64,000 nt of DNA from an uncultured delta proteobacterium (GCA_963743865.1 CAVURG010000006.1:2368107-2432106); one strand, 5' to 3'; positions 1 to 64,000 are shown, numbered from the stretch's first letter. Notes: generated by a model not told the origin, from the letters alone. Made by a program: numbers and translations.

Positions 1-576
1 GATGGTGCCGTTGGAAACCCAGGCCGCCTTCTGGCCGCTGATGACGTAGGAGTCGCCGTCAGCGCGCGCGACGACTTCGCCCTTCACCTTCGGATCGTGA
101 AACTCGGGCGTGCCTACCATCAACTGATCGGATCCATGACTGGGCTCGGTGATCGCCCAGCATCCTATGAACGCGGCCTCGCGGTCCGCGATGAACGGCT
201 TCATGAAGGTTTCGTACAGTTCGGGGTTGCCGCTGGTGGCTGCGATCATGGCCGGAAAACCCGAGACACCGATGGCTATCGACAAGTCAACCGATCCCCA
301 CGCCAATTCTTCATGCAGGATGTGACTGGCGAGCGGATCGAGTCCCAGCCCACCCAGCTCGACCGGGATTCCCGCCACATGATAGCCAAGGCCGTACGCT
401 TTCTTCAGAACCTGCCTCATCAGGGAATTCGGCGCGATGACATCCTGGGGATCGGCCATCCGATCGAGTTCGATCGCGGCCGGACGCATCACTTCTTTCG
501 CGAAGCGATGAGCGGTCGCGCGGATCGACTCGTATTCTTTCGGGATCCCGATGGAAAGTTCACGGTAAGTATCCAT
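1..576 (-). CDS. acyl-CoA dehydrogenase, N-terminal part (gene runs off the left edge of the window)
   Basis: Absent from the ORF track because it has no stop in the window. My reverse-complement translation from ATG 576..574 reads MDTYRELSIGIPKEYESIRATAHRFAKEVMRPAAIELDRMADPQDV...EAAFIGCWAITEPSHGSDQL...ISGQKAAWVSNGTI and stays open to position 1. A GGAGAA/GAGGAG-type SD lies just upstream. ITEPxxGSD is the classic ACAD motif. The + ORF 97..630 is its antisense shadow. Confidence 0.8.
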   Translation of the reverse strand, partial: MDTYRELSIGIPKEYESIRATAHRFAKEVMRPAAIELDRMADPQDVIAPNSLMRQVLKKAYGLGYHVAGIPVELGGLGLDPLASHILHEELAWGSVDLSIAIGVSGFPAMIAATSGNPELYETFMKPFIADREAAFIGCWAITEPSHGSDQLMVGTPEFHDPKVKGEVVARADGDSYVISGQKAAWVSNGTI

Positions 577-972
577 TGGCCTGTTTTCTCCTCGCTATGC
601 GGCTCGAGAGAGTCGCCAGCGCATAATTGATCGGTTTTGACTTTCGAGGACTGAGCATCGAACGTGCCACGCGTTCGCGCACCGGACTTCACGCAAACGC
701 GTTAGATGCTACATCGCGCAATTCAATCGGCAAGTCCAGAGGGGATGGGGCGAAAGGGCACAGATGGGTGCTTTCGATACAAAAACATCCGATCGAGCAT
801 TCACGGCCCCGCCAATACCGAGCGACATCGAGCACGCGCTCTCGGCAGCTTTTTCCCAACACGCATCACGAGATCGGGATACGGTGAAGTCAGCCGACCT
901 TTCGAGTTCACAGGTCCTGCAGTGGCTTTGTTTTGTAAATTTCGCTAAGCCACCCCGCCTTCCTGCTGTTCG

Positions 973-1683
973 CTAATTTCCGTCGGTCTGCGCGGTTCCG
1001 GTCCCTCCGATATCGGTCCCAGCGGACTCGGGGACGCTTACGTCCACGTCCATAATCGCGGGAACGGGGACATCCTCACCGCCGCGCCTTGCCTGCAATC
1101 GTTGCAGCTCATGCAGCGTTCTCTGGAAAGATCGGGAAAGCGCAGTTTCGTGCCGCCAAAGATTTAAGAATGGCTCGGGAGACGCTTCCAACACGCGCGT
1201 GACGTTGAAAGAAGGATCAAAGAGTTGAGCCCGGGCGCCCGCGAGTCTTCGGTTGGCATCCTCATGAGCCTGGGGATCGCTAACTAGGACGTCATTGTTT
1301 TGCGTCGGCGCCAATAGCCTATCCATCTCCGTCGACTCGTACTGCTTTACCGATTCCTCGGCTTCCTCCACGAGCCGTTCTGCACAACCGCGTTTGTAGA
1401 GCATCGCTTCAAAGATAGGGACTCTGCGGAGCCGCCAAAGGTCAGCTACGATCTTTTCTGCCAACGCACCTTCGAGCTCGCCTTGGGGATCCAAGTTGGT
1501 CAGTAGACCCGCGCGAAAAGAGTCAAAGTCATCGGGATCCTCGCCTGGCAAGACTACGTCTCGTCCCGTGAGCCCGTGTTTCAGTGCATTCGCCGAGACT
1601 TTTGCTTTTCCGGCCGAAGTGCGCGGGCCGGTGCTCCGTTGAGCGTTGAGTCCGTTGGCTGCGATTTGCTTGTCACTGCTCAT
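973..1683 (-). CDS. hypothetical protein with a conserved N-terminal motif (QRSTGPRTSAGKAKVSANALKHGL), function unknown
   Basis: ORF 973..1839. I prefer the internal ATG at 1683 (MSSDKQIAANGLNAQRSTGPRT...) because GGGAGGG sits a few nt upstream. A shorter paralogue lies at 8296..8514. Confidence 0.6.
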   Translation of the reverse strand: MSSDKQIAANGLNAQRSTGPRTSAGKAKVSANALKHGLTGRDVVLPGEDPDDFDSFRAGLLTNLDPQGELEGALAEKIVADLWRLRRVPIFEAMLYKRGCAERLVEEAEESVKQYESTEMDRLLAPTQNNDVLVSDPQAHEDANRRLAGARAQLFDPSFNVTRVLEASPEPFLNLWRHETALSRSFQRTLHELQRLQARRGGEDVPVPAIMDVDVSVPESAGTDIGGTGTAQTDGN

Positions 1684-1737
1684 GCCGCACCCTCCCAAAT
1701 GTTTGCTTCCAATTGCCAGCTTCTCAATCGGATTGCG

Positions 1738-1760
1738 GGAACCTAGCTTAGCTAGGTTCC
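1738..1760. promoter_or_regulatory. perfect 11-1-11 palindrome GGAACCTAGCT-T-AGCTAGGTTCC, candidate operator
   Basis: Read directly from the sequence. It lies about 55-75 nt upstream of the 1683 start on the minus strand. Confidence 0.4.
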
Positions 1761-2034
1761 TAACAACGCTCGAACAACCGAAATTCAACCGAGCGTCCAT
1801 CGAAGATATGGACCCGCACTCATCCCAAGCGGTGGTCATTTGCCTGACGGCCTCGGATTCCTCCTAGGCCTGTTCCAGTACGGAGACTTGCAGCGGGGAC
1901 AGACTCGCGGTTCTTGGCCGGCTTCTCGCGGCAACCATTCGTGTCCGCACCGCTCGCAACGATAACCGGACAATCTAACCTTGGCCACGCTCTGCCCCTC
2001 CACCGACCTCGCTAAAACATATTCCTTTTAGGTA

Positions 2035-2063
2035 TTGCTTCGTAGTGTACCTTTTAGTAATAT
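2035..2063 (+). promoter_or_regulatory. sigma70-like promoter for the ERF operon (TTGCTT-17 nt-TAATAT) inside an AT-rich patch
   Basis: -35 is ttgctt at 2035..2040, the spacer is 17 nt, and -10 is taatat at 2058..2063. The direct repeat CCTTTTAG(G)TA occurs twice (about 2024-2034 and 2050-2060) and overlaps the promoter. Confidence 0.4.
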
Positions 2064-2143
2064 ACTATAGCGTAAGCAGCAAAATCGGAATTTGAACGAA
2101 ATGACGTCAATGGTGAAAGAGAGCGCATCGCACAGGAGGCAAA

Positions 2144-3253
2144 ATGAGAGCCAGCCTAGAGTATCGCAATGGATTTCTTTGTGTGCTCGTCGAGAACGGG
2201 ATCGAGCCGAAGAAGTGGTTTCCGGTCAGCAGGTCCGATTATGCGGAAGTTCAGACGCTGCTTGGCCGGCCGCTAACGCGCGCCAATCTGCAGGAGGGCA
2301 TTTACGTGGACGAGGAAGGAAATGTGTTTCAGTTGTTGGACAAGGGCGAGACGAAGCCAATCGAGATCGAGCATCTCCCTGGGACGGAGAAAACCGAGCT
2401 CGAGGGACTACTGGAAGCTTCGTTGAAAGGAAAAAAAACGCGCGGACAAAACGGAGATTCGAACAGGATGCAGCGAAAAAATGGAACCAACGGGCGGAAG
2501 CAGCAAGCCTTGCAAGTTGACAGCTCGGCGCCTCAATTACTCAGCCCTGAAACAACGGCAAACTCCCAGGCCATAGGCCATTCGGCCAACGGAGCGGCTT
2601 CCGAAGCTCCCGCCCAGTTGAATCTACGCCAGAAGCTGGCCGAAGTCCGGCGGCGCATCGGCTACATCCAGAAGCGCGGCCACAACGAGCGCTTCAACTA
2701 CAGCTACGTTACCGCCGCCGATATCGCCGGCTCGGTCGGTGACATACTCGCCGAACTTGGGGTCGTCATCATCCCCCGACTCGAAGATATCTCCTACGAA
2801 TCGGCGGTGGGCCGGGGCGAGGCCACCCGGATGGCCCGGGTGGTGATGGCCTACACCTTCGCCGACGTCGACAGCGGCGAAGAGATCATCGCGAAGGTGG
2901 CGGGCCAGGGTCTCGATCCCGGCGACAAGGCGCCTTACAAGGCGATGACCGGGGCGTTGAAGTACGCCCTGCTCCAATCGTTTCTGCTGGCCACCGGCGA
3001 CGATCCGGAAGATGAACGGGTGGACGCTCGCTTCACCACGCCCAGTTCCGATCGCCCGATCAACGCCGAAGAGGTTCGCGAACTGGAGAAACGGATCGAC
3101 GACACCGGGACCGATCTCGAACGGGTACTGGCGTACTACAAGGTCGCTTCACTTGGCGAAATGACCGAAACCGCCTACCGGCGCGCGGTCGAAGTACTGG
3201 ATCGCAAACTGGCCAAACACGGTAATCAGGAGACAGTTCATGCCCAGGATTGA
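2144..3253 (+). CDS. ERF-family single-strand annealing protein with an extra N-terminal region
   Basis: The C-terminal half reads RFNYSYVTAADIAGSVGDILAELGVVI...GDKAPYKAMTGALKYALLQSFLLATGDDPED, which matches my memory of the ERF core. The next gene is a YqaJ exonuclease, the usual partner. Confidence 0.65.
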   Translation: MRASLEYRNGFLCVLVENGIEPKKWFPVSRSDYAEVQTLLGRPLTRANLQEGIYVDEEGNVFQLLDKGETKPIEIEHLPGTEKTELEGLLEASLKGKKTRGQNGDSNRMQRKNGTNGRKQQALQVDSSAPQLLSPETTANSQAIGHSANGAASEAPAQLNLRQKLAEVRRRIGYIQKRGHNERFNYSYVTAADIAGSVGDILAELGVVIIPRLEDISYESAVGRGEATRMARVVMAYTFADVDSGEEIIAKVAGQGLDPGDKAPYKAMTGALKYALLQSFLLATGDDPEDERVDARFTTPSSDRPINAEEVRELEKRIDDTGTDLERVLAYYKVASLGEMTETAYRRAVEVLDRKLAKHGNQETVHAQD

Positions 3254-4118
3254 GCGGCTGCATCAGAACACTCCCGAGTGGCACCGCTGGCGCATGCAGG
3301 GGATTGGGGCCAGTGACGCTCCGGTGATCATGGGCGAGACAGCCTTCAAGACCCCGAGAACGCTCTGGTCGATAAAAACCGGGCGTATGCAGGAAGGTTC
3401 GGCGGGTCCGGCAGCGCGACGCGGTCGCGAACTGGAGCGTTTCGCCCGTCGCGCGTACGAGCGACAGACAGGAATTCAGGTGGAGCCACTGTGTCTGGTC
3501 CACGAAGAGTTCGACTGGATGCGGGCGTCGTTGGACGGGTTGAGCTTCGACGGCTCCACGCTTCTGGAGATTAAATGCCCGCTCAGCGTCCGGAATCGCG
3601 CGTCAGCACAGGAAGGTCGTATCCCTACCCAATACCATGCGCAGCTACAGCATCAACTGGAGGTTTCCGGAGCAGAACGGGCGCACTACTGGTCCTTCCA
3701 CGGGACCGACGGATTCCTCGTCGAAATACGCCCCGACAAAGAATACGCGGGAAAGCTGGTAGAGGCAGAGGCCGCGTTCTGGCGGCTGGTGAAGGAAAAC
3801 CGCTGGCCCGAATTGGCCAACGAGGAACAGGACCTGAGCGCGGATCCAATATGGCGTCGCGCCGCGCTACGTTACCGTGAAGTCAGGCTCCGGCTGGAAA
3901 ACGCAGCATCCGAAGAGCACGAGCTGCGCGCAACGCTTGAGTGCCTGGCGACAGCGAGGCGGACGTACGGCTGTGGCGTCGAAGTCTTGAAGAGCTCGCG
4001 CAAAGGCGCGGTTGATTACGCTGCGGTGCCGGAGCTGCGCGGAGTCAACCTCGAACCCTACCGTAAACCGCCGGTCGCGGTCGTGAAGATCAACTTCATG
4101 GAGCCCAACCAGCAATAG
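3240..4118 (+). CDS. YqaJ-like (lambda-Exo type) viral recombinase exonuclease
   Basis: N-terminus HQNTPEWHRWRMQGIGASDAPVIMG and later LLEIKCP...YHAQLQHQLEVSG are typical YqaJ/PD-(D/E)xK exonuclease motifs. It overlaps the ERF gene by 14 nt. Confidence 0.7.
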   Translation: MPRIERLHQNTPEWHRWRMQGIGASDAPVIMGETAFKTPRTLWSIKTGRMQEGSAGPAARRGRELERFARRAYERQTGIQVEPLCLVHEEFDWMRASLDGLSFDGSTLLEIKCPLSVRNRASAQEGRIPTQYHAQLQHQLEVSGAERAHYWSFHGTDGFLVEIRPDKEYAGKLVEAEAAFWRLVKENRWPELANEEQDLSADPIWRRAALRYREVRLRLENAASEEHELRATLECLATARRTYGCGVEVLKSSRKGAVDYAAVPELRGVNLEPYRKPPVAVVKINFMEPNQQ

Positions 4119-4124
4119 ACCGCG

Positions 4125-4622
4125 ATGGACGACTACTTCGGATTTCGCAATTTCCGCCAGTTCGAGCGCACCCGCAGGGAGATCAAGCTGCCCTACGATC
4201 TGTTGAACGACATGCGTTTCCGTCAGCTTCGCGACGCCAGCAAGGCCCACCTGATCTGCCTGCTGCTGCTCTCGGCGCGAATGAACAATCTCCTGCCCAA
4301 CAGTCCCGTCAAGCTGGAGCGGCTGATCGGGGCGACCGAGCCTTTGGACCTGAGTGCGTTCGCCGAGTTCGTCAACTTCGCCGGGGTGGAAAAGCCGACC
4401 TGGCAGGACCGCCTTGTAAACAGGCGCGTGCCCGACAGCATGCGCGCGGCGGTGCTGGTGCGCGACGGAGCACGATGTCGAAAATGCAGGAGGGCGATCA
4501 AGCTGGAAATGGATCACATTGTTCCGGTCAGCAAGGGGGGCAAGACCGAAGAATCGAACCTTCAAACCCTGTGCCGACGCTGCAACAGGGCCAAGTCCAA
4601 GAAGCTGGTCGCCAGATTCTGA
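4125..4622 (+). CDS. HNH endonuclease
   Basis: C-terminus RDGARCRKCRRAIKLEMDHIVPVSKGGKTEESNLQTLCRRCNRAKSKK carries the HNH and zinc-finger signature. Confidence 0.8.
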   Translation: MDDYFGFRNFRQFERTRREIKLPYDLLNDMRFRQLRDASKAHLICLLLLSARMNNLLPNSPVKLERLIGATEPLDLSAFAEFVNFAGVEKPTWQDRLVNRRVPDSMRAAVLVRDGARCRKCRRAIKLEMDHIVPVSKGGKTEESNLQTLCRRCNRAKSKKLVARF

Positions 4623-4624
4623 AG

Positions 4625-6325
4625 ATGAGTGCGGCAGGCCAATCATCGCGCAGCATCGCGGTCGAGCTGGCCCTGCTATTCCTGCGCGAACTTGAGCCAG
4701 TTGTCGCAGAAGATCCGGAGCGGCTGGTCTCGACCGAGGCAGTACTTTCCTTTGCAGCGGTCCGGCGCGGGGATCCTATCACCTGGCAACACTGGCGCAG
4801 AATTCTCGAGAAATATGAAAGATCTGACCTGATCGAGCATATGCTCGGCGAGCCGGTGCCCTTGGATCGCGGCGACGGCGGGTCCGCTGCGGACAGACTG
4901 ATCGGACTTGTGCTCGAGACTGGAATCGAGTTCTTTCACGATCCTGACCAGCACGGCTGGGCTTGCGTTCCCGTCGATGGCCATTGGCAGAATCACCCGA
5001 TCCGCTCCCGCCCGTTCCAGCTCTTCTTGCTGCGAACCTATTACCGGGAGACAGGCAACAGCCCCGGCACGCAAGCAATCCGCGCCACTCTGGAGCTGTT
5101 CGAGGCGAAAGCCCTGTTTGACGGTGAGGAATCTCCCATCAATCTGCGGGTCGCAAATCACCGAGGGAAACTCTATCTTGACCTGTGCGATCGCGCCTGG
5201 CGGGCAGTCGAGATTGACGCCGAAGGTTGGCGGATAGTAAATCGACCACCTCCAAGATTCCATCGTACACGCGGTTCGAAACCGCTGCCCGCACCCGAGC
5301 GCGGCGGCAGTCTCGGAGAATTACGCGGCTTCCTGAACGTCGACCACCAGGGCTGGACTCTGATCAAGGCCTTTCTGGTCACGGCGCTGCGTCAAAACGT
5401 GCCGTGCCCTATCCTTGTCGCCAAGGGTGAGCAGGGAGCGGGAAAGACGACCGCGTGCAGAATAATAAGCGCGCTGATCGACCCGCGCACCGGGGCACTG
5501 CGGGGCGTACCGCGTGAGGTTCGCGATCTGACCGCGGCGGCAAGGAATTCCTGGATCGTATGTTTCGATAACTTGAGCCATCTGCCAGAGGAACTCGCCG
5601 ACGCAGCTTGTCGGCTAGCTACCGGCGGCGGTTTCGGTGGCCGGGAACTCTATAGCGATCATGACGAAGCGATCTTCGACGCTACCCGTCCCATGTTGTT
5701 CAACGCGATTCCCGACCTGGGTGCCGCGCGGCCCGACTTTCTCGATCGCGCAGTGATCGTGGAGTTCCTCGACATGAAGCCCCAGATGCGCCGGGACGAG
5801 GCGCAGTTCTGGCGTGAATTCGAGCAGGTACGACCACGAATCCTGGGCGCGCTGCTCGATGCCGCCGCTGCGGGACTTAAGAACCTGCCCAACGTCAGAC
5901 TCGATCAGCCGCCGCGGATGGCCGACTTCGCGATCTGGGTAAACGCGTGCGAGGAAAGGCTCGAAATGAAACCAGGCGAGGCCCTGACTGCCTACCAGTC
6001 CAACCGCGCCGAGACACACAACCTCGCGCTTGAGTCCTCACCACTGTACGAACCCGTTGCCCAACTGGCCCGGGAGGGCTTTAGCGGAACGGTCGCAGAA
6101 CTGCATGGCCGGCTCAACTGCTTGACGAGCGAAAGCATGCGCCGTTCGGTACGCTGGCCCAAGGCACCCAATGCGCTGAGCAACGCGCTGCGCCGCATGG
6201 CAAGCAACCTCCGTGCTGTCGGAATTCAGATCCAGTTTAGCCGCACCGATATCCGCGGCAGACACGTAGTATCCCTGGTCTGCGCTTCCGAAGCCCGGGG
6301 AAAGATCGTCAGTTATCGTCAATGA
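4625..6325 (+). CDS. P-loop NTPase, phage/plasmid primase-helicase-like (SF3/D5-like)
   Basis: Walker A is VAKGEQGAGKTT and a Walker-B-like segment is WIVCFDNLS. The track ORF starts at 4475 but overlaps the HNH gene. The ATG at 4625 lies 3 nt after the HNH stop. Confidence 0.55.
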   Translation: MSAAGQSSRSIAVELALLFLRELEPVVAEDPERLVSTEAVLSFAAVRRGDPITWQHWRRILEKYERSDLIEHMLGEPVPLDRGDGGSAADRLIGLVLETGIEFFHDPDQHGWACVPVDGHWQNHPIRSRPFQLFLLRTYYRETGNSPGTQAIRATLELFEAKALFDGEESPINLRVANHRGKLYLDLCDRAWRAVEIDAEGWRIVNRPPPRFHRTRGSKPLPAPERGGSLGELRGFLNVDHQGWTLIKAFLVTALRQNVPCPILVAKGEQGAGKTTACRIISALIDPRTGALRGVPREVRDLTAAARNSWIVCFDNLSHLPEELADAACRLATGGGFGGRELYSDHDEAIFDATRPMLFNAIPDLGAARPDFLDRAVIVEFLDMKPQMRRDEAQFWREFEQVRPRILGALLDAAAAGLKNLPNVRLDQPPRMADFAIWVNACEERLEMKPGEALTAYQSNRAETHNLALESSPLYEPVAQLAREGFSGTVAELHGRLNCLTSESMRRSVRWPKAPNALSNALRRMASNLRAVGIQIQFSRTDIRGRHVVSLVCASEARGKIVSYRQ

Positions 6326-6423
6326 CCGTCGGTAACTCCTGCCAGCACCACATCTGGAAAGCCGACTTCTGAGCGGGGTTTGACCAGATTTTGTCGGCGC
6401 TGTCCCAAGCGGCAATCAGTGTC

Positions 6424-6687
6424 CTAGGTGCGGCGCGTCAGTGCCCTAAGTTTCCAATACTGTTTGATCAACGCTGCGCTAGGCGAGCGTTTCCCGTTCC
6501 CCAAACAGGCGACGTGCGCGTTACTTATCTTGAGAAGCGCCGCCATCTCGCACTGTGTCAAATCGGCAGTCGTCGGCACCGTTTCAGCTCTCTCGGCGTT
6601 GGAATGATTCGCGCGCCACAGTGAGGGCAATGCGTCAATGCGAGGGCGTGGTGGTGCTTCATCGGGCGGCCTCAACCTCACTCGCAA
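6424..6687 (-). CDS. possible XRE-type helix-turn-helix protein
   Basis: LTQCEMAALLKISNAHVACLGNGKRSPS resembles an HTH_3 helix-turn-helix. The N-terminus and start codon are uncertain, and it overlaps the 3' end of the P63C ORF. Confidence 0.3.
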   Translation of the reverse strand: MRVRLRPPDEAPPRPRIDALPSLWRANHSNAERAETVPTTADLTQCEMAALLKISNAHVACLGNGKRSPSAALIKQYWKLRALTRRT

Positions 6688-7015
6688 GGACTTCGAGCTT
6701 ATCAGGGAAAGGCAACTCCATCGGCTTACCCCACTGCGGATACGTCTTCACCCACAGTCGGATTTCGTTCGCAGCAAAGCGTTCCAGAATTTTTGTCAAC
6801 GTATCACGAGCGCGGAAGTCTTGGTATCCGGTTGCTTCATCAACTAACGCGATGATCCCGACGGTCGCGAAGCCATGCTGTAAAATCGCGCGGCGTTCGG
6901 CGGCTCTTTCCCCTCTTTCACCCAGCGCACAAACCATTTGGGACAGCGCCATTTTTTCTCGGAAAACACAGGGAAGATCTAACGATTCGGTGATAGTGTT
7001 CGTGACTATTGCCAC
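6659..7015 (-). CDS. P63C-domain protein, apparently truncated
   Basis: VGIIALVDEATGYQDFRARDTLTKILERF matches the phage P63C domain core as I remember it. The ORF ends early compared with typical members. Confidence 0.45.
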   Translation of the reverse strand: MAIVTNTITESLDLPCVFREKMALSQMVCALGERGERAAERRAILQHGFATVGIIALVDEATGYQDFRARDTLTKILERFAANEIRLWVKTYPQWGKPMELPFPDKLEVLASEVEAAR

Positions 7016-7120
7016 TGACGATAACTGACGATCTTTTCCGGGGTTTCAAGACATCGCCGCCAGAAGGCCTTTGGTCTGAGGTCTTTCCCGGCCTGTAGCC
7101 TGGCCACCAAAAAAATTCTC

Positions 7121-7534
7121 TTACGGCCCAGCGGAGGGATTGATTACCCGCAGGCCGGAAAAATATCGACGGTAAAAACCGCTGTCGCGTGTCAGGAGCT
7201 GATCGGCGGCGACCAAGGCGTGAGCGCCGATCAGAAAATCGGCAGCGATCCGATTGCGCGGGCCTCCACCTGCTCGGTAACGGCGCCAGGCCTCCGCTGC
7301 CTTGATCGCCGCCTCCTCGGTCATCGGCAAAAAAGAGGCGGGCAGCTTGTGCATGGCATCCCGAAAACGTCCAGCATCGCCAAATACCGTTGCAGTCTCT
7401 GCCCATACCACCTGTGAAGCGACCAGCGCCCCTTCCCTTAGGCAGCGCCGCAACGCTTCTGCAGAGGCCGAGGAAAACTTTGGGTCTGCACCGAACACGT
7501 CCAGCAGGACGTTGGTATCAACTGCGGTGATCAC
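7121..7534 (-). CDS. vapC: PIN-domain toxin VapC (type II TA)
   Basis: MITAVDTNVLLDVF is the canonical PIN N-terminus. It is 137 aa and overlaps the upstream antitoxin gene by 4 nt. Confidence 0.85.
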   Translation of the reverse strand: MITAVDTNVLLDVFGADPKFSSASAEALRRCLREGALVASQVVWAETATVFGDAGRFRDAMHKLPASFLPMTEEAAIKAAEAWRRYRAGGGPRNRIAADFLIGAHALVAADQLLTRDSGFYRRYFSGLRVINPSAGP

Positions 7535-7761
7535 TGCCTGCCGCGAAGCTGTGCTATAACGGCATCACTATCGATCTTCTTACGGAGGCATCCGTAAACC
7601 TCGGTGACCGGGTCCAGACCTCCGCTTTTGACCGCGATCAGGCGTCCGCGTTCTTCGCTGAACTCCAGGACCGTCCCGGGCTTCACCCCGAGTCTGTCCC
7701 TAAGCCGTTTCGGAATGGTCACCTGACCGCGCTCGGCAACCCGAGCTTTCATACTTTTCAT
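7531..7761 (-). CDS. vapB: AbrB/SpoVT-type antitoxin VapB
   Basis: ERGQVTIPKRLRDRLGVKPGTVLEF is a SpoVT/AbrB swapped-hairpin motif. The start is ambiguous among 7788, 7761 and 7752. Confidence 0.75.
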   Translation of the reverse strand: MKSMKARVAERGQVTIPKRLRDRLGVKPGTVLEFSEERGRLIAVKSGGLDPVTEVYGCLRKKIDSDAVIAQLRGRQ

Positions 7762-8250
7762 GTATGAAATCATATCGATTAACAGCAACTAATCAAACCA
7801 GCACGAGCAGGAATCCGGGACGAATCAGGCGGCGAGAGGTTCGTAGCGGTGGTGCAGGCCACCGACTTGCGGGATCGCGAGGGCTCCTGCCTCAATTAAA
7901 TAAAGCTCTTCAGCAGCGCTGGATCGCTGCATGGCAGCAAGCACCTGGCGACGACACCCTTCGCGGGTTGCCGTCGGTGTAGTTTATTAGTTTGTTGTGC
8001 CAATATACACTGGGCTAAAGTGGGATGAAGGTGCATCGAATCGATGAGCGGACTGAAGCCAAGCCGTCAATTCTGGGATGAGAAAGCCCGGGGAGATCGC
8101 GACTGGTACGTATCGTCAGCAGCTCCCTACGACGAGCGCAACCTCGCCGAATTCTCGGCGTCGGGCCCGAAGATCTGTAACGATCTGAAGTCAGCTGTCA
8201 ACGGCGGACTAAAACTGCATCAGTTAGCCAGAGTAAAAGTACATCAGTGA

Positions 8251-8291
8251 GAGACACAAGAAGGCCCCGCGCGGGGCCCTTCTTGTGTCTC
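8251..8291. terminator. strong GC-rich hairpin between convergent ORFs (bidirectional terminator candidate)
   Basis: gagacacaagaaggccccgc/gcggggcccttcttgtgtctc forms a stem of about 20 bp with one bulge. Confidence 0.6.
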
Positions 8292-8295
8292 CAGG

Positions 8296-8514
8296 TTAGG
8301 CTTTGGAAGTATCGATGGGCTGAGCATCAGCGCGGGTCCCCTCCGCGAACTTGGAGAATTCTTGCTCGTCCTCGCCTTCAATCGGGTGGAATTGCGCAAG
8401 CAACCCGTACCTCGTGGAGTTCATAGCTGACCTCGCTTTGCTTGCGCCCGTGCATGGACCTGTGCTGCGCGTGGCGTTCTTACGGTTCACCGCGATTTGC
8501 TTTTTCGTGGCCAT
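8296..8514 (-). CDS. short paralogue (72 aa) of the 973..1683 protein, N-terminal motif only
   Basis: MATKKQIAVNRKNATRSTGPCTGASKARSAMNSTRYGL aligns with MSSDKQIAANGLNAQRSTGPRTSAGKAKVSANALKHGL. The longer track ORF 8296..8871 has an implausible Arg/Pro-rich N-terminus. Confidence 0.45.
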   Translation of the reverse strand: MATKKQIAVNRKNATRSTGPCTGASKARSAMNSTRYGLLAQFHPIEGEDEQEFSKFAEGTRADAQPIDTSKA

Positions 8515-8774
8515 CACTTCGCCTTCTCGGCAGACGATTTCCCCGAGGACCCTTTGCTCCTCCAGCAGAGGGCGGATTTGACATGCTCGAGCGGGCGCTA
8601 AAAACAGGAAAGCCAGTTCTAGGCAAGCCTCGGGCAATCGATGGGGGTGCGGGCTGCGATCGCGCTCTGACAAAAGCGGGGCGTAAGGGCGAGAATCCGC
8701 GCGTGAGTCCCAGCCTGGCGCTGCGTCCGAGCGCGTCGGCGAGTTGACGCGGAGAGCAGTCCGCATCAGACTGT

Positions 8775-9932
8775 GTGTCCTTTGCGAAGCAGGCCGTGCC
8801 TTTCGAAAACCTGATCCGGCGTGATGGATTAGCCCGGGTGGGGTGGAAGCTTCCCGATCGGCTGACGCCAATTTTAGCCAGAGCCGGCATGATGACCACA
8901 GACGCTTCGAAGCCAGGCAATGCGCCGCGATATTTGACGCTCAACCCCAAGGCAGGGCATCCGTTCTGGAGCGCAAGGACGACGGTGCTTCCGGGATATA
9001 TAGCGTATTGGCAGAAAACCCGATGGAGAAGTTTCGCGAGCTTGCCGCTTGCGGATATTTATTGGGGTTGGAAGCTGTTTCGGGCGAGCCGACAATTTGA
9101 CGCGGTGTTCACCAGCAACGAACGCGCCAGTTGGGTCTTAGCGCTGTTGCAATTGATGAGGCGGCGGCGAGTGCCACACATACAGATCGATTTCTTTTGG
9201 GAGCTTCCGCGGTCGCGCTGGCGTCGCGGTCTCAAGCTCGCATTGTTCAAGCTCGAGCAGCGAACCGTAACCAAGATAGTGTTGTACTCGTCGGCGCAGA
9301 CCGAACGTTACCGGAAGGCGCTTGGGTTTGCCGCCGACAAATTTGTCGCAATTCCCTATCACACCACAATCCATTCCGTCGGGGATGAGGTCATCGAGCC
9401 GGCCAACGGCGATTACATCTTCGCCGGCGGCAACACGGGCCGTGACTACAATACCCTCATCAAAGCGGCGCGACTGGTTCGAGCAAGGTTCCTGATCGCG
9501 ACCAATGATCGGGCCCAGTTCAGAAAAATGGGCGACCTGCCGTCCAATGTCGACATCGTGACCGCTGAACCAAAAACCTTTTTTCGTCTGATGGCGCGAT
9601 CCGCTATGGTTGTGATGCCGTTGCGAAAGGAGTTACTTCGCTCCTGCGGCCACCAGACCTACTTGAACGCGATGGCATTCGGCAAGGCGGTGGTGGCGGC
9701 CGACAACTGCGGAGCCGACGAGTATATCGAGCAAGGCTCCTCGGGTTTGGTGGTTGCGGCGGGAGACGCCGCGCTGCTTGCAGATTCGCTCAACAGCTTG
9801 ATGAGCGATCCAGCCCGGCGGGAAAGGATGGGAAACGCGGCACGGGCCAGGGCCGAGCAGTTCAGCGCAGAGTTGTTTTTCCGGCGCGTTCTGGATTTGG
9901 TACCGGATAAGAATCGCGGCGGCGCGCCTTGA
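8775..9932 (+). CDS. glycosyltransferase, GT-B fold (GT4-like)
   Basis: The C-terminal half reads FGKAVVAADNCGADEYIEQGSSGLVVAAGDAALLADSLNSLMSDPARRERMGNAARARAEQF, which is the typical Glycos_transf_1 region. The start is uncertain (GTG 8775 or ATG 8889). Confidence 0.7.
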   Translation: MSFAKQAVPFENLIRRDGLARVGWKLPDRLTPILARAGMMTTDASKPGNAPRYLTLNPKAGHPFWSARTTVLPGYIAYWQKTRWRSFASLPLADIYWGWKLFRASRQFDAVFTSNERASWVLALLQLMRRRRVPHIQIDFFWELPRSRWRRGLKLALFKLEQRTVTKIVLYSSAQTERYRKALGFAADKFVAIPYHTTIHSVGDEVIEPANGDYIFAGGNTGRDYNTLIKAARLVRARFLIATNDRAQFRKMGDLPSNVDIVTAEPKTFFRLMARSAMVVMPLRKELLRSCGHQTYLNAMAFGKAVVAADNCGADEYIEQGSSGLVVAAGDAALLADSLNSLMSDPARRERMGNAARARAEQFSAELFFRRVLDLVPDKNRGGAP

Positions 9933-10005
9933 ATAAGTGCCCCCGCCAGCGCCCGGCAAAGCGCCCGATCGCAGTTCGGGAATAGAGAAGCTTCAGCGAC
10001 GCAAG

Positions 10006-10036
10006 GCGGTCGCGCTCCCCGGGGAAGCGCGACCGC
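10006..10036 (-). terminator. hairpin 8 nt after the stop of the 10045..14142 gene
   Basis: gcggtcgcgctcccc/ggggaagcgcgaccgc. The same element recurs at 14682..14712 after the paralogue. There is no clear U-tract. Confidence 0.45.
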
Positions 10037-10044
10037 GGTTTTCG

Positions 10045-13000
10045 CTATTTTCCAGTGCCATGCAAGGCCAGCTTCTGGCTAAAGGTCCCGGCGTTGTCAA
10101 AGATGCTCAGCGTTCCGGAGGCGCTACCGCTTACAGTCGGCGCGAAGATAACGCCGATCGTGCAGTTCCCGTTGGGGGCAATGCTGTTGCCACTGCAGGT
10201 GTCGACTCCCTTGGTGTACTCGGCGCTGCCTGTAACGGTCGCATCAGCGGTGAACTGGATCGTGCCATCAGTATTCGGGTTGTGTACCATCACCGACATG
10301 CTTGGCGTATGACCGATCGTCACCGTGCCAAACGAGAGCGACTTGGAGGGCGTAAGCGTTGGCTTCAAGAGCGTGCCCGTACCCTTCAGTGCGATCGTAA
10401 GAGGGCTGTTTTTGGCGTTGCTCGTGACGGCCAGGCCTCCCGTGCGCGAGCCCTGCGCAGTCGGATCGAAGATCACGCCAACGCCGCAACTCCAAGCTGT
10501 TGTTTCGTTGCAGGTTCCTCCTCCCGTGCAGCTCTTAGTGTCCGTTGGCCCGGTGCAGCCAACGCCCGGGTTGGAGCCGCCGGTGCACACATACTTGGGC
10601 TGCAGAATCGTCGCGCCGCTGAGGTTGCAAGGATTCGCGATGCCGGCGCTTGTTGCGGTAAAGTCGCCCGACGCTATGATGCTGTCAACGGTCAGCCCAA
10701 CCCCGTTGGGATTGACCAGCGTCGCGGTTTTGACTGTAGGGTTGGTAACTCCCACCTGGGTGCGGGGAAACACGATGGTGGGTGAGACCTTGAGCATTCC
10801 CAATTTGCCAGGAGGACCCGAAAGGATGAGTGTGTAGGGGCCGAAGGAAGCGTTGGTATTAAAGGTCAGCGTGCCCCTGGCTGCTGCTTCCGTTGTCGTA
10901 GCCTTGAAAGTGACGCCGATCCCGCACTTCTGGTTGGGAGCTAGCGTTGACCCGCAGGTGGTGAGCGACGGATCGGGAGATCCTACGACCGCAAAATTCG
11001 CCGATGGCGAGGCCACGATGCTGTCGATGATAAGTGTGCCGGGGTTTCCAACCGGTGGCGGGCTTACCCCGCCTAGACCGTTATTAGTTATCGAGACGCC
11101 CCAGGGGAACGTGACGGTCGATCCGGTATTCAGCAGGGTCGAGTAACCGAACTTGATCCCCCCGTATGGATAGATCACGGGCGGCGGTACTGGCGTCGCG
11201 GTTGCGGTCGCCGTCGCAGTGGCAGTTGCGGTTGGCGTTGCCGTTGCGGTGGCCGTCGCAGTCGCGGTGGCGGTCGCCGTGGCTGTCGCCGTCGCGGATA
11301 TGGTCGGCGTCAGGCTCGGCGTCGCGGATATGGTCGGCGTCAGGCTCGGCGTCGCGGATATGGTCGGCGTTGCGGTTGCAGTCGCGGTCGCCGTCGCGCT
11401 CAAGGTAGCCGTTGCAGTTGCCGTCTTCGTCGCAGTCGGCGTAGGTGTCGCCACTATATAATTACAGGTGATGACGATGAGGCCGCCTGCGCCAGCACCG
11501 CCCCCGAAGCCAGCGCCACCGCCACCGGCGCCGTAAGTGCCGCCGGCTCCACCAGTGATGCCGGCAGAGCCCCCGCTACCGCCGCCCCCACTGCCATACG
11601 CAGGCGAGGCTTGCCATTCTGTACCGTCTCCGCCATCGATCCCAAAGAAGGGAGCGACGCCAGAGCCGCCGGCGCCACCAAAGCCATTGTCACCTGAGCC
11701 ACCAGGACCAGCGCTCGTTCCTGTCCCGCCCGCTCCAGCATCGCCAGCCCCGTTGGGCCCCGCCGCTCCGCCGCCGCCCGCAGAACCGGTGGTGGGAGTG
11801 GTAGTGCCACCTGTGCCGCCTGCGTACTTGGTGCCGGCAGCGGTCTGCCAGCTTGCGCCACCGGCGCCGCCCGTCTGACCCGACCCCGTTGATCCGCCAG
11901 CGGCGCCGCACGAGGAACCAGCTAAACTCGTGCCGTTGAAATAAGTGCCTCCGCCGTTGTTGGCCGCGCTGCCCCCAGCTCCGATTGCGTAGGTAATGTT
12001 ATTGCCAGTAGTCAGCGAGAGATTGCTGACCTCGCTGTAGGCGCCCCCGCCGCCGCCGCCGGATGAAAAACCGGTAGCACCGCCAGCACCGCCGCCGATG
12101 CATTCGATGGTGTTATTGGAGCCGTTACAGACGCTCGGAACGGTCCAGCTGGTGCCAGAGGTAAGGAAGACGACCGTTGACGTCGGTGTCGGCGTCGCTG
12201 TTACGGTAGCCGTCGCAGTTGGCGTCGCAGTTAAGGTTGCTGTCGCCGTTGCGGTTGCCGTCTTCGTCGGCGTCGCAGTCAAGGTCGCGGTCGGCGTCGC
12301 CGTCCGAGTTGCTGTCACGGTCGCAGTTGCCGTCTTCGTCGGCGTCGGCGTGGCGCATGCATTCACGACCAGGCTCTGTATGATGCTCGTGGTATAGTTA
12401 CCGTTGTTCCCCAGTCCGGCCACGTAAAAGCTATACTTATTCGCCGGGGTGGTTCCGCACGTGGTGGTGATCGTCAGCGTCGTATTATGGCCGGTGCCGC
12501 AACCGGTGGTCGGATTTATAGAGAACGCATCACCCGCACCAGCCGGTATGGTCCATGGAGTCGGTGTCGGTGGGGGAGCGGAATTCGAAAACCCCCCGTT
12601 ATTGGAAAGGCTGTAATTAACGCTACTGACGGTCTGTCCGCTCTGCGTACAATTGACCGTATAGCTTGCGGGGCTTCCAGCGGTAACCGTGCCGGATACC
12701 ACCGTTACCGTGACGCTAGCGATATGGTCAGTGAACTTATCCTGCGCCGTCAGGCCCGAGCTTCCCCCCGTCGCCGTCATCAGGAACGTCACGCCGCCGT
12801 CGGTGTCTTCGATATAGTAATTGTAGTCGGTGAATGAGCCGGTAGAATCTGCAGTGTCGGTCAGAAACGTATCGTCGCCATCGGACTCCTGAATCTGGGT
12901 CGTGACCGTCTCGCCGGGTGCGAATCCGGTTCCATAAATGATGACCGGCGAGCCCGGCGGGTAGTCGGGCTGGTCGGTGCGGATGGTCTGATAGGTGAAC

Positions 13001-14142
13001 GTCTCGGCCAGCGCGAGCGGAGTGCCCGTGCTGTCCAGTCCGCCGCTCATCAGCACCTGCCCGACCGCGGGCACGGCAAAGAAATTGGCCGCGAATTCAT
13101 CGCGCGCGACGCTCATCGGCTCGTTGGCAACGAAGTCGCCGATAATTGGATCGTAAAGTTCGTTCTCTGCTACCGGCTGTCCCGCGCTGGTGCCGCCCGC
13201 GATCAACACCTTGCCGTTGTAGGGCAGGGTCAGACCGAGGTGGCCGCTGCGCGCCGTGATCATCTGCGCGGTGAGCGTCGTGAAAGCACCGGTCGTGGGA
13301 TCGAACTCCTCGGCCGAATTCAGGTCGTTGCCGTTGGCATCCCGGCCGCCTTCGATCAGCACGTCGCCATTGAAATCGAGCAGCATCGATGCGCTGGCCA
13401 GCGTGCGCGCCGTGTTGAGGCTTCCGGTCTCGGTGACGGTGCCCTTGACAGGATTGTAAATCTCGGCGCTGGCGAGCGGCCCGGTAGAATCCGAGCCGCC
13501 GGCGATCAATACGGTGCCGTCGGTAAGCAGCGTGGCGGTATGATCCTGCCGCGCGTTCGCCAAACTGGCTGCCGCGACCGAAAATGTTTGCGAGGTCGGA
13601 TTGTAGATCTCAAGGCTCGCCAGCGGCCCCGATGCGCCGGTCCCGCCTGCGATCAGGACGGTGCCGTTGTTGAGCAGCGTGGCGGTGTGATGGCTGCGCG
13701 CGTGATTCATCGCAGGCAGGGCGACGAATGCGCCCAGCGATGGATTGTACAGTTCCGCCGCGGCAACCGGTGCTCCTGAACTGCCACTGCCACCCACAAG
13801 CAGGACGGTGTTGTCGTTAAGCACAGTCGCAGTCAGACCGGAGACGGCGGCATTAAGGCCGGCCGGCAAGACGGTGAACGTGTTGCCCGACAGGCTGTAA
13901 ACTTCAGCGCTCGTGAGCGCGCCGGAACTGCCGGTGCCGCCGACGATCAGCGCCCCGCCGTTGGGAAGCGTCGCGGCGGCGTGATTGGCGCGCGCGGTGT
14001 TGAGACTCCCCGCAGTCGTCCATACGCCGGGCGCCTGCGCCGAGATTGGAAGCGCAAGCACGAGGATGACGAGCAGGGCCTTCAGGACGATAGCGCCAAC
14101 GCGCCCCGCAGTTCGCCGTGGAGTTTGATTAATCGATTGCAT
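10045..14142 (-). CDS. giant secreted modular protein: signal peptide, 7-blade Kelch propeller, Ig-like region, TA/TP linker, glycine-rich module, TA/TP linker, several choice-of-anchor-D-like domains
   Basis: I take the start as ATG 14142 (MQSINQ...LALPISAQA), preceded by GGGAAGGGG. It has seven repeats of the ARxxHTATLLxDGTVLIAGG type. The C-terminal repeats follow the pattern L.F..v.vG......tv.N.G...l.i.s......F.....C...l.p...C.i.v.F.P...G...g.L. Confidence 0.85.
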   Translation of the reverse strand: MQSINQTPRRTAGRVGAIVLKALLVILVLALPISAQAPGVWTTAGSLNTARANHAAATLPNGGALIVGGTGSSGALTSAEVYSLSGNTFTVLPAGLNAAVSGLTATVLNDNTVLLVGGSGSSGAPVAAAELYNPSLGAFVALPAMNHARSHHTATLLNNGTVLIAGGTGASGPLASLEIYNPTSQTFSVAAASLANARQDHTATLLTDGTVLIAGGSDSTGPLASAEIYNPVKGTVTETGSLNTARTLASASMLLDFNGDVLIEGGRDANGNDLNSAEEFDPTTGAFTTLTAQMITARSGHLGLTLPYNGKVLIAGGTSAGQPVAENELYDPIIGDFVANEPMSVARDEFAANFFAVPAVGQVLMSGGLDSTGTPLALAETFTYQTIRTDQPDYPPGSPVIIYGTGFAPGETVTTQIQESDGDDTFLTDTADSTGSFTDYNYYIEDTDGGVTFLMTATGGSSGLTAQDKFTDHIASVTVTVVSGTVTAGSPASYTVNCTQSGQTVSSVNYSLSNNGGFSNSAPPPTPTPWTIPAGAGDAFSINPTTGCGTGHNTTLTITTTCGTTPANKYSFYVAGLGNNGNYTTSIIQSLVVNACATPTPTKTATATVTATRTATPTATLTATPTKTATATATATLTATPTATATVTATPTPTSTVVFLTSGTSWTVPSVCNGSNNTIECIGGGAGGATGFSSGGGGGGAYSEVSNLSLTTGNNITYAIGAGGSAANNGGGTYFNGTSLAGSSCGAAGGSTGSGQTGGAGGASWQTAAGTKYAGGTGGTTTPTTGSAGGGGAAGPNGAGDAGAGGTGTSAGPGGSGDNGFGGAGGSGVAPFFGIDGGDGTEWQASPAYGSGGGGSGGSAGITGGAGGTYGAGGGGAGFGGGAGAGGLIVITCNYIVATPTPTATKTATATATLSATATATATATPTISATPSLTPTISATPSLTPTISATATATATATATATATATATPTATATATATATATPVPPPVIYPYGGIKFGYSTLLNTGSTVTFPWGVSITNNGLGGVSPPPVGNPGTLIIDSIVASPSANFAVVGSPDPSLTTCGSTLAPNQKCGIGVTFKATTTEAAARGTLTFNTNASFGPYTLILSGPPGKLGMLKVSPTIVFPRTQVGVTNPTVKTATLVNPNGVGLTVDSIIASGDFTATSAGIANPCNLSGATILQPKYVCTGGSNPGVGCTGPTDTKSCTGGGTCNETTAWSCGVGVIFDPTAQGSRTGGLAVTSNAKNSPLTIALKGTGTLLKPTLTPSKSLSFGTVTIGHTPSMSVMVHNPNTDGTIQFTADATVTGSAEYTKGVDTCSGNSIAPNGNCTIGVIFAPTVSGSASGTLSIFDNAGTFSQKLALHGTGK
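11186..11450 (-). repeat. coding Thr/Ala/Pro linker (ACN-GCN periodicity) including 30-bp perfect tandem repeats at 11291..11370
   Basis: It encodes ATPTPTATKTATATATLSATATATATATPTISATPSLTPTISATPSLTPTISATATATATAT.... The unit gtcgcggatatggtcggcgtcaggctcggc occurs 2.7 times. Confidence 0.9.
12178..12352 (-). repeat. coding Thr/Ala/Pro linker
   Basis: It encodes TPTPTKTATATVTATRTATPTATLTATPTKTATATATATLTATPTATATVTATPTPTST. Confidence 0.9.
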
Positions 14143-14265
14143 ATTTTCCCCTTCCCGTTTCGGTTCGATTCCAGAAGGGCGGACTGGCACAAGGCCGGCC
14201 CAGCCTTGCGGTGTCCCCTCGCCCCCACGCCCGATGTATCATCAAGCTTCGGCAATTAGCGCCGG

Positions 14266-14294
14266 ATTATCACAAAATATCCGCTATGAGTCAA
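14266..14294 (-). promoter_or_regulatory. sigma70-like promoter with extended -10 (TTGACT-17 nt-TGtGATAAT) for the 10045..14142 gene
   Basis: The reverse complement of 14266..14294 reads ttgactcatagcggatattttgtgataat. The element is conserved at 17596..17624. Confidence 0.55.
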
Positions 14295-14542
14295 TAAAAC
14301 ATCAAGTAAGCTATGAAAGGATGTTAAAATGACAAGAAGTATCGAATATTTACTAATGGTTGTCTAAACATACGGTTAGCTGAAATTCACAAAATGTTGC
14401 ATCATTTGAATACAGCTGAGTCGTTTAGATACAGCTAGGCGGAAAATCCGACTATAAGGCAAACTTCTTTAAGCAGGCATTGGGGGGCGCTCGTCGCCCG
14501 TATCGATCAGCGATCTCGGACGGCCCGCGCGTTCAGGAACCG

Positions 14543-14625
14543 CTAATTGTTTCCTTTGCCGCTCAAATCAACCACCTGCGGATTATTGGTGGCGTTGTCG
14601 TTGAGCGGCACGTCGCCGGTAACCG
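14543..14625 (-). pseudogene. 3'-terminal relic of a choice-of-anchor-D gene (copy of the 3' end of the 17811..20432 gene)
   Basis: It translates to ...DVPLNDNATNNPQVVDLSGKGNN*, against ...NLPLEDNATNNPQVVDLSGKGNS* at 17811. The flanking non-coding DNA (about 14440-14542 against 17690-17810) is also homologous. Confidence 0.7.
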
Positions 14626-14681
14626 ACGCGCTGTCGATTCCCGTATGGCAGTTCGCGAATAGAGAAATTTCAGCGATGGAA

Positions 14682-14712
14682 GCGGTCGCGCTCCCTTGGG
14701 AAGCGCGATCGC
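14682..14712 (-). terminator. hairpin 8 nt after the stop of the 14721..17474 gene (paralogue of 10006..10036)
   Basis: gcggtcgcgctccc/gggaagcgcgatcgc. Confidence 0.45.
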
Positions 14713-14720
14713 GGTTTCCG

Positions 14721-17474
14721 CTAGTCTCCAGTGCCATACAAAAGGATCGTCTGAGTGGCGGTCGGGGGAGTACCTGTCCCCGCGTTGTCAACAATGCTCA
14801 GCGTTCCGTTGTCCGAGCCGGTTATGGTCGGCTTGAAGATGACGCTGATTATGCAGTAGTCGCCCGCGGGAATGCTGCCGGTGCAGGTGTTGCTTTGCAC
14901 GCTGTAGTCGCTGCTGGCAGTCACGGCGGTGAAATCGATCGGAATAAGGTTCGTGTTGACTGCCGTGACAGACATCGCTGCGCTGGGCACACCGACCTTC
15001 TGCTTGCCGAACGCCAGTGACGTCGCCGAAAGCACCGGCGCGGAGAGCGTGCCGGTGCCTTGCAGCTTGATCCTCGCAGGGCTGTTGCTGGCGTCGCTAA
15101 TGATGGTCAGGTTTCCCGTGCGCTGGCCTTGCGCGCTCGGAGTAAAGCTCACCGTAACCTTGCAGTTGCCTGCCGGAGGGATTCCGCCAACCAGGGTGCT
15201 GCATCCATCGCTGGCGACTAAGAAGTCGCCCGACGCAAACACGTTGCTCACGCCAAGCGCAACCGTGTTGGGATTGGACAGCGTCGCGGTCTTAACCATC
15301 GGGCTGGTGTAGCCCACCGGCGCGTTGAGAAACACGAGAGTGGGCGAAAGGTCGATCAATCCGGCCACGCCAGCGCCTTGAAGCGCTATTGAATGCGGGC
15401 TGTCGGAAGCATTGGAAGTGAATGTCAGTACACCAGAGAATTTTTCTGGCGCAGTAGCGGTGAAATCGACGCCGACCGTGCACTCCGCGTTGGGAGCAAG
15501 GGTCGCCCCGCAGGTGGTGGTCGGCTTATCGATCGCGAATTGCGAGGGGCTGGCCGTGATGCTGGTGAAGTTGATTGCTTTGGCGCCCGTCGCGTTATTG
15601 TTGACCGTGATGGTCCTTGGCCCCTTGGTCGTGGCGCTATTCAGGCCGACGACCGAGTTTTGGAACACTATCCCCGTATATGGAGTGATCTGCGGCGGCG
15701 GTACGGCCGGCGTCGCGCACGCATTTACGACCAAGGTTCCGGTGGTGGTCAAGCTAGTGCCGCTGGCATCGCCTCCACCGGTTGCCGTGACCGTGAAACC
15801 TGTAGGCCCTGTCGGCGTGGTGCCGCACACCGTGTTTATGATCAGCGTCGAAGTCTGGTGGCCAGTACTGGTGCTGGTGAGAGTCGAAGGGACGAAATTC
15901 GTAGTCCACCCCGCCGGCAGCGGTGAGGGGCTCGAAATCGCGAGACTCGCGGTGGCGCTCCCAGTACCTGTGAAGTAGGCAGTAACCGTGTAGACAGCGG
16001 TGCCACCGTCGGTAATCGTGTCTGACGACGGCGATAGCGTGATGCTCGTGACCGCGACGCTATCCGTGAACCGATCCTGCGCGGTCAGGCCCGAGCTCTG
16101 CCCCGTAGCCGTCATCACGAACGTCACGCCGCCGTCGGTATCGCTAATAGTGAAACTGGAGTCGGTGAACGATCCGGTCGAATCCGCAGTGTCAATCCTT
16201 TCGTCGTTTTCGCCGTTGGACCCCTCAATAACGGTGGTGACCGTCTCGCCGGGTGCGAATCCGGCGCCGTATATAATGACCGGCGAGCCCGGCGCATAGT
16301 CGGGCTTGTCGGTGCGGATGGTCTGATAGGTAAACGTTTCGGTCAGGGAGAGCGGGTTGCCGTAGCTGTCCAGTCCGCCGCTCATCAGCACCTGCCCGAC
16401 CGCGGGCGGAGCAAAGAAGTTGGTCGCGAACTCATCGCGCGCAATGCTCATCGGTTCGTTGGCAACGAAGTCGCCGACGACCGGATCGTAAAGTTCGTTC
16501 TCTGCTAGCGGCGCGCCTGCGCTGGTGCCGCCCGCGATCAACACCTTGCCGTTGTAAGGCAGGGTCAGACCGAGGTGGCCGCTGCGCGCGGTAATCATCT
16601 GCGCGGTGAGCGTCGTGAAAGCACCGGTCGCGGGATCAAACTCTTCGGCCGTATTCAGGTCGTTGCCGCTGGCATCCTGACCGCCTTCGATCAGCACGTC
16701 GCCATTGAGATCGAGCAGCATCGATGCGCTGGCCAGCGTGCGCGCCTGGTTGAGGCTTCCGACCTCGGTGACCTTCTTGGTGGCGGGGTTGTAAATCTCG
16801 GCGCTGGCAAGAGGACCGGAAGAATCCGAGCCGCCGGCGATCAGGACGGTGCCGTCGGTAAGCAGCGTGGCGGTATGATCCTGCCGTGCGTGCTGCAAAC
16901 GCCCGGCGGCTGAAAATGTTCTCGAGGCCGGGTTGTAGATCTCAAGGCTGGCGCGTTGCCCCGATGCGCGGCTTCCGCCGGCGATCAGGACGGTGCCGTC
17001 GGTGAGCAGCGTGGCGGTGTGATGGCTGCGCGCTTTTTTCATCGCACGCAGCTTGATGAATGCGCTCTGCGATGGATCGTAGAGTTCCGCCGCGGCAACC
17101 GATTTGCCTGAACTCTTGAGTCCGCCCGCAAACAGGACGGTGTTGTCTTTAAGGACGGTTGCGGTCAGATCGGAGACGGCGGTATTAGTGCTCGTCGGCA
17201 GCGTTGTGAACGTGTTGGCCGACAGGCTGTAAATTTCAGCGCTCGTGAGCGCGCCGGAGCTGCCGGTGCCGCCGACGACTAGCGCCTCGCCGTTGGGAAG
17301 CGTCGCGGCGGCCTGATTGGCGCGCCCAGTGTTGAGGTTGGCGGAAAGCGTCCATGCGCCGGGCGCCTGCGCCGAGATAGGAAGCGCAAGCACGAGGACG
17401 ACGAGCAGAGCCTCCAGGACAATAGCGCCAATGCGACCCGCAGATCTGCGGGGACCTTGATCCGCCGATTTCAT
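14721..17474 (-). CDS. secreted modular protein: signal peptide, 7-blade Kelch propeller, Ig-like region, choice-of-anchor-D-like domains (no linker or Gly-rich module)
   Basis: I take the start as ATG 17474 (MKSADQG...LALPISAQA), preceded by AAGGGAGGGG. The 5' 1.4 kb or so is very similar at DNA level to 12700-14142. Confidence 0.85.
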   Translation of the reverse strand: MKSADQGPRRSAGRIGAIVLEALLVVLVLALPISAQAPGAWTLSANLNTGRANQAAATLPNGEALVVGGTGSSGALTSAEIYSLSANTFTTLPTSTNTAVSDLTATVLKDNTVLFAGGLKSSGKSVAAAELYDPSQSAFIKLRAMKKARSHHTATLLTDGTVLIAGGSRASGQRASLEIYNPASRTFSAAGRLQHARQDHTATLLTDGTVLIAGGSDSSGPLASAEIYNPATKKVTEVGSLNQARTLASASMLLDLNGDVLIEGGQDASGNDLNTAEEFDPATGAFTTLTAQMITARSGHLGLTLPYNGKVLIAGGTSAGAPLAENELYDPVVGDFVANEPMSIARDEFATNFFAPPAVGQVLMSGGLDSYGNPLSLTETFTYQTIRTDKPDYAPGSPVIIYGAGFAPGETVTTVIEGSNGENDERIDTADSTGSFTDSSFTISDTDGGVTFVMTATGQSSGLTAQDRFTDSVAVTSITLSPSSDTITDGGTAVYTVTAYFTGTGSATASLAISSPSPLPAGWTTNFVPSTLTSTSTGHQTSTLIINTVCGTTPTGPTGFTVTATGGGDASGTSLTTTGTLVVNACATPAVPPPQITPYTGIVFQNSVVGLNSATTKGPRTITVNNNATGAKAINFTSITASPSQFAIDKPTTTCGATLAPNAECTVGVDFTATAPEKFSGVLTFTSNASDSPHSIALQGAGVAGLIDLSPTLVFLNAPVGYTSPMVKTATLSNPNTVALGVSNVFASGDFLVASDGCSTLVGGIPPAGNCKVTVSFTPSAQGQRTGNLTIISDASNSPARIKLQGTGTLSAPVLSATSLAFGKQKVGVPSAAMSVTAVNTNLIPIDFTAVTASSDYSVQSNTCTGSIPAGDYCIISVIFKPTITGSDNGTLSIVDNAGTGTPPTATQTILLYGTGD

Positions 17475-17595
17475 ATTTTCCCCTCCCTTTCCGCTCGATC
17501 CCACAAGGGCAGGCTCGCGCACAGATCGAACAGCCTTGCGGGGTCCCTTCGCGCCCGTGCCCGAACTACCATCGGGCTTTGGCAATTCGGGCGCG

Positions 17596-17624
17596 ATTAT
17601 CACAAAATATGCGCTATAAGTAAA
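17596..17624 (-). promoter_or_regulatory. sigma70-like promoter (TTTACT-17 nt-TGtGATAAT) for the 14721..17474 gene
   Basis: The reverse complement reads tttacttatagcgcatattttgtgataat. It is a paralogue of 14266..14294. Confidence 0.5.
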
Positions 17625-17810
17625 TTGGGACGCAGGTAGGCTAATGCCATGTCTGAAAATCATGAAAAATTCAGGGTTTATCCTGGCTCGTTGGGACCAA
17701 ACAGTTAGACGGGAAATCCGACTTTGAGGCGACCTTCTGAGCAAGGATGGCTCGCGGCGCTCGTAGTCCGCGTCGATCGGCCGTATCGGATGGCCGGCGT
17801 TCAGCAGCCG

Positions 17811-20432
17811 CTAGCTGTTTCCTTTCCCGCTCAAATCGACCACCTGCGGATTATTGGTGGCGTTGTCCTCGAGCGGCAAGTTGCCGACCCGCTTCCCCGT
17901 GGCGGTCGGCTTGAAGGTGACGCTGATGCGGCACGCATGGTGCGCTGGCAGGCTCGCGCCGCAGGTATTGGTTTGCGCAAAGTCCCCGGTAACCGATATT
18001 CCCGTGAATTTAGCCGGCGCCCCGCCAGTGTTGGTCACTTTCAAAGTCTTGACTGAACTCGTGGTGCCAAGTCGCTGAGTCCCGAATTTCAAATTCTTGG
18101 GCGAGATTGCCAATGCGCCGGGTGTGGCCGTGGCGGTGGGCGTCGCGGAGGCCGTCGCCGTAGCAGTCCTGGTCGCAGTCGGCGTTGCTCTCGCAGTCGC
18201 CGTCGCCGTAGCTGTTTGAGTCCCCGTAGCAGTCGCGGTCGCCGTGCCAGTTGAGGTCGGCACCGGCGTCGAGGACCCAGTAGGAGTCGCGGTGGCCGAC
18301 GGTGACAGCGTCGCGCTTGGAATGGACGTCGGCGACGGAGCGGAATCGCTGATGAGCAGGACGTGCGCCTGGTAAGGCTCGAATGCCTCGGAGAAGGTCG
18401 TGCTGGAGTCGGGCGCAGTGCTGACCCCGGTGTCGTAGTCGATAATGCTGGCTGCCGGCTGCGCCAGCGTGAACTCGGCGGTGACACCCGACGCGGTGTA
18501 GTTGTAGGAGAACAGGTAGCGGGTGCCGTCGCTCCCGACCTTGGTCTTGGTGAACACGGTGCCCTGCTCGGAGTTCGCGGTGATCACCGGGGCGTCGGGA
18601 CTGAGCAACACCGGCTCCAGCGATTTGATCTCGGTGGTCACGTTGATCAGTTCCTGGTAAAGTGCCGCGTGCTCGACCGGATCCTTCACCCATCTGAGTG
18701 CGCGCACGCCGTATGACCAGTAAAAGAGGCCGGTCGCGCCTTCCACGATCGCCATCCAGCTCATGTCGTGCAGCTGCTGCTGGGTCGGCCATCCGGAACC
18801 CACGTGTGATTGGAAGAACTGAATGACGGTCCACACCGGGCGCGAGCCGTGTCCAGCCTGAAACGCCATGCGAGTCCAATCCGCAACTTTGGCGAGATCG
18901 TTTCCGCTGGCGGAGGTGATCGGATAGGGGTCCACGCCCAAGACATCCACTGTGTCCTTCCAGAACGGGAGGTCGAGCGGGCTGCCGAGCACCGCCAGGT
19001 TGAAGCCCGACGGATCGTTCGCTTTGATAAGCCCATACTGGTGGAACGTACGCGGCTGCGCGGTGATCGCGGGCTCGTCCACAACGTAGTATCCAACGAC
19101 TTCGGGGTCGGACGACAACGTGGATGCGTAATCGGAAATCAGCTGATCCTGATCGTCGGTTCTAAACTCTTCGGCGAGAGTGGTCGGAAAATTCGCGCTT
19201 TCCGAATAGAAGTTGTTCACGGTTGGCAGCAGCGTGATCCCGAATTGCTGCATCGCAGCGGTGTATGCGGTAATTGCCCGCGTCGGCGCGTTGCAAAGAT
19301 AGTAGTTGATGATCATGTTGATCGGCGCCTGCGCGATCGCGGTAAGCTCATTCACGAAGGAAGCCGGACTGAATCCATACCCGGTCGTGTCGTAGATTCC
19401 GAGCACAAAGTGCGGATTGCCATCGATGAAATGCGCGAGGTTGGCCGGGTCGATCCACGCCTTCATGCCCGAGCGCACCGCTGCATCGAGCTTCACGATC
19501 GCATAGGGGCTCTGCGCCATCAGCACTTTGCCGCCGGAATCCTCGAGTATTCCCGCAATCTGGTAGGTCCCAAGCGGCAGGGCTCCCATGTCGAGGGTGC
19601 CCGTGAATTCAGTCGACTCGGGAGCGAAGGTCTGGCTGGCGACCGTGTTGCCGCCTGCGTCGACCGCGTCGATTTCCACGCGAAGGCTGCCCAGCGAGGT
19701 TCCCGCCGGCGGAGTGACGGTCAGGTCCATGCTTGCGACCTGGTTTTGATCCGAAAACATCAGTCCGCGGTAGTTCGGGTACAGCAGAAACACCTGTAGC
19801 GGCGGCGGTATCTCCTGCTGCAGCGACAGGTTTGCAAACCATGCGTTTCCGCTCGTCACTGAGCCCGGGCTCGCCAGGCCAACGACCGTGGTCTTGCCTG
19901 AGGGGATGCTCACATGCTGGAGAGTCGCGCTGGTCCAGTCGGTGGTGCTGTTGATGGTGGGAGATTGCCTATAACCCCATAGAGTGAACACGGCGCCGGC
20001 GGAAGACGTCGCGCCTACAAAATTTTCGGTCATGATCTGGCCGCTCAGCGTGTACACCTTTCCACCGCTAATGCTAAGCGAGTTCAACGCTTCCGTAGGT
20101 TTGGTGCTGCAAGTCGCGGGATTGGTCAACTCCAAGGTGGCGGCGCCGTTCGGCGCCACAGTGGTAGGATCGAGGCTGAAGCAGGGGCTATACAATTTCC
20201 ACCCCGCCGTTCCTTGCGAGAAATCGCCGTTTACCAGCAGATTGGAACCCAACGACCAGCCCACTTGTGGAGCGGTCAGGCCGCCATCGACAAGCGTTTG
20301 AGCAAAAGCGGGAGATCCACATGTCAGTGAAAGAGTATATAATATTAGTACTAAGACAGAACATTTAGCTAATGATGTAGTAGATAATGTTGTAATAGCT
20401 AATGATGTATAGCAATTGTATCGATGCGACAT
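17811..20432 (-). CDS. secreted CBM-like + TIM-barrel glycoside-hydrolase-like protein with a TA/TP linker and a C-terminal choice-of-anchor-D-like domain
   Basis: The N-terminus after the signal reads LVNGDFSQGTAGWKL (CBM4/9-like). The centre has VVGYYVVDEPA and MSWMAIVEGATGLFYWSYG, a candidate acid/base and nucleophile for a clan GH-A-like fold. The linker lies at about 18115-18345. The start may be ATG 20432 or GTG 20471. The paralogue is 29387..31417. Confidence 0.6.
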   Translation of the reverse strand: MSHRYNCYTSLAITTLSTTSLAKCSVLVLILYTLSLTCGSPAFAQTLVDGGLTAPQVGWSLGSNLLVNGDFSQGTAGWKLYSPCFSLDPTTVAPNGAATLELTNPATCSTKPTEALNSLSISGGKVYTLSGQIMTENFVGATSSAGAVFTLWGYRQSPTINSTTDWTSATLQHVSIPSGKTTVVGLASPGSVTSGNAWFANLSLQQEIPPPLQVFLLYPNYRGLMFSDQNQVASMDLTVTPPAGTSLGSLRVEIDAVDAGGNTVASQTFAPESTEFTGTLDMGALPLGTYQIAGILEDSGGKVLMAQSPYAIVKLDAAVRSGMKAWIDPANLAHFIDGNPHFVLGIYDTTGYGFSPASFVNELTAIAQAPINMIINYYLCNAPTRAITAYTAAMQQFGITLLPTVNNFYSESANFPTTLAEEFRTDDQDQLISDYASTLSSDPEVVGYYVVDEPAITAQPRTFHQYGLIKANDPSGFNLAVLGSPLDLPFWKDTVDVLGVDPYPITSASGNDLAKVADWTRMAFQAGHGSRPVWTVIQFFQSHVGSGWPTQQQLHDMSWMAIVEGATGLFYWSYGVRALRWVKDPVEHAALYQELINVTTEIKSLEPVLLSPDAPVITANSEQGTVFTKTKVGSDGTRYLFSYNYTASGVTAEFTLAQPAASIIDYDTGVSTAPDSSTTFSEAFEPYQAHVLLISDSAPSPTSIPSATLSPSATATPTGSSTPVPTSTGTATATATGTQTATATATARATPTATRTATATASATPTATATPGALAISPKNLKFGTQRLGTTSSVKTLKVTNTGGAPAKFTGISVTGDFAQTNTCGASLPAHHACRISVTFKPTATGKRVGNLPLEDNATNNPQVVDLSGKGNS

Positions 20433-20949
20433 GATCGCCGCCCCCGCTTGAGTCGATGTGCGTTTCACCATCGCTCATAGAGCAACTTTCCTGCCGTTGG
20501 AGATCTGTCATTCGCCGATACTCACTGGATACTCACTGATGCTCCAAGGTGGAACACTCTGTCGCGTAACAACGCACGATCTTCGCGCCGATGACACAAT
20601 TCAATTGGCAAGCGAGCTAGTCGAGGTTCTCCACTGTTTCAAGAGCGGTTGATTTTCGAGCATCGATGGGGCGCGATGAGACTCCGTATCGCAAAGTTGA
20701 GATAAGATGCGACATGGAATTGGCGGTACTGTCCAAAAGCGGACAACGCCGAATTAGCCCGACGGGAGTGCCGGCTTCCCTAAGATTCGAGCAGCCGCGT
20801 TCGAGCCCTTCCGCGCGCGGCCGGCCTTTCGTCTCATTTCAGGAGGGGTCCGGCCTCGTTACGGGACTGGCAGCACACACCCAGATTTCTATTTCATGTG
20901 CGAGCTACTAACTTGGTAGTATTGTTTAAGTGCCGTTTTTCAGGCTGGC

Positions 20950-21204
20950 TTGAATGCGAGCGGAGGCGGTGTCAGGGTAAAGCCAGTGGGTGAGAGAAAA
21001 AATCGGCTCTGTCAGGTCTCGCTCAAGCGCGCGGTGCGGGTGGACTTTCAGGCATTGCGCGTGATTTCCGGCGGTGGTCTAATTTTGCTGCACAACTTGA
21101 ACGAACGTCTGGGCTTCAGCGAACTTGTGGAACGACATCATCTCGTTACGCTCAAGACGCCCTTGCACGGGCGGCTGCATCCATCTATGGGAATGCCCAC
21201 TTAA
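20950..21204 (+). pseudogene. N-terminal relic of a DDE transposase (IS1380/IS4-like)
   Basis: VDFQALRVISGGGLILLHNLNERLGFSELVERH resembles the conserved N-terminus (...SDGGLLLLRELDERLGLTERLA...) of these transposases as I remember it. The reading frame decays after about 60 aa. Confidence 0.35.
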
Positions 21205-21225
21205 CCCAATCTATTCTGTTCTAAG

Positions 21226-22221
21226 GTGGGGAAAAACGGCCAAATGTCCAAGGTCACCGTTATAATTCCGACCTACAATCGCGCCTACATTCTAAGCCAG
21301 GCGATAGAGAGCGTGCTTGCCCAGACGATGGGGGATTTCGAGCTCATTATCGTGGACGATGGGTCAGCCGATGGCACCACTGAAATAGTTCGCGGTTTCT
21401 CGGACTCGCGGATCCGTTACATCCAGCAAGCAAATGCTGGCCCCGGGATGGCAAGAAATCGTGGCGTCGCAGAGGCCACGTCTCAGTACGTTTCATTTCT
21501 CGACTCAGACGACCTTTGGACACCCGATAAACTTTCGTCCTGCCTCACCTTTCTCAGCAACCATCCAGAAGTCGGGGGAATATTTCATGATCTTGAGTGG
21601 CGCTGTAGCAATGAAGCCAAGCCTTCGTTTGTGCGCGCTCATTCTGCTCGGATGCCGGCCTGGCTTTTGGGCGGAAGCTACGCCGAAGGCACACTCATAC
21701 CAGATCGCGAACTCCATCTGATGCTACTCCAAGAAGTTCCAATCAAGCCCACGGCGCTGACCGTTGACACGCTCGCTTTCAGAACAAGCGGCGGCTTCAA
21801 CTGTTGGCCATGTGGCGAGGACTGGGAGTTTCTGCTTCGCTTCGCAAAACAGAACCGTCTGGCTTACTTGGATCGCCCCCTCGGGGTGGTAAGAATCACA
21901 CCTGATTCGAAAGAGATTGGCCGAACTTTCACGGTCATATGCAAACTCCTAACTAACCAACGGTCGCTCATCTCGTCTCAAGACACTGAGGCGCTCGCTG
22001 CAATTTCTGCCGGCATAACACAGGGAGCGAAAGGGGTGAGCCGGGCATACCTCGAACGAGGACGGCGACTTGCCGCTATAAACACTTGCCTCATGGGCTT
22101 TGCAAAGACCGGCAACGTCGAATTGCTCTTGAGGGCGCTCGGTGTGTGCCTACCTATGTCATTGCTTCGAGCCGCGAGAACCTTGTATCGAGGGCGCTCA
22201 GGCGCGCCGTGGATCACATAA
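21226..22221 (+). CDS. glycosyltransferase family 2
   Basis: VTVIIPTYNRAYILSQAIESVLAQTMGDFELIIVDDGSADGT...SFLDSDDLW. Confidence 0.85.
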   Translation: MGKNGQMSKVTVIIPTYNRAYILSQAIESVLAQTMGDFELIIVDDGSADGTTEIVRGFSDSRIRYIQQANAGPGMARNRGVAEATSQYVSFLDSDDLWTPDKLSSCLTFLSNHPEVGGIFHDLEWRCSNEAKPSFVRAHSARMPAWLLGGSYAEGTLIPDRELHLMLLQEVPIKPTALTVDTLAFRTSGGFNCWPCGEDWEFLLRFAKQNRLAYLDRPLGVVRITPDSKEIGRTFTVICKLLTNQRSLISSQDTEALAAISAGITQGAKGVSRAYLERGRRLAAINTCLMGFAKTGNVELLLRALGVCLPMSLLRAARTLYRGRSGAPWIT

Positions 22222-22299
22222 ATTCGCGATAACCTGGTCGCTGGTGTTTTACAGAGGGCGGAGACCCCTCGAACTCCTGCAGCGTCGGGCAAGGGCCAT

Positions 22300-23049
22300 T
22301 CAGGCATTTGGACGCAATGCTCGTTTGGTGCGCCGCAGGATTCTACCGGTCAGCCTCCGCACTCGCGTAGTGGGTCCAGCTGACTGGGCATCGGCCACCC
22401 ACTTGTAGACCCATTCGGACTCCATGCCGGGCGGCACCTCGCCGCAGTCGGCGAGCACCGAATTCCCGGCGATTGCGTCAGGCGACACGAACAAGACCAT
22501 GTTTTGGCGATACCACCAAGCCACCCTCCGGTCGTCGCGAAGCTTAGGCCGGAATGGATCGAGCATCCTGAATCCGAACTTTTCAAAGATTTTCCGCCAG
22601 TAAGACAGCGGCTGGCAGTTAATGTGCCCTCCGCCCTCCTGACCGGGAGGCGCTGCGGAGAACAGAACTTGTGGCGCTGCGGAAGTAAGCTTGCGCACCA
22701 GGTACCTCGAATTGCGCTTGGGTAAATGCTCGGCAACCTCGAGGCAAATAGCTAAATCGAATCGATCCGGCGGAATCTCGAACTTGACGCTCAGATTCGT
22801 GGGACGAAAGCGATCGGCGGAAAACAACAGCGTCGATGGCTGGATGTAATCTCCGTCGAGTCCGACCACTTTCTCTATTCCCTGCGCGATGAATGCGCTC
22901 AACCACGCGCCGCGGCCACAGCCGACATCCAGCACACTCAACGGATGAATCAACTCAACCACCATCGGTACGACCACACGAGCGGAATCGCGCGTGCGAT
23001 CATGCTCATACATATCTTCGGCGTAATAGCTTGCCAGATCCTTGCGCAT
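22300..23049 (-). CDS. class I SAM-dependent methyltransferase
   Basis: VLDVGCGRGAWL (motif I), DLAICLEVAEHLP. Confidence 0.8.
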   Translation of the reverse strand: MRKDLASYYAEDMYEHDRTRDSARVVVPMVVELIHPLSVLDVGCGRGAWLSAFIAQGIEKVVGLDGDYIQPSTLLFSADRFRPTNLSVKFEIPPDRFDLAICLEVAEHLPKRNSRYLVRKLTSAAPQVLFSAAPPGQEGGGHINCQPLSYWRKIFEKFGFRMLDPFRPKLRDDRRVAWWYRQNMVLFVSPDAIAGNSVLADCGEVPPGMESEWVYKWVADAQSAGPTTRVRRLTGRILRRTKRALRPNA

Positions 23050-23108
23050 CAGTTCCCGCCTCGACTGTGCCCATCAATTCTGCCACAAACTCAAAAAACC
23101 GCTATAAA

Positions 23109-23306
23109 TCATGCGGCGCGCCCGCTCGCGATGCTGCGCTCCCCGTACGATTCAATGACCTCGCGTGATTCGTCAGTTGAGCCGTCATCGATCACGATTA
23201 CTTCGACATGCGAATAAGTTTGCGCAAGAGCGCTGTCAATTGCGGCGCCCAAATAGCGGCCGTAGTTGTAGTTGGTGATTACGATGCTGACCAGCGTCCA
23301 CCATGA
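23109..23306 (-). pseudogene. truncated GT2 glycosyltransferase N-terminus with no start codon
   Basis: My translation is [65 protein letters not shown]. It begins directly after, and in frame with, the TAA stop of the flippase gene. It is paralogous to the N-terminus of 34530..35660. Confidence 0.6.
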
Positions 23307-24719
23307 TTACCTGGATAGCGCCGTCGCCGTGCTGGGGGATCTCATCTCACCACCCTGCGCCGTTTGCTGCACCAGGTAGCCCATTGTCGGTAGCGCTACC
23401 AACATCGATAGAACGTCGGCGACCGCCGCGCCGGTGGTCCCGTGCCATACTGTGAATGGATAGATCGCGATCGCCAGAACCCCTACGCGGGTAGCCGACG
23501 CGATGACGGATCGTTCCGGTTTTCCCAGACCATTGAGAAAGGTTCGCCCAACCGCCAAGAGCCCCTGCAGGAGCCCGTAGATGCAGAGGACCCTGAGCGG
23601 GGTCACTGCGTGCATCCAGGCTGGTCCGAACAATCGGAGAACGACCTTCTGGCCAAAGGCGAAAATGAATGCGACGTACCCCAGCCCGACCAGTGTCACA
23701 AGCGCCGTCACCGACCAGAACAGGCGCGCGCGCGCGCGGGAATCCTCGCGCATTCGCGCCACCATCGGAAACGTCACCACGGTAGCGGCTGTCGTAAATT
23801 CCAACACCGGCATCTCGCCTGCGCGAAATGCCATTTGGTAGATGCCGAGCGCTCCGGGACCGAGCAGGCGGCCCACAACTAGATTGTCAAGCTGCTTCGC
23901 AGCAAAATCGCACAGCATGCCAAAGCTGAACCACAGTCCGAACGGGAGCATGGCTTTCGCGCGAACCATGCTGAAGCCCAGCCGCGGCCAAAACGGAAAT
24001 AGCCAGTAGGTTAAAATGACGCGCACTGCCGCGCCGACGAGCATCGAGCACACCAGACCGCGCCAGTCGCGCCAGTAGAGCACGGCCATAAGACCGAATA
24101 TTAGGCTCGCCGCAACTTCCGAAACGTTCAGGATGGTCACAAAATGGAAATCGAGACGCCGATATAGTGATGCCAGGCGCGGGCTCTGAATCGATTGCAG
24201 GATTGCAAGCGGAACCATAGCCCAGAATACCCTGTAGGCGTCGCCCAGATGGAAGAAGGCGCCCAGCGGCCGCGCGAACACAATCAGTATCAATCCAATA
24301 ATCAAGCCGCGCACGACATACGTTGTGAATAGAGTGTCAACATAGGGTTCGATCTCATCTTCCTGCTGGACAAGCGATGATCCGATGCGCGGATTAGTCG
24401 CGGCACTGATCGCTGTAAAGATCAATTGCGCACTGCCGATCACGCCGAAATCGAAGGGCTTGAGCAATCGTGCGAAGATCACATACCGCAGAGCGGTACC
24501 AATTGAGCTAAATCCGCGCGCCGCGGCGGTCCAGGAAAGACCGGTGAAAAAGGTCTTGAGTACGGCCTCTCCGAGGTGTTGAGGGGTCTCCGCGCGGCGT
24601 TCGCTTGCGTCCGCGGCGTTCGTCTTTGGCGCTACCGCTTCGGCCGATGGCGCGGCCTGTCCTGCTGCTTCATGGGGCATTTTCGGATTTCTTCGTGTTT
24701 CCCTTTTGTCTTCGGCCAT
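23307..24719 (-). CDS. Wzx-type oligosaccharide flippase (polysaccharide biosynthesis protein, MOP superfamily)
   Basis: 470 aa with many hydrophobic helices and a typical size and pattern. Its context is an EPS locus. Confidence 0.7.
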   Translation of the reverse strand: MAEDKRETRRNPKMPHEAAGQAAPSAEAVAPKTNAADASERRAETPQHLGEAVLKTFFTGLSWTAAARGFSSIGTALRYVIFARLLKPFDFGVIGSAQLIFTAISAATNPRIGSSLVQQEDEIEPYVDTLFTTYVVRGLIIGLILIVFARPLGAFFHLGDAYRVFWAMVPLAILQSIQSPRLASLYRRLDFHFVTILNVSEVAASLIFGLMAVLYWRDWRGLVCSMLVGAAVRVILTYWLFPFWPRLGFSMVRAKAMLPFGLWFSFGMLCDFAAKQLDNLVVGRLLGPGALGIYQMAFRAGEMPVLEFTTAATVVTFPMVARMREDSRARARLFWSVTALVTLVGLGYVAFIFAFGQKVVLRLFGPAWMHAVTPLRVLCIYGLLQGLLAVGRTFLNGLGKPERSVIASATRVGVLAIAIYPFTVWHGTTGAAVADVLSMLVALPTMGYLVQQTAQGGEMRSPSTATALSR

Positions 24720-25307
24720 CGGGAAACAGCGGTGCCTGCTACTGAACGGCTAGACTTCCTGATCAACCGGATTTTCTAAACCAAAACTGTCATTCACTGC
24801 GAAGTTACGAACGCAATTCACACGCTGCGGATCGTGTGAAGAGTAGCGCGACGAGCGCGCGGTGTCGACCATTCGCTGCTATCGCCCGTGCCACTTTGGC
24901 GCAGCGCCAGCACGACCTCCGCACAGACCGCCGACATCGCAACCAACGGTCACCGTACGTAGAAACGCATCGTCGGACGGTGCGCCGCGTTCAATGATGA
25001 CTTTCAAATCGGGCGACCCAGAGACATGGGGCGGAGGTGTCTTTGGAAATCGGCCGCACATGGGCCGGATCAGGGTTTCGGTGTGGTCGAAATGATGAAC
25101 GGGCCGCTCTTGGTGGACCAGCTTCTGCCAAAACCAAAGGAAAGCCCCGACCGCTTGCGCTACCGGACAGAATTGGACTATCAGCATCCTGATCTGAGGC
25201 GTGAAAACGGAAATTCCGGGTAATGGGCTTATGTCTGGAAATCCAGATCATCTCCGTGTTCGTATGCCGTAGCTTGGTTCGCACTGCCAACCCGCCTCGG
25301 TGTTCAG

Positions 25308-26060
25308 CTAGGCGTTCGCCGACGCGATAAAAGCCGCCATGTCGGTTGTTCCCTGCGGGTAAAGCCAACGAAACTGGCATCTCGCTTTGTAACCCCCAAG
25401 CCGATGACGAAGGCGCGGCATCCAAAACGGCCACCGCGCACCGTCCTTTTCAAAAATCCGGATGCGCGAGTACGGCGGCCTGAGGATTCCCCGGTATGCG
25501 AGATTGTGCTTCTCGAATAGCGGCAGTATCTGCCCCGCGTAGTACAGATTCGAGCGCAGGTGCGTCGGATGCGTGGGTCTAACCCAGCTGCACGCCTCAC
25601 TGACATAGGCCCTGCCGTGAGGCCCGAGGTGGTCCGCAATATCCCTCACAAAAATGTCAGGGTCGGGTGAATGCTCCAAGACATCCAGGCAGATCACAGC
25701 GTCGAAGGATCGGCTGGGGATCTCGGTGGTCTGCGTGACGTTCGTAAGCCGCAGGTCCTCTATCATCCGCTGGGCGAACGCTGATGAATGACCCGGGTAC
25801 TCAAAGCTTGTGATCCGCGCATCGGGATGAATCTTTCCAATCTCGCACGCGTCGTAGCCGATGCCATCGCCAAAGCAAATTACGTCCATACCCGCGGATA
25901 CTTCCTCGGCGAGCAAGCGCTTCCACCCGATTCGCTCCTGACGATGGTGCCAAGCCACCAATTCGTAGACGAACCCGTCAGTCTCGCGGTAAAACTCCGC
26001 CATCCGGTCCGACCAGATCCAGGGAGCACCAACGCCGAGCCGCACGAACTCTCGTGGCAC
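25308..26060 (-). CDS. class I SAM-dependent methyltransferase
   Basis: VICFGDGIGYDA (degenerate motif I), DAVICLDVLEHSPDP. The start is uncertain and the frame stays open upstream of the GTG at 26060. Confidence 0.65.
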   Translation of the reverse strand: MPREFVRLGVGAPWIWSDRMAEFYRETDGFVYELVAWHHRQERIGWKRLLAEEVSAGMDVICFGDGIGYDACEIGKIHPDARITSFEYPGHSSAFAQRMIEDLRLTNVTQTTEIPSRSFDAVICLDVLEHSPDPDIFVRDIADHLGPHGRAYVSEACSWVRPTHPTHLRSNLYYAGQILPLFEKHNLAYRGILRPPYSRIRIFEKDGARWPFWMPRLRHRLGGYKARCQFRWLYPQGTTDMAAFIASANA

Positions 26061-26422
26061 ATTGCCAACCGGGCTTGTCCATTGCGCCAGAAGGCATTCC
26101 TCCGCCGCGCGTGTGGCGCTGTGATAGCGGCGAATCGCGCTCAGTGCCTTCGAAAACGCACCATCCGCCGACCAATCATTTTTGCGAGCAGCTGTGGCGG
26201 AAAAGGTTGAGATGCGACTTGCACCCCCGTGGCTGATAGTCTCTTGCGCCGCCAGTCAGTCGCGCAACTCGCGCGCCCGCCTTGAGGTAATCCGAGAAGC
26301 CGGACCGCACGCACTCGGGTCCGAACATCTCGCGCCACTTGTTGAGCTTCGCCGCATGATGATGCCATTCCTCGGGCACTTACGGTTCGATGGCCTCAGC
26401 TCGCAATCGACCACTCATGCAG

Positions 26423-26833
26423 TTACTGATCGACCACCTTGAGTATCATCGGCTTCGAAAAATAGCTCTGTTCCAGTACCAGATGTGCAACCCCCGGGGA
26501 TTCCCGCCTGAAGTAGAACACCTGCGAGCTGTACTTCCAAGGTGTCCAATTTCGCGGGCGTCGCTCGTTAGGCCCCGCTATCAATTTCAGGCCGGAATTG
26601 CGGGCCACATACCAGTAATTGTCGGCGTAGGGCCGTAGCGGGAGCGTTACGACGAGCTCCTCCCCGACCGAAAGCGCAACCGTCTGGCCGGTATCCCGCA
26701 GGTAAACATACTTGGCAACCGGGCGCCGTAGCGGGCGCTCGGCGGATAGAGAAGAAGGCACAGCAAAGAAGAATCCAGCAATAATCGCGAAACACGCGAG
26801 CAGGAACGAGAGACGGAGTAATCGTTCGACCAT
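26423..26833 (-). CDS. small exported or membrane-anchored hypothetical protein
   Basis: N-terminal hydrophobic segment LLRLSFLLACFAIIAGFFFAV. I recognise no domain with confidence. Confidence 0.5.
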   Translation of the reverse strand: MVERLLRLSFLLACFAIIAGFFFAVPSSLSAERPLRRPVAKYVYLRDTGQTVALSVGEELVVTLPLRPYADNYWYVARNSGLKLIAGPNERRPRNWTPWKYSSQVFYFRRESPGVAHLVLEQSYFSKPMILKVVDQ

Positions 26834-26963
26834 GATTGCTCAACTCCTCCGAATTTAGATTGGTACCATACTGGCAGTCATGGGGAAAGACGGCAGTTCA
26901 GTAGCATTCCGAAAGATCGCAGAAAGCACCGCTTTCCACAGCGACGACGGTCCGCCGCAAGCG

Positions 26964-28400
26964 TTAGTGGGCACCCTTGCGCCGCAACACTGCCGGAACG
27001 GTCCGCAACAATATCTCGAAGTCTTTGCCGAGCGACTGGTCGCGGATGTATTCGAGGTCCAATTCGACCCGCTTCTGGTACTCCGCGATCTCGCTGCGGC
27101 CGCTGACCTGCCAATGGCCCGTCATCCCTGGTTTGGCGGACATGAAGAGCATCGCTAAATCGCCGTATTGAAGCGTCTGAGCAGGCTCGACCGGGCGCGG
27201 CCCGACCAGGCTCATTTCACCGCTCAACACGTTGAATAGTTGCGGCAGCTCATCGAGGCTGGTGGCACGCAGAAAGCTCCCGAGCGGAGCGAGGCGCGGA
27301 TCTTCGCCCTTGGGAAGCTTGAAATTGTTTTTCAGGAATTTGGCGTACAAGGCCGGCGAGTCCTTCAGTGTCTGCTCCGCGTCGGCGCGCATGGTGCGGA
27401 ATTTATAAAAGGTAAAGGGTTTTCCGTTGAGACCCATGCGGCTCTGACGAAACAGCGCAGGGCCCGCCGAACTCAATTTAATTGCGACCGCGATTGCGGC
27501 CATTACCGGCGACAGAACGATTAACAACAGCGCCGAAACGACGAAATCGACTGCGCGCTTAACGGCCGCCTGAACGGGGGTCAGATCACCTTTGCTTACC
27601 GAAAGCACCGGAATCCCCGCGATGTCGCCGAGCGACTGGCGGAACAGCCTCGTATCGAGCAGGCTGGGTATGATGTGGACGGACTTGCCTTGCTTGAGAA
27701 GGGTGAGCATGCCTTCCGCACTCGCCGGGCCGTCGGCCCCGTCGTTCACACCGACGAGGTAAACATCATCAATCTCCTCGAGCGAAGCGGACTCGAAGCC
27801 GCCGCCAGACTCCGCCCGATTGCCGTTGCAATCAACCGCCCGCTTCGCCGGCTGAACGCCTACCCACTGATAACCCATGGGATGCGCGGTGGTCAGAAGT
27901 CCCGCGATGCGCTCGCAGGTTGCCTCGTCGTCGCCGATCACGACCGCAGTCCGCCACTTATGCGCGGAGCGTCGCAGGCTGCGCAACAGAAGCACAGTTC
28001 CCAGTTGCCTGAAGAAAATGAGAACCATCGACGCGGCAATGAAATAACCGGTGAACTGCCGGCTCAGATATTGAAATTTCAGTGCAAAGATCGCCGCAAT
28101 GGTTACGAGGGACCAGACCAGCAAAGTTTGTATCAACCCGCGAACAAGGAAATTGAGGCGCTCCGTACGGTAGGGTCGATAGGTTCCCGTGTATGCGGTC
28201 AGCGTCAGCCAGGACAGGATCGCGAGGATTAAAAGCGCCGAATATTGCGATTGTGCTTCAGAAGCCCCACCATGCGGGAATACCTGAATCCTGCCCCAGT
28301 GCATCGCCAAGGCGATCTCTGCGGCCAGAAGGTAGCCGACGAAAATACAAATTGCGTCGGCAACTCGCTCCGCCACTTCCCTGCTGTTTTGCGGATTCAA
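26964..28400 (-). CDS. polyprenyl-phosphate sugar-1-phosphate transferase (EPS priming enzyme, WbaP/EpsB type)
   Basis: It has an N-terminal multi-TM region. The C-terminal half reads [29 protein letters not shown]...[12 protein letters not shown]...[37 protein letters not shown], the bacterial sugar transferase signature. Confidence 0.9.
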
Positions 28401-28715
28401 CGTAACCCCACCGCCGGTGTCGTTCCGGCATCGCGAGCCTTCGGGCAGCGGTCTCCTAATTTCGCCCTAGAGCTTCAATCAGTCGTTTCTTTCGCCCCAA
28501 GCCTCACAGTTCTAGCCGTGTTACGAGTTTATTGTCAAACTGTGCAAAACCTGAATACTGCCGCGTCCAACCCGGTGCATCATTTGGGTAGTTTGCCCGC
28601 CAGATGATTGGCCAATTTGCGTTTGTGTCGGCCGGCTTCACAGATTGTTGTTCTTTTGGGAACGGCAGAATTCGGCTTGACTTAATGTCCGCTCGCCAGT
28701 TGGAGTGATTTCTGC

Positions 28716-29309
28716 ATGCCACGCCTCTCAGCAGTCCTAGCAGTGATTCGAGACCAAGGGCTTCTGAGGCTGCCACGCCTCGCGCTCGATTCCCTGCAGC
28801 TCCTCGACTTTCACATTTTCGAAATCAATCGCGGAGACCTGCTGGCGCCGCTTCCGGTACCCGACGGCGTCACGATGTATGCCGACTCTCTGGATCGGCT
28901 CAAGCGCGCTCGCGAAAAGACCGACTTGCCCAATGAATTTTGGCGTGACGAGCTCAACCGGGCATTGCATTGCGCGACGCTGGAGCTAAACGGGGAAATA
29001 GCAAGCGTGCTGTGGATATACGATTATCCGGCCGAGCGTCCCATAATCGTTTTGGAACCCGGTGCGGCGGAATTAACGACGACATACACGCTGGAAAAAT
29101 TCCGTGGCCGCGGACTCTATCGCGCTCTGTTGTGGTTCGCGACCGAATGGCAACTGCGCGGGCGTTCGCGCCTTTTTATGGTCGTCGACAGCCACAATCA
29201 AACCCCGATGAAGGCGGTCCACCAGGTCGGATACCACCAGGTCGGCGTGATCCGGCGTCGCGCGATACACGGACCGAAGTTTTCGATTGCGAAAATGAAG
29301 GCTGATTAG
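28716..29309 (+). CDS. GNAT-family acetyltransferase (putative)
   Basis: FRGRGLYRALLWFATEW fits the GNAT acetyl-CoA-binding R/Q-x-x-G-x-G/A motif. Confidence 0.5.
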   Translation: MPRLSAVLAVIRDQGLLRLPRLALDSLQLLDFHIFEINRGDLLAPLPVPDGVTMYADSLDRLKRAREKTDLPNEFWRDELNRALHCATLELNGEIASVLWIYDYPAERPIIVLEPGAAELTTTYTLEKFRGRGLYRALLWFATEWQLRGRSRLFMVVDSHNQTPMKAVHQVGYHQVGVIRRRAIHGPKFSIAKMKAD

Positions 29310-29386
29310 CAAGGTGGAATTTTGAAACGCCGCTAGCATCTTGATCGGTGATTGGATTCTAACCTCCACCTCGGTACCATCAGCTT

Positions 29387-31417
29387 ATGCTGAGATTGGT
29401 TCGTCGAGTGGTTGTTGCATTGTTGGTGGTCGCCGGCATCTCGATGATCACGCCGACCGGCTCGGGAGATTGTGACGGCTTCGTTACCGGAGGCCTCGAT
29501 GCGCCGGAAGCGGGGTACACTTTGGGGCCGAATCTTCTAATCAACGGAGATCTGCGCTCCGGACTTCAAGGCTGGAAGCTCAACCCTTCTTGCTTCAGCC
29601 TAGAAGGGCGCGCCGATTCCGTCAGTCTGCGGCTGCAGGAACCGTGCGCCAAGCCGGGCGCATCTGCCTGGAATGCTCTGAAATGCCCGCCCGGTTTGTA
29701 CACGATTTCAGCTGAAATAAAAACTCAAACAACCATCACCGGGCCGAAGCGGTCCGGCGGAACCCGAATTTGCCTGTGGGAAAATCCTGTCAAAAGATGG
29801 GCACCAACTAAGCCAGTTGTGGGCACCACCGACTGGACTACCGTGATGAAAGCGCACGCCGAGGTCGCCGATGGAAGCATCGGTTCCTTCCAAGCGGGAA
29901 CCGTGGGGCGGGTCGCTGGAACGTCATGGTTCAGAAAATTTTCGCTGCGGCGCGAGCTTCCTGCGCCGCTGGAAACCTTTCTGCTGTACCCGAACTATCG
30001 TGGAATGATGTTCAGCGATCAGAGCCACGTCGCGCGGGTTGCCATCGATGTTACCCCCCCTGCGGACACAACCATGGCGCAGCTTCATGTCGTGCTCGAA
30101 GTGACGGATCCGGGCGCAAAGGTGCTTTCAACCCATCGGCTGTCGCTGCCGGCGAACGGCTCGGCGGTCGCGACCATCGACATGGGCAGTCTTCCGCTTG
30201 GACAATACCGGCTACAGGGATATCTGGAAGGGTCCGGCGACAAGCGAATCTTCACGCAATCGCCCTACACGATCGTAAAGGTCAGCAGTGAGACGCGTGC
30301 CTCGATGAAGGCGTGGATCGATTCGGATAATATCATTCACATGGGCGGGCGCCCGCGATTTGTGATCGGCCTGTACGATACGACCGGCTATGCGCTTCGC
30401 CCCGATGCCTACACACCGCGATTGACGGGGATAGCCAAGGCGCCGATCAATCTGATGATAAATTATTTCCTCAACAACGGCAAAGCCGATGTGATCTATC
30501 CTTACACCGAGGCGATGGCGCCGTTCGGCATTTTTTACCTGGCGACCGTAACCACGTTTTCTCCGGAGAACCCCTGGTATCCGAGATGGGCGCAGGCGGA
30601 AAACGTCGGCCCGGACCAGGTGATCGCTCAATATAGTAAAGCATTGGCTGGCGACTCGCGTGTGGTCGGCTATTACACGTGTGACGAGTGCGCAAGCGAG
30701 CGGCAACCGCGGACATTCCATCAATACGGCCTGATCAAACAGAATGATCCGGCCAGCGTTGCTTTCGCGGTCGAAAATTATCCCAACGAATTTCAGTTCT
30801 GGCGCGACAGCGTCGATGCACTCGGCGTCGACCCGTACGTCATCGGCACCCGCCATCCTGAAAGCTATGTCGGCGATATGACCCGTGAGGTGATCGGTGC
30901 GGTGCATGGCGCACGGCCGGTGTGGACGGTGATCCAGTTTTTCAAGAACTGGACGCTGGCGCACTTTCCTACCGAGCAGGAACTCCATGACATGAGCTGG
31001 ATGGCGATCACCGAGGGAGCGCGCGGGGTGCTCTATTGGTCATACGGACTGCGCGGGCTCGACTGGGGCAAGGAGGGACCGATGGTTCGCCAGCAGCGCT
31101 ACGACGAATTGGTCAACGTAACGCGTGGAATCAGCGCGCTTGAGCCGGTCCTGCTCGCGCCGGACGGGCCTGTGCTCTCCGCAAACTCGGCTTCCGGCAT
31201 CGTGATTACCAAGGAGAAGGACCTCAAGGACGGAAGCCGTTACCTTATTTCGTACAATCACAGCGGTGACAGCATTGAAGCCCGCTTCACGCTGCGGCGG
31301 CCCGCTCGCGCGGTATCGGTATACGGCGAAAATCGCTCAATTGTGGTGGGCCAAGCCGGCTCTCAATTCAAGGACACTTACGCTCCATTTCAGGCTCATG
31401 TTTACAAGTTGAACTGA
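29387..31417 (+). CDS. secreted CBM-like + TIM-barrel glycoside-hydrolase-like protein (paralogue of 17811..20432, without linker or anchor-D domain)
   Basis: LINGDLRSGLQGWKL, VVGYYTCDECA, MSWMAITEGARGVLYWSYG. It is collinear with the paralogue along its whole length. Confidence 0.6.
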   Translation: MLRLVRRVVVALLVVAGISMITPTGSGDCDGFVTGGLDAPEAGYTLGPNLLINGDLRSGLQGWKLNPSCFSLEGRADSVSLRLQEPCAKPGASAWNALKCPPGLYTISAEIKTQTTITGPKRSGGTRICLWENPVKRWAPTKPVVGTTDWTTVMKAHAEVADGSIGSFQAGTVGRVAGTSWFRKFSLRRELPAPLETFLLYPNYRGMMFSDQSHVARVAIDVTPPADTTMAQLHVVLEVTDPGAKVLSTHRLSLPANGSAVATIDMGSLPLGQYRLQGYLEGSGDKRIFTQSPYTIVKVSSETRASMKAWIDSDNIIHMGGRPRFVIGLYDTTGYALRPDAYTPRLTGIAKAPINLMINYFLNNGKADVIYPYTEAMAPFGIFYLATVTTFSPENPWYPRWAQAENVGPDQVIAQYSKALAGDSRVVGYYTCDECASERQPRTFHQYGLIKQNDPASVAFAVENYPNEFQFWRDSVDALGVDPYVIGTRHPESYVGDMTREVIGAVHGARPVWTVIQFFKNWTLAHFPTEQELHDMSWMAITEGARGVLYWSYGLRGLDWGKEGPMVRQQRYDELVNVTRGISALEPVLLAPDGPVLSANSASGIVITKEKDLKDGSRYLISYNHSGDSIEARFTLRRPARAVSVYGENRSIVVGQAGSQFKDTYAPFQAHVYKLN

Positions 31418-32549
31418 TGGATTCTCGCGGGCGTTTGGACGCGAAAGCAGCTTAGACACTGCAAGTTCTACGGCTGTTTGCGAAAGTTCGCCATTCTTTC
31501 ACTTCCGATCAATAGTGCGCTATGGTTTTGATTGTCGGCGATTGCTGCCGGACCTATCGACATATCGATGAGCAACGGAACAGTATTGCGACTGCCCAGT
31601 TTCATTCATGTGGGCCCGCCTCGAACCGGTACAAGCTGGCTGCACGAGGTGTTGATGGGTCACATCGGTTTGCCGAGCGAAAAGGAAACGCGATTCTTCG
31701 AGGCTAACTACAACCGCGGAGTCGAGTGGTACTGCAACCTGTTCGGCGACTATCCGGCGGATGTTCCTGCGGGAGAGATGTGCCCCTCCTATTTCTCCGA
31801 TGCGGTCGCGCGGGACAGAATCAAGCGGCACATTCCGGACTGCAAAATCATTATCACTTTTCGCGAGCCAGCCGCCAGACTGTATTCGACGTATCGGCTC
31901 CTCCGCTCCAGGCGCTGGCCGGCGAATGATACGTTCGACGGATATTGGCGCTTTCAGATCAACTTCGGCGCGGATCTGTGCAGCTACGCGACTCAGCTTA
32001 AGCGATGGCAGGCGACATTTGGAAAACCCCGCGTGCTGGTGCTGTTCTACGAAAATCTAAATTCGAATCCGCAAGGCTACCTGGACACGGTCTGTGATTT
32101 TATCGGAGCACGCCGCATCCCGTTGGATCGATCCAGGGTCGGGAGCGCGAAGGTCCATTCGGCTCATGCCGGCGCCCGCCCCAGCGCGATTGCCAGGCGC
32201 ACGGTCGAGGCCGTCTTTTGGGCTTCCCGCCATGGCGCGCGCCCCTTAATCGAACTCGGGCGCCGCACTGCGCTGTGGAAGATCATGCGGTGGCCATTCG
32301 TCGAGGAGTTCCCGCCGCTCAGCGAGGAATCGGCCGACGAGGTTCGCGCGATGATGCTCCCCGAAACCGAGGAGCTTGAACGAATCACCGGGAGGGACCT
32401 CTCCCACTGGAAACCCCTCGCGCACGGCAAATTTGACTATGGTCGCGCCGACGTCCGCTCGCAGGCCGGATAGCAACTCGATGAAGCCGACGCAAGCGGA
32501 AAAGGCGAAGCCGCTCGTCAGCATCATAATTGACAATTTCAGCTACGCA
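31353..32549 (+). repeat. 1.2-kb direct repeat, copy 1 (3' 65 nt of the hydrolase-like gene, the sulfotransferase gene and the first 69 nt of a GT2 gene)
   Basis: By-eye alignment with 33401..34598. The offset is 2048-2049 nt, and the last 570 bp or so appear identical. Confidence 0.9.
31532..32473 (+). CDS. sulfotransferase (PAPS-dependent family), copy 1
   Basis: FIHVGPPRTGTSWL is the 5'-PSB loop. ITFREPAARLYSTYR is the 3'-PB motif. Confidence 0.8.
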   Translation: MSAIAAGPIDISMSNGTVLRLPSFIHVGPPRTGTSWLHEVLMGHIGLPSEKETRFFEANYNRGVEWYCNLFGDYPADVPAGEMCPSYFSDAVARDRIKRHIPDCKIIITFREPAARLYSTYRLLRSRRWPANDTFDGYWRFQINFGADLCSYATQLKRWQATFGKPRVLVLFYENLNSNPQGYLDTVCDFIGARRIPLDRSRVGSAKVHSAHAGARPSAIARRTVEAVFWASRHGARPLIELGRRTALWKIMRWPFVEEFPPLSEESADEVRAMMLPETEELERITGRDLSHWKPLAHGKFDYGRADVRSQAG

Positions 32550-32552
32550 TGA
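32481..32552 (+). pseudogene. 5' fragment (23 codons) of the GT2 gene found intact at 34530
   Basis: It reads MKPTQAEKAKPLVSIIIDNFSYA*. It is identical to the start of 34530..35660 up to the repeat boundary. Confidence 0.8.
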
Positions 32553-32590
32553 TCTTGTCGAATTAGCGAGAGTGAGCTACCAGAGGCGCC

Positions 32591-33391
32591 ATGCAGAAGG
32601 ATCTGATCTACGATGTGGGCTTTCACCGCGGGGAAGACACCGAATTTTATCTGACCAAGGGGTTCAAGGTCGTGGCTATCGAGGCGCACCCCGCACTTTA
32701 TAATGCGGGTCGCCAGAAGTTTGCTCACGACATCGAATCCGGATGCCTGGCGCTGCTGAACGTTGCCGTCGCGGAAACTTCCGGTCCGATCAGTTTCTTC
32801 GAGAGTGACAACGACGTTTGGGGAAGCATCCGGCGCGATGCCGCCAAGCGTAACGAGCGGCTGGGCGCTGGATGGCACGAGATCACTGTCGAAGGCAGGC
32901 AGTTTGCCGAGATCCTCCGCCAGTTTGGCATTCCATACTACATGAAAGTGGACATCGAAGGCGCCGATTTGCTGTGTCTGAAGGCTCTCGCGGAGTTCGA
33001 CGACCGTCCCGAGTATATTTCGATCGAGGCGGAAGTAGATGTTCTCTCCGGTATCCGCCACGAAATAGCGGCCTTAAGTGGTTTGGGCTATGCTAAGTTC
33101 AAGATCGTCCGACAGGGCCATGTGCCACTTCAGTGCTGCCCCTTTCCGGCGCGCGAGGGACGGTTCGTCGAGTATAGGTTCCCGTATGGTTCAAGTGGAA
33201 TGTTCGGCGAAGAGGCTCCCGGCGAGTGGATTAGTGGCGACCGAGCGGTCGAGGAATACCGCAAAATTGTTCGGGTCCAACGACTCTTCGGCGACAAGGG
33301 ATGGATTCGCCGGCTTCCGCTCGGCAACAGAATAACCAACATCTTGCGGCCGGATGTGAGCTGGTACGATACGCATGCGAAGCGCGCTTAG
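32591..33391 (+). CDS. FkbM-family methyltransferase
   Basis: LIYDVGFHRGEDTEFY...AVAETSGPISFF...YYMKVDIEGADLLCLKAL. Confidence 0.75.
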   Translation: MQKDLIYDVGFHRGEDTEFYLTKGFKVVAIEAHPALYNAGRQKFAHDIESGCLALLNVAVAETSGPISFFESDNDVWGSIRRDAAKRNERLGAGWHEITVEGRQFAEILRQFGIPYYMKVDIEGADLLCLKALAEFDDRPEYISIEAEVDVLSGIRHEIAALSGLGYAKFKIVRQGHVPLQCCPFPAREGRFVEYRFPYGSSGMFGEEAPGEWISGDRAVEEYRKIVRVQRLFGDKGWIRRLPLGNRITNILRPDVSWYDTHAKRA

Positions 33392-33400
33392 ACCGATGCA

Positions 33401-34598
33401 TCAAGCCGGCTCTCAGTTCAAGGACACTTACGCTCCATTTCAGGCTCATGTTTACAAGTTGAACTGATGGATTGTCGCGGGCGTTGGACGCGAAAGCAGC
33501 TTAGGCACTGCAAGTTCTACGGCTGTTTGCGAAAGTTCGCCATTCTTTCACTTCCGATCAATAGTGCGCTATGGTTTTGATTGTCGGCGATTGCTGCCGG
33601 ACCTATCGACATATCAATGAGCAACGGAACAGTATTGCGACTGCCCAGTTTCATTCATGTGGGCCCGCCTCGAACCGGTACAAGCTGGTTGCACGAGGCG
33701 TTGATGGGTCACGTCGGTTTGCCGAGCGAAAAGGAAACGCGATTCTTCGAGGCTAACTACAACCGCGGAGTCGAGTGGTACTGCAACCTGTTCGGCGACT
33801 ATCCGGCGGATGTTCCTGCGGGAGAGATGTGCCCCACCTATTTCTCGAATGCGGTCGCGCGGGACAGAATCAAGCGGCACATTCCGGACTGCAAAATCAT
33901 TATCACTTTTCGCGAGCCAGCCGCCAGACTGTATTCGCTGTATCGGCTGATCCGATCGTCGCCTCCTCCCGTGAATCATACGTTCGACGGATATTGGCGC
34001 TTTCAGATCGACTCCGGCGCGGATCTGTGCAGCTACGCGACTCAGCTTAAGCGATGGCAGGCGACATTTGGAAAACCCCGCGTGCTGGTGCTGTTCTACG
34101 AAAATCTAAATTCGAATCCGCAAGGCTACCTGGACACGGTCTGTGATTTTATCGGAGCACGCCGCATCCCGTTGGATCGATCCAGGGTCGGGAGCGCGAA
34201 GGTCCATTCGGCTCATGCCGGCGCCCGCCCCAGCGCGATTGCCAGGCGCACGGTCGAGGCCGTCTTTTGGGCTTCCCGCCATGGCGCGCGCCCCTTAATC
34301 GAACTCGGGCGCCGCACTGCGCTGTGGAAGATCATGCGGTGGCCATTCGTCGAGGAGTTCCCGCCGCTCAGCGAGGAATCGGCCGACGAGGTTCGCGCGA
34401 TGATGCTCCCCGAAACCGAGGAGCTTGAACGAATCACCGGGAGGGACCTCTCCCACTGGAAACCCCTCGCGCACGGCAAATTTGACTATGGTCGCGCCGA
34501 CGTCCGCTCGCAGGCCGGATAGCAACTCGATGAAGCCGACGCAAGCGGAAAAGGCGAAGCCGCTCGTCAGCATCATAATTGACAATTTCAACTACGCG
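33401..34598 (+). repeat. 1.2-kb direct repeat, copy 2
   Basis: See copy 1. It starts with an orphan copy of the last 65 nt or so (QAGSQFKDTYAPFQAHVYKLN*) of the 29387..31417 gene. Confidence 0.9.
33581..34522 (+). CDS. sulfotransferase (PAPS-dependent family), copy 2
   Basis: Same motifs as copy 1. It differs mainly in SLYRLIRSSPPPVNHTF against STYRLLRSRRWPANDTF. Confidence 0.8.
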   Translation: MSAIAAGPIDISMSNGTVLRLPSFIHVGPPRTGTSWLHEALMGHVGLPSEKETRFFEANYNRGVEWYCNLFGDYPADVPAGEMCPTYFSNAVARDRIKRHIPDCKIIITFREPAARLYSLYRLIRSSPPPVNHTFDGYWRFQIDSGADLCSYATQLKRWQATFGKPRVLVLFYENLNSNPQGYLDTVCDFIGARRIPLDRSRVGSAKVHSAHAGARPSAIARRTVEAVFWASRHGARPLIELGRRTALWKIMRWPFVEEFPPLSEESADEVRAMMLPETEELERITGRDLSHWKPLAHGKFDYGRADVRSQAG

Positions 34599-35660
34599 CG
34601 TTTCCTGCGCGCGGCCATCGACAGTGCGCTTGCGCAGAGCTATGCGTCGGTCGAAATCGTAGTCGTGGATGACGGTTCGACCGACAACTCCCGCGACGTG
34701 ATTTCGAGTTACGGTGACAAGGTGTCCGCGATTTTTAAGACCAACGGCGGGCACTCATCCGCATTCAACGCCGGATTTCGCGCGAGTCACGGCAGCATCG
34801 TGATGTTCCTCGACGCGGATGATTTGCTGCTACCGAATGCCGTCGACGAGGTGGTGCGGGCGTGGCATCCCGGAGTAGCGAAGGCGCAATTCGTTCTGGC
34901 CCATATCGACGCGGATGGGCGCGCGCTCGGAGGAACCGTTCCATATTCCCCGGCGCAGATGCCGGAAGGTGACATCAGGGCGTCAATACTCGACGCAGGC
35001 GGCTACGTGGGAGTTCCCACCAGTGGAAACGCGTTCGCGCGAACCGTTCTTGACCGCCTCCTGCCGTTGCCCGAGCCACAGTGGCATCAGGCAGCCGACA
35101 CGTCGCTTGAAATTATTGCGCCGTTCCTGGGCGAAGTCGTTTCGCTCAGAAAAACTCTCGGTTGCTACCGGATTCACGAGTCCAATCACGGCATGATGGG
35201 CGAGGAGCTGGATTCGCGCAAGCTGCGCGTCAAGATAGTCATCGATCTGCAGCGCGAATGGGCGCTATCCGAGTTCGCCAGCCAGTCAGGGTTCACAATC
35301 CCACGCAATTGGGCCGCGCGTGAACCAGCGCATCTGAAGTATCGACTGGCCTCATTGCGTTTCGACCCAAGCCATCATCCGATGATGGATGATCGGCCGA
35401 TGCGCCTGATGCTCATGGGAATGAGGGTCTCTTGGCATAATCCCAGATACAATCTTCGCAGCAGGCTCTTTCACACACTCTGGTTTTCGCTCGTCGCACT
35501 TCTGCCGCAGGCCGCCGCAGTGAAATTAATCCGGCTCGGACTGCTGCCCGGCCGGCGGCGCGCGAAGATTTTGGCGAAGGATTCGGTCTCGTCGACGCGT
35601 AGCGGCGACCGGCTGCGACGCGCGGCAGAGGGCGGCGAAGCCGGTCGCTCGGCCAAATAG
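34530..35660 (+). CDS. glycosyltransferase family 2
   Basis: The start is ATG 34530 (MKPTQAEKAKPLVSIIIDNFNYARFLRAAIDSALAQSYASVEIVVVDDGSTDNS...FLDADD). The track ORF start at 34425 overlaps the sulfotransferase gene. Confidence 0.85.
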   Translation: MKPTQAEKAKPLVSIIIDNFNYARFLRAAIDSALAQSYASVEIVVVDDGSTDNSRDVISSYGDKVSAIFKTNGGHSSAFNAGFRASHGSIVMFLDADDLLLPNAVDEVVRAWHPGVAKAQFVLAHIDADGRALGGTVPYSPAQMPEGDIRASILDAGGYVGVPTSGNAFARTVLDRLLPLPEPQWHQAADTSLEIIAPFLGEVVSLRKTLGCYRIHESNHGMMGEELDSRKLRVKIVIDLQREWALSEFASQSGFTIPRNWAAREPAHLKYRLASLRFDPSHHPMMDDRPMRLMLMGMRVSWHNPRYNLRSRLFHTLWFSLVALLPQAAAVKLIRLGLLPGRRRAKILAKDSVSSTRSGDRLRRAAEGGEAGRSAK

Positions 35661-35711
35661 CGGCCACCGCAACGCAAGCGATTAGCGGCCTTTGAACGGA
35701 CTTCGCGCCTC

Positions 35712-36887
35712 TCAAAGGCGCCACCGGCCGCGAGCCGCCAAAGCTTCGCGATATACCTCCTCATATTCCGTCGCGACCGACTGCCAGGAATTCTCCGCCT
35801 CGACTTTGCGCCGCGCTTCGCGCGAGAGCGATTCGCGCCGCGCGGGGTCGGCCAATAGCCGGGCGACCAAATCGCCGAATTTTGCGTCGTCATCCGCGAT
35901 CATCGCGTGCCGCCCGTCGATCAATGGCGTGCCGGAGAGGCTTCGCGATGTTGCGACTATGGGCGCGCCGGAAGCCATCGCCTCGAGAATCTTGTTTTTC
36001 ACGCCGAGTCCAAATCTCAGCGGACTGGCGTAAACGGCCGCGCTCCAGATCCACGGCCGGATATCGGCGACCGTCCCGGTGACGTGGATTCCGGGAAGGC
36101 TCGCCAGGTTTTGAACTCGCGCGGACGGCTGTGCGCCTGCGATCCAGAATGACGCGTCCGGGACCCGGTCTCGGATCGCCGGCATCAGATCGCGAGCAAA
36201 ATGTTCGGCCGCATCTTCATTAGGCATCCAGCTCATATTTCCGGTGAAGACGATTCGGCCCGCCTCTGGCGCCGGCCGGTACGCGAAATACTCAAGGTCA
36301 ACGCCGTTGGATATCACGGCGACGCATTGCTCGCTCACTGCGGGCGACAACGCCTGCGCGTCGAAGGGAGAAGTGACCACGACGCGGTCCGCGTATCCAA
36401 ACCATCGGAATTCCTGATACCGCGCCAGAAGCGAGAGCAGCTTGAAGCGAATCCGCTCTCGCGCCCCGGCGCTATAGCCGGCGAATTCGCGGTAGCGCAG
36501 CGCTCTGGAGTCATGCACGCAGAGAATTCCCGGCAATCCTCGCGTGGTCGAGCTAAGCAGCGCAGCCAATCCTCCGCCTTCGAGATGGAGCAGGTCCGGG
36601 CGCACGCGCGCGACCGCATCGCTGGTGAAGCGCGCCAGCGATGAATCGACGGCGCCGGTTATCGCGTGCACTTTGGCGCGGATTCCATTATCGGAACGAA
36701 AAATCGAGACGGAGCGGCAATAGGGGCGCGGCCATCCCAATTGCTCTTCGCTCTCATCCCCACGCGACAGCGCAATCAAGTGAATTTCGTGACGATCGAA
36801 CAGATTGCGAATCAGGTTTGCGGGTATCAGGCGGAAACCATCATGACTCGGCAGACAGGGGATCTCTGAAACGAGTAGAATCCTCAT
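35712..36887 (-). CDS. GT-B glycosyltransferase (GT4), resembling the PEP-CTERM/EpsH1-associated sugar transferase type
   Basis: IVFTGNMSWMPNEDAAEHF...KNKILEAMASGAPIVATS. It shares an ATGA overlap with the upstream gene. Confidence 0.75.
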   Translation of the reverse strand: MRILLVSEIPCLPSHDGFRLIPANLIRNLFDRHEIHLIALSRGDESEEQLGWPRPYCRSVSIFRSDNGIRAKVHAITGAVDSSLARFTSDAVARVRPDLLHLEGGGLAALLSSTTRGLPGILCVHDSRALRYREFAGYSAGARERIRFKLLSLLARYQEFRWFGYADRVVVTSPFDAQALSPAVSEQCVAVISNGVDLEYFAYRPAPEAGRIVFTGNMSWMPNEDAAEHFARDLMPAIRDRVPDASFWIAGAQPSARVQNLASLPGIHVTGTVADIRPWIWSAAVYASPLRFGLGVKNKILEAMASGAPIVATSRSLSGTPLIDGRHAMIADDDAKFGDLVARLLADPARRESLSREARRKVEAENSWQSVATEYEEVYREALAARGRWRL

Positions 36888-38155
36888 CCGGTGCGCAGCC
36901 GTGGCTTCAGGGCCATCGGCGTCGCAGGCTTGGGCCGAGCGAATATGGTCTTCCTGTTCATTGCCGCAGCCTGAAGGGAAATCGCGTACAAATTGGGCGC
37001 GAGCGCGATGAATATCCAGACTTCCTTTACGTATTCGGCGCTGAGAAAGAACTGCGCCACCATAACGCCAATTAATCCGATCTGAAATGACAGTCCGAGG
37101 GCCGCGATATCTTCGGGCATGCCCGGCAACTTCTGGGCGGTCCGGTAAGTAGCCAGGGTCACCCCCAGAATCGCCAAATAGAGCGCCAGTGTGGGAATGC
37201 CTCCCTCGGCCCCCAACTGTATGTAAGTGTTGTGTGCGATGTGAGGAGCTGGCTCAATGATGCTTAGCACCCGGTTGTACTGAAATTCGACGGACCGGAA
37301 TTGGCCCAGCCCTACGCCGAAGACCGGATGCGCCTCCATCATGCCGATCCCTGCTCGCGCCAGCTCGACGCGGCATCGGGTCGAGACTCCGGCTCCGGTC
37401 TCCGCCTGTCCTTCGATTCGAATATTCTGGATGCGTTTGAGCGTTCGAGCGGGACCAATCGCGGCCATGAAGGCCGCTGCGGCTGCGAATCCCACCATCA
37501 ATCGTATCTTATGGCGGGAATTCGCCCAAGCCAACACACCCATCACCATTAGCGCAAGCAACCCCCCTCGCGACTGCGAAATGAACACCGCGAATGCGAG
37601 AATCGGGGCGCAGATCCGTCCGGCCCATTTCCACAGATCGCGCTTTTCGTATCGCATCATCCAGATTGCGAGTGGCACTATCATGACCAATGAGAGCGCC
37701 TCATAGTTGGGGTCCTTGGACGGGCCAATCGGCCGCGGCCAATGTAAAATGTAGTACTGCTTGTACATCCATATGCTCGCAAACGTTTCGATCAGCACGA
37801 TCGCGCGAATAGTCATTTGCAATCTGCGGTGCGTGCTGATGAGAAGATTCGTCGCGAGCATCATGATCGCCAGGGAAAACAGGGTCGATACGTCCGAGGC
37901 CGGAAATCTCAGGGCAGACAAGACGGTCCCGATAACCTGAAACAGCGCGAACGCGGCAAACAGAAAAAGAATTCCCGCACCTGGCTGCCGGGCTGCATCG
38001 CGCGGCCGGCTAAGCAGCAGACTGGCAGCAACCAGCGGAATTCCCACCAATTTAATCGGCGTAATAGGAAATGACGCGACGTGGAAGAGCTGAGCGCCCA
38101 AAATCGGATGCTCCTGAAACGGAACCAGAAACAAAAAGATGAAATAAAGAATCAT
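36884..38155 (-). CDS. O-antigen ligase / Wzy_C-domain membrane protein (polymerase or O-glycosylation ligase)
   Basis: It has about 10-12 TM helices. FAVFISQSRGGLLALMVMGVLAW is the Wzy_C core motif. Confidence 0.75.
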   Translation of the reverse strand: MILYFIFLFLVPFQEHPILGAQLFHVASFPITPIKLVGIPLVAASLLLSRPRDAARQPGAGILFLFAAFALFQVIGTVLSALRFPASDVSTLFSLAIMMLATNLLISTHRRLQMTIRAIVLIETFASIWMYKQYYILHWPRPIGPSKDPNYEALSLVMIVPLAIWMMRYEKRDLWKWAGRICAPILAFAVFISQSRGGLLALMVMGVLAWANSRHKIRLMVGFAAAAAFMAAIGPARTLKRIQNIRIEGQAETGAGVSTRCRVELARAGIGMMEAHPVFGVGLGQFRSVEFQYNRVLSIIEPAPHIAHNTYIQLGAEGGIPTLALYLAILGVTLATYRTAQKLPGMPEDIAALGLSFQIGLIGVMVAQFFLSAEYVKEVWIFIALAPNLYAISLQAAAMNRKTIFARPKPATPMALKPRLRTG

Positions 38156-38334
38156 AAATTTTCGATTTATCAGCTCACGACGAAATAGACCGTCGCACCT
38201 GGGGTGCGGGGAAGATCAATAGTCAATCGACTCTGCCGGTGGTTACTCCTTTCGGAACCGGAACCGCAGACAAGGTCAATGCGCCGTCAAGCCAGTGCAT
38301 CATGAACTTGTCGCGCATATGGCTTCAAGAGCCT

Positions 38335-38994
38335 CTACTTGCGAAAAACAACGAGATTGCTGTGATTGAGCAGTCGGGTGTTGTGCTCGACGATCTCCAT
38401 CGGCGCCATCGCGGTCATCTTCTCCGCCGTCATGTCAGAGAACGCCTTGTTGAAGCGGGCGGCACGTTTTTCCTTGGCTGCATATTGCACCACGGCAATT
38501 CCCTCACGCTTGAGCACACGCCTTATCTCGCCCAGGTACTGGCGAATCCCATCGGGATCGATATGAACAAAGGTCCCGAACGTGAAGACGAAATCGATCG
38601 AGTCAGCGGCCACCCCGCAAAGCTCACACCCCTCGGGCTGGTAAAATTCGAAATTTGCGCCCGGAAACATCGTGCGCAGCGGCGCGAAGAACTCTCCATT
38701 GATGTCGACCACGATGGTTTTTTTTGCGGACACGAGATAGCGCGTCCACCGCCCGCCCCCGGATCCGATCTCCAGTACCGTCGCATCCGGCTTGACGTAC
38801 GGCTTGATGTAATCGTCAACGATCTTGTATAGGGCGCCCGGAGTCGCGCCAGGAGAAAATAACCGTCGAAAAAGATAGCGGATTCCCCGTAGCTCCGGGT
38901 CGCCCCACTGGCTTCCATACAGACGGCCGCGAAATTTTTGCCGAAATTCCTGGAAATCCCCCGCCCAACGGCGATTCCATTCTACAGAAGGCAC
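38335..38994 (-). CDS. class I SAM-dependent methyltransferase
   Basis: VLEIGSGGGRWTRYL, IDFVFTFGTFVHI. I place the start at GTG 38994, 7 nt after AAGGAGGA. The track ORF extends to 39327 and overlaps the upstream gene. Confidence 0.75.
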   Translation of the reverse strand: MPSVEWNRRWAGDFQEFRQKFRGRLYGSQWGDPELRGIRYLFRRLFSPGATPGALYKIVDDYIKPYVKPDATVLEIGSGGGRWTRYLVSAKKTIVVDINGEFFAPLRTMFPGANFEFYQPEGCELCGVAADSIDFVFTFGTFVHIDPDGIRQYLGEIRRVLKREGIAVVQYAAKEKRAARFNKAFSDMTAEKMTAMAPMEIVEHNTRLLNHSNLVVFRK

Positions 38995-39250
38995 ACGTTT
39001 ATCCTCCTTGTGGCGGCACGGGTCCAAGCCTCCGCCGGATTTTCGTTTTGACGCTTCGGATCGAGGCCCGATCGCCCAACTCCGCCCTATAGCGCAAGCG
39101 GCCGGGCTCTCCCTTGGTTTTGGCTGAAGCTGGGCCGCGAAAAACAGCCCGTTCCGCGCTGAGACCGCCCTTGCATCAAATGGCGATGCATTGGCGTGCC
39201 GCTGTAAGGTTTCAAAAATTGCGATGTACCCGGAACGCACTCCGCAAATG

Positions 39251-40174
39251 CTACAGAATTTTCTCGCGGAGCCGCCGCTGGATTCTTCCAAATAGCGCCA
39301 TCCGTTCCGACCGGATCTCGCGCACATGCTTCAGTGACTCAGCATCGAGATTGCAACGGTCCACTTGCGACAGCCCGCGCACCCCGTCTATGCACCCCTG
39401 GAGATAGGCCCGCACCTGCATTGCGCGCAACGAAAAAAATCCCATCGTGGCGAGATGGGCAAACACCCGCGGAATCGCCATCACCGGCGGAAATGATCGA
39501 TAGACAACCCAGATTCCATTTCGTGTGTAGTAATAATAGACCCGCCAATCAGGACGATGCTCGATCGCCGCGTGATGAGTTGTCGACACGCGGGGCGTAT
39601 GTACGACGCGGCAGCCGCTGCCGATTAGTCGGTAGCTAAGGTCCACGCCCTCGTGGCCGAGGAAAAATTCGGCCGGATAGCCGCCCACTGACAAAACCTT
39701 TTCGCGCCTGAGCGCGCACGCTCCCTCCAGAATAAAGTGAGTTTCAAACTCCCGAGACGCGTGCGAGATAGGCCGGGGATGGCACCAATCGCGTTCCAGG
39801 ACCCTACCATCGACGCCGGTAACCGTGAAGTTCAGGCATGCGAGCAGCGGGTCGCGCGAGAATGCGGTTTCCACTTCCGCGATGCAATTGGGACTGGACA
39901 ATTCGACGTCGTCGTCGAGGGTAATTACGATTGGAGTACCGGCTGCGCGCAGGCCGATGTTTCGGCCCTCGCATCCGGCGTTGGACGGCGCGGCAAGGTA
40001 GCGCACATTTGGATATTCGGCCGCCAGCAGGCTCTTCAGTTCCGGTTCAGCGGCGTTGTCGACCACGATTATCTCGGCCACCTGGTCCGCATACGGAAGC
40101 GTCGATGCCAGAGCGCGCCGGAGATGTTGATGGCGCTTGTAGGTGAGAATCGAGATGGTGACCACGCGACTCAT
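39251..40174 (-). CDS. glycosyltransferase family 2
   Basis: VVTISILTYKRHQHLRRALAS...IIVVDNAA...ITLDDDVEL. The ATG at 40174 forms an ATGA overlap with the upstream stop. Confidence 0.8.
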   Translation of the reverse strand: MSRVVTISILTYKRHQHLRRALASTLPYADQVAEIIVVDNAAEPELKSLLAAEYPNVRYLAAPSNAGCEGRNIGLRAAGTPIVITLDDDVELSSPNCIAEVETAFSRDPLLACLNFTVTGVDGRVLERDWCHPRPISHASREFETHFILEGACALRREKVLSVGGYPAEFFLGHEGVDLSYRLIGSGCRVVHTPRVSTTHHAAIEHRPDWRVYYYYTRNGIWVVYRSFPPVMAIPRVFAHLATMGFFSLRAMQVRAYLQGCIDGVRGLSQVDRCNLDAESLKHVREIRSERMALFGRIQRRLREKIL

Positions 40175-41424
40175 ACGGCAGCGAACCTCAAATGCCTCTC
40201 CCAAGCTCCGAGCGTGGCGCGAGTGAGCAGCCGCCTGCGTTGCGATGCGTCCTGCGCTTCAACGGCGAGCGCCCGGCAAAGCTCGGCCGCCATCTCGGTT
40301 CCCCGACCTTTACCCGATCCGATCTCGTCCCAGAAGAAATCGATCACGCATCCGGTTCCGTAAATCAGCGTGGCGAGCGAACCGACCCGCACCGCGGCGA
40401 GCATCGCGCGCGGTCCCAATTGACGCAATCCGGAAGGCTGCCGGAACAGCCGAGCCCAGTCACGCAGGCGCTGCGCGGCGGTCTCGAGACTACTCAGTCG
40501 CGCGAAGATTCCGCGCCAATCGCCTGCCGTCGTGCTCGTGCCCAGCAATTGCCCGCTTTCCCAGTTCCAGGTCGCACGCGCAATCTCAACGGCCTCGCTG
40601 AATTCCTGGGCGGAATCTCCGGACGGAAATCCGGCCTGGCCGAGCTTTTGAGCCATCGCGTTGCGGAAACGGGAGATGAACCGGCCGCACATCTCGGCTC
40701 CCAAAATCTCTTTGTGCGCGCGCAGCGCGTCCTCAACCGGCTGTTGCCTGCTCCGATATCCTGGCAGGTAGCATCCCAAAAAAACTGACAGCGACGTTCC
40801 CAGATCAATCCAGAATTTGGCGAGTGAGTAGGCAACAGCAGTACTATCGCCGGTACGGTCCACATACTCAGTCCGTACTGCAATTTGTTCGATTATCCGG
40901 TTGTTCAGCAAACGAAACGCATCATGTTTGGATATTGCTTCTCCGCTCGACGACGCAGGCGGAACCGGAATCGCGGCGGGATCGCCCCAAAGCAGCTTTG
41001 CGTGCTCGCACAGCTCCCGGGTAAAGATTGCCGGCCGCAGGCGAGTCATCCCCTGCGTCAGAATCGCGCGCAATTCAACCTTGATTCCGCGCTCGGCGTT
41101 GGCGCAATCGGAGTTGGTGTCCCGCTCGATCTGCCGCATCGACCGCTGAATTTCCCGCGTTGAGACAACGCCGCCCCGCACTACCACGAGGCACTCGACG
41201 TCGCTCAACCATCGGCTTTTGGTTCGAGGATCTGGGATGATCGTCCCTTCGCCGCGCGCGAGACTTCCGGTCAGGAGGACGCCGGCGACGCTCGGCGCGG
41301 CGGCGCAGTTGCGGACGCGCGCGAGCAACAGTTCCAACTCGCGGCGAACCTCGTCCTGAAAGGCGGGATCGGCGCTGAGGGGAAACGATCCCGGCGGGCT
41401 CAAGCTGAACGCGCCGTCAGTCAT
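40171..41424 (-). CDS. uncharacterised cytoplasmic protein with a minimal nucleotidyltransferase-fold signature
   Basis: LLTGSLARGEG...LSDVECLVVV...IKVELRAIL fits hG[GS]-x(n)-[DE]h[DE]h plus a third acidic strand. The rest is helical with no recognisable domain. It has ATGA overlaps at both ends. Confidence 0.45.
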   Translation of the reverse strand: MTDGAFSLSPPGSFPLSADPAFQDEVRRELELLLARVRNCAAAPSVAGVLLTGSLARGEGTIIPDPRTKSRWLSDVECLVVVRGGVVSTREIQRSMRQIERDTNSDCANAERGIKVELRAILTQGMTRLRPAIFTRELCEHAKLLWGDPAAIPVPPASSSGEAISKHDAFRLLNNRIIEQIAVRTEYVDRTGDSTAVAYSLAKFWIDLGTSLSVFLGCYLPGYRSRQQPVEDALRAHKEILGAEMCGRFISRFRNAMAQKLGQAGFPSGDSAQEFSEAVEIARATWNWESGQLLGTSTTAGDWRGIFARLSSLETAAQRLRDWARLFRQPSGLRQLGPRAMLAAVRVGSLATLIYGTGCVIDFFWDEIGSGKGRGTEMAAELCRALAVEAQDASQRRRLLTRATLGAWERHLRFAAV

Positions 41425-43739
41425 TCGCTCAATTCAGGGTCCGCGTACTTCGAGTACTTCGAGTATTTCCCGTAGCGCCCGTAGCGCCCGTAGCGTCCGT
41501 AGCGGCCATAACGCTCGCCACGCAGGGTCGAATACGAAGGCTTGAAGCGGTTCAGCACCACGGCGAACAGATCCTCGGGATCGAACATGAGAAAAGTCTT
41601 GGTGGTCGCAGCGCGCGAGGTGCTGTCGGCGGCGGTCACGATGATTGTGCCATCTCCGTTCCTCGCCAGAATCTGGGCATCCGGAACCAGCAATGCCGGC
41701 GGGGTATCAATTATTACGTATTGGTAAGCGCCGCTGGCCTTCACGGTGTCGATCAACTGGTCCATTTTGGTGGAAGCGAGGTATTCCGGCGCGCGGTTGC
41801 TGGTTCCTCCCGAGGGTAGCAGGCTGAGACCTGGCACGGGCGTCGGCAGTACGATGGAAGCTAATTCCGTGGTTCCCTGCAGATATCCGAGCAATCCGTC
41901 CACTTTCGGCACCGGAAAGGAATAGTGCTGAAATGGAGCGCGGATATCGCCGTCGATCAAGAGAGTGCCGCTACCCGATACTGCCAGCGCGGCTGCCAGG
42001 TTCAACGCGATAAAACTCTTTCCCTCGCCACCCACAGCGCTCGCAACGACAAATATCTTGGCGTCATCGTGTTGCGCCGCCCATGCTCTCAGCTTGAAAG
42101 CGAGCAGCTGAAACTCGTCAGCTGCGCTGGAGACCATCTGCGCTCCAGCCGCCACCAGGGGCGGCGCCGGAAAGCGCTGGGCAAACCTTGCGGCGCGGGC
42201 CGCGAGCGCATGCGAATTCCCATTGGCGCCATTGTGATTTGCCGATTCGCCGTCGTCCGTAGCTTCAGTGCCGTTGGCGAATTGCTCAGGTCCGGATGCG
42301 CTGGAGTCGGCCGTGGCGCCATTTCCCGGCAGTGCCAGCAGAGCCTCCGCCGGTTTCACCTGACCGTTGAGATCACGGTGATCGACCTCCGGCACTCGCG
42401 AGATGGCAATTGCGTTGACATCGGCGAACTCGGCTCTGACGTCATCGGAATCCTTAAATGAAGTATCCGTGTAAAAAAGCCCAAAGGGGATTGCCAACGC
42501 GATCAGCAGCGTCGCAGCAACGCCGCCTCCTATCAGCAAGAGCGAATTTGGGTATGACGGGCGGGCGGGCAGCGAGGCAGCCTGCAGCACCTGTAAGCGC
42601 TCTCCCTGCCCGCGTTCAAGCACGGCCTGACCGGCACGAGCTTCGAAAAAGAGAGTGTTCAGGTCGTGATAGCGGCTCGACAGGATTCCATAGTCGCGGT
42701 TCACCGCAGCAATCGCCTCCTCATGCGCTGGAGTCTCGGCGATTGCGCGCTGGTAATCCACAATTTGCTGCTGGATCAAGCTGGCGGTCGAGCTGCGGGG
42801 TGGCGCAACGGCCGGTTGCTTGGAGGGTTTCACGATTTCCTTCTCCAGGACGGCGATCTGCGACTTGGTGTCGATCACCTCGGGATATTCGTCGCTGTAC
42901 TGGGCTCTGAGCGCAACCAGCTTGGTCTGCAGCGCCGCCAGCGCCGCATCGGGCGTGTTTGGCTTTGGCGACTCCGGCAAAGTTGCTTGCAACGCATTGG
43001 TCTTGTTGTCGGCGTTCTGCTCGGACCGTCCGAGCTGCAATTGAAGCGCTTGCAAGGCCCTGACGTTGTCATCGAGGTCTTGCGGCATGCTCCCGTGATA
43101 TTTCTCCTTCAGGATTTTGATCTGGCGCTGGCTTTCGGCGAGCTTGCTTTTGGTCTCATCCAGTTCGCTCGAAAGTAATTTGATGGTCTCCGCATTGTGG
43201 TGCTCGCGTTCCTTGCGGTACTCATCAATCATTATATTCCCCAAATCATTCGCCACCGCTTGCGCCTTGGCCGGATTGCGGTCTTGAAACGAAATCGCGA
43301 TCGTGTTCGGAGGAAGGTTTCTCTGCCAACGATTGGGGGTCGCTGACTGCAACACGGAATCGGGAATGGTAATCGTTATCTCGCCGCTCAATTTTCCAAT
43401 CGCGCCGGGCTCCGGCTTGCCGTGGCGAAGGTACAGCCCGTGCTTCGATATCAGTTTGGCAAGATGGGTATGCGTGATGGTTTCCTCGCTAAGAGCCTCA
43501 AGACGCGATTCCAGATGACTATTGTCAGGTACATTTTGCGGTTCGGCTCCAACCAAATTGGATTGAACATCGGCATTCCAGACTTCCAGCAGCACTGATG
43601 AAGTGTATTCCTTGGGCACCAAAAACAGCGCCAGCGCTGTGAGCGCCAGACCAGCGGCGACGGTCGAATAGAAACTCGCCCGATGGCGGTGAATGATGTC
43701 CCAGTACGGTCCGACGCTAATGAAGGTCTGATTACTCAT
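41421..43739 (-). CDS. polysaccharide co-polymerase (Wzz-like chain-length determinant) fused to a BY-type tyrosine autokinase (Wzc/GumC/EpsF-EpsG-like)
   Basis: It has an N-terminal TM helix, a long coiled-coil periplasmic region and a second TM helix. The P-loop is VVASAVGGEGKSFIALNLAAALA, followed by IIDTPP. The C-terminal Tyr tail is GERYGRYGRYGRYGRYGKYSKYSKY. I take the start as ATG 43739, which forms an ATGA overlap. Confidence 0.85.
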   Translation of the reverse strand: MSNQTFISVGPYWDIIHRHRASFYSTVAAGLALTALALFLVPKEYTSSVLLEVWNADVQSNLVGAEPQNVPDNSHLESRLEALSEETITHTHLAKLISKHGLYLRHGKPEPGAIGKLSGEITITIPDSVLQSATPNRWQRNLPPNTIAISFQDRNPAKAQAVANDLGNIMIDEYRKEREHHNAETIKLLSSELDETKSKLAESQRQIKILKEKYHGSMPQDLDDNVRALQALQLQLGRSEQNADNKTNALQATLPESPKPNTPDAALAALQTKLVALRAQYSDEYPEVIDTKSQIAVLEKEIVKPSKQPAVAPPRSSTASLIQQQIVDYQRAIAETPAHEEAIAAVNRDYGILSSRYHDLNTLFFEARAGQAVLERGQGERLQVLQAASLPARPSYPNSLLLIGGGVAATLLIALAIPFGLFYTDTSFKDSDDVRAEFADVNAIAISRVPEVDHRDLNGQVKPAEALLALPGNGATADSSASGPEQFANGTEATDDGESANHNGANGNSHALAARAARFAQRFPAPPLVAAGAQMVSSAADEFQLLAFKLRAWAAQHDDAKIFVVASAVGGEGKSFIALNLAAALAVSGSGTLLIDGDIRAPFQHYSFPVPKVDGLLGYLQGTTELASIVLPTPVPGLSLLPSGGTSNRAPEYLASTKMDQLIDTVKASGAYQYVIIDTPPALLVPDAQILARNGDGTIIVTAADSTSRAATTKTFLMFDPEDLFAVVLNRFKPSYSTLRGERYGRYGRYGRYGRYGKYSKYSKYADPELSE
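41445..41516 (-). repeat. eight tandem 9-bp units encoding the x-x-Tyr tail of the kinase
   Basis: The units are gtacttcga x2, gtatttccc, gtagcgccc x2, gtagcgtcc, gtagcggcc and ataacgctc. Confidence 0.85.
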
Positions 43740-44977
43740 TGCCAACTCCAGCGAAACGCTTCGATCGAAGCGCTGAATCCCACGCAAATATAATTGCCAA
43801 CCGCTTCCTGTCCGTTTTGGTTCCCGCTGGGAAGAAATTGGCTGGGGGCGTTCTCGTTCCGGCGAATCTCAACGAACCGGGTGTAAACGCTTAGCCATTT
43901 GTTCACGCGTTCGGTCAAGCCGACGCCCCAGGTAACCAATTGCCCATTAAGTATTCTGCTTCCGAGCATGTCATAATATCCGCCGCCCACCATGCCGGTC
44001 AGCCGCGGGGTAAAGTCGTAGAGGATGGAACCGCCTACCCAGCGTAATTCATTGGCGCCGGCGAAGCCGCCGGTCAGCTCCGGGCGTTGGCCCCCATCGA
44101 TCCTCAGGTGTCCGCGCTGGAGAGTGTATTCAAGCAGCGCTTCCCCGCCCGGATTGACGGTTTGCGTGTTGGTCCCCTGGGTATGGGAAACCACGACGCC
44201 CACGGTTCCCTTAAAGTAAAAGCGTTGCATCGGGGACCAGGTAACTACTGCAAACGGCCAGTGCGCCTGTTGGCCGGGTATTCCCGGACCGCTAAATCGG
44301 AAGTCATAAAATCGATATCCCGCACCCAGAGAGAAGTGATTAGTGAAATGGTATTGGGTGGTGGTCTCAATGCTTTGCTCGTAGCTCGTATTATTCGTGA
44401 AGCTGTTGGAGCCATTCCCCCAGAAGGTCTCTTGATGAAGGGCGACGTCGCTGTGCCAGTTGCGTCCCCAATTGTGAAACAGCCGTGCATTGACGTAATT
44501 GATCGATGCCTGATAGTTCGCCAGCAACAGCTGGGCCGCAATCGGGTTGAACTTCGGGGCTTGATCGCCGGTGATGAGGCCCAAATAGCCCGGCGTATCG
44601 CGGCCGAAAAATTCATCCAGCCGCAGCCCGGTCGTCGGCGATAGCTTTTCTTCGTCGGTCGCACCGACAAACTGCCCTTCTCCCGCCCGATCGTACCTGG
44701 ATTGGTGGGCGAATAGCTGGGCGAAAGTATCCCAGTGCAGCGCCGCGTATCTGGCAGCCGAGGTGTAATCGAGGTAAAGGCCGGCAAACATTGTGGTCCC
44801 GAAATCACCCATCTGGTTGGTGGTCCGGAGCGGAATATTGTCGCCGTAAAATCCGTTCATTTGCAGCTCGGGATAAAGGCGGAACAAGTCGTCCGCATGC
44901 CCGGCGGCCGGAACGGCGAAGATTATGCACGCTGCAAGAAGTAGAATCCCTGAATGATTTCTTGTTCTCATGATCAT
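43736..44977 (-). CDS. outer-membrane beta-barrel protein of the EPS locus (EpsL / PEP-CTERM-locus OMP-like)
   Basis: The signal peptide is LLLAACIIFAVPAAGHA. Alternating aromatic/Gly beta-strand patterns (GAGYRFYDFRF, GVGLTER..) run throughout. Confidence 0.6.
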   Translation of the reverse strand: MIMRTRNHSGILLLAACIIFAVPAAGHADDLFRLYPELQMNGFYGDNIPLRTTNQMGDFGTTMFAGLYLDYTSAARYAALHWDTFAQLFAHQSRYDRAGEGQFVGATDEEKLSPTTGLRLDEFFGRDTPGYLGLITGDQAPKFNPIAAQLLLANYQASINYVNARLFHNWGRNWHSDVALHQETFWGNGSNSFTNNTSYEQSIETTTQYHFTNHFSLGAGYRFYDFRFSGPGIPGQQAHWPFAVVTWSPMQRFYFKGTVGVVVSHTQGTNTQTVNPGGEALLEYTLQRGHLRIDGGQRPELTGGFAGANELRWVGGSILYDFTPRLTGMVGGGYYDMLGSRILNGQLVTWGVGLTERVNKWLSVYTRFVEIRRNENAPSQFLPSGNQNGQEAVGNYICVGFSASIEAFRWSWQ

Positions 44978-45642
44978 GGCACCGATACCGTGTCTCCGGG
45001 CTCTACCGGAACATCCGCTGATACGTCCCCACCGGATCGCACCACGTTGTAGTTAACCGTGAGCACAATCGTCTCGTTTTCCTTATGGCGCAGGATCCGA
45101 ACCTTGCTTGGATCGGCAAACTCCCCCAGCCCCCCGGCCTCGGCGAGCGCTTGCGACAAGACTTCACCCGAGTGCAGCTTAAATGCTCCCGGTTTGTTTA
45201 CCGAGCCGAGTACATAGAATACGTGGCTGGCCGGATCGGTCACGCGCACCGTAACATTCACCCCATGAACATAGCGAGCGTAGCGTTTCTCAAGGTCCGC
45301 CTTGAGCGTGTCAGGCGTAAGGCCAGCCGCTGGAATCCGCCCAATCAGCGGCATCGCGATCGTTCCGTCTGACGCGACGATTACCTTACCGCTGAGTTGT
45401 GGCTGGGTCCAGACAATGACCTCGAGCTCATCATCGCGACCGATCAGGTAGGGTTCGGCGGTCTTCGCAGCCGCACGGGCAACAACTTTTTCCCGCACTG
45501 GCGTAGAATTGAACAAGCTGCATGCGGCCATCGACATTGAAATCGCGACCGCGAGCAAAATTGTTACGGTCAGCGCTGCACCCGCAAGCGTAATCTCGAA
45601 AACGAACTCAATCGTGCCAATTTTCATCAAATTACTTGCCAA
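44974..45642 (-). CDS. polysaccharide export protein (Wza-like; Poly_export + SLBB)
   Basis: YLIGRDDELEVIVWTQPQLSG...DGTIAMPLIGRIPAAGLTPDTLKADLEKRY...VLGSVNKPGAF. A possible lipobox is SMAAC. Confidence 0.85.
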   Translation of the reverse strand: MASNLMKIGTIEFVFEITLAGAALTVTILLAVAISMSMAACSLFNSTPVREKVVARAAAKTAEPYLIGRDDELEVIVWTQPQLSGKVIVASDGTIAMPLIGRIPAAGLTPDTLKADLEKRYARYVHGVNVTVRVTDPASHVFYVLGSVNKPGAFKLHSGEVLSQALAEAGGLGEFADPSKVRILRHKENETIVLTVNYNVVRSGGDVSADVPVEPGDTVSVP

Positions 45643-46501
45643 CCGCTCCTTTCAGCGTCGTCTTGCCCGTCGCACCCTTGCGCCGCTCGCCGACGACCGA
45701 AAGCCGGCCATAGCTCTGCTGCGCAACCGGCTCCGCAGAACGTGGCTCATCACCGAGCGGGTTCTGTATCCGGGCGAATCTATGGTCCTGGGAATCCCAA
45801 CCCTTTAGCAGAATATACTGTCTTCCACGCCGCTGAACCAGACCACGCTCCTCCATTTCGTTCAAGATTCGGCTTACCAGCGGTCGCGAGCTCGCGATCA
45901 TCTCTGCCAGGTCCGCTTGCGAAAGCTCGGGAATTATCAGCGTACCGCGGTTGTCGCGCACACCGACCCGCCGACCGAGATCACTCAGCACGACTTCGAG
46001 ACGCTGCTGGAACGGCAAGCCAAGAAAACTTGTCCACCAATGAAGAGTTGACGACCAGAACGAATTTAACGTCTGGTAGAGCTCGATGGCCTGATCGGGA
46101 TCAAGTGAGTGAAGCAGCCGTAGCGCCCGCTCTCGCGTGAACAGCGCAATCGAGCACTTACTCAGCGCCTGCGTCTCAAATATCTTCGACCGGCGTCCCC
46201 TGCCGTCTTCGCTATCGGCGTAGCCGATTATCTCGCCCGGACCCGACAGCCGCGCCAGCACCCGCGCGCCATTATCCGTGTTGCAGTACACCTTTACGTA
46301 GCCCGCCAGCACGCAGCCGAACAGATCTCCCGGCGATCCTTCCAGAAATACCATTGCACCGCGCGGGTAACTGACCGTGTTTCGATAATCGACGAGATCG
46401 TCGGCGATGGCGCTCGGCACGCGCCAGCGGCTGAAATTTCCCCGCAGCCGGGCGTAACCTTCCTCGCATAGGGCGCCGCTTGCCATCACCCGTTCCTCCA
46501 T
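45632..46501 (-). CDS. Crp/Fnr-family transcriptional regulator
   Basis: The cNMP-binding-like barrel reads GAMVFLEGSPGDLFGCVLAGYVKV...SGPGEIIGY. The HTH reads SQADLAEMIASSRPLVSRILNEMEERGLV. Confidence 0.8.
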   Translation of the reverse strand: MEERVMASGALCEEGYARLRGNFSRWRVPSAIADDLVDYRNTVSYPRGAMVFLEGSPGDLFGCVLAGYVKVYCNTDNGARVLARLSGPGEIIGYADSEDGRGRRSKIFETQALSKCSIALFTRERALRLLHSLDPDQAIELYQTLNSFWSSTLHWWTSFLGLPFQQRLEVVLSDLGRRVGVRDNRGTLIIPELSQADLAEMIASSRPLVSRILNEMEERGLVQRRGRQYILLKGWDSQDHRFARIQNPLGDEPRSAEPVAQQSYGRLSVVGERRKGATGKTTLKGAVGK

Positions 46502-46502
46502 G

Positions 46503-47279
46503 TCATTGCAGTTCCTCAGTCATTGGCCGTCTCGATGATTGGCACTTGGAGCGAAGCATGATGCAGTCCATCTCAATCACACGGAGGCCGTCTCGTTCTC
46601 GCGTAACCGGAACAAAATCGACGACCTCGAATCCCATCGACATGAATTGACGCAAAGATTCGATAAAGTCAGGCATACCAAGGTATAGCTTACGAAAGGC
46701 AACCTCTGTCTGGAGCGCCAGGATGTCAGACAGAATGGTTTCCGCACCCGCGAGTACACCAAGGTCAAAGCCCTGCGTGTCAAGCTTCAGATAAATTCGA
46801 GGTAAGCCGATACCCTTTAGACACTCACCGAGGACATGGTCCAGCCGCTTAACCTCGACGCTTTCGGTCTTTACCAGACGGTTCGCCGAGCCGAAACGTT
46901 CCTCGCTCCTTGGGTCGGGCTGAAGGAACGAACTGAAATCGGAGGACTGCATGACATTGATACCGGACGGACCGTCGGTTCTCCCTAACGCCCATGGGAA
47001 AACTCGCCACTTCCCATCACGGTCGGCCCACTTCCGAAGCTGCTCCAAGTTTCGTTGAACCGGCTCAAAGGAGATAATCCATCCGGTGTAACCGAGCGCT
47101 TCCCGTAGAACGCGGCCATACTGGCCGGTATTGGCACCGACGTCGAGTACGCAGTTGATGGAAAGCGTTCTGAACACGTCTCGGAGGATGCTTCGTTCCC
47201 GAGCCCAGTCCGGCGTCGGGCACGGTACAAGTTCATAACCGATGCGACGGATAGCTCCCTGGATCAGTCTTCTCATCAT
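46503..47279 (-). CDS. FkbM-family methyltransferase
   Basis: VLDVGANTGQYGRVL...FEPVQRNLEQL...IYLKLDTQGFDLGVLAGA. Confidence 0.8.
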   Translation of the reverse strand: MMRRLIQGAIRRIGYELVPCPTPDWARERSILRDVFRTLSINCVLDVGANTGQYGRVLREALGYTGWIISFEPVQRNLEQLRKWADRDGKWRVFPWALGRTDGPSGINVMQSSDFSSFLQPDPRSEERFGSANRLVKTESVEVKRLDHVLGECLKGIGLPRIYLKLDTQGFDLGVLAGAETILSDILALQTEVAFRKLYLGMPDFIESLRQFMSMGFEVVDFVPVTRERDGLRVIEMDCIMLRSKCQSSRRPMTEELQ

Positions 47280-47301
47280 GTCTTTATGTCTTTTGTGTCC
47301 G

Positions 47302-48432
47302 TCATACGTGCGCCTTCATCACGCCGAATATGTCGGTGATCTGATTGATGCTGTCGCCGTAATCGACGCTCGACACGAATGCCGACCGCGAGTGCGGCGC
47401 GGACGGATGAAAGCCGTGCATCCCGGCCGGAGCCCGCGCACCCATGTGACTCGGCGCGATTACCGTTCCCGCTTCGGTCAGAAAAATCTGCTCGCCGTAC
47501 TTCCCGTCCGGAAAATATGAATGGAGCTTGGTGAGGTCGCCGGTGTCGAGCCATCTTCCGCCATCGACCTCGTTCAAAGCTTTGGTCACCAATTCGCCGG
47601 CGCGCGCGGAGAAGAACCAGAAGCGCGCCATCGTGGAATCCAGCAGGCACAGGTATTCGGCCGCGCTAATCGGAAGCGCCGCCAGCGCGGCCTGGATATC
47701 GATCGTCGCCACGGTCGGCGCCATGCCGTGATCGCCGAAGACGTGAATGTCGGCCGCGCCGTAGGTCTCGAGCGCGATCTTGTGCAGGCGCGCGAGCGCA
47801 GTTGAGTATTTTCCCAGCATCTGTGCCGCGGCGGCGCGATCGTCGGCGTGCAAATGCAGAAAATGATCCAGCTCCGCGAGGTAGAGAAAATAAAATTTCG
47901 CACCGCCTGCGCGCAAATCCGCTTCGATCGACCCGAGCAGCTGATCGTCCGGACCATCGTGATAGCAGTAGGTCTTGTAGGATGTGCCGTTGCTTTCGAG
48001 CAGGTCGAAAATCGAAGTCGAATCCGCAATTCCGCCCGGCTCGTAGATGTTGCGCTTCTCGCAGACGTCGAGCTTCGGCAGATATTTCAGCGGTATGCCG
48101 TAGAGCTGGAAATAGCCGCTCAGATGATTGATGCGGCGCGCTACCGTCTTGACCGCGAAGCGCGCGTAACGGTTCTCGACCATCGCCGGCGGCATCGCGC
48201 ATATGAGCCTCAGCTTCGAGAACGGCGAGCGTCCGTTGGCGCGATGAAACAACGAAAGCCGTCCGTGCTCATCGGGAAATCGTCCGGTAAGAATCGACGG
48301 AATCGCGGCGGTGCTGAAGCCAAGCACGGAATCGAGCGGACGGCGATAGGGCGCAACCTCCTTCAGGAACGGATGCTCTTTGATCCATTCCCAGCCCAGC
48401 GCATCGATCAATACAAAGATGCCCGCCTTCAT
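47302..48432 (-). CDS. alkaline-phosphatase-superfamily protein (type I phosphodiesterase / nucleotide pyrophosphatase-like)
   Basis: VLIDALGWEW, GFSTAAIPSILTG, ELDHFLH, VFGDHGM and GMHGF are the metal-ligand and nucleophile positions typical of this superfamily. Confidence 0.65.
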   Translation of the reverse strand: MKAGIFVLIDALGWEWIKEHPFLKEVAPYRRPLDSVLGFSTAAIPSILTGRFPDEHGRLSLFHRANGRSPFSKLRLICAMPPAMVENRYARFAVKTVARRINHLSGYFQLYGIPLKYLPKLDVCEKRNIYEPGGIADSTSIFDLLESNGTSYKTYCYHDGPDDQLLGSIEADLRAGGAKFYFLYLAELDHFLHLHADDRAAAAQMLGKYSTALARLHKIALETYGAADIHVFGDHGMAPTVATIDIQAALAALPISAAEYLCLLDSTMARFWFFSARAGELVTKALNEVDGGRWLDTGDLTKLHSYFPDGKYGEQIFLTEAGTVIAPSHMGARAPAGMHGFHPSAPHSRSAFVSSVDYGDSINQITDIFGVMKAHV

Positions 48433-49253
48433 TGCTTCACCGGCTTCCTCACGATCGCGAGCAGCCCGGAGCCGTGGCGGGTCTGAGTGTGATTTTCAAG
48501 AAAGCTCAGCGCGAGCAGCAACGGCAGCGAGGCGGCGAACACGATCGGATTCGGCTTGCTGTCTCCAAGTACAAAAAACAGGTCGTGCGCAAGATTACCA
48601 AACGGACCGTACGTCCAGACGGCCTTGACCGGCTCAAGCCCCACCTCGCGCGCCAGCGCGTTTATCATCTCGGGCGAGTAGCCCGGCCGCACGTGACCGA
48701 TGTCCTCGGGCTTGAATCCCATTCGGCGCTCGCGCCACGCGACCAGCCGCAGATGACGGCGCTGTGGCACCGACGGAAAGGTCAACAGCAGGTAACCGCC
48801 GGGCGCCAACGCCCGCGCGAGGTTGGCCATCGCGCCCCGATCATCCTCGATATGTTCGAGCACGTCGGTGTTGGTGACCAGGTCGTATTGCGCTATCGCC
48901 GACAGATTGAGCAGATCGTCACGGCCGAAGGTGACGTTGCCGAGCGCCAGGTTTCTCGCGGCCGTGCGGCATCGCTCCACTCTTTCATCGATCAGCTCGA
49001 CTCCATGCACTCGCCATTGAGGATGGAGGCGGGCGCAGTGCAGCGCGATGTCTCCGCGGCCGGTGCCGGCGTCAAGCATGCGCACGCCGCTCTCCGGCAA
49101 ACCCAGCGCCTTGATTTCGCGAAATACGTGATGAATCCGGATGCGGGCCGGAATGTGAATCTCGCCGATGAAGCGATACGCCTGGCGGCGGATGCGCGAG
49201 GGCTCGCCCGCAGCCTTCTCGATACCAAATCGCGCTGCCACCAACGAATTCAA
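48429..49253 (-). CDS. class I SAM-dependent methyltransferase with a hydrophobic C-terminal tail
   Basis: MLDAGTGRGDIAL, DLVTNTDVLEHIED. I prefer the TTG at 49253, which forms a TTGA overlap with the upstream stop. The track ORF extends to 49421 and overlaps the upstream gene. Confidence 0.7.
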   Translation of the reverse strand: MNSLVAARFGIEKAAGEPSRIRRQAYRFIGEIHIPARIRIHHVFREIKALGLPESGVRMLDAGTGRGDIALHCARLHPQWRVHGVELIDERVERCRTAARNLALGNVTFGRDDLLNLSAIAQYDLVTNTDVLEHIEDDRGAMANLARALAPGGYLLLTFPSVPQRRHLRLVAWRERRMGFKPEDIGHVRPGYSPEMINALAREVGLEPVKAVWTYGPFGNLAHDLFFVLGDSKPNPIVFAASLPLLLALSFLENHTQTRHGSGLLAIVRKPVKQ

Positions 49254-50308
49254 TTTGAGATCCCCCGTCGCAGCCCCGGTCCCACGGTGCGGGCTACCCC
49301 CAGCGGCAGGTAGCGCCACAGGCGGCTGAAGGTCTGCAGGCTCTTGCGATGGCGCGGCGACGCAGCTCGCGGCGACAGGTACAGCGTGCTCCAATATGGC
49401 TGCACCGGAGTCGGGCCCCATTGGCGCTTGAATTCAAAGATGCCTGAGCCGAGGCTTGACCGCCCGAAATCGAAGGTGTGGCAACCGGACTCGATGCCAA
49501 GCCGTATCCCCGCCCAGTACAGAGCGTTGGTGCCGTATAGCGGACGCGCCTGGGCCGTGGCGCCCGTGTACGGAAGCGTCATCGAGCCGCGGAAATTCAT
49601 TGCCAACCCGGCCGCGATCGCGCGGCCGCCGCTGCCAACGCGAATCAGCGAAAGCCGATCGCGCAGATGGCTTGCGAGTTGGCTGAAGAACCTGCGGCCG
49701 TGCGTAGGCGATCCAAGATCGCGCTGGTTCTCCGAATAGACCGCGCACAAATCGGCCAGCGCCGCCGGAACGGTCGGGTCACCCACGTCCACGCTGAGCT
49801 TGAGCTTCTCGACCCGCTTGAGCCGATTGCGGCGCTCCGAGGGCAGCCGGCGTAACTGCTCTTCGACCGTCGGCGCGAGCGCCAGATGCTGCGTCACCTT
49901 CTCCGTGCTGACTTCAAATGGCGCCTCCAGCCGGCGCAAGCTGCGGATGTGCAGCCGCTTGGCGCGCAGCTTTTTCGCCAGCTCACGGGCATGAGCAATC
50001 AATTCGGCCCGCGCACCGTCGCGCTGCTCTGATTCCAGCCGGTCGGCGTGGCACACCCCGCCGTAGTCGATATAAGGCATCGATACGAGCTCATTGCCAT
50101 AAAGAAAGCTGCGCACGAAAACGAATGGCGCCGCGGCGATCGGACGGCCGCGCCCGTCCTGAGCGAGCAGGTAGAAAGAATCGAATCCGTACGCCGAACC
50201 GACCACCTCGCGCCATTGCCAAAGATGGCCCAAAGTCGCGTCAGCGCACTGCTTGATCAGGTCATCCCAATCCGCCCGCCGATTCTCGCTGCAAACTAAA
50301 ACGCTCAA
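49250..50308 (-). CDS. FemAB-like / GNAT-fold protein of the kind associated with PEP-CTERM EPS loci
   Basis: LGHLWQWREVVGSAYGF...MPYIDYGG...NALYWAGIRLGIESGCHTFDFGRSSLGSGIFEFKRQWG. Confidence 0.7.
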   Translation of the reverse strand: MSVLVCSENRRADWDDLIKQCADATLGHLWQWREVVGSAYGFDSFYLLAQDGRGRPIAAAPFVFVRSFLYGNELVSMPYIDYGGVCHADRLESEQRDGARAELIAHARELAKKLRAKRLHIRSLRRLEAPFEVSTEKVTQHLALAPTVEEQLRRLPSERRNRLKRVEKLKLSVDVGDPTVPAALADLCAVYSENQRDLGSPTHGRRFFSQLASHLRDRLSLIRVGSGGRAIAAGLAMNFRGSMTLPYTGATAQARPLYGTNALYWAGIRLGIESGCHTFDFGRSSLGSGIFEFKRQWGPTPVQPYWSTLYLSPRAASPRHRKSLQTFSRLWRYLPLGVARTVGPGLRRGISN

Positions 50309-50323
50309 CCCCGATCCCCCGCC

Positions 50324-51592
50324 TTAAAGGCTTCTCGGTTTCCAGACCACCGGGACTTCCCCGGAAAAACATCGCCACAGTCCAATCGCCTGCGCACAGT
50401 TGAGCGCAACGAACTGGTAGGCGAAGGTCGCCTTGCCTTCGGTGCCGCGCCGGCTCGCGACCATACCGATTGCCGCGATCAGCGCGAACAATATCTCCAT
50501 GCCCAGCACGACTCGAAAGGTTTCCCCATAGCGAGCCAACGGCACTGTCGCGATTAGCCCAATCGCGAGCAATGGCGCCGTCAACCAGCGGAGCAGTTTA
50601 TGCGAGGTCAAGACCAGGATCGAGCGCCAGCGCCGCCTTGCGACGAGCTCGGGCAGCAGGCGGAAATACACCAGCGCCTGCTGCGAGACCATCCGAACCT
50701 GCCGCGGGAATTCGCCCGCCACCGAAAATTCCTCCAGCGCGGATGCGTCGCCCGCCATAACCGATCGCGCACCCGCCAGCGAGGCGATAATGGGGTGCAC
50801 GAAGTCATTGATCAGCGCCGGGTCCAGCGGCTTGAACAGATCGCGGCGGATCGCATAGAGCGCTCCGTCGGCTCCCGCCACCAGGCCCAGCCGCGACTCC
50901 AGCCCCTTGAGCATCTGCTCATAGCGCTGGTACGCCGACCCAATACTATCGCCCGAGTAACGCGATACTCCCGTCACCAATCCGATCGATTTGTCGCGCA
51001 GCGGACGCGCCACCTTCTCCAGCGCGTCGGCGGCGAACATCGCGTTCGCATCGGTGAACACCAGCACCTCGCCGCGCGCGGCCTTCGCGCCCGCATTCAC
51101 CGCGACTCCCTTGCCGCGGCGCTCGCGCTGGCGAATTACGCGCACCCGCTCCGACGCCATCGCTTCGGCTATCTCCGCGGTGCGGTCGCTCGATCCGTCG
51201 GACACCACGATCATCTCGGCTTCGCCCGAGTACTGGCAGGCGAGAAAATTTTCGATCTTGTGCGCGATGCAACGCTCTTCGTTGTAGGCCGCGACGATTA
51301 CCGACAGCGACCGCGCCGGCGTATTTCCGCCGCGGTCGTCATCGGCGCCGGCGCGACGCGGCTGCGACCGCGACAGTGCGATCAACACCACCGGATACAG
51401 CACGTACGCGTAGAGCAGCAGCAATGCTGAAATGTAAAATAGGCTCGTCAAAATTTTGGCGTCCCCCGACGCGCGTCCCGTTAAGCGGCTTTTCCCTCTC
51501 CTTTTCTTCCAATTCCGATCAGCTCGGAGTAAAGCGCGGCGGTCTGTTCGATCTGCCGCCGCAAGGCAAAGTTTTCCCGCACGAATTTGCAT
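50324..51592 (-). CDS. membrane-associated glycosyltransferase family 2
   Basis: LSVIVAAYNEERCI...MIVVSDGSSDRT...KGVAVNAG...VFTDANA, with TM helices at both ends. The real start is probably internal (for example TTG 51451), because 51481-51592 overlaps the upstream gene. Confidence 0.8.
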   Translation of the reverse strand: MQIRAGKLCLAAADRTDRRALLRADRNWKKRRGKSRLTGRASGDAKILTSLFYISALLLLYAYVLYPVVLIALSRSQPRRAGADDDRGGNTPARSLSVIVAAYNEERCIAHKIENFLACQYSGEAEMIVVSDGSSDRTAEIAEAMASERVRVIRQRERRGKGVAVNAGAKAARGEVLVFTDANAMFAADALEKVARPLRDKSIGLVTGVSRYSGDSIGSAYQRYEQMLKGLESRLGLVAGADGALYAIRRDLFKPLDPALINDFVHPIIASLAGARSVMAGDASALEEFSVAGEFPRQVRMVSQQALVYFRLLPELVARRRWRSILVLTSHKLLRWLTAPLLAIGLIATVPLARYGETFRVVLGMEILFALIAAIGMVASRRGTEGKATFAYQFVALNCAQAIGLWRCFSGEVPVVWKPRSL

Positions 51593-52683
51593 CCCTCGGA
51601 TGCCAGCCGCGAGGCCAGCGCGGGATCGCCGAGCAATCGCTCAATGGCCGCCGCCAGCGCGGGCGGATTCGCCGGCGGCGCGAGCAGCCCGGTTGTTTCG
51701 TGGATGACGACCTCGGGAGTGCCGTCCACTTCGGTCGCGACCATCGGGCGCCGGGCGGCAAGCGCCTCGATCGCCACCAGCGGCAGACCCTCGTAGAGCG
51801 ACGGCAGGACCACCAGGTCGGCGGCCTCGAGCAGCGCCGGCACGTCGCGCCGGTAGCCGAGGAATCGCACGCGGTCCGCCAGCCCCAGCGCCGCGCATTG
51901 CGCGCGCAACACAGGCTCCAGCGGGCCTTCGCCCGCCAGCAGGGTGACGAGGTTCGGCCAGCGCGGAGCGAGGATCGCCAGCGCATCGATCAGATGCCGG
52001 TGGCCCTTTTGATCGTCGAGGCGGGCCAGCGTGAGGCAAGCCGGTTGATCACCAAGCCCCAGCGCGGCGCGGGTGGCGGCGCGGCGGCGGGAATCGGTCG
52101 GGGCGAAGCGGTCGAGGTCGCGACCGTTGTGAATCATCCGGACTTTGCGCTGCGGGACGCGCTTGGTTGCGGTCAAATGGCGGGCGGCGGCGTGCGACAC
52201 GGCGATATACATGTCCACCAGCCGTCCGATCTGGCGATCGACCCAGAAGCGGCCGCGCAGGCCTTTTCCGATCCGCCAGACCTCGGGGCCGTGACAGGTC
52301 TCGAGCACCGCGCCGACACCGGCCATGCGGGCGATGCCGGCGCCGGATAAACTCGCAGTGAACATATGGCAATGCACCAGCGCGATATTTTCGCGGCGGA
52401 TGAAGCGCAGCAGGCGCGCCCCCGCGATCAGGTCAAGCCGCGACGAAAACTCAAGCGGCAGGCATTTGACGCCGGCCGCCGAAAGTCCCGGCCCCATCGC
52501 CTCGATCAGCTCGGGCGGCGCCGCCAGACACGGCTCGAATCCGTACGCGCCGATCGCGGTCAGGATTGACAGTGCGTGCTCCTCGGCGCCGCCGAATACA
52601 CTCCCAGTCAACAAATGGAGCACCGCGCGACGCTGTGCGCTGGAGTGTTCTGTATCGTTAAGGCTTCGGTTCGCCATCTTCAA
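51481..52683 (-). CDS. GT-B glycosyltransferase (GT4), first gene of the long minus-strand operon
   Basis: HLLTGSVFGGAEEHALSI...LPSLYEGLPLVAIEALAARRPMVATEVDGTPEVV. The start is TTG 52683 or ATG 52677. Confidence 0.8.
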   Translation of the reverse strand: MKMANRSLNDTEHSSAQRRAVLHLLTGSVFGGAEEHALSILTAIGAYGFEPCLAAPPELIEAMGPGLSAAGVKCLPLEFSSRLDLIAGARLLRFIRRENIALVHCHMFTASLSGAGIARMAGVGAVLETCHGPEVWRIGKGLRGRFWVDRQIGRLVDMYIAVSHAAARHLTATKRVPQRKVRMIHNGRDLDRFAPTDSRRRAATRAALGLGDQPACLTLARLDDQKGHRHLIDALAILAPRWPNLVTLLAGEGPLEPVLRAQCAALGLADRVRFLGYRRDVPALLEAADLVVLPSLYEGLPLVAIEALAARRPMVATEVDGTPEVVIHETTGLLAPPANPPALAAAIERLLGDPALASRLASEGCKFVRENFALRRQIEQTAALYSELIGIGRKGEGKAA

Positions 52684-53036
52684 TTAACGAGCGTGGTAAA
52701 TCCTGACGCTCAAATCCGGCTCATGTACAGTCCAATTTGCGTCACTCAGAGCGAAATAGACGCCATAGATAGCTCATTGACCCGCGATGATCCAGTGATG
52801 AAGCTATCAAAAGCGCTAATATTGACATGTCATAGAAATTAACGATCCTGCAATTTGCGTGTCGTCGATTCGGATAACAGTTGGTGATTTTGACGTTTCT
52901 TGTATATCCTGCGCCCAGATTCGGAAGACTTGCCGCCGCGAGCCTCAACCCCATCCATACTTTGACAATCGAGTCGGCCCCGGGCTAAAAGCCTTATGTT
53001 TGCAGATTCAAAACGAAAAATCTGGATTAGGAATCA

Positions 53037-53882
53037 TTGTCGCGACGACATGAACAATCCCCCGCGGCAGGCGGGGCCGCTTTCCAAAGGAACCGCTTGA
53101 AATTGCTTTCCCGGCTGACACGCCGTCTGGTTGCGTGGCGTGGCGGTTACCGCGCCTCGCAGGTCTTGATTGATCTTTTCGGCGGCGTAATCCCGATTGA
53201 AACAGAGGTCTTGGGCTTGCGAATGTGGCTCGATCCAAGGGACCATGCTTGCCGTACGCTGCTCTACTATCCGCAACTTTACGAGCCCGCGGAGCTTGCC
53301 GCTCTTCTGCCGCAAATCCGCGCGGAAGATGTGATGATCGATGTCGGAGCGCATTTTGGCTTTTACTCGTTGCTGGCCTCCAAACGCGCCGCCCGCGTAC
53401 TGAGCATCGAGGCTGACCCAAAAACATTCCGGTATCTCGAGCGCAATCTCGCGATGAACCGTGCGGACAACGTCTGCGCCGTGCAAGCGGGCGTCTCCGA
53501 CCGGTGCGAAAGATTGAAGCTCTTTGGCAATGACGCTCTTGGAGATTTGAGCGCCCATTCTTTTGTGCCGGATGAGGGCCGCAGCGATGCTGCTGAGGTC
53601 CAATGTTTTCCATTGATTGATCTAATGAAGGCCCACGGCTTCGACTCCTGCGACGTGCTCAAAGTCGACACGGAAGGCTTCGAGTACCGTGTCCTCAAGC
53701 CGCTGTTCGAACAAGCCATGTTTCGGCCGCGCCTGGTGCTCGTTGAATACTTTGAGCAACGCAATACTGGTGACGTCCTCACCCTCCTTCGTAACCAGGG
53801 TTATCAGCTACACCTCCAGATTGGCCGCGACTTTCTGTTCGGACTCGGCGAAAGCCAAAAACCCGGACGAAGCGGAATTTAG
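53037..53882 (+). CDS. FkbM-family methyltransferase
   Basis: VMIDVGAHFGFYSLL...IEADPKTFRYLERN...CDVLKVDTEGFEYRVL. The start codon is uncertain. Confidence 0.75.
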   Translation: MSRRHEQSPAAGGAAFQRNRLKLLSRLTRRLVAWRGGYRASQVLIDLFGGVIPIETEVLGLRMWLDPRDHACRTLLYYPQLYEPAELAALLPQIRAEDVMIDVGAHFGFYSLLASKRAARVLSIEADPKTFRYLERNLAMNRADNVCAVQAGVSDRCERLKLFGNDALGDLSAHSFVPDEGRSDAAEVQCFPLIDLMKAHGFDSCDVLKVDTEGFEYRVLKPLFEQAMFRPRLVLVEYFEQRNTGDVLTLLRNQGYQLHLQIGRDFLFGLGESQKPGRSGI

Positions 53883-53936
53883 CGATTGAATCGTCGCAGG
53901 CTGGCTGAGAGGAAGTCCCGGCGCGGATTGCAGTAA

Positions 53937-54722
53937 TCAGCCGAGGGCGGCAAGCGCAAGCCCCGACGCCACCATCACCGCGCCGGAGGCGCGGGCAACG
54001 GCGCCGCCCCAAGGCGCGGCCTTTTCGAGCAGGACAAAGATCGTCAGCGCGACCGCCCAAGCCAGGTTCATAACACCGGCTACGAACATGAGCGCCATCA
54101 GCATCCAGCAGCATCCGACGCAGAACACGCCGTGGTTCAGGCCCATTGCGAGCGCGCCGCGCGCGCCGGAGCGCCACTGGGTCATGAAAAAGCCCAGCGG
54201 CGAACGGCACTGGGTCAGGCACGCTTGCTTGAGCGGAGTGAACTGGTAGATGCCGGCGGCAATCAGGAGCAGGCCGCCGGCCAACGGTTGCATACGCATT
54301 GCGCCGGCGATGATCCGGGAACGTTCCAGCGCGTACTGCACCACGGTGATGGCAGCGCTGAATCCGGTCCATGCGATCAGATATCCGAGCGCAAAAAAAC
54401 AGGCGCGGCCGGCGCGTTCGGCGCTTTGGCCACGGGCGATTCGCGCATACATCTCGATCATTGGGCTTGCGCTCGGGATCATCATCGCCGCCATCATCAC
54501 CGTCCACATTGCGAAGATGAGCCACGCATCGCGAAGCGACCACACGGCGGCTCCGGCATCGATGGTCGAAGTCATGCCGCCCATCGCGCCGGGGTTCATG
54601 CGCAAGGCCGGCATCGGCATCCGGGCAAGCACCAGCCACGAGATAGCGGTAACCGCCAAGATCCCGGCCCATACGATCAAGCGCTCGCGCGAAGGAAGTT
54701 GCGCCGGCGAGTCAGCCTTCAT
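53937..54722 (-). CDS. DUF2182-type predicted metal-binding membrane protein
   Basis: MMIPSASPMIEMY...CRSPLGFF...GLNHGVFCVGCCWMLMALMFVAGVMN. I take the start as ATG 54722. Confidence 0.6.
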   Translation of the reverse strand: MKADSPAQLPSRERLIVWAGILAVTAISWLVLARMPMPALRMNPGAMGGMTSTIDAGAAVWSLRDAWLIFAMWTVMMAAMMIPSASPMIEMYARIARGQSAERAGRACFFALGYLIAWTGFSAAITVVQYALERSRIIAGAMRMQPLAGGLLLIAAGIYQFTPLKQACLTQCRSPLGFFMTQWRSGARGALAMGLNHGVFCVGCCWMLMALMFVAGVMNLAWAVALTIFVLLEKAAPWGGAVARASGAVMVASGLALAALG

Positions 54723-55314
54723 ACGTGAACGGAGAAAACTGCCCGGTTCTGCCGGTGAGATCGAGAGTGAAGCCGTAGTCGCGAAACTTGAGCTGCTTGG
54801 AGCGCGCGACGATGCTTGGATGGCCGGGTGCGATACCGAGCGGGTGGTTGCTGATGATAACGTCGGCGCCGCCGGCGCCATCGAGCGCTTCGATCTCCGA
54901 TTCGCCGACGTCGCGGATCGTCATGCGGCGGGTCCGGCCGGTTGCCTGGTAGGAGATTTCGGCGCGCTTTACCCCGAGCACCTTGGTAATGAGCGCACGG
55001 ATGGCCGCGGGCGCTCCGCCTGCCTGTCCGGAAAAGATCGCGGCGAGAGCGTCGCTCTGCGGGGCCGAGGCGCGCGAATCGAGGTACAAGGCGGCGCTCC
55101 AGTTACCGTGGTGCATCGATCCGGGCGAATGGAACAGCGCGGCGACATTGAATCCATCCAAAGCGGCGCCGGCGAATTTGCCGGATTCGACGTGCCATCC
55201 TACGAGCACGGTGCAATTGCCCTCGGTGGGGGGACTGAGAAAGATGCATGGGCATAGAGTCTGGCAGTTACAGGTCTCGAAATAATCGCCCTTTACATTC
55301 CACTTCGGCGCCAT
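54712..55314 (-). CDS. DUF1326-type protein
   Basis: MAPKWNVKGDYFETCNCQTLCPCIF is the characteristic Cys-rich N-terminus. It is paired with DUF2182, as is commonly seen. Confidence 0.6.
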   Translation of the reverse strand: MAPKWNVKGDYFETCNCQTLCPCIFLSPPTEGNCTVLVGWHVESGKFAGAALDGFNVAALFHSPGSMHHGNWSAALYLDSRASAPQSDALAAIFSGQAGGAPAAIRALITKVLGVKRAEISYQATGRTRRMTIRDVGESEIEALDGAGGADVIISNHPLGIAPGHPSIVARSKQLKFRDYGFTLDLTGRTGQFSPFTYEG

Positions 55315-55370
55315 CGGGTTCCTTTCCTCGTATTTGGTTTAACCGACGCTGACGATTTGCTGCCGATCTG

Positions 55371-55757
55371 TCAATTGCCCTGCCCTTCGGCCGCCTTTTC
55401 ATCGGCGTTTTGCGCTGCTTCATCAGCGGCCTCCTTGTCGGCTCGCGCCTGTGCCACGGCCTGATTGGCGGCGTCGATCTGATCCTGCGGCGCGCCGTCG
55501 CTCTCGAGCTGATTGCGCGCGTCGATCGCCGAGTCGAGAGCTTCCTGTGCCGCATCGGCAGCATCGTGCGCCTGCTGGTCGGGGTCGGTCGCACCGTTCT
55601 GATTCAGCGGTTGATCCGGACCCACCGAATATACCCCGGGAATCTGCGCGCGCGCCGGTGACAGGTTCCCCGATGCAAGCCCGATAGAGAACGCGAGCGC
55701 CGCGAGCGCCGCCAGCCCCAGGCGCAAGCTTCCTGTCTTGCTGGTCTCCAATCTCAT
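55371..55757 (-). CDS. secreted low-complexity (Asp/Ala/Gln-rich) hypothetical protein
   Basis: The signal peptide is LRLGLAALAALAFSIGLASG...ARAQ. The remainder is compositionally biased. Confidence 0.4.
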   Translation of the reverse strand: MRLETSKTGSLRLGLAALAALAFSIGLASGNLSPARAQIPGVYSVGPDQPLNQNGATDPDQQAHDAADAAQEALDSAIDARNQLESDGAPQDQIDAANQAVAQARADKEAADEAAQNADEKAAEGQGN

Positions 55758-55817
55758 CTCTGCCATCCCCGTTTTTATTCCTGCGATAACCATGGAGCTG
55801 ACGTTTCTGCTGATTAA

Positions 55818-57368
55818 TCAGGGCGCGCCGGCGGATTGTGCTCCAGTGGAGCTTTGCGCGCCGCTACGCGGCGGGAACCCCAGTCCCGAAAGTTCATTGT
55901 ACTTCTGGAACTCCCGCTCGAAATCGGCAATTCGCCCCTTCCTCATATAATCCTGCGCGAGCCTGAGGTGCAAATACGCCTCCCACGCGCGCCGGGATTT
56001 CGAACCAACAGGTTCGGCCGCCACGTACTGTTCGAAGAAAGTCGCGTCGTCGTGCCAGTAATGCTCGATTCGAATCGCCGTCACCATATATGCGGCGAGA
56101 ATCAATGCCATCGCCGTGCCGACTGCGGCGCGCGCACGCGGACCTACAGCCGCAATCCGTACGACAGCAAGCGCCAGCGCCAGGGACCATCCGAATGACG
56201 GCGCATAGAGGTAGCGGTCCTGGACCAGCGCCCAAATTGAATTCAGCTTCAGCGCGGGCGCCAGCGCCAGGCCACTCCACGCGGCGCAGAAAAGATAGAT
56301 GCGCCGATCAGGCCTGCGCAGCACCAGCACCAGGGCCAAGGCCGCGAGGATCACAAGGATGCCCGCCGAAACGAAAACGATGGGCGCCGAGAGCGTAACC
56401 CAATGCACGCTGTGCAGCGGACCCGCGACGCCGGGCACCGCCAGCACCTCAAGATAGGTCAGCAGCACGACCGGCATGGTCGCCAGGTAGTCAACCGCCG
56501 AGTGATAATGAGTACTGGTCAGCGCCAGGCCGGCAATCGCACGCGGAGCGGTCCAATGGAACGCGGTTCTCAATCCCAGCACCTCGATCCGCGCGCACAA
56601 ATACGCGACCGCGAGCACAAAGAACGGCGCCGAGAGGCCGGCCGCAGCTAAAGCGCGCGTTAGGATCGTCCCGGCGTTGCGGCTCGGCTCGGGCGATTGC
56701 CTGTCCGGTCCGCGTTCGATCAGAAAAACATACGCGGCGACGATCAAGGGAAACAGGATCGCCGTCTCGTGCGTCAGCAGCGCGCACGCGTACAGGGCCA
56801 GCGCAGCAAGCATCGCGCGCGACCAGCCCGGCTTGCGCTTGATGAAGCAGCACATCGCGCCGAGCTCGAAAACCGTGGACAGCGGCTCGGGAATCGCGCT
56901 GGCCCACACCACTGCTTCGACGTGCGCCGGCATGAGACCGAAGATCGCCGCGGTCAAGAGCGCAACCGCGACGCTGCGGCTGAGCAGTTGCGCGATGCGG
57001 AAGGAGAGCATCACCGCGACCAGGTGCAGCACAATCTTTTCGAGATGCCATGCGACCGGGTGGTCTCCCAGCATCATATAGTTCAGCGCAAGCCATGTGT
57101 TCTGGAGCGGCCGATAGTAGGAGCTTTGCGGCAGTCGCGCGGGCTGGCGAAACCACCAGCTATCATGGATGAACGATAGCCAGATGAACGACCAGTTGTG
57201 GATCAAGTTGTTGCTTACAATTTCGTCCCAATCGTCGAACACCCAGCCGTTGCGCAGGCTCGGGAGGTAGATCGCGACCGTCGCGAGGATAATTCCAGCG
57301 AGGATCGCGGCCTGCCACGGTTCAAGCTTCCACCAGCGCCGCGCGGGAGTCCGTGCGTCCGGATTCAT
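55818..57368 (-). CDS. GT-C-fold membrane protein of the PMT/TMTC-like (O-mannosyltransferase-like) type with a short TPR-like tail
   Basis: The N-terminus is LPSLRNGWVFDDWDEIVSN...YYRPLQNTWLALNYMM, followed by about 10 TM helices and a soluble C-terminus. Confidence 0.55.
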   Translation of the reverse strand: MNPDARTPARRWWKLEPWQAAILAGIILATVAIYLPSLRNGWVFDDWDEIVSNNLIHNWSFIWLSFIHDSWWFRQPARLPQSSYYRPLQNTWLALNYMMLGDHPVAWHLEKIVLHLVAVMLSFRIAQLLSRSVAVALLTAAIFGLMPAHVEAVVWASAIPEPLSTVFELGAMCCFIKRKPGWSRAMLAALALYACALLTHETAILFPLIVAAYVFLIERGPDRQSPEPSRNAGTILTRALAAAGLSAPFFVLAVAYLCARIEVLGLRTAFHWTAPRAIAGLALTSTHYHSAVDYLATMPVVLLTYLEVLAVPGVAGPLHSVHWVTLSAPIVFVSAGILVILAALALVLVLRRPDRRIYLFCAAWSGLALAPALKLNSIWALVQDRYLYAPSFGWSLALALAVVRIAAVGPRARAAVGTAMALILAAYMVTAIRIEHYWHDDATFFEQYVAAEPVGSKSRRAWEAYLHLRLAQDYMRKGRIADFEREFQKYNELSGLGFPPRSGAQSSTGAQSAGAP

Positions 57369-57394
57369 TTCGAGTCAGGCAATTGCCGCGCCGA

Positions 57395-57715
57395 TCACTG
57401 ACAGACCGATCTCGTGGGCGTGGCGCTTGGGGTCTCGGCCAGTTGAAGCTTGACGCAAGTCATCGGGCGCCTGGGGTTCGGACGCGGATCTCCGGACCAC
57501 AGGTACATGGTCCGCGTATCGGGATGGTAAATTGAGATGAGCACTCCGCCGAATGCCAGCGAAGCGCGAACCTCCTCCTTCTCCAGCGCGGGCGCGGCGG
57601 GCGCGGGCGCGGGCGCAGACGCCGCCGCGGGCTGCTGGAGATTGGCGCATCCGGTCACGCCGAGCAGCGCAAGCGAAAGCGCCGCGAGCACAAGGCCGTT
57701 CTTCATTCTGTTCAT
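57395..57715 (-). CDS. small lipoprotein, function unknown
   Basis: The signal plus lipobox reads LSLALLGVTGC. Confidence 0.6.
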   Translation of the reverse strand: MNRMKNGLVLAALSLALLGVTGCANLQQPAAASAPAPAPAAPALEKEEVRASLAFGGVLISIYHPDTRTMYLWSGDPRPNPRRPMTCVKLQLAETPSATPTRSVCQ

Positions 57716-57766
57716 ATAGTTCCTTTCATTTCATTGATCGGAAGCGGTTCGGGCGCGAAGATAGCA

Positions 57767-57803
57767 GAAAAAACCGGGACGGGCCATTTCTGGCCCGCCC
57801 CGG
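57767..57803 (-). terminator. canonical rho-independent terminator of the 57841..59349 gene
   Basis: The minus strand reads ccggggcgggcc-agaaat-ggcccgtcccgg followed by tttttt. Confidence 0.8.
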
Positions 57804-57840
57804 CGGCTCACTTAAAAAATGCGAGGTTAAAGAGTTACCG

Positions 57841-59349
57841 CTATTGGCAGATTACCGGAAGAACCATGCCCAAGCTGGTTTGGTCCAAAGGCGGGGAGAT
57901 CACGTGATCGTTCCCAGCGATCAGCAGCGTCCCAGTCTCCTTCCCGGCACAGGTTCCGGTCCCCAGGCCCGTGCAACACGCGTATGGCTTTGCAGTCTTG
58001 GTGCATGCCGCGTTGCCAAGCGGAGTGCACATAGCCCCTGAGTCTGTAAGCGTGATCGTGCAGGTGTTGGTGCCCAGCGGGAAAGCAACGCCGATTAACG
58101 GGTTATTCGCCGGGATAGCGCCGCCGGTGGTAAGGCAGGTGCCGCCGGTAATCGTTACATCGGGCACGGTACCACTCAGACTGATACCCGTGTAGTCGAT
58201 CGGCTCCACGGAACCGTTGGTGACGGTAAGGGTCACGGACGGATTTGGATTCAAGTTCGTTGTAGTCAATACGCCCGACGTGGGAAGTATTTTACCGATT
58301 CCCGTAGCAATAGCTTTGCTTGCGCTGCCGGTTGAAGGGCCACCGGACGCAATACCACCACTGCCGGTCGTCAAGATAAACGCGCTCTGGTTCACGGTGC
58401 CCCAGACAACCGAGGCATTCTCGAAGCCGTTGCCGCCGAGAGGGCAACCGAAGTCGCCATTGAGGGCAGCGTCGGTCACTTGCGTACCGTCCGTGACGCT
58501 CGGACCCGCGCCGATGATCGTCTCATGGAAGTCGCAAACCAAGGCGCCGCCTCCCGGAGGAATAATTTGGAAGCCGTTGGCGAAGGTGGAATCATAGCCG
58601 TTGTCAACGTTAAAGAAGATGCTGCCGCCGCCTTCGACGACCGTGCCGGTCTCCGGATCGTAGTGTTCAGCCACTTCTGTCTGGACTGCGTCGAAGCCCA
58701 CACCGAGCGCGCCGCCCACGACTCCGCCGCTGCCAGCGTCGAAACTGACGCCAGTAGTAGTGAGGAAAGTATTGACGCCATTGGTACCAAGAGCAGTCAC
58801 ATTCTGCTTCTCGCCGAGAATGACGAGAGGATCGCCCGGATCGATGCGAGCGCCGCGGAACTCCAACCCGCCTGCTTCCGCCGTCACTCCGAAGGTAAAG
58901 CTCAGGCCGCTTGGGGCATCAATAAGCGTGATAGTGCCGGAGTGGTTGGTGTTGAAATAATAGGCGCCGTAATCGCCGGCCGGATATCCGACCATCGTGC
59001 CGCTGAAAGCTGGGACAAACGGCGCGCCGGCGACGTTGATCGTGGTCGGGCTGGACCAGCCGGCCACGGTGTCATTTTTGTTGAAGATAAGTTCGCCCGC
59101 AGTTATGTCGCAGAGGCCATCGACCTGAATCACGCCGATTCCCGCCTCGGGTATTGGCTCCGGATCGCCGTTGGTGATGCTGGTTTCGGTTACCGCTCCG
59201 GCGATCTTAATCGCGTAATTGCCGGCGAGAAGCCCGCCGTTCGTTGTCCCAGGGGGACAAATTCCAGCCGCCAAGGCCGCCGATGCACTTCCGAGCAGCG
59301 CCAGTCCAAAGGCGCCTGCCAGTGCTAATGTAAGAAAGTTACGTTTCAT
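57841..59349 (-). CDS. secreted Gly/Thr-rich hypothetical protein with a Cys-rich C-terminal region
   Basis: The signal peptide is MKRNFLTLALAGAFGLALLGSASAALA. I recognise no catalytic motif. The C-terminus has a TLTVTNGS...ITLTD beta-sandwich-like segment and a CC/CxxxC cluster. Confidence 0.7.
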   Translation of the reverse strand: MKRNFLTLALAGAFGLALLGSASAALAAGICPPGTTNGGLLAGNYAIKIAGAVTETSITNGDPEPIPEAGIGVIQVDGLCDITAGELIFNKNDTVAGWSSPTTINVAGAPFVPAFSGTMVGYPAGDYGAYYFNTNHSGTITLIDAPSGLSFTFGVTAEAGGLEFRGARIDPGDPLVILGEKQNVTALGTNGVNTFLTTTGVSFDAGSGGVVGGALGVGFDAVQTEVAEHYDPETGTVVEGGGSIFFNVDNGYDSTFANGFQIIPPGGGALVCDFHETIIGAGPSVTDGTQVTDAALNGDFGCPLGGNGFENASVVWGTVNQSAFILTTGSGGIASGGPSTGSASKAIATGIGKILPTSGVLTTTNLNPNPSVTLTVTNGSVEPIDYTGISLSGTVPDVTITGGTCLTTGGAIPANNPLIGVAFPLGTNTCTITLTDSGAMCTPLGNAACTKTAKPYACCTGLGTGTCAGKETGTLLIAGNDHVISPPLDQTSLGMVLPVICQ

Positions 59350-59867
59350 AAAGCCTCCCCCGAATTGATATTCAGGTGTTACGAAAAACTAGTATCCCCT
59401 GGAAAGATTCATTCCCCGCTCAAAGAAAACTACTGGCCCCCGTGCGCCAAAGAGCCGGTACGACGCTCTGTCAAACCTCCTTTCTCACGACGCCTGCGAA
59501 CTCTGGAGCAAACCGCGCAGCGCCGAAATAGTCTTGCTTACGCATTGCGCCATGCAAACTAATCGCAATCCCGGACCTGCTGTATAGGCGCATTGGGGTC
59601 GTGTGGTCAAGGAGCGCGGCCAACTTTATTTCATCAAAAAGCGTCAATTCACGTGAAATAGCAATTTATTGGAACTTCTTTTGGCAAATCCTGACCATCG
59701 ATAGCACGGATTGGAGGCTCGAAGAACGCGCACCTGGTTCTCGTCAGCACTGGCGAGAGAGTTTTCGCTTGACAAATTTACGGGATGCGGCCTAGCTTCG
59801 CATGTTCTCATTGGGGATTTATGGTCGTGCGTTCTCTTACGCTGTCTGCTCGGGGAGGAAATTGTCA

Positions 59868-62756
59868 ATGCGTTTCAACAAGTCGCTAACGCGGTCGATC
59901 GCGTGCTTAGGCTTTTCGTTTCTGTTTCTGATTGCCGCGTTTGCGCGGCCGGTGTTGGCGCAATCGAATGACGATGCGTCGCCAGACAGCAAGACACCAG
60001 TAAGTAAACTCACTGTCGCGCCCAAGTCGCTGAACTTCAACGTCAATATCGACAAGGGCGTATTCTCCCAGACCAAGCATTTCAACATCAAGAACAATGG
60101 GACGCTGCCGCTGCACGTAACGGTAGGCGCGCCCTCCAACGCCGACTTCGTGATAATGTCCGGCGGCGGTTCCAGCACGATTCCCGGCAAGGTAAAGGGG
60201 AGCAAGGACAACATCCTGGGGGTTCAGGTTAAGTTCACTCCCGAAGGACCCGTCAAGAACGACATCGGAACCATCAGCATCACCAGTGACGCGAGCAACC
60301 CAGCCAAGCAGAACGCGACCGTCAAGCTGAAGGGGAAATCCGAGCAGAAGCATCCGACGCCGACCGTAACGCCAACGGCGACGGCGACGCCAACGGCGAC
60401 TGCGACGCATACAGCAACCGCAACGGCGACGGCCACCGCAACGGCGACGGCCACCGCAACGGCAACGGCGACCGCAACGGCAACGCTGACTGCGACGCCA
60501 AGCGCAACGCTGACTGCGACGCCAAGCGTTACGGCGACGCCAAGCGCAACGCTGACTGCGACGCCAAGCGTTACGGAGACGCCAGGCCCAACGCTGACGG
60601 CGACGCCAAGTGTTACGGCGACGCCAAGCGTTACGGCGACGCCAAGCGTTACGGTGACGCCAACGGTTACGGCGACGGCAACCGTTACGGCGACTGCAAC
60701 GGCCACGGTGACGGCGACCTCGACCGGCGGCGCAACGCCGACGGCAACGCCGACACAGGGGGTGCAGGCGGGTGACCTGCTGATCGCGGGCGGCGACGTC
60801 GGCGGAACGCTGAGCGGGATAGTTCCGCTGTCAACCTCCACGGTCTCCACGCCCTCGGCTGAGATCTACGAGGCGCTAAGCGACGCATTCTCGATCGTGG
60901 GTTCGCTGAACAATTCGCGCGAGGCGAGTGCGGCTGCGGTGGTGCTGCCTAATCAGAAGATCCTGTACGCGGGCGGCTCGCATTGCTACCCGAAGACGTA
61001 CCCGATCCTCGGTCTGTGTAAGTCAAAATACGTGGGCTACCAGTGCGACGCGCTGCAAACCGCCGAACTGTACGACGAGAACACTCAGCAGTTTACGATA
61101 GCCGGCTTGAACAGCGGCGGCTTGATGACGACCGGGCGCAGCGGCGCGACCGCGACCCTGATCGAAAACACCGGCACCGGGCTGGACGGCAAGGTGCTGA
61201 TCACGGGCGGCTCGACCGGCAGTACGTTCCTGGCGCTGGCGACTCCGCCGCCGGGATGCGGACCTGAGGTTAACGGCCAATTCGCACAGGTGGCGCAGAA
61301 CACCGCGGAGATCTACGACCCCGTGGCCGACACCTTCACCGCGACCGGATCGATTCCGGGATGCCCGGCGGGAGAGTCGCCTGTGACGACGCCGGCATGC
61401 ACCACGGGGCTGCCTGCGACATGCGGTGCGGCTCAAAGTCCGATCACGTCTGCAAATGAAAGCGGAACAACTGTAACCGTCACCAGCGCGGCGAATCCGA
61501 CCGGCCTAGTGGTTAATGACCAGGTTTCAGTTAGCGGCGCGAGCATTCCGGGATACAACGGAATCTACACCGTAACCGCGATTCCCAGCGGCACCACGTT
61601 CCAATACACGGCCGCCTCAGGATTGGCCGCCGCGACAGGTGGATTTGCGTCAGCCCTCACGGCGCAGTGCGGGTTGGTCGATTCAGTGGCGCAACTGCTG
61701 GGTACCGGCAAGGTGCTGGTGGCGGGCGGCGACTACATAGTGTTCCTCGGCCAGTCGTCCGCGCAGTCGTTCCTCTTCAACCCGGGTACGGCGACGTTCA
61801 GCCCGACTTCTCACCAGATGAACGTGGCGCGCGAGCTGCCCGGGATAACCATCCTGCCGTCAGGCAATGTGCTGGTGGCAGGAGGGATAACAGGAGAGGC
61901 GGCACCCTGCGCGGCCACGCCGGCTACAGCGGTAGATTTCATTACCAACAGCTCGGCCGAGATTTACAATCCTACGGCTGACACCTGGACGCTGACCAGC
62001 GGCTCATCCTCGACCCCGGGCGCAGCGGGCGGGATGAGCGTGCAACGAATCGCGACTGCGGAGCTGTTCACCAGCGGACCGGATGCCGGCCTGGTGCTAA
62101 TGGCTGGAGGGGTAAACAGCGGGACGCCGAGTTTCGGGACCTGCTCGGCGACCCCGGCCATATCGCAGACCACCGCAACCGCGAGCGACCTGTTCGATGA
62201 GACGACGGGCGTGTTCACGCCCACCGGCGCGCTGAACCAGTCTCGCGGCGGTTATGCATACGGCATGATCAGCGCGGGGGCGAACGCCGGCGAGCTGGTG
62301 GTGGTAGGCGGACAATGCGCGTTCGGAGGCTTGGGCTCGTACGCGATTGGCAGCCCGATCGCGGGTATACGCTGCGGCGCGTCTGCACAGACCGACTACT
62401 ACGAGCTGTTCGATCCGACCAGCGGGACGTGGTCGGTGGGAGGAAACAACCCATCCTGGTTCTCGGGAGCTTCGATTTCGAGTGCAAGCGAAAGCGGAAC
62501 CACTGTAACAATCACCATGACGACGGCGAATCCGGTTGGCCTGATCGTTGGAGGCAGCGTTATAATTAGCGGCGTGAGCGTTGTCGGATACAACAATACC
62601 TTTAACACGACCGGGACTTCGTACCTCGTAACCTCGATCCCCACGAGCAAGACGTTCACATTCACGTCCACCAACACGGGAATGGGCGCCGGGACAGGCG
62701 GGACAGCGGCAGCCGCAACCGCGGTCAATTCTCCGGCCTACGCGGTGCTGCCATAG
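59868..62756 (+). CDS. giant secreted modular protein: signal peptide, N-terminal choice-of-anchor-D-like domain, long TA/TP/TS linker, Kelch-like propeller with two inserted 65-aa beta-barrel repeats
   Basis: The start is ATG 59868 (MRFNKSL...ARPVLAQ), after GGGGAGGA. LNFNVNIDKGVFSQTKHFNIKNNGTLPLHVTV...VQVKFTPEG is the anchor-D-like domain. Kelch-like GG blades follow. The two repeats are I[TS]SA[NS]ESGTTVT...GYN...F.[YF]T. Confidence 0.85.
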   Translation: MRFNKSLTRSIACLGFSFLFLIAAFARPVLAQSNDDASPDSKTPVSKLTVAPKSLNFNVNIDKGVFSQTKHFNIKNNGTLPLHVTVGAPSNADFVIMSGGGSSTIPGKVKGSKDNILGVQVKFTPEGPVKNDIGTISITSDASNPAKQNATVKLKGKSEQKHPTPTVTPTATATPTATATHTATATATATATATATATATATATATLTATPSATLTATPSVTATPSATLTATPSVTETPGPTLTATPSVTATPSVTATPSVTVTPTVTATATVTATATATVTATSTGGATPTATPTQGVQAGDLLIAGGDVGGTLSGIVPLSTSTVSTPSAEIYEALSDAFSIVGSLNNSREASAAAVVLPNQKILYAGGSHCYPKTYPILGLCKSKYVGYQCDALQTAELYDENTQQFTIAGLNSGGLMTTGRSGATATLIENTGTGLDGKVLITGGSTGSTFLALATPPPGCGPEVNGQFAQVAQNTAEIYDPVADTFTATGSIPGCPAGESPVTTPACTTGLPATCGAAQSPITSANESGTTVTVTSAANPTGLVVNDQVSVSGASIPGYNGIYTVTAIPSGTTFQYTAASGLAAATGGFASALTAQCGLVDSVAQLLGTGKVLVAGGDYIVFLGQSSAQSFLFNPGTATFSPTSHQMNVARELPGITILPSGNVLVAGGITGEAAPCAATPATAVDFITNSSAEIYNPTADTWTLTSGSSSTPGAAGGMSVQRIATAELFTSGPDAGLVLMAGGVNSGTPSFGTCSATPAISQTTATASDLFDETTGVFTPTGALNQSRGGYAYGMISAGANAGELVVVGGQCAFGGLGSYAIGSPIAGIRCGASAQTDYYELFDPTSGTWSVGGNNPSWFSGASISSASESGTTVTITMTTANPVGLIVGGSVIISGVSVVGYNNTFNTTGTSYLVTSIPTSKTFTFTSTNTGMGAGTGGTAAAATAVNSPAYAVLP
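60354..60755 (+). repeat. coding Thr/Ala/Pro/Ser linker built from degenerate 18- and 24-bp units
   Basis: The units are gcaacgctgactgcgacgccaagc (ATLTATPS) and gttacggcgacgccaagc (VTATPS), reiterated with point changes. Confidence 0.9.
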
Positions 62757-62787
62757 CTGGGGACATCCAAACAGAGTGACGCAACCG

Positions 62788-62821
62788 GCAACGCCGGCCT
62801 CCGAAAGGGGGTCGGCGTTGC
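62788..62821 (+). terminator. imperfect hairpin with a GAAA loop about 30 nt after the stop of the 59868..62756 gene
   Basis: gcaacgccggcctcc-gaaa-gggggtcggcgttgc. There are two mismatches and no U-tract. Confidence 0.35.
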
Positions 62822-63132
62822 TGCATCTGGGCATCGCTCATAAGCAGACTACGGTTCGAACGCCGTCGCTCATTAGGAGCGTTACTTCGACAATGTAGAA
62901 TATCCTATGTTTATGGGGTGTTATAGGTGTATCGATCAGTGACACCCATGGGTTCCCGAAGGATACAGCGCGCCATGTTTTCGCAGCGCGCTTATCGGAA
63001 AATCGGCTTGTTTTAAGGCTTTCTAATACGGCATGTTTTTTGCGAATATGGTTACAAGCAGAACATAGGCAAGCAAAAACCATTTTCGACAAAACGGGAC
63101 GCACGGAGCATTTGCAAAGCGAGGGAGGTGTT

Positions 63133-63972
63133 ATGAGACGGAAAATCACGATTTTTGCACTAGCCGCGATAGCGGTAGTCGGGCTGGCCAAAGGCCACGC
63201 CTGGGCGCTCGGAAGTGAGACTCCGGGATCGGGGCTTACCGGAACGATCCACGACTTCACGACCATCGGGAGCCATTTTGGTCCCGCCACGCAAGCGGTG
63301 GGCGAATGCACCTTCTGTCATACGCCTCATGGCGCAATATCGACCGGTCTGTTGTGGAACCACACTCTCTCCGGGCAAACGTACAATTGGGATATACCGG
63401 CAACTACGGCGGGTACCCCATTTCCGACCTTTGCCGACACAGCCTGGCAGGGGCCGACGGCGAAGTGCCTGAGCTGTCATGACGGAACGGTGGCGACCGG
63501 ATCGGTGAACTGGTTCGATTCGGGTCATGGCGGGACCAATGCGGGAGTCGGGCCTCACGTCCTGAGCAGCCCGACCGCGCACGCCAGTCTCCAGGGCTTG
63601 GTCAATAGCGGCACCGCCGCGACCCTGTCGGGAGTTCACCCGGTGGCAATGCCGTATCCTTATGGCGGGCTGCCCAGCACGTACAATGGCGTGACGACCG
63701 GCTCGAATTTCATCCCCAGCCAGTGGCAGTCGCCGCCGCTTGGGAACGTCCGTCTGTATATGCAGAACGGCGTCAACACTGTGACTCTGGGCTGGAACGG
63801 AGCCGCCGCGTCGCCATCACCAGCAAGCGGTCTGGTAGGCAATGCCGGTATCGAGTGCTCGTCGTGCCACGATGTGCACAACAAGCTGACGATCGATGGT
63901 TACCTGCTGGTCGGAATGGGGACCGGTACGGGATCCACGTATCTCTGCAACATGTGCCACAACAAGGGCTAG
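63133..63972 (+). CDS. secreted tetrahaem c-type cytochrome (two doubled-CXXCH units)
   Basis: The start is ATG 63133 after GAGGGAGG. The signal is MRRKITIFALAAIAVVGLAKGHAWA. The four haem motifs are CTFCH, CLSCH, CSSCH and CNMCH. Confidence 0.8.
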   Translation: MRRKITIFALAAIAVVGLAKGHAWALGSETPGSGLTGTIHDFTTIGSHFGPATQAVGECTFCHTPHGAISTGLLWNHTLSGQTYNWDIPATTAGTPFPTFADTAWQGPTAKCLSCHDGTVATGSVNWFDSGHGGTNAGVGPHVLSSPTAHASLQGLVNSGTAATLSGVHPVAMPYPYGGLPSTYNGVTTGSNFIPSQWQSPPLGNVRLYMQNGVNTVTLGWNGAAASPSPASGLVGNAGIECSSCHDVHNKLTIDGYLLVGMGTGTGSTYLCNMCHNKG

Positions 63973-64000
63973 TCTCTATAGCCGATTCAGCAGCGGAGGC

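Follow-up and report, generated by a model that had tools for sequence, protein, structure and literature searches.

The window analysed here, 64,000 nt of DNA, comes from the 3.57-Mb genome of an uncultured member of the Binatia (Binataceae), and positions 8775-62756 (~54 kb) within it hold a real, conserved cluster predicted to make and export a decorated surface polysaccharide, together with genes for secreted proteins. The gene coordinates given for this region in an earlier note were correct, and the five C-termini quoted there were exact. At the left edge lies a GT4 glycosyltransferase (8775..9932, + strand; Pfam Glycos_transf_1, 52.7 bits) that is weakly matched by stp/EpsE models, adjoins a phage-like recombination module and has no counterpart at the equivalent position in the relatives compared.

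The priming polyprenyl glycosylphosphotransferase (26964..28400, −) scored 370 bits with TIGR03025 (cut-off 296). Glycosyltransferases of the GT2 type are encoded at 21226..22221 (+; TuaG/EpsD-type GT2 matches), 34425..35660 (+; GT2 matches), 39251..40204 (−; 39% identity to a GT2 of locus L018) and 50324..51592 (−; membrane-associated, with TM segments). Two further GT4 enzymes are stp1-like (35712..36887, −; full-length TIGR03087 match of 203 bits, below the cut-off of 317) and stp2-like (51481..52683, −; TIGR03088 188 against 409, with the L018 homologue scoring 163), the latter being the first gene of a conserved core operon. SAM methyltransferases were found at 22300..23049 (−; weak UbiG-type match, with a 73% orthologue in L013 and L015), 25308..26060 (−; Methyltransf_23/11), 38335..39327 (−; Methyltransf_25/11) and 48429..49421 (−; 47% homologue in L018), and FkbM methyltransferases at 32591..33391 (+; TIGR01444, 53 against a cut-off of 38), 46503..47279 (−; 74 bits, not found in L003-L007) and 53037..53882 (+; 91 bits). 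Next to this last gene, an unrelated insertion (53937-55314) carries PpoB2 and DUF1326.

Other genes for decoration encode a GNAT acetyltransferase (28716..29309, +; Acetyltransf_1) and two sulfotransferase copies (31532..32473, +, Sulfotransfer_1 65 bits; 33581..34522, +), the second lying within a 2,050-bp tandem duplication seen as a 98% direct repeat starting at 31352 and 33402. A FemAB-like acyl/aminoacyl transferase (49250..50308, −) matched TIGR03019 over its full length at 221 bits, below the cut-off of 260; its Binatia orthologues are 50-93% identical and its next relatives are XrtA-associated FemAB proteins at 32-43%. Also present are an alkaline-phosphatase-superfamily (Phosphodiest) protein (47302..48432, −; PF01663, 40% homologue in L018) and a conserved 417-aa protein (40171..41424, −) for which family and PDB searches gave no match, with 62-84% orthologues in relatives and a 29% homologue in L018.

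The Wzx (MOP) flippase (23307..24719, −) scored 123 bits with the MOP flippase model, has at least six TM segments and has orthologues carrying PF01943, and the Wzy-type polymerase or O-antigen-ligase-like protein (36884..38155, −) has eight TM segments, a Wzy_C match of 73 bits and a TIGR03097 score of 92 against 188. A PCP (Wzz-like)-BY-kinase fusion (41421..43787, −) with a C-terminal Tyr cluster scored 125 with TIGR01007 (cut-off 108), 132 with the tyrosine kinase model TIGR03018 (cut-off 231) and 104 with the chain-length model TIGR03007 (cut-off 279). At higher coordinates lie a signal-peptide protein (43736..44977, −), a short Wza-like OPX of 222 aa (44974..45642, −; TIGR03027 121/180, EpsY 88 bits) whose orthologues carry Poly_export and SLBB, and a Crp/Fnr-family regulator within the operon (45632..46501, −) whose orthologues carry cNMP_binding and HTH_Crp_2. 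From weak TIGR03016 matches and its position, the signal-peptide protein is presumed to be an outer-membrane β-barrel partner of the OPX: TIGR03016 scored 21 against a cut-off of 91 and was the sole family match in 6/6 orthologues (best E 1.8e-11). A single-sequence structure model reached a pLDDT of only 29 and gave no usable fold. The full Wzx/Wzy pathway claimed in the earlier note is thus borne out by family matches for the priming transferase, Wzx, Wzy_C, PCP/BY-kinase fusion, short OPX and outer-membrane protein.

At least five large Sec-secreted proteins had been reported; the five named are all present, and the total is six, as protein F had been overlooked. Protein A (10045..14142, −; ending ...LHGTGK) has a signal peptide, a Kelch propeller (Kelch_4, 107 bits), an Ig-like domain, TA/TP linkers, a Gly-rich insert and three choice-of-anchor-D (CAD) copies by a local HMM (choice_anch_D 50.7, cut-off 45). 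Protein B (14721..17477, −; ...LYGTGD) has a signal peptide, a Kelch propeller closest in sequence, among PDB entries, to generic KLHL Kelch domains, an Ig-like domain and three CAD copies (93 bits). A and B, 65% identical over 660 aa, are a recent tandem duplication; a remnant of the 3′ end of C sits between them. Protein C (17811..20432, −; ...SGKGNS) combines a signal peptide, a CBM-like domain, a glycoside-hydrolase-like TIM-barrel module, a TP linker and one CAD domain (61 bits), and is 45% identical over 650 aa to its paralogue F (29387..31417, +), which is secreted, lies inside the cluster and has neither linker nor CAD. In A, B and C, the above-cut-off CAD match is at the extreme C-terminus.

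The AF2 model of F (pLDDT 72.8, moderate confidence) shows a CBM-like domain, an Ig domain, a TIM barrel and a C-terminal sandwich, and its top Foldseek PDB matches were GH2, GH5, GH13 and GH66 enzymes (E 4e-16 to 1e-12, with low TM scores of 0.29-0.38). No member of this family carries a Pfam assignment, and its named matches are from Binatus/Binataceae. On these models F and C are most likely glycoside-hydrolase-like, putative enzymes, with D433, E434 and E543 as invariant residues, and the earlier description of the secreted proteins as scaffolds is not supported for C. On the right flank, protein D (57841..59349, −; ...LPVICQ) has a signal peptide, a 470-aa domain without a family match and a Cys-rich C-terminus, and protein E (59868..62756, +; ...AYAVLP) has a signal peptide, one N-terminal CAD-like Ig copy (local HMM E = 4e-6), a TA/TP linker of ~150 aa and a Kelch-like propeller with inserts (Kelch_6, a weak 37.6 bits). 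The proposed sharing of Kelch, CAD and linker modules therefore holds for A and B (strong Kelch, CAD), C (CAD) and E (weak Kelch, one CAD-like) and leaves out D, since the local HMM finds no CAD copy in it. Adjoining D is a nine-TM GT-C (PMT_2/TMTC-like) glycosyltransferase without the usual TPR tail (55818..57368, −). A direct family search with it gave no match; it has 32,811 representative relatives, and among 28 sampled the DD motif is conserved, with TPR in 26/28 and a PMT_2 match in 5/28. Relatives carry one to three GT-C copies at this position.

Synteny comparison supported the claim that the large proteins are conserved neighbours of the polysaccharide genes, as the order is collinear in other Binatia genomes. 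In L003, L004, L005, L007 and L017 the core operon is kept, with protein identities of 41-88%, and the block of priming GT, Wzx, C and B is kept at 63-74% in L013/L014 and L015. Orthologues of B (63-73%) occur in L010, L013 and L015, C orthologues (66%) adjoin Wzx in L013 and L015, D homologues (30-45%) sit at the corresponding place in L003, L007 and L017, and an E homologue (49%) does so in L003. A 122-kb JGI contig, Ga0210383_10000062, runs collinear with the window over a D-like gene, the core and Wzx-C-B, with a FemAB-to-C spacing of ~30 kb, as in the window. Linkage of the Kelch proteins is not obligatory, since in contig_8674 (one MAG) an A/B orthologue lies ~90 kb from the core with polysaccharide genes absent within 10 kb.

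The accessory genes had been called hallmarks of PEP-CTERM/EpsH loci. This stands insofar as models of the XrtA/PEP-CTERM suite are the best match for eight genes, and ten core genes, including the unnamed accessory ones, are 27-47% identical to genes of L018; it falls short in that none of the eight reaches its curated cut-off. With FemAB, deacetylase, response regulator, chain-length determinant and exosortase above cut-off, L018 is a true XrtA-type locus. By sequence, then, the core operon shares its ancestry with exosortase (XrtA)-associated loci and is a relative of them without the sortase arm. As in described XrtA/PEP-CTERM loci (PMC1569441; TIGR03006-03027, 03087/88, 03097, 03109), the core has FemAB-like, stp-like GT4 and Wzy_C/O-ligase-like proteins, PCP and BY-kinase, short OPX and TIGR03016-like outer-membrane protein, as well as unnamed accessories, namely a methyltransferase, the Phosphodiest protein, a 400-aa unknown and two GT2s. 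Unlike them, it has PCP and kinase fused and lacks an exosortase, PEP-CTERM substrates, the TIGR03006 (XrtA-type) deacetylase, PrsK/PrsR regulators and EpsI-type genes, and the Crp-family regulator occupies the place that the sortase has in L018.

In keeping with the earlier note, no exosortase was found in the window (43 candidate genes gave no exosortase match), and none of the six secreted proteins has a PEP-CTERM, LPXTG or other C-terminal sorting signal. A regex that recovered a true tail in a Terriglobia locus as a positive control found no PEP-CTERM-like tail in any window ORF of at least 60 aa. These results do not make the CAD domains anomalous, as had been proposed. A, B and C exceed the curated cut-off for choice-of-anchor D (NF012200; ASH-HYDIN-type Ig proteins) and match the architecture of NCBI-named proteins in Binatus, Sulfotelmatobacter and Chloroflexota; they differ in having no anchor after the domain, a trait common to 15/15 complete C-type Binatia orthologues and 32/120 homologues from other phyla, which end directly after the domain, while a few homologues carry Cys-type or TM-plus-basic tails.

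Is the locus simply an ordinary XrtA/PEP-CTERM system, with its exosortase, regulators and PEP-CTERM substrates elsewhere in the 3.57-Mb genome and nothing missing? The core shares homology with a true exosortase locus, some Binatia orthologues are labelled PEP-CTERM-system FemAB by JGI, L008 (whose FemAB NCBI names XrtA-associated) is also without an exosortase within 10 kb, and this genome was read over the window and ~3 kb to its right. We consider this unlikely nonetheless. The exosortase gene is reported to sit nearly always among polysaccharide genes (Haft et al., PMC1569441), yet none occurs in the matching stretches from five or six further Binatia genomes, which together span the whole locus; the deacetylase, PrsK/PrsR and EpsI-type genes are absent, suite scores are all below cut-off, and NCBI names the Binatia FemAB homologues generic GNAT proteins. 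PEP-CTERM tails were also absent from ~0.24 Mb of Binatia DNA, although in so small a sample this counts as weak evidence.

The large secreted proteins could also be bystanders without functional coupling, if polysaccharide loci, as variable regions, pick up unrelated genes for surface proteins through duplication and rearrangement. The unlinked orthologue in contig_8674 would fit, as would recent rearrangement here: the A/B duplication with its C remnant, the 2-kb duplication at 31352/33402, the PpoB2/DUF1326 insertion and the phage-like module. This seems improbable given that order and spacing are kept where proteins are only 63-75% identical, that F sits amid biosynthetic genes, and that genes resembling D, E and the GT-C gene turn up again upstream of the core in L003, L004/L005, L007 and L017. 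We likewise see only a slim chance that the locus serves chiefly protein O-glycosylation, with the GT-C enzymes placing sugars or repeat units on the linkers of A, C and E, which are rich in Thr, Pro and Ala, to give surface glycoproteins instead of free polysaccharide. In actinobacteria, secreted proteins rich in Thr and Pro are substrates for O-mannosylation by PMT-family enzymes, the GT-C genes adjoining D and E are conserved, and the TA/TP linkers in A, C and E are long; against this, the complete export route through Wzy, PCP/BY-kinase and OPX argues for a secreted polymer of high molecular weight, long linkers are missing from B, D and F, and the GT-C protein at 55818..57368 gave no direct family match.

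The locus is probably a Binatia-specific Wzx/Wzy-dependent polysaccharide biosynthesis and export locus with co-conserved, anchor-less Sec-exported proteins, their functions being predicted. Going by family assignments, the priming phosphotransferase and ~7 GT2/GT4 enzymes would assemble a repeat unit heavily decorated by ~8 methyltransferases, two sulfotransferases, the GNAT and the FemAB-like transferase; Wzx would flip it, the Wzy_C protein would then polymerise it, and the PCP/BY-kinase fusion would set chain length. The polymer would leave through the short OPX and adjoining outer-membrane protein, an export step that matches the described Class-3 OPX/β-barrel arrangement (PMC9603273, PMC9601211, PMC12819527). 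As with Myxococcus xanthus EpsY/EpsX, the OPX is short (222 aa, with EpsY its second-best model) and a signal-peptide outer-membrane protein adjoins it inside a Wzx/Wzy pathway; the difference is that 43736-44977, with a presumed barrel fold, is related to TIGR03016. F and C would most likely act on the polymer by trimming or remodelling it, A, B, E (Kelch-propeller/Ig) and D are most likely non-covalent binders of glycan or other matrix components, and the GT-C transferase(s) adjoining D and E probably add sugars to the polymer in the periplasm or, more speculatively, glycosylate the Thr/Pro-rich linkers.

By analogy, glycan combined with anchor-less secreted proteins has a precedent in Vibrio cholerae, where polysaccharide genes of the vps-1/rbm/vps-2 region alternate with others that encode propeller, Ig-like and polymer-cleaving proteins for secretion (PMC11451748, PMC10102183, PMC12993940, PMC5605196). 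In both, Sec-secreted matrix proteins without a sorting signal lie amid polysaccharide genes and modules are shuffled and duplicated among paralogues, the V. cholerae counterparts being the β-propeller adhesins RbmC/Bap1, the Ig-like FnIII protein RbmA and the polymer-cleaving RbmB. The likeness is one of analogy, and the phylum differs; here the propellers are Kelch-type, the Ig-like domains CAD/ASH-type and the putative enzyme a TIM-barrel hydrolase, not a β-helix lyase. With this precedent (PMC11451748), the anchor-less CAD ends of homologues and the enzyme-like F and C, the suggestion of an anchoring logic outside described systems is not supported. The machinery of the region is of an ordinary type, carried here by a little-known lineage, and does not amount to a new way of anchoring proteins.

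The gene map was drawn by listing and translating ORFs and scanning 43 candidate genes against NCBIfam and Pfam. Almost every gene between 8775 and 62756 proved to be polysaccharide-related or to encode a protein with a signal peptide, confirming what the earlier note had observed, although it missed a sixth secreted protein, F (29387..31417, + strand), and took in a PpoB2/DUF1326 gene pair that is an insertion. Scoring 223 bits (PpoB2 copper-chaperone membrane protein) and 179 bits (DUF1326 protein), the pair lies at 53937-55314 between the core operon and a GT-C gene and is absent at that position in all relatives examined. To the left of the locus, window positions 1-8700 form a phage-like recombination module, with an ERF single-strand annealing protein, a YqaJ/lambda-type exonuclease, an HNH endonuclease and a 616-aa P-loop ATPase at 2144-6325. 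The stretch from 6325 to 8775 held no convincing ORF and no tRNA or Rfam match, and tRNA and Rfam scans found no island boundaries. Multihaem c-type cytochromes of the paired CXXCH and cytochrome c7 types are found to the right (63133-63972 and contig L002, which overlaps the right end of the window), as is an NHL/SGL-repeat protein immediately beside the locus. Relatives of the FemAB-like protein were 50-93% identical, with Candidatus Binatus or Binataceae the only organism names among them, and the named matches of the family formed by secreted proteins C and F were likewise all Binatus/Binataceae. The source organism belongs to the uncultured class Binatia, which are abundant soil bacteria. 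The literature searched contained nothing on Binatia surface polymers, and a search for Binatia together with exosortase was without result.

The Wzx/Wzy-dependent pathway is complete, comprising a priming transferase (26964-28400; TIGR03025, 370 bits against a cut-off of 296), a Wzx flippase (23307-24719; best match a MOP flippase), a Wzy polymerase (36884-38155; passing Pfam Wzy_C), a PCP/BY-kinase fusion with a Tyr-rich tail (41421-43787; TIGR01007, 125 against 108) and a short, EpsY-like OPX export protein of 222 aa (44974-45642) whose orthologues carry Poly_export/SLBB. Next to the OPX, 43736-44977 encodes an outer-membrane protein with a signal peptide that matched TIGR03016 in six of six orthologues and no other family; its single-sequence structure model has a pLDDT of 29, so low that a barrel fold is not readable from it. 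We infer a putative beta-barrel partner of the OPX, and the pairing of a short OPX with an adjoining outer-membrane protein resembles the Class-3 OPX and beta-barrel arrangement described elsewhere (PMC9603273, PMC9601211, PMC12819527), with the barrel putative here. Decoration genes are unusually many: about eight methyltransferases, of which three or four are FkbM-type, two sulfotransferases, a GNAT, the FemAB-like transferase and a Phosphodiest-family protein. The sulfotransferases (31532-32473 and 33581-34522) are near-identical because a stretch of 2,050 bp is duplicated in tandem, with 98% identity between the copies (31352-33401 and 33402 to about 35450); the unit consists of the final 84 nt of the F gene and one complete sulfotransferase gene. 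Nine TM segments and an FDDW motif characterize the product of 55818-57368, the sole unassigned multi-TM protein of the locus. It had no family match itself, but among sampled relatives 5/28 matched PMT_2 and 26/28 had TPR tails, and it appears to belong to a very large family of PMT_2-like GT-C transferases with TPR tails.

The earlier note had called this exosortase-type EPS machinery. For eight genes the best matches were XrtA/PEP-CTERM-suite models, in many cases along the entire length, with all eight scores below the curated cut-offs, and Binatia FemAB homologues carry plain GNAT acetyltransferase names at NCBI; such sub-cut-off scores, taken alone, would be ambiguous on exosortase type. 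A FemAB homologue of 39% identity gave us the decisive comparison, locus L018, with a verified exosortase system: FemAB (270 against a cut-off of 260), the TIGR03006 deacetylase (349 against 276), the PEP-CTERM-box response regulator PrsR (615 against 503), the chain-length determinant (314 against 279) and a frameshifted exosortase (TIGR02602, 123 against 106) all pass. At 13462-15708 of this locus, on the high-GC long-read MAG contig_9584, frameshifts split the exosortase and the next outer-membrane protein gene; they are probably an assembly error, and because of the split the exosortase is annotated as a 119-aa fragment. Ten window genes have counterparts in L018 at 27-47% identity, among them the unnamed methyltransferase, the Phosphodiest protein, a 417-aa protein and two GT2s. 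Since the stp2-like GT4 and the OPX of L018 also fall below the suite cut-offs, sub-threshold scores are no argument against relatedness, and the window core, which runs from the stp2-like GT4 (51481..52683) to Wzy, is a genuine relative of exosortase-associated loci. The gene for the 417-aa protein (40171-41424), which had neither a family nor a PDB match, separates the PCP/kinase gene from a GT2 in all the Binatia loci, at 62-84% identity; given its 29% homologue in L018, the protein is an uncharacterised core component of both kinds of locus. The window core has no sortase, TIGR03006 deacetylase or PrsK/PrsR, and its operon includes a Crp-family regulator.

The core operon is conserved at 41-88% identity in five loci of Binatia relatives (L003, L004, L005, L007 and L017), where it is preceded upstream by one to three GT-C genes, genes resembling that of secreted protein D (30-45%) and, in L003, one resembling that of secreted protein E (49%). 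The other half of the locus recurs in L013/L014 and L015 at 63-74% identity, in the order priming GT, small signal-peptide protein, methyltransferase, GT2, Wzx, C and an orthologue of secreted proteins A and B. L014 and L017 both belong to a single 122-kb JGI contig (Ga0210383_10000062), on which order and spacing are as in the window. A scan of genome contigs with B returned three loci, too few for broad synteny statistics on the Kelch proteins. In the exception, contig_8674, some 90 kb separate the core from the A/B orthologue (73%), which has no polysaccharide genes nearby, yet that core is still flanked by C/F-like, CAD-like (choice-of-anchor-D; NF012200) and D-like genes. The secreted proteins are thus mostly conserved neighbours of the polysaccharide genes, with the Kelch protein of contig_8674 unlinked. 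In one relative, three tandem Flp/Fap pilin genes were seen just downstream of the Kelch-CAD gene (L015 16769-17453).

Proteins A (10045..14142, - strand) and B (14721..17477, - strand) are paralogues, 65% identical over 660 aa, and each consists of a signal peptide, a Kelch propeller, an Ig-like domain and three CAD domains, to which A adds TA/TP linkers and a Gly-rich insert. E (59868..62756, + strand) has an N-terminal CAD-like domain, detected by local HMM only, about 150 aa of linker and then a Kelch-like propeller, for which PDB gave no sequence match. The five large proteins first noticed were thought to shuffle the same modules; this is not so for D (57841..59349, - strand), in which local HMM found no CAD and which has no detectable module in common with the other secreted proteins. 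A, B and C score 50.7, 93 and 61.2 for CAD against a cut-off of 45. The best PDB matches of the A/B propeller were generic KLHL Kelch propellers, and a role for A and B as radical copper oxidases, like GlxA or galactose oxidase, was rejected: the GlxA score, 43 bits against a cut-off of 800, is weak and comes from Kelch repeats only. A remnant of the 3′ end of C lies between B and A (14529-14618, 89% identical to 17797-17886) and matching terminator-like hairpins follow A and B (10006-10065 and 14682-14741), so A is the product of a tandem duplication whose unit reached from the 3′ end of C through B, and it acquired its Gly-rich and TA/TP inserts afterwards. The linkers of A, C and E (11183-12366, 18100-18290 and 60351-60728) are encoded by long imperfect repeats of 12/18/24-nt periodicity, and such Thr-Ala/Thr-Pro tracts are likely to be variable in length among strains and prone to assembly error.

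C (17811..20432, - strand) and F are also paralogues (45% identity over 650 aa), with C additionally carrying a TP linker and one CAD domain. By sequence F had no match in PDB or Pfam, and the GT-C protein had none in PDB. Modelled by AlphaFold from 26 members of its family (pLDDT 72.8), F shows a CBM-like sandwich, an Ig domain, a TIM barrel and a C-terminal sandwich, and the model's best PDB matches were GH2 glucuronidases and galactosidases, a GH5 mannanase, GH13 enzymes and a GH66 dextranase, with E values of 4e-16 to 1e-12 and a probability of 1.0 for the best, yet low TM scores (0.29-0.38). D433, E434 and E543, candidates for the catalytic carboxylates, do not vary within the family. Polysaccharide operons commonly contain a polymer-processing enzyme, and we read C and F as putative polymer-processing hydrolases, whose fold may be Clan GH-A-like. 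This hydrolase-like family has no Pfam assignment and may be a new glycoside hydrolase family.

The chains of A, B and C end 0-3 residues past the CAD domain, at its last strand, and TIGR02595 had no match on A-F, in agreement with the earlier observation that no sorting signal ends the big proteins. That observation had been taken to suggest an anchoring logic different from the one described. All 15 complete C-type orthologues from Binatia stop at the CAD domain, 12 of them ending in ...SGKG plus 2-4 mostly basic residues; CAD proteins of Terriglobia and Acidobacteriaceae likewise end at the domain, as do 32 of the 120 nearest homologues. Tails of the Cys or TM-plus-basic type occur in a few homologues and justify the family name, but the anchor-less ends mean that a C-terminal sorting signal is not actually required. 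An anchor is not the rule in CAD proteins and its absence is no anomaly. There is also precedent for the arrangement in the Vibrio cholerae vps-1/rbm/vps-2 region, where secreted proteins without an anchor, namely beta-propeller adhesins, a polymer-cleaving enzyme and an Ig-like protein, are encoded in among the polysaccharide genes (PMC11451748, PMC10102183, PMC5605196, PMC12993940). The proposal of a new anchoring logic is not supported.

The absence of an exosortase from the window, also claimed at the outset, was borne out by each search. None of the 43 candidate genes matched the TIGR02602/TIGR03109 family, phmmer with the L018 exosortase against six-frame ORFs of at least 80 aa from the window and loci gave nothing below E = 1, and PF09721 does not occur in the annotations of L003-L007 and L013-L017 while being annotated in L018, the positive control. 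A regular expression for PEP-CTERM-like tails found none in the window or the Binatia loci (~0.24 Mb in all) and recovered a true tail in the Terriglobia locus L011; in the window PrsK/PrsR, the TIGR03006 deacetylase and an EpsI-type gene were also missing, with the Crp-family regulator there instead. Two proteins were considered and rejected as exosortases: the nine-TM protein of 55818-57368, whose relatives are TPR-tailed PMT_2-like GT-C proteins and which does not match the L018 exosortase, and a 545-aa protein without a Pfam match in L008, which is pectate-lyase-like. It is possible that an exosortase is encoded remotely, in the genome beyond the window. The gene is usually placed among polysaccharide genes, a criterion for the XrtA/PEP-CTERM system, and L008, whose FemAB is named XrtA-type by PGAP, likewise has no exosortase within 10 kb. 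Another possibility is that Binatia lost the sortase arm altogether.

The locus, as we read it, is related to XrtA-type loci but lacks the sortase, and its secreted proteins are co-conserved. The evidence favours ordinary roles for these proteins, as non-covalent matrix partners or as enzymes, over a new anchoring logic. A more far-reaching scenario, which we consider quite unlikely, is that Binatia inherited an exosortase-type polysaccharide system and swapped its sorting arm, with its XrtA-cleaved PEP-CTERM proteins, for a conserved group of Sec-exported, anchor-less Kelch/Ig and hydrolase/Ig proteins coupled to the glycan. Coupling would proceed either through the co-encoded GT-C (PMT-like) transferases acting on the Thr/Pro-rich linkers or through lectin-like binding of glycan by the CAD and Kelch domains. 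If true, this would be a sortase-independent protein-glycan matrix and a natural comparison for what exosortases do.

On the reading we prefer, the locus is a defined, conserved candidate for a Binatia matrix polysaccharide and a natural case of an exosortase-type biosynthetic core persisting in a locus that has no sortase. What the sortase arm does, as against the polysaccharide arm, is still poorly understood, and if Binatia lack exosortases and PEP-CTERM proteins genome-wide, comparison with L018-like loci could help to separate the two; failing that, this polysaccharide cluster is ordinary, if well annotated. The locus is a lineage-specific instance, in Binatia, of already known machinery, and what deserves note is that the lineage is uncultured, that the hydrolase-like family is uncharacterised and that the sortase arm may have been lost altogether.
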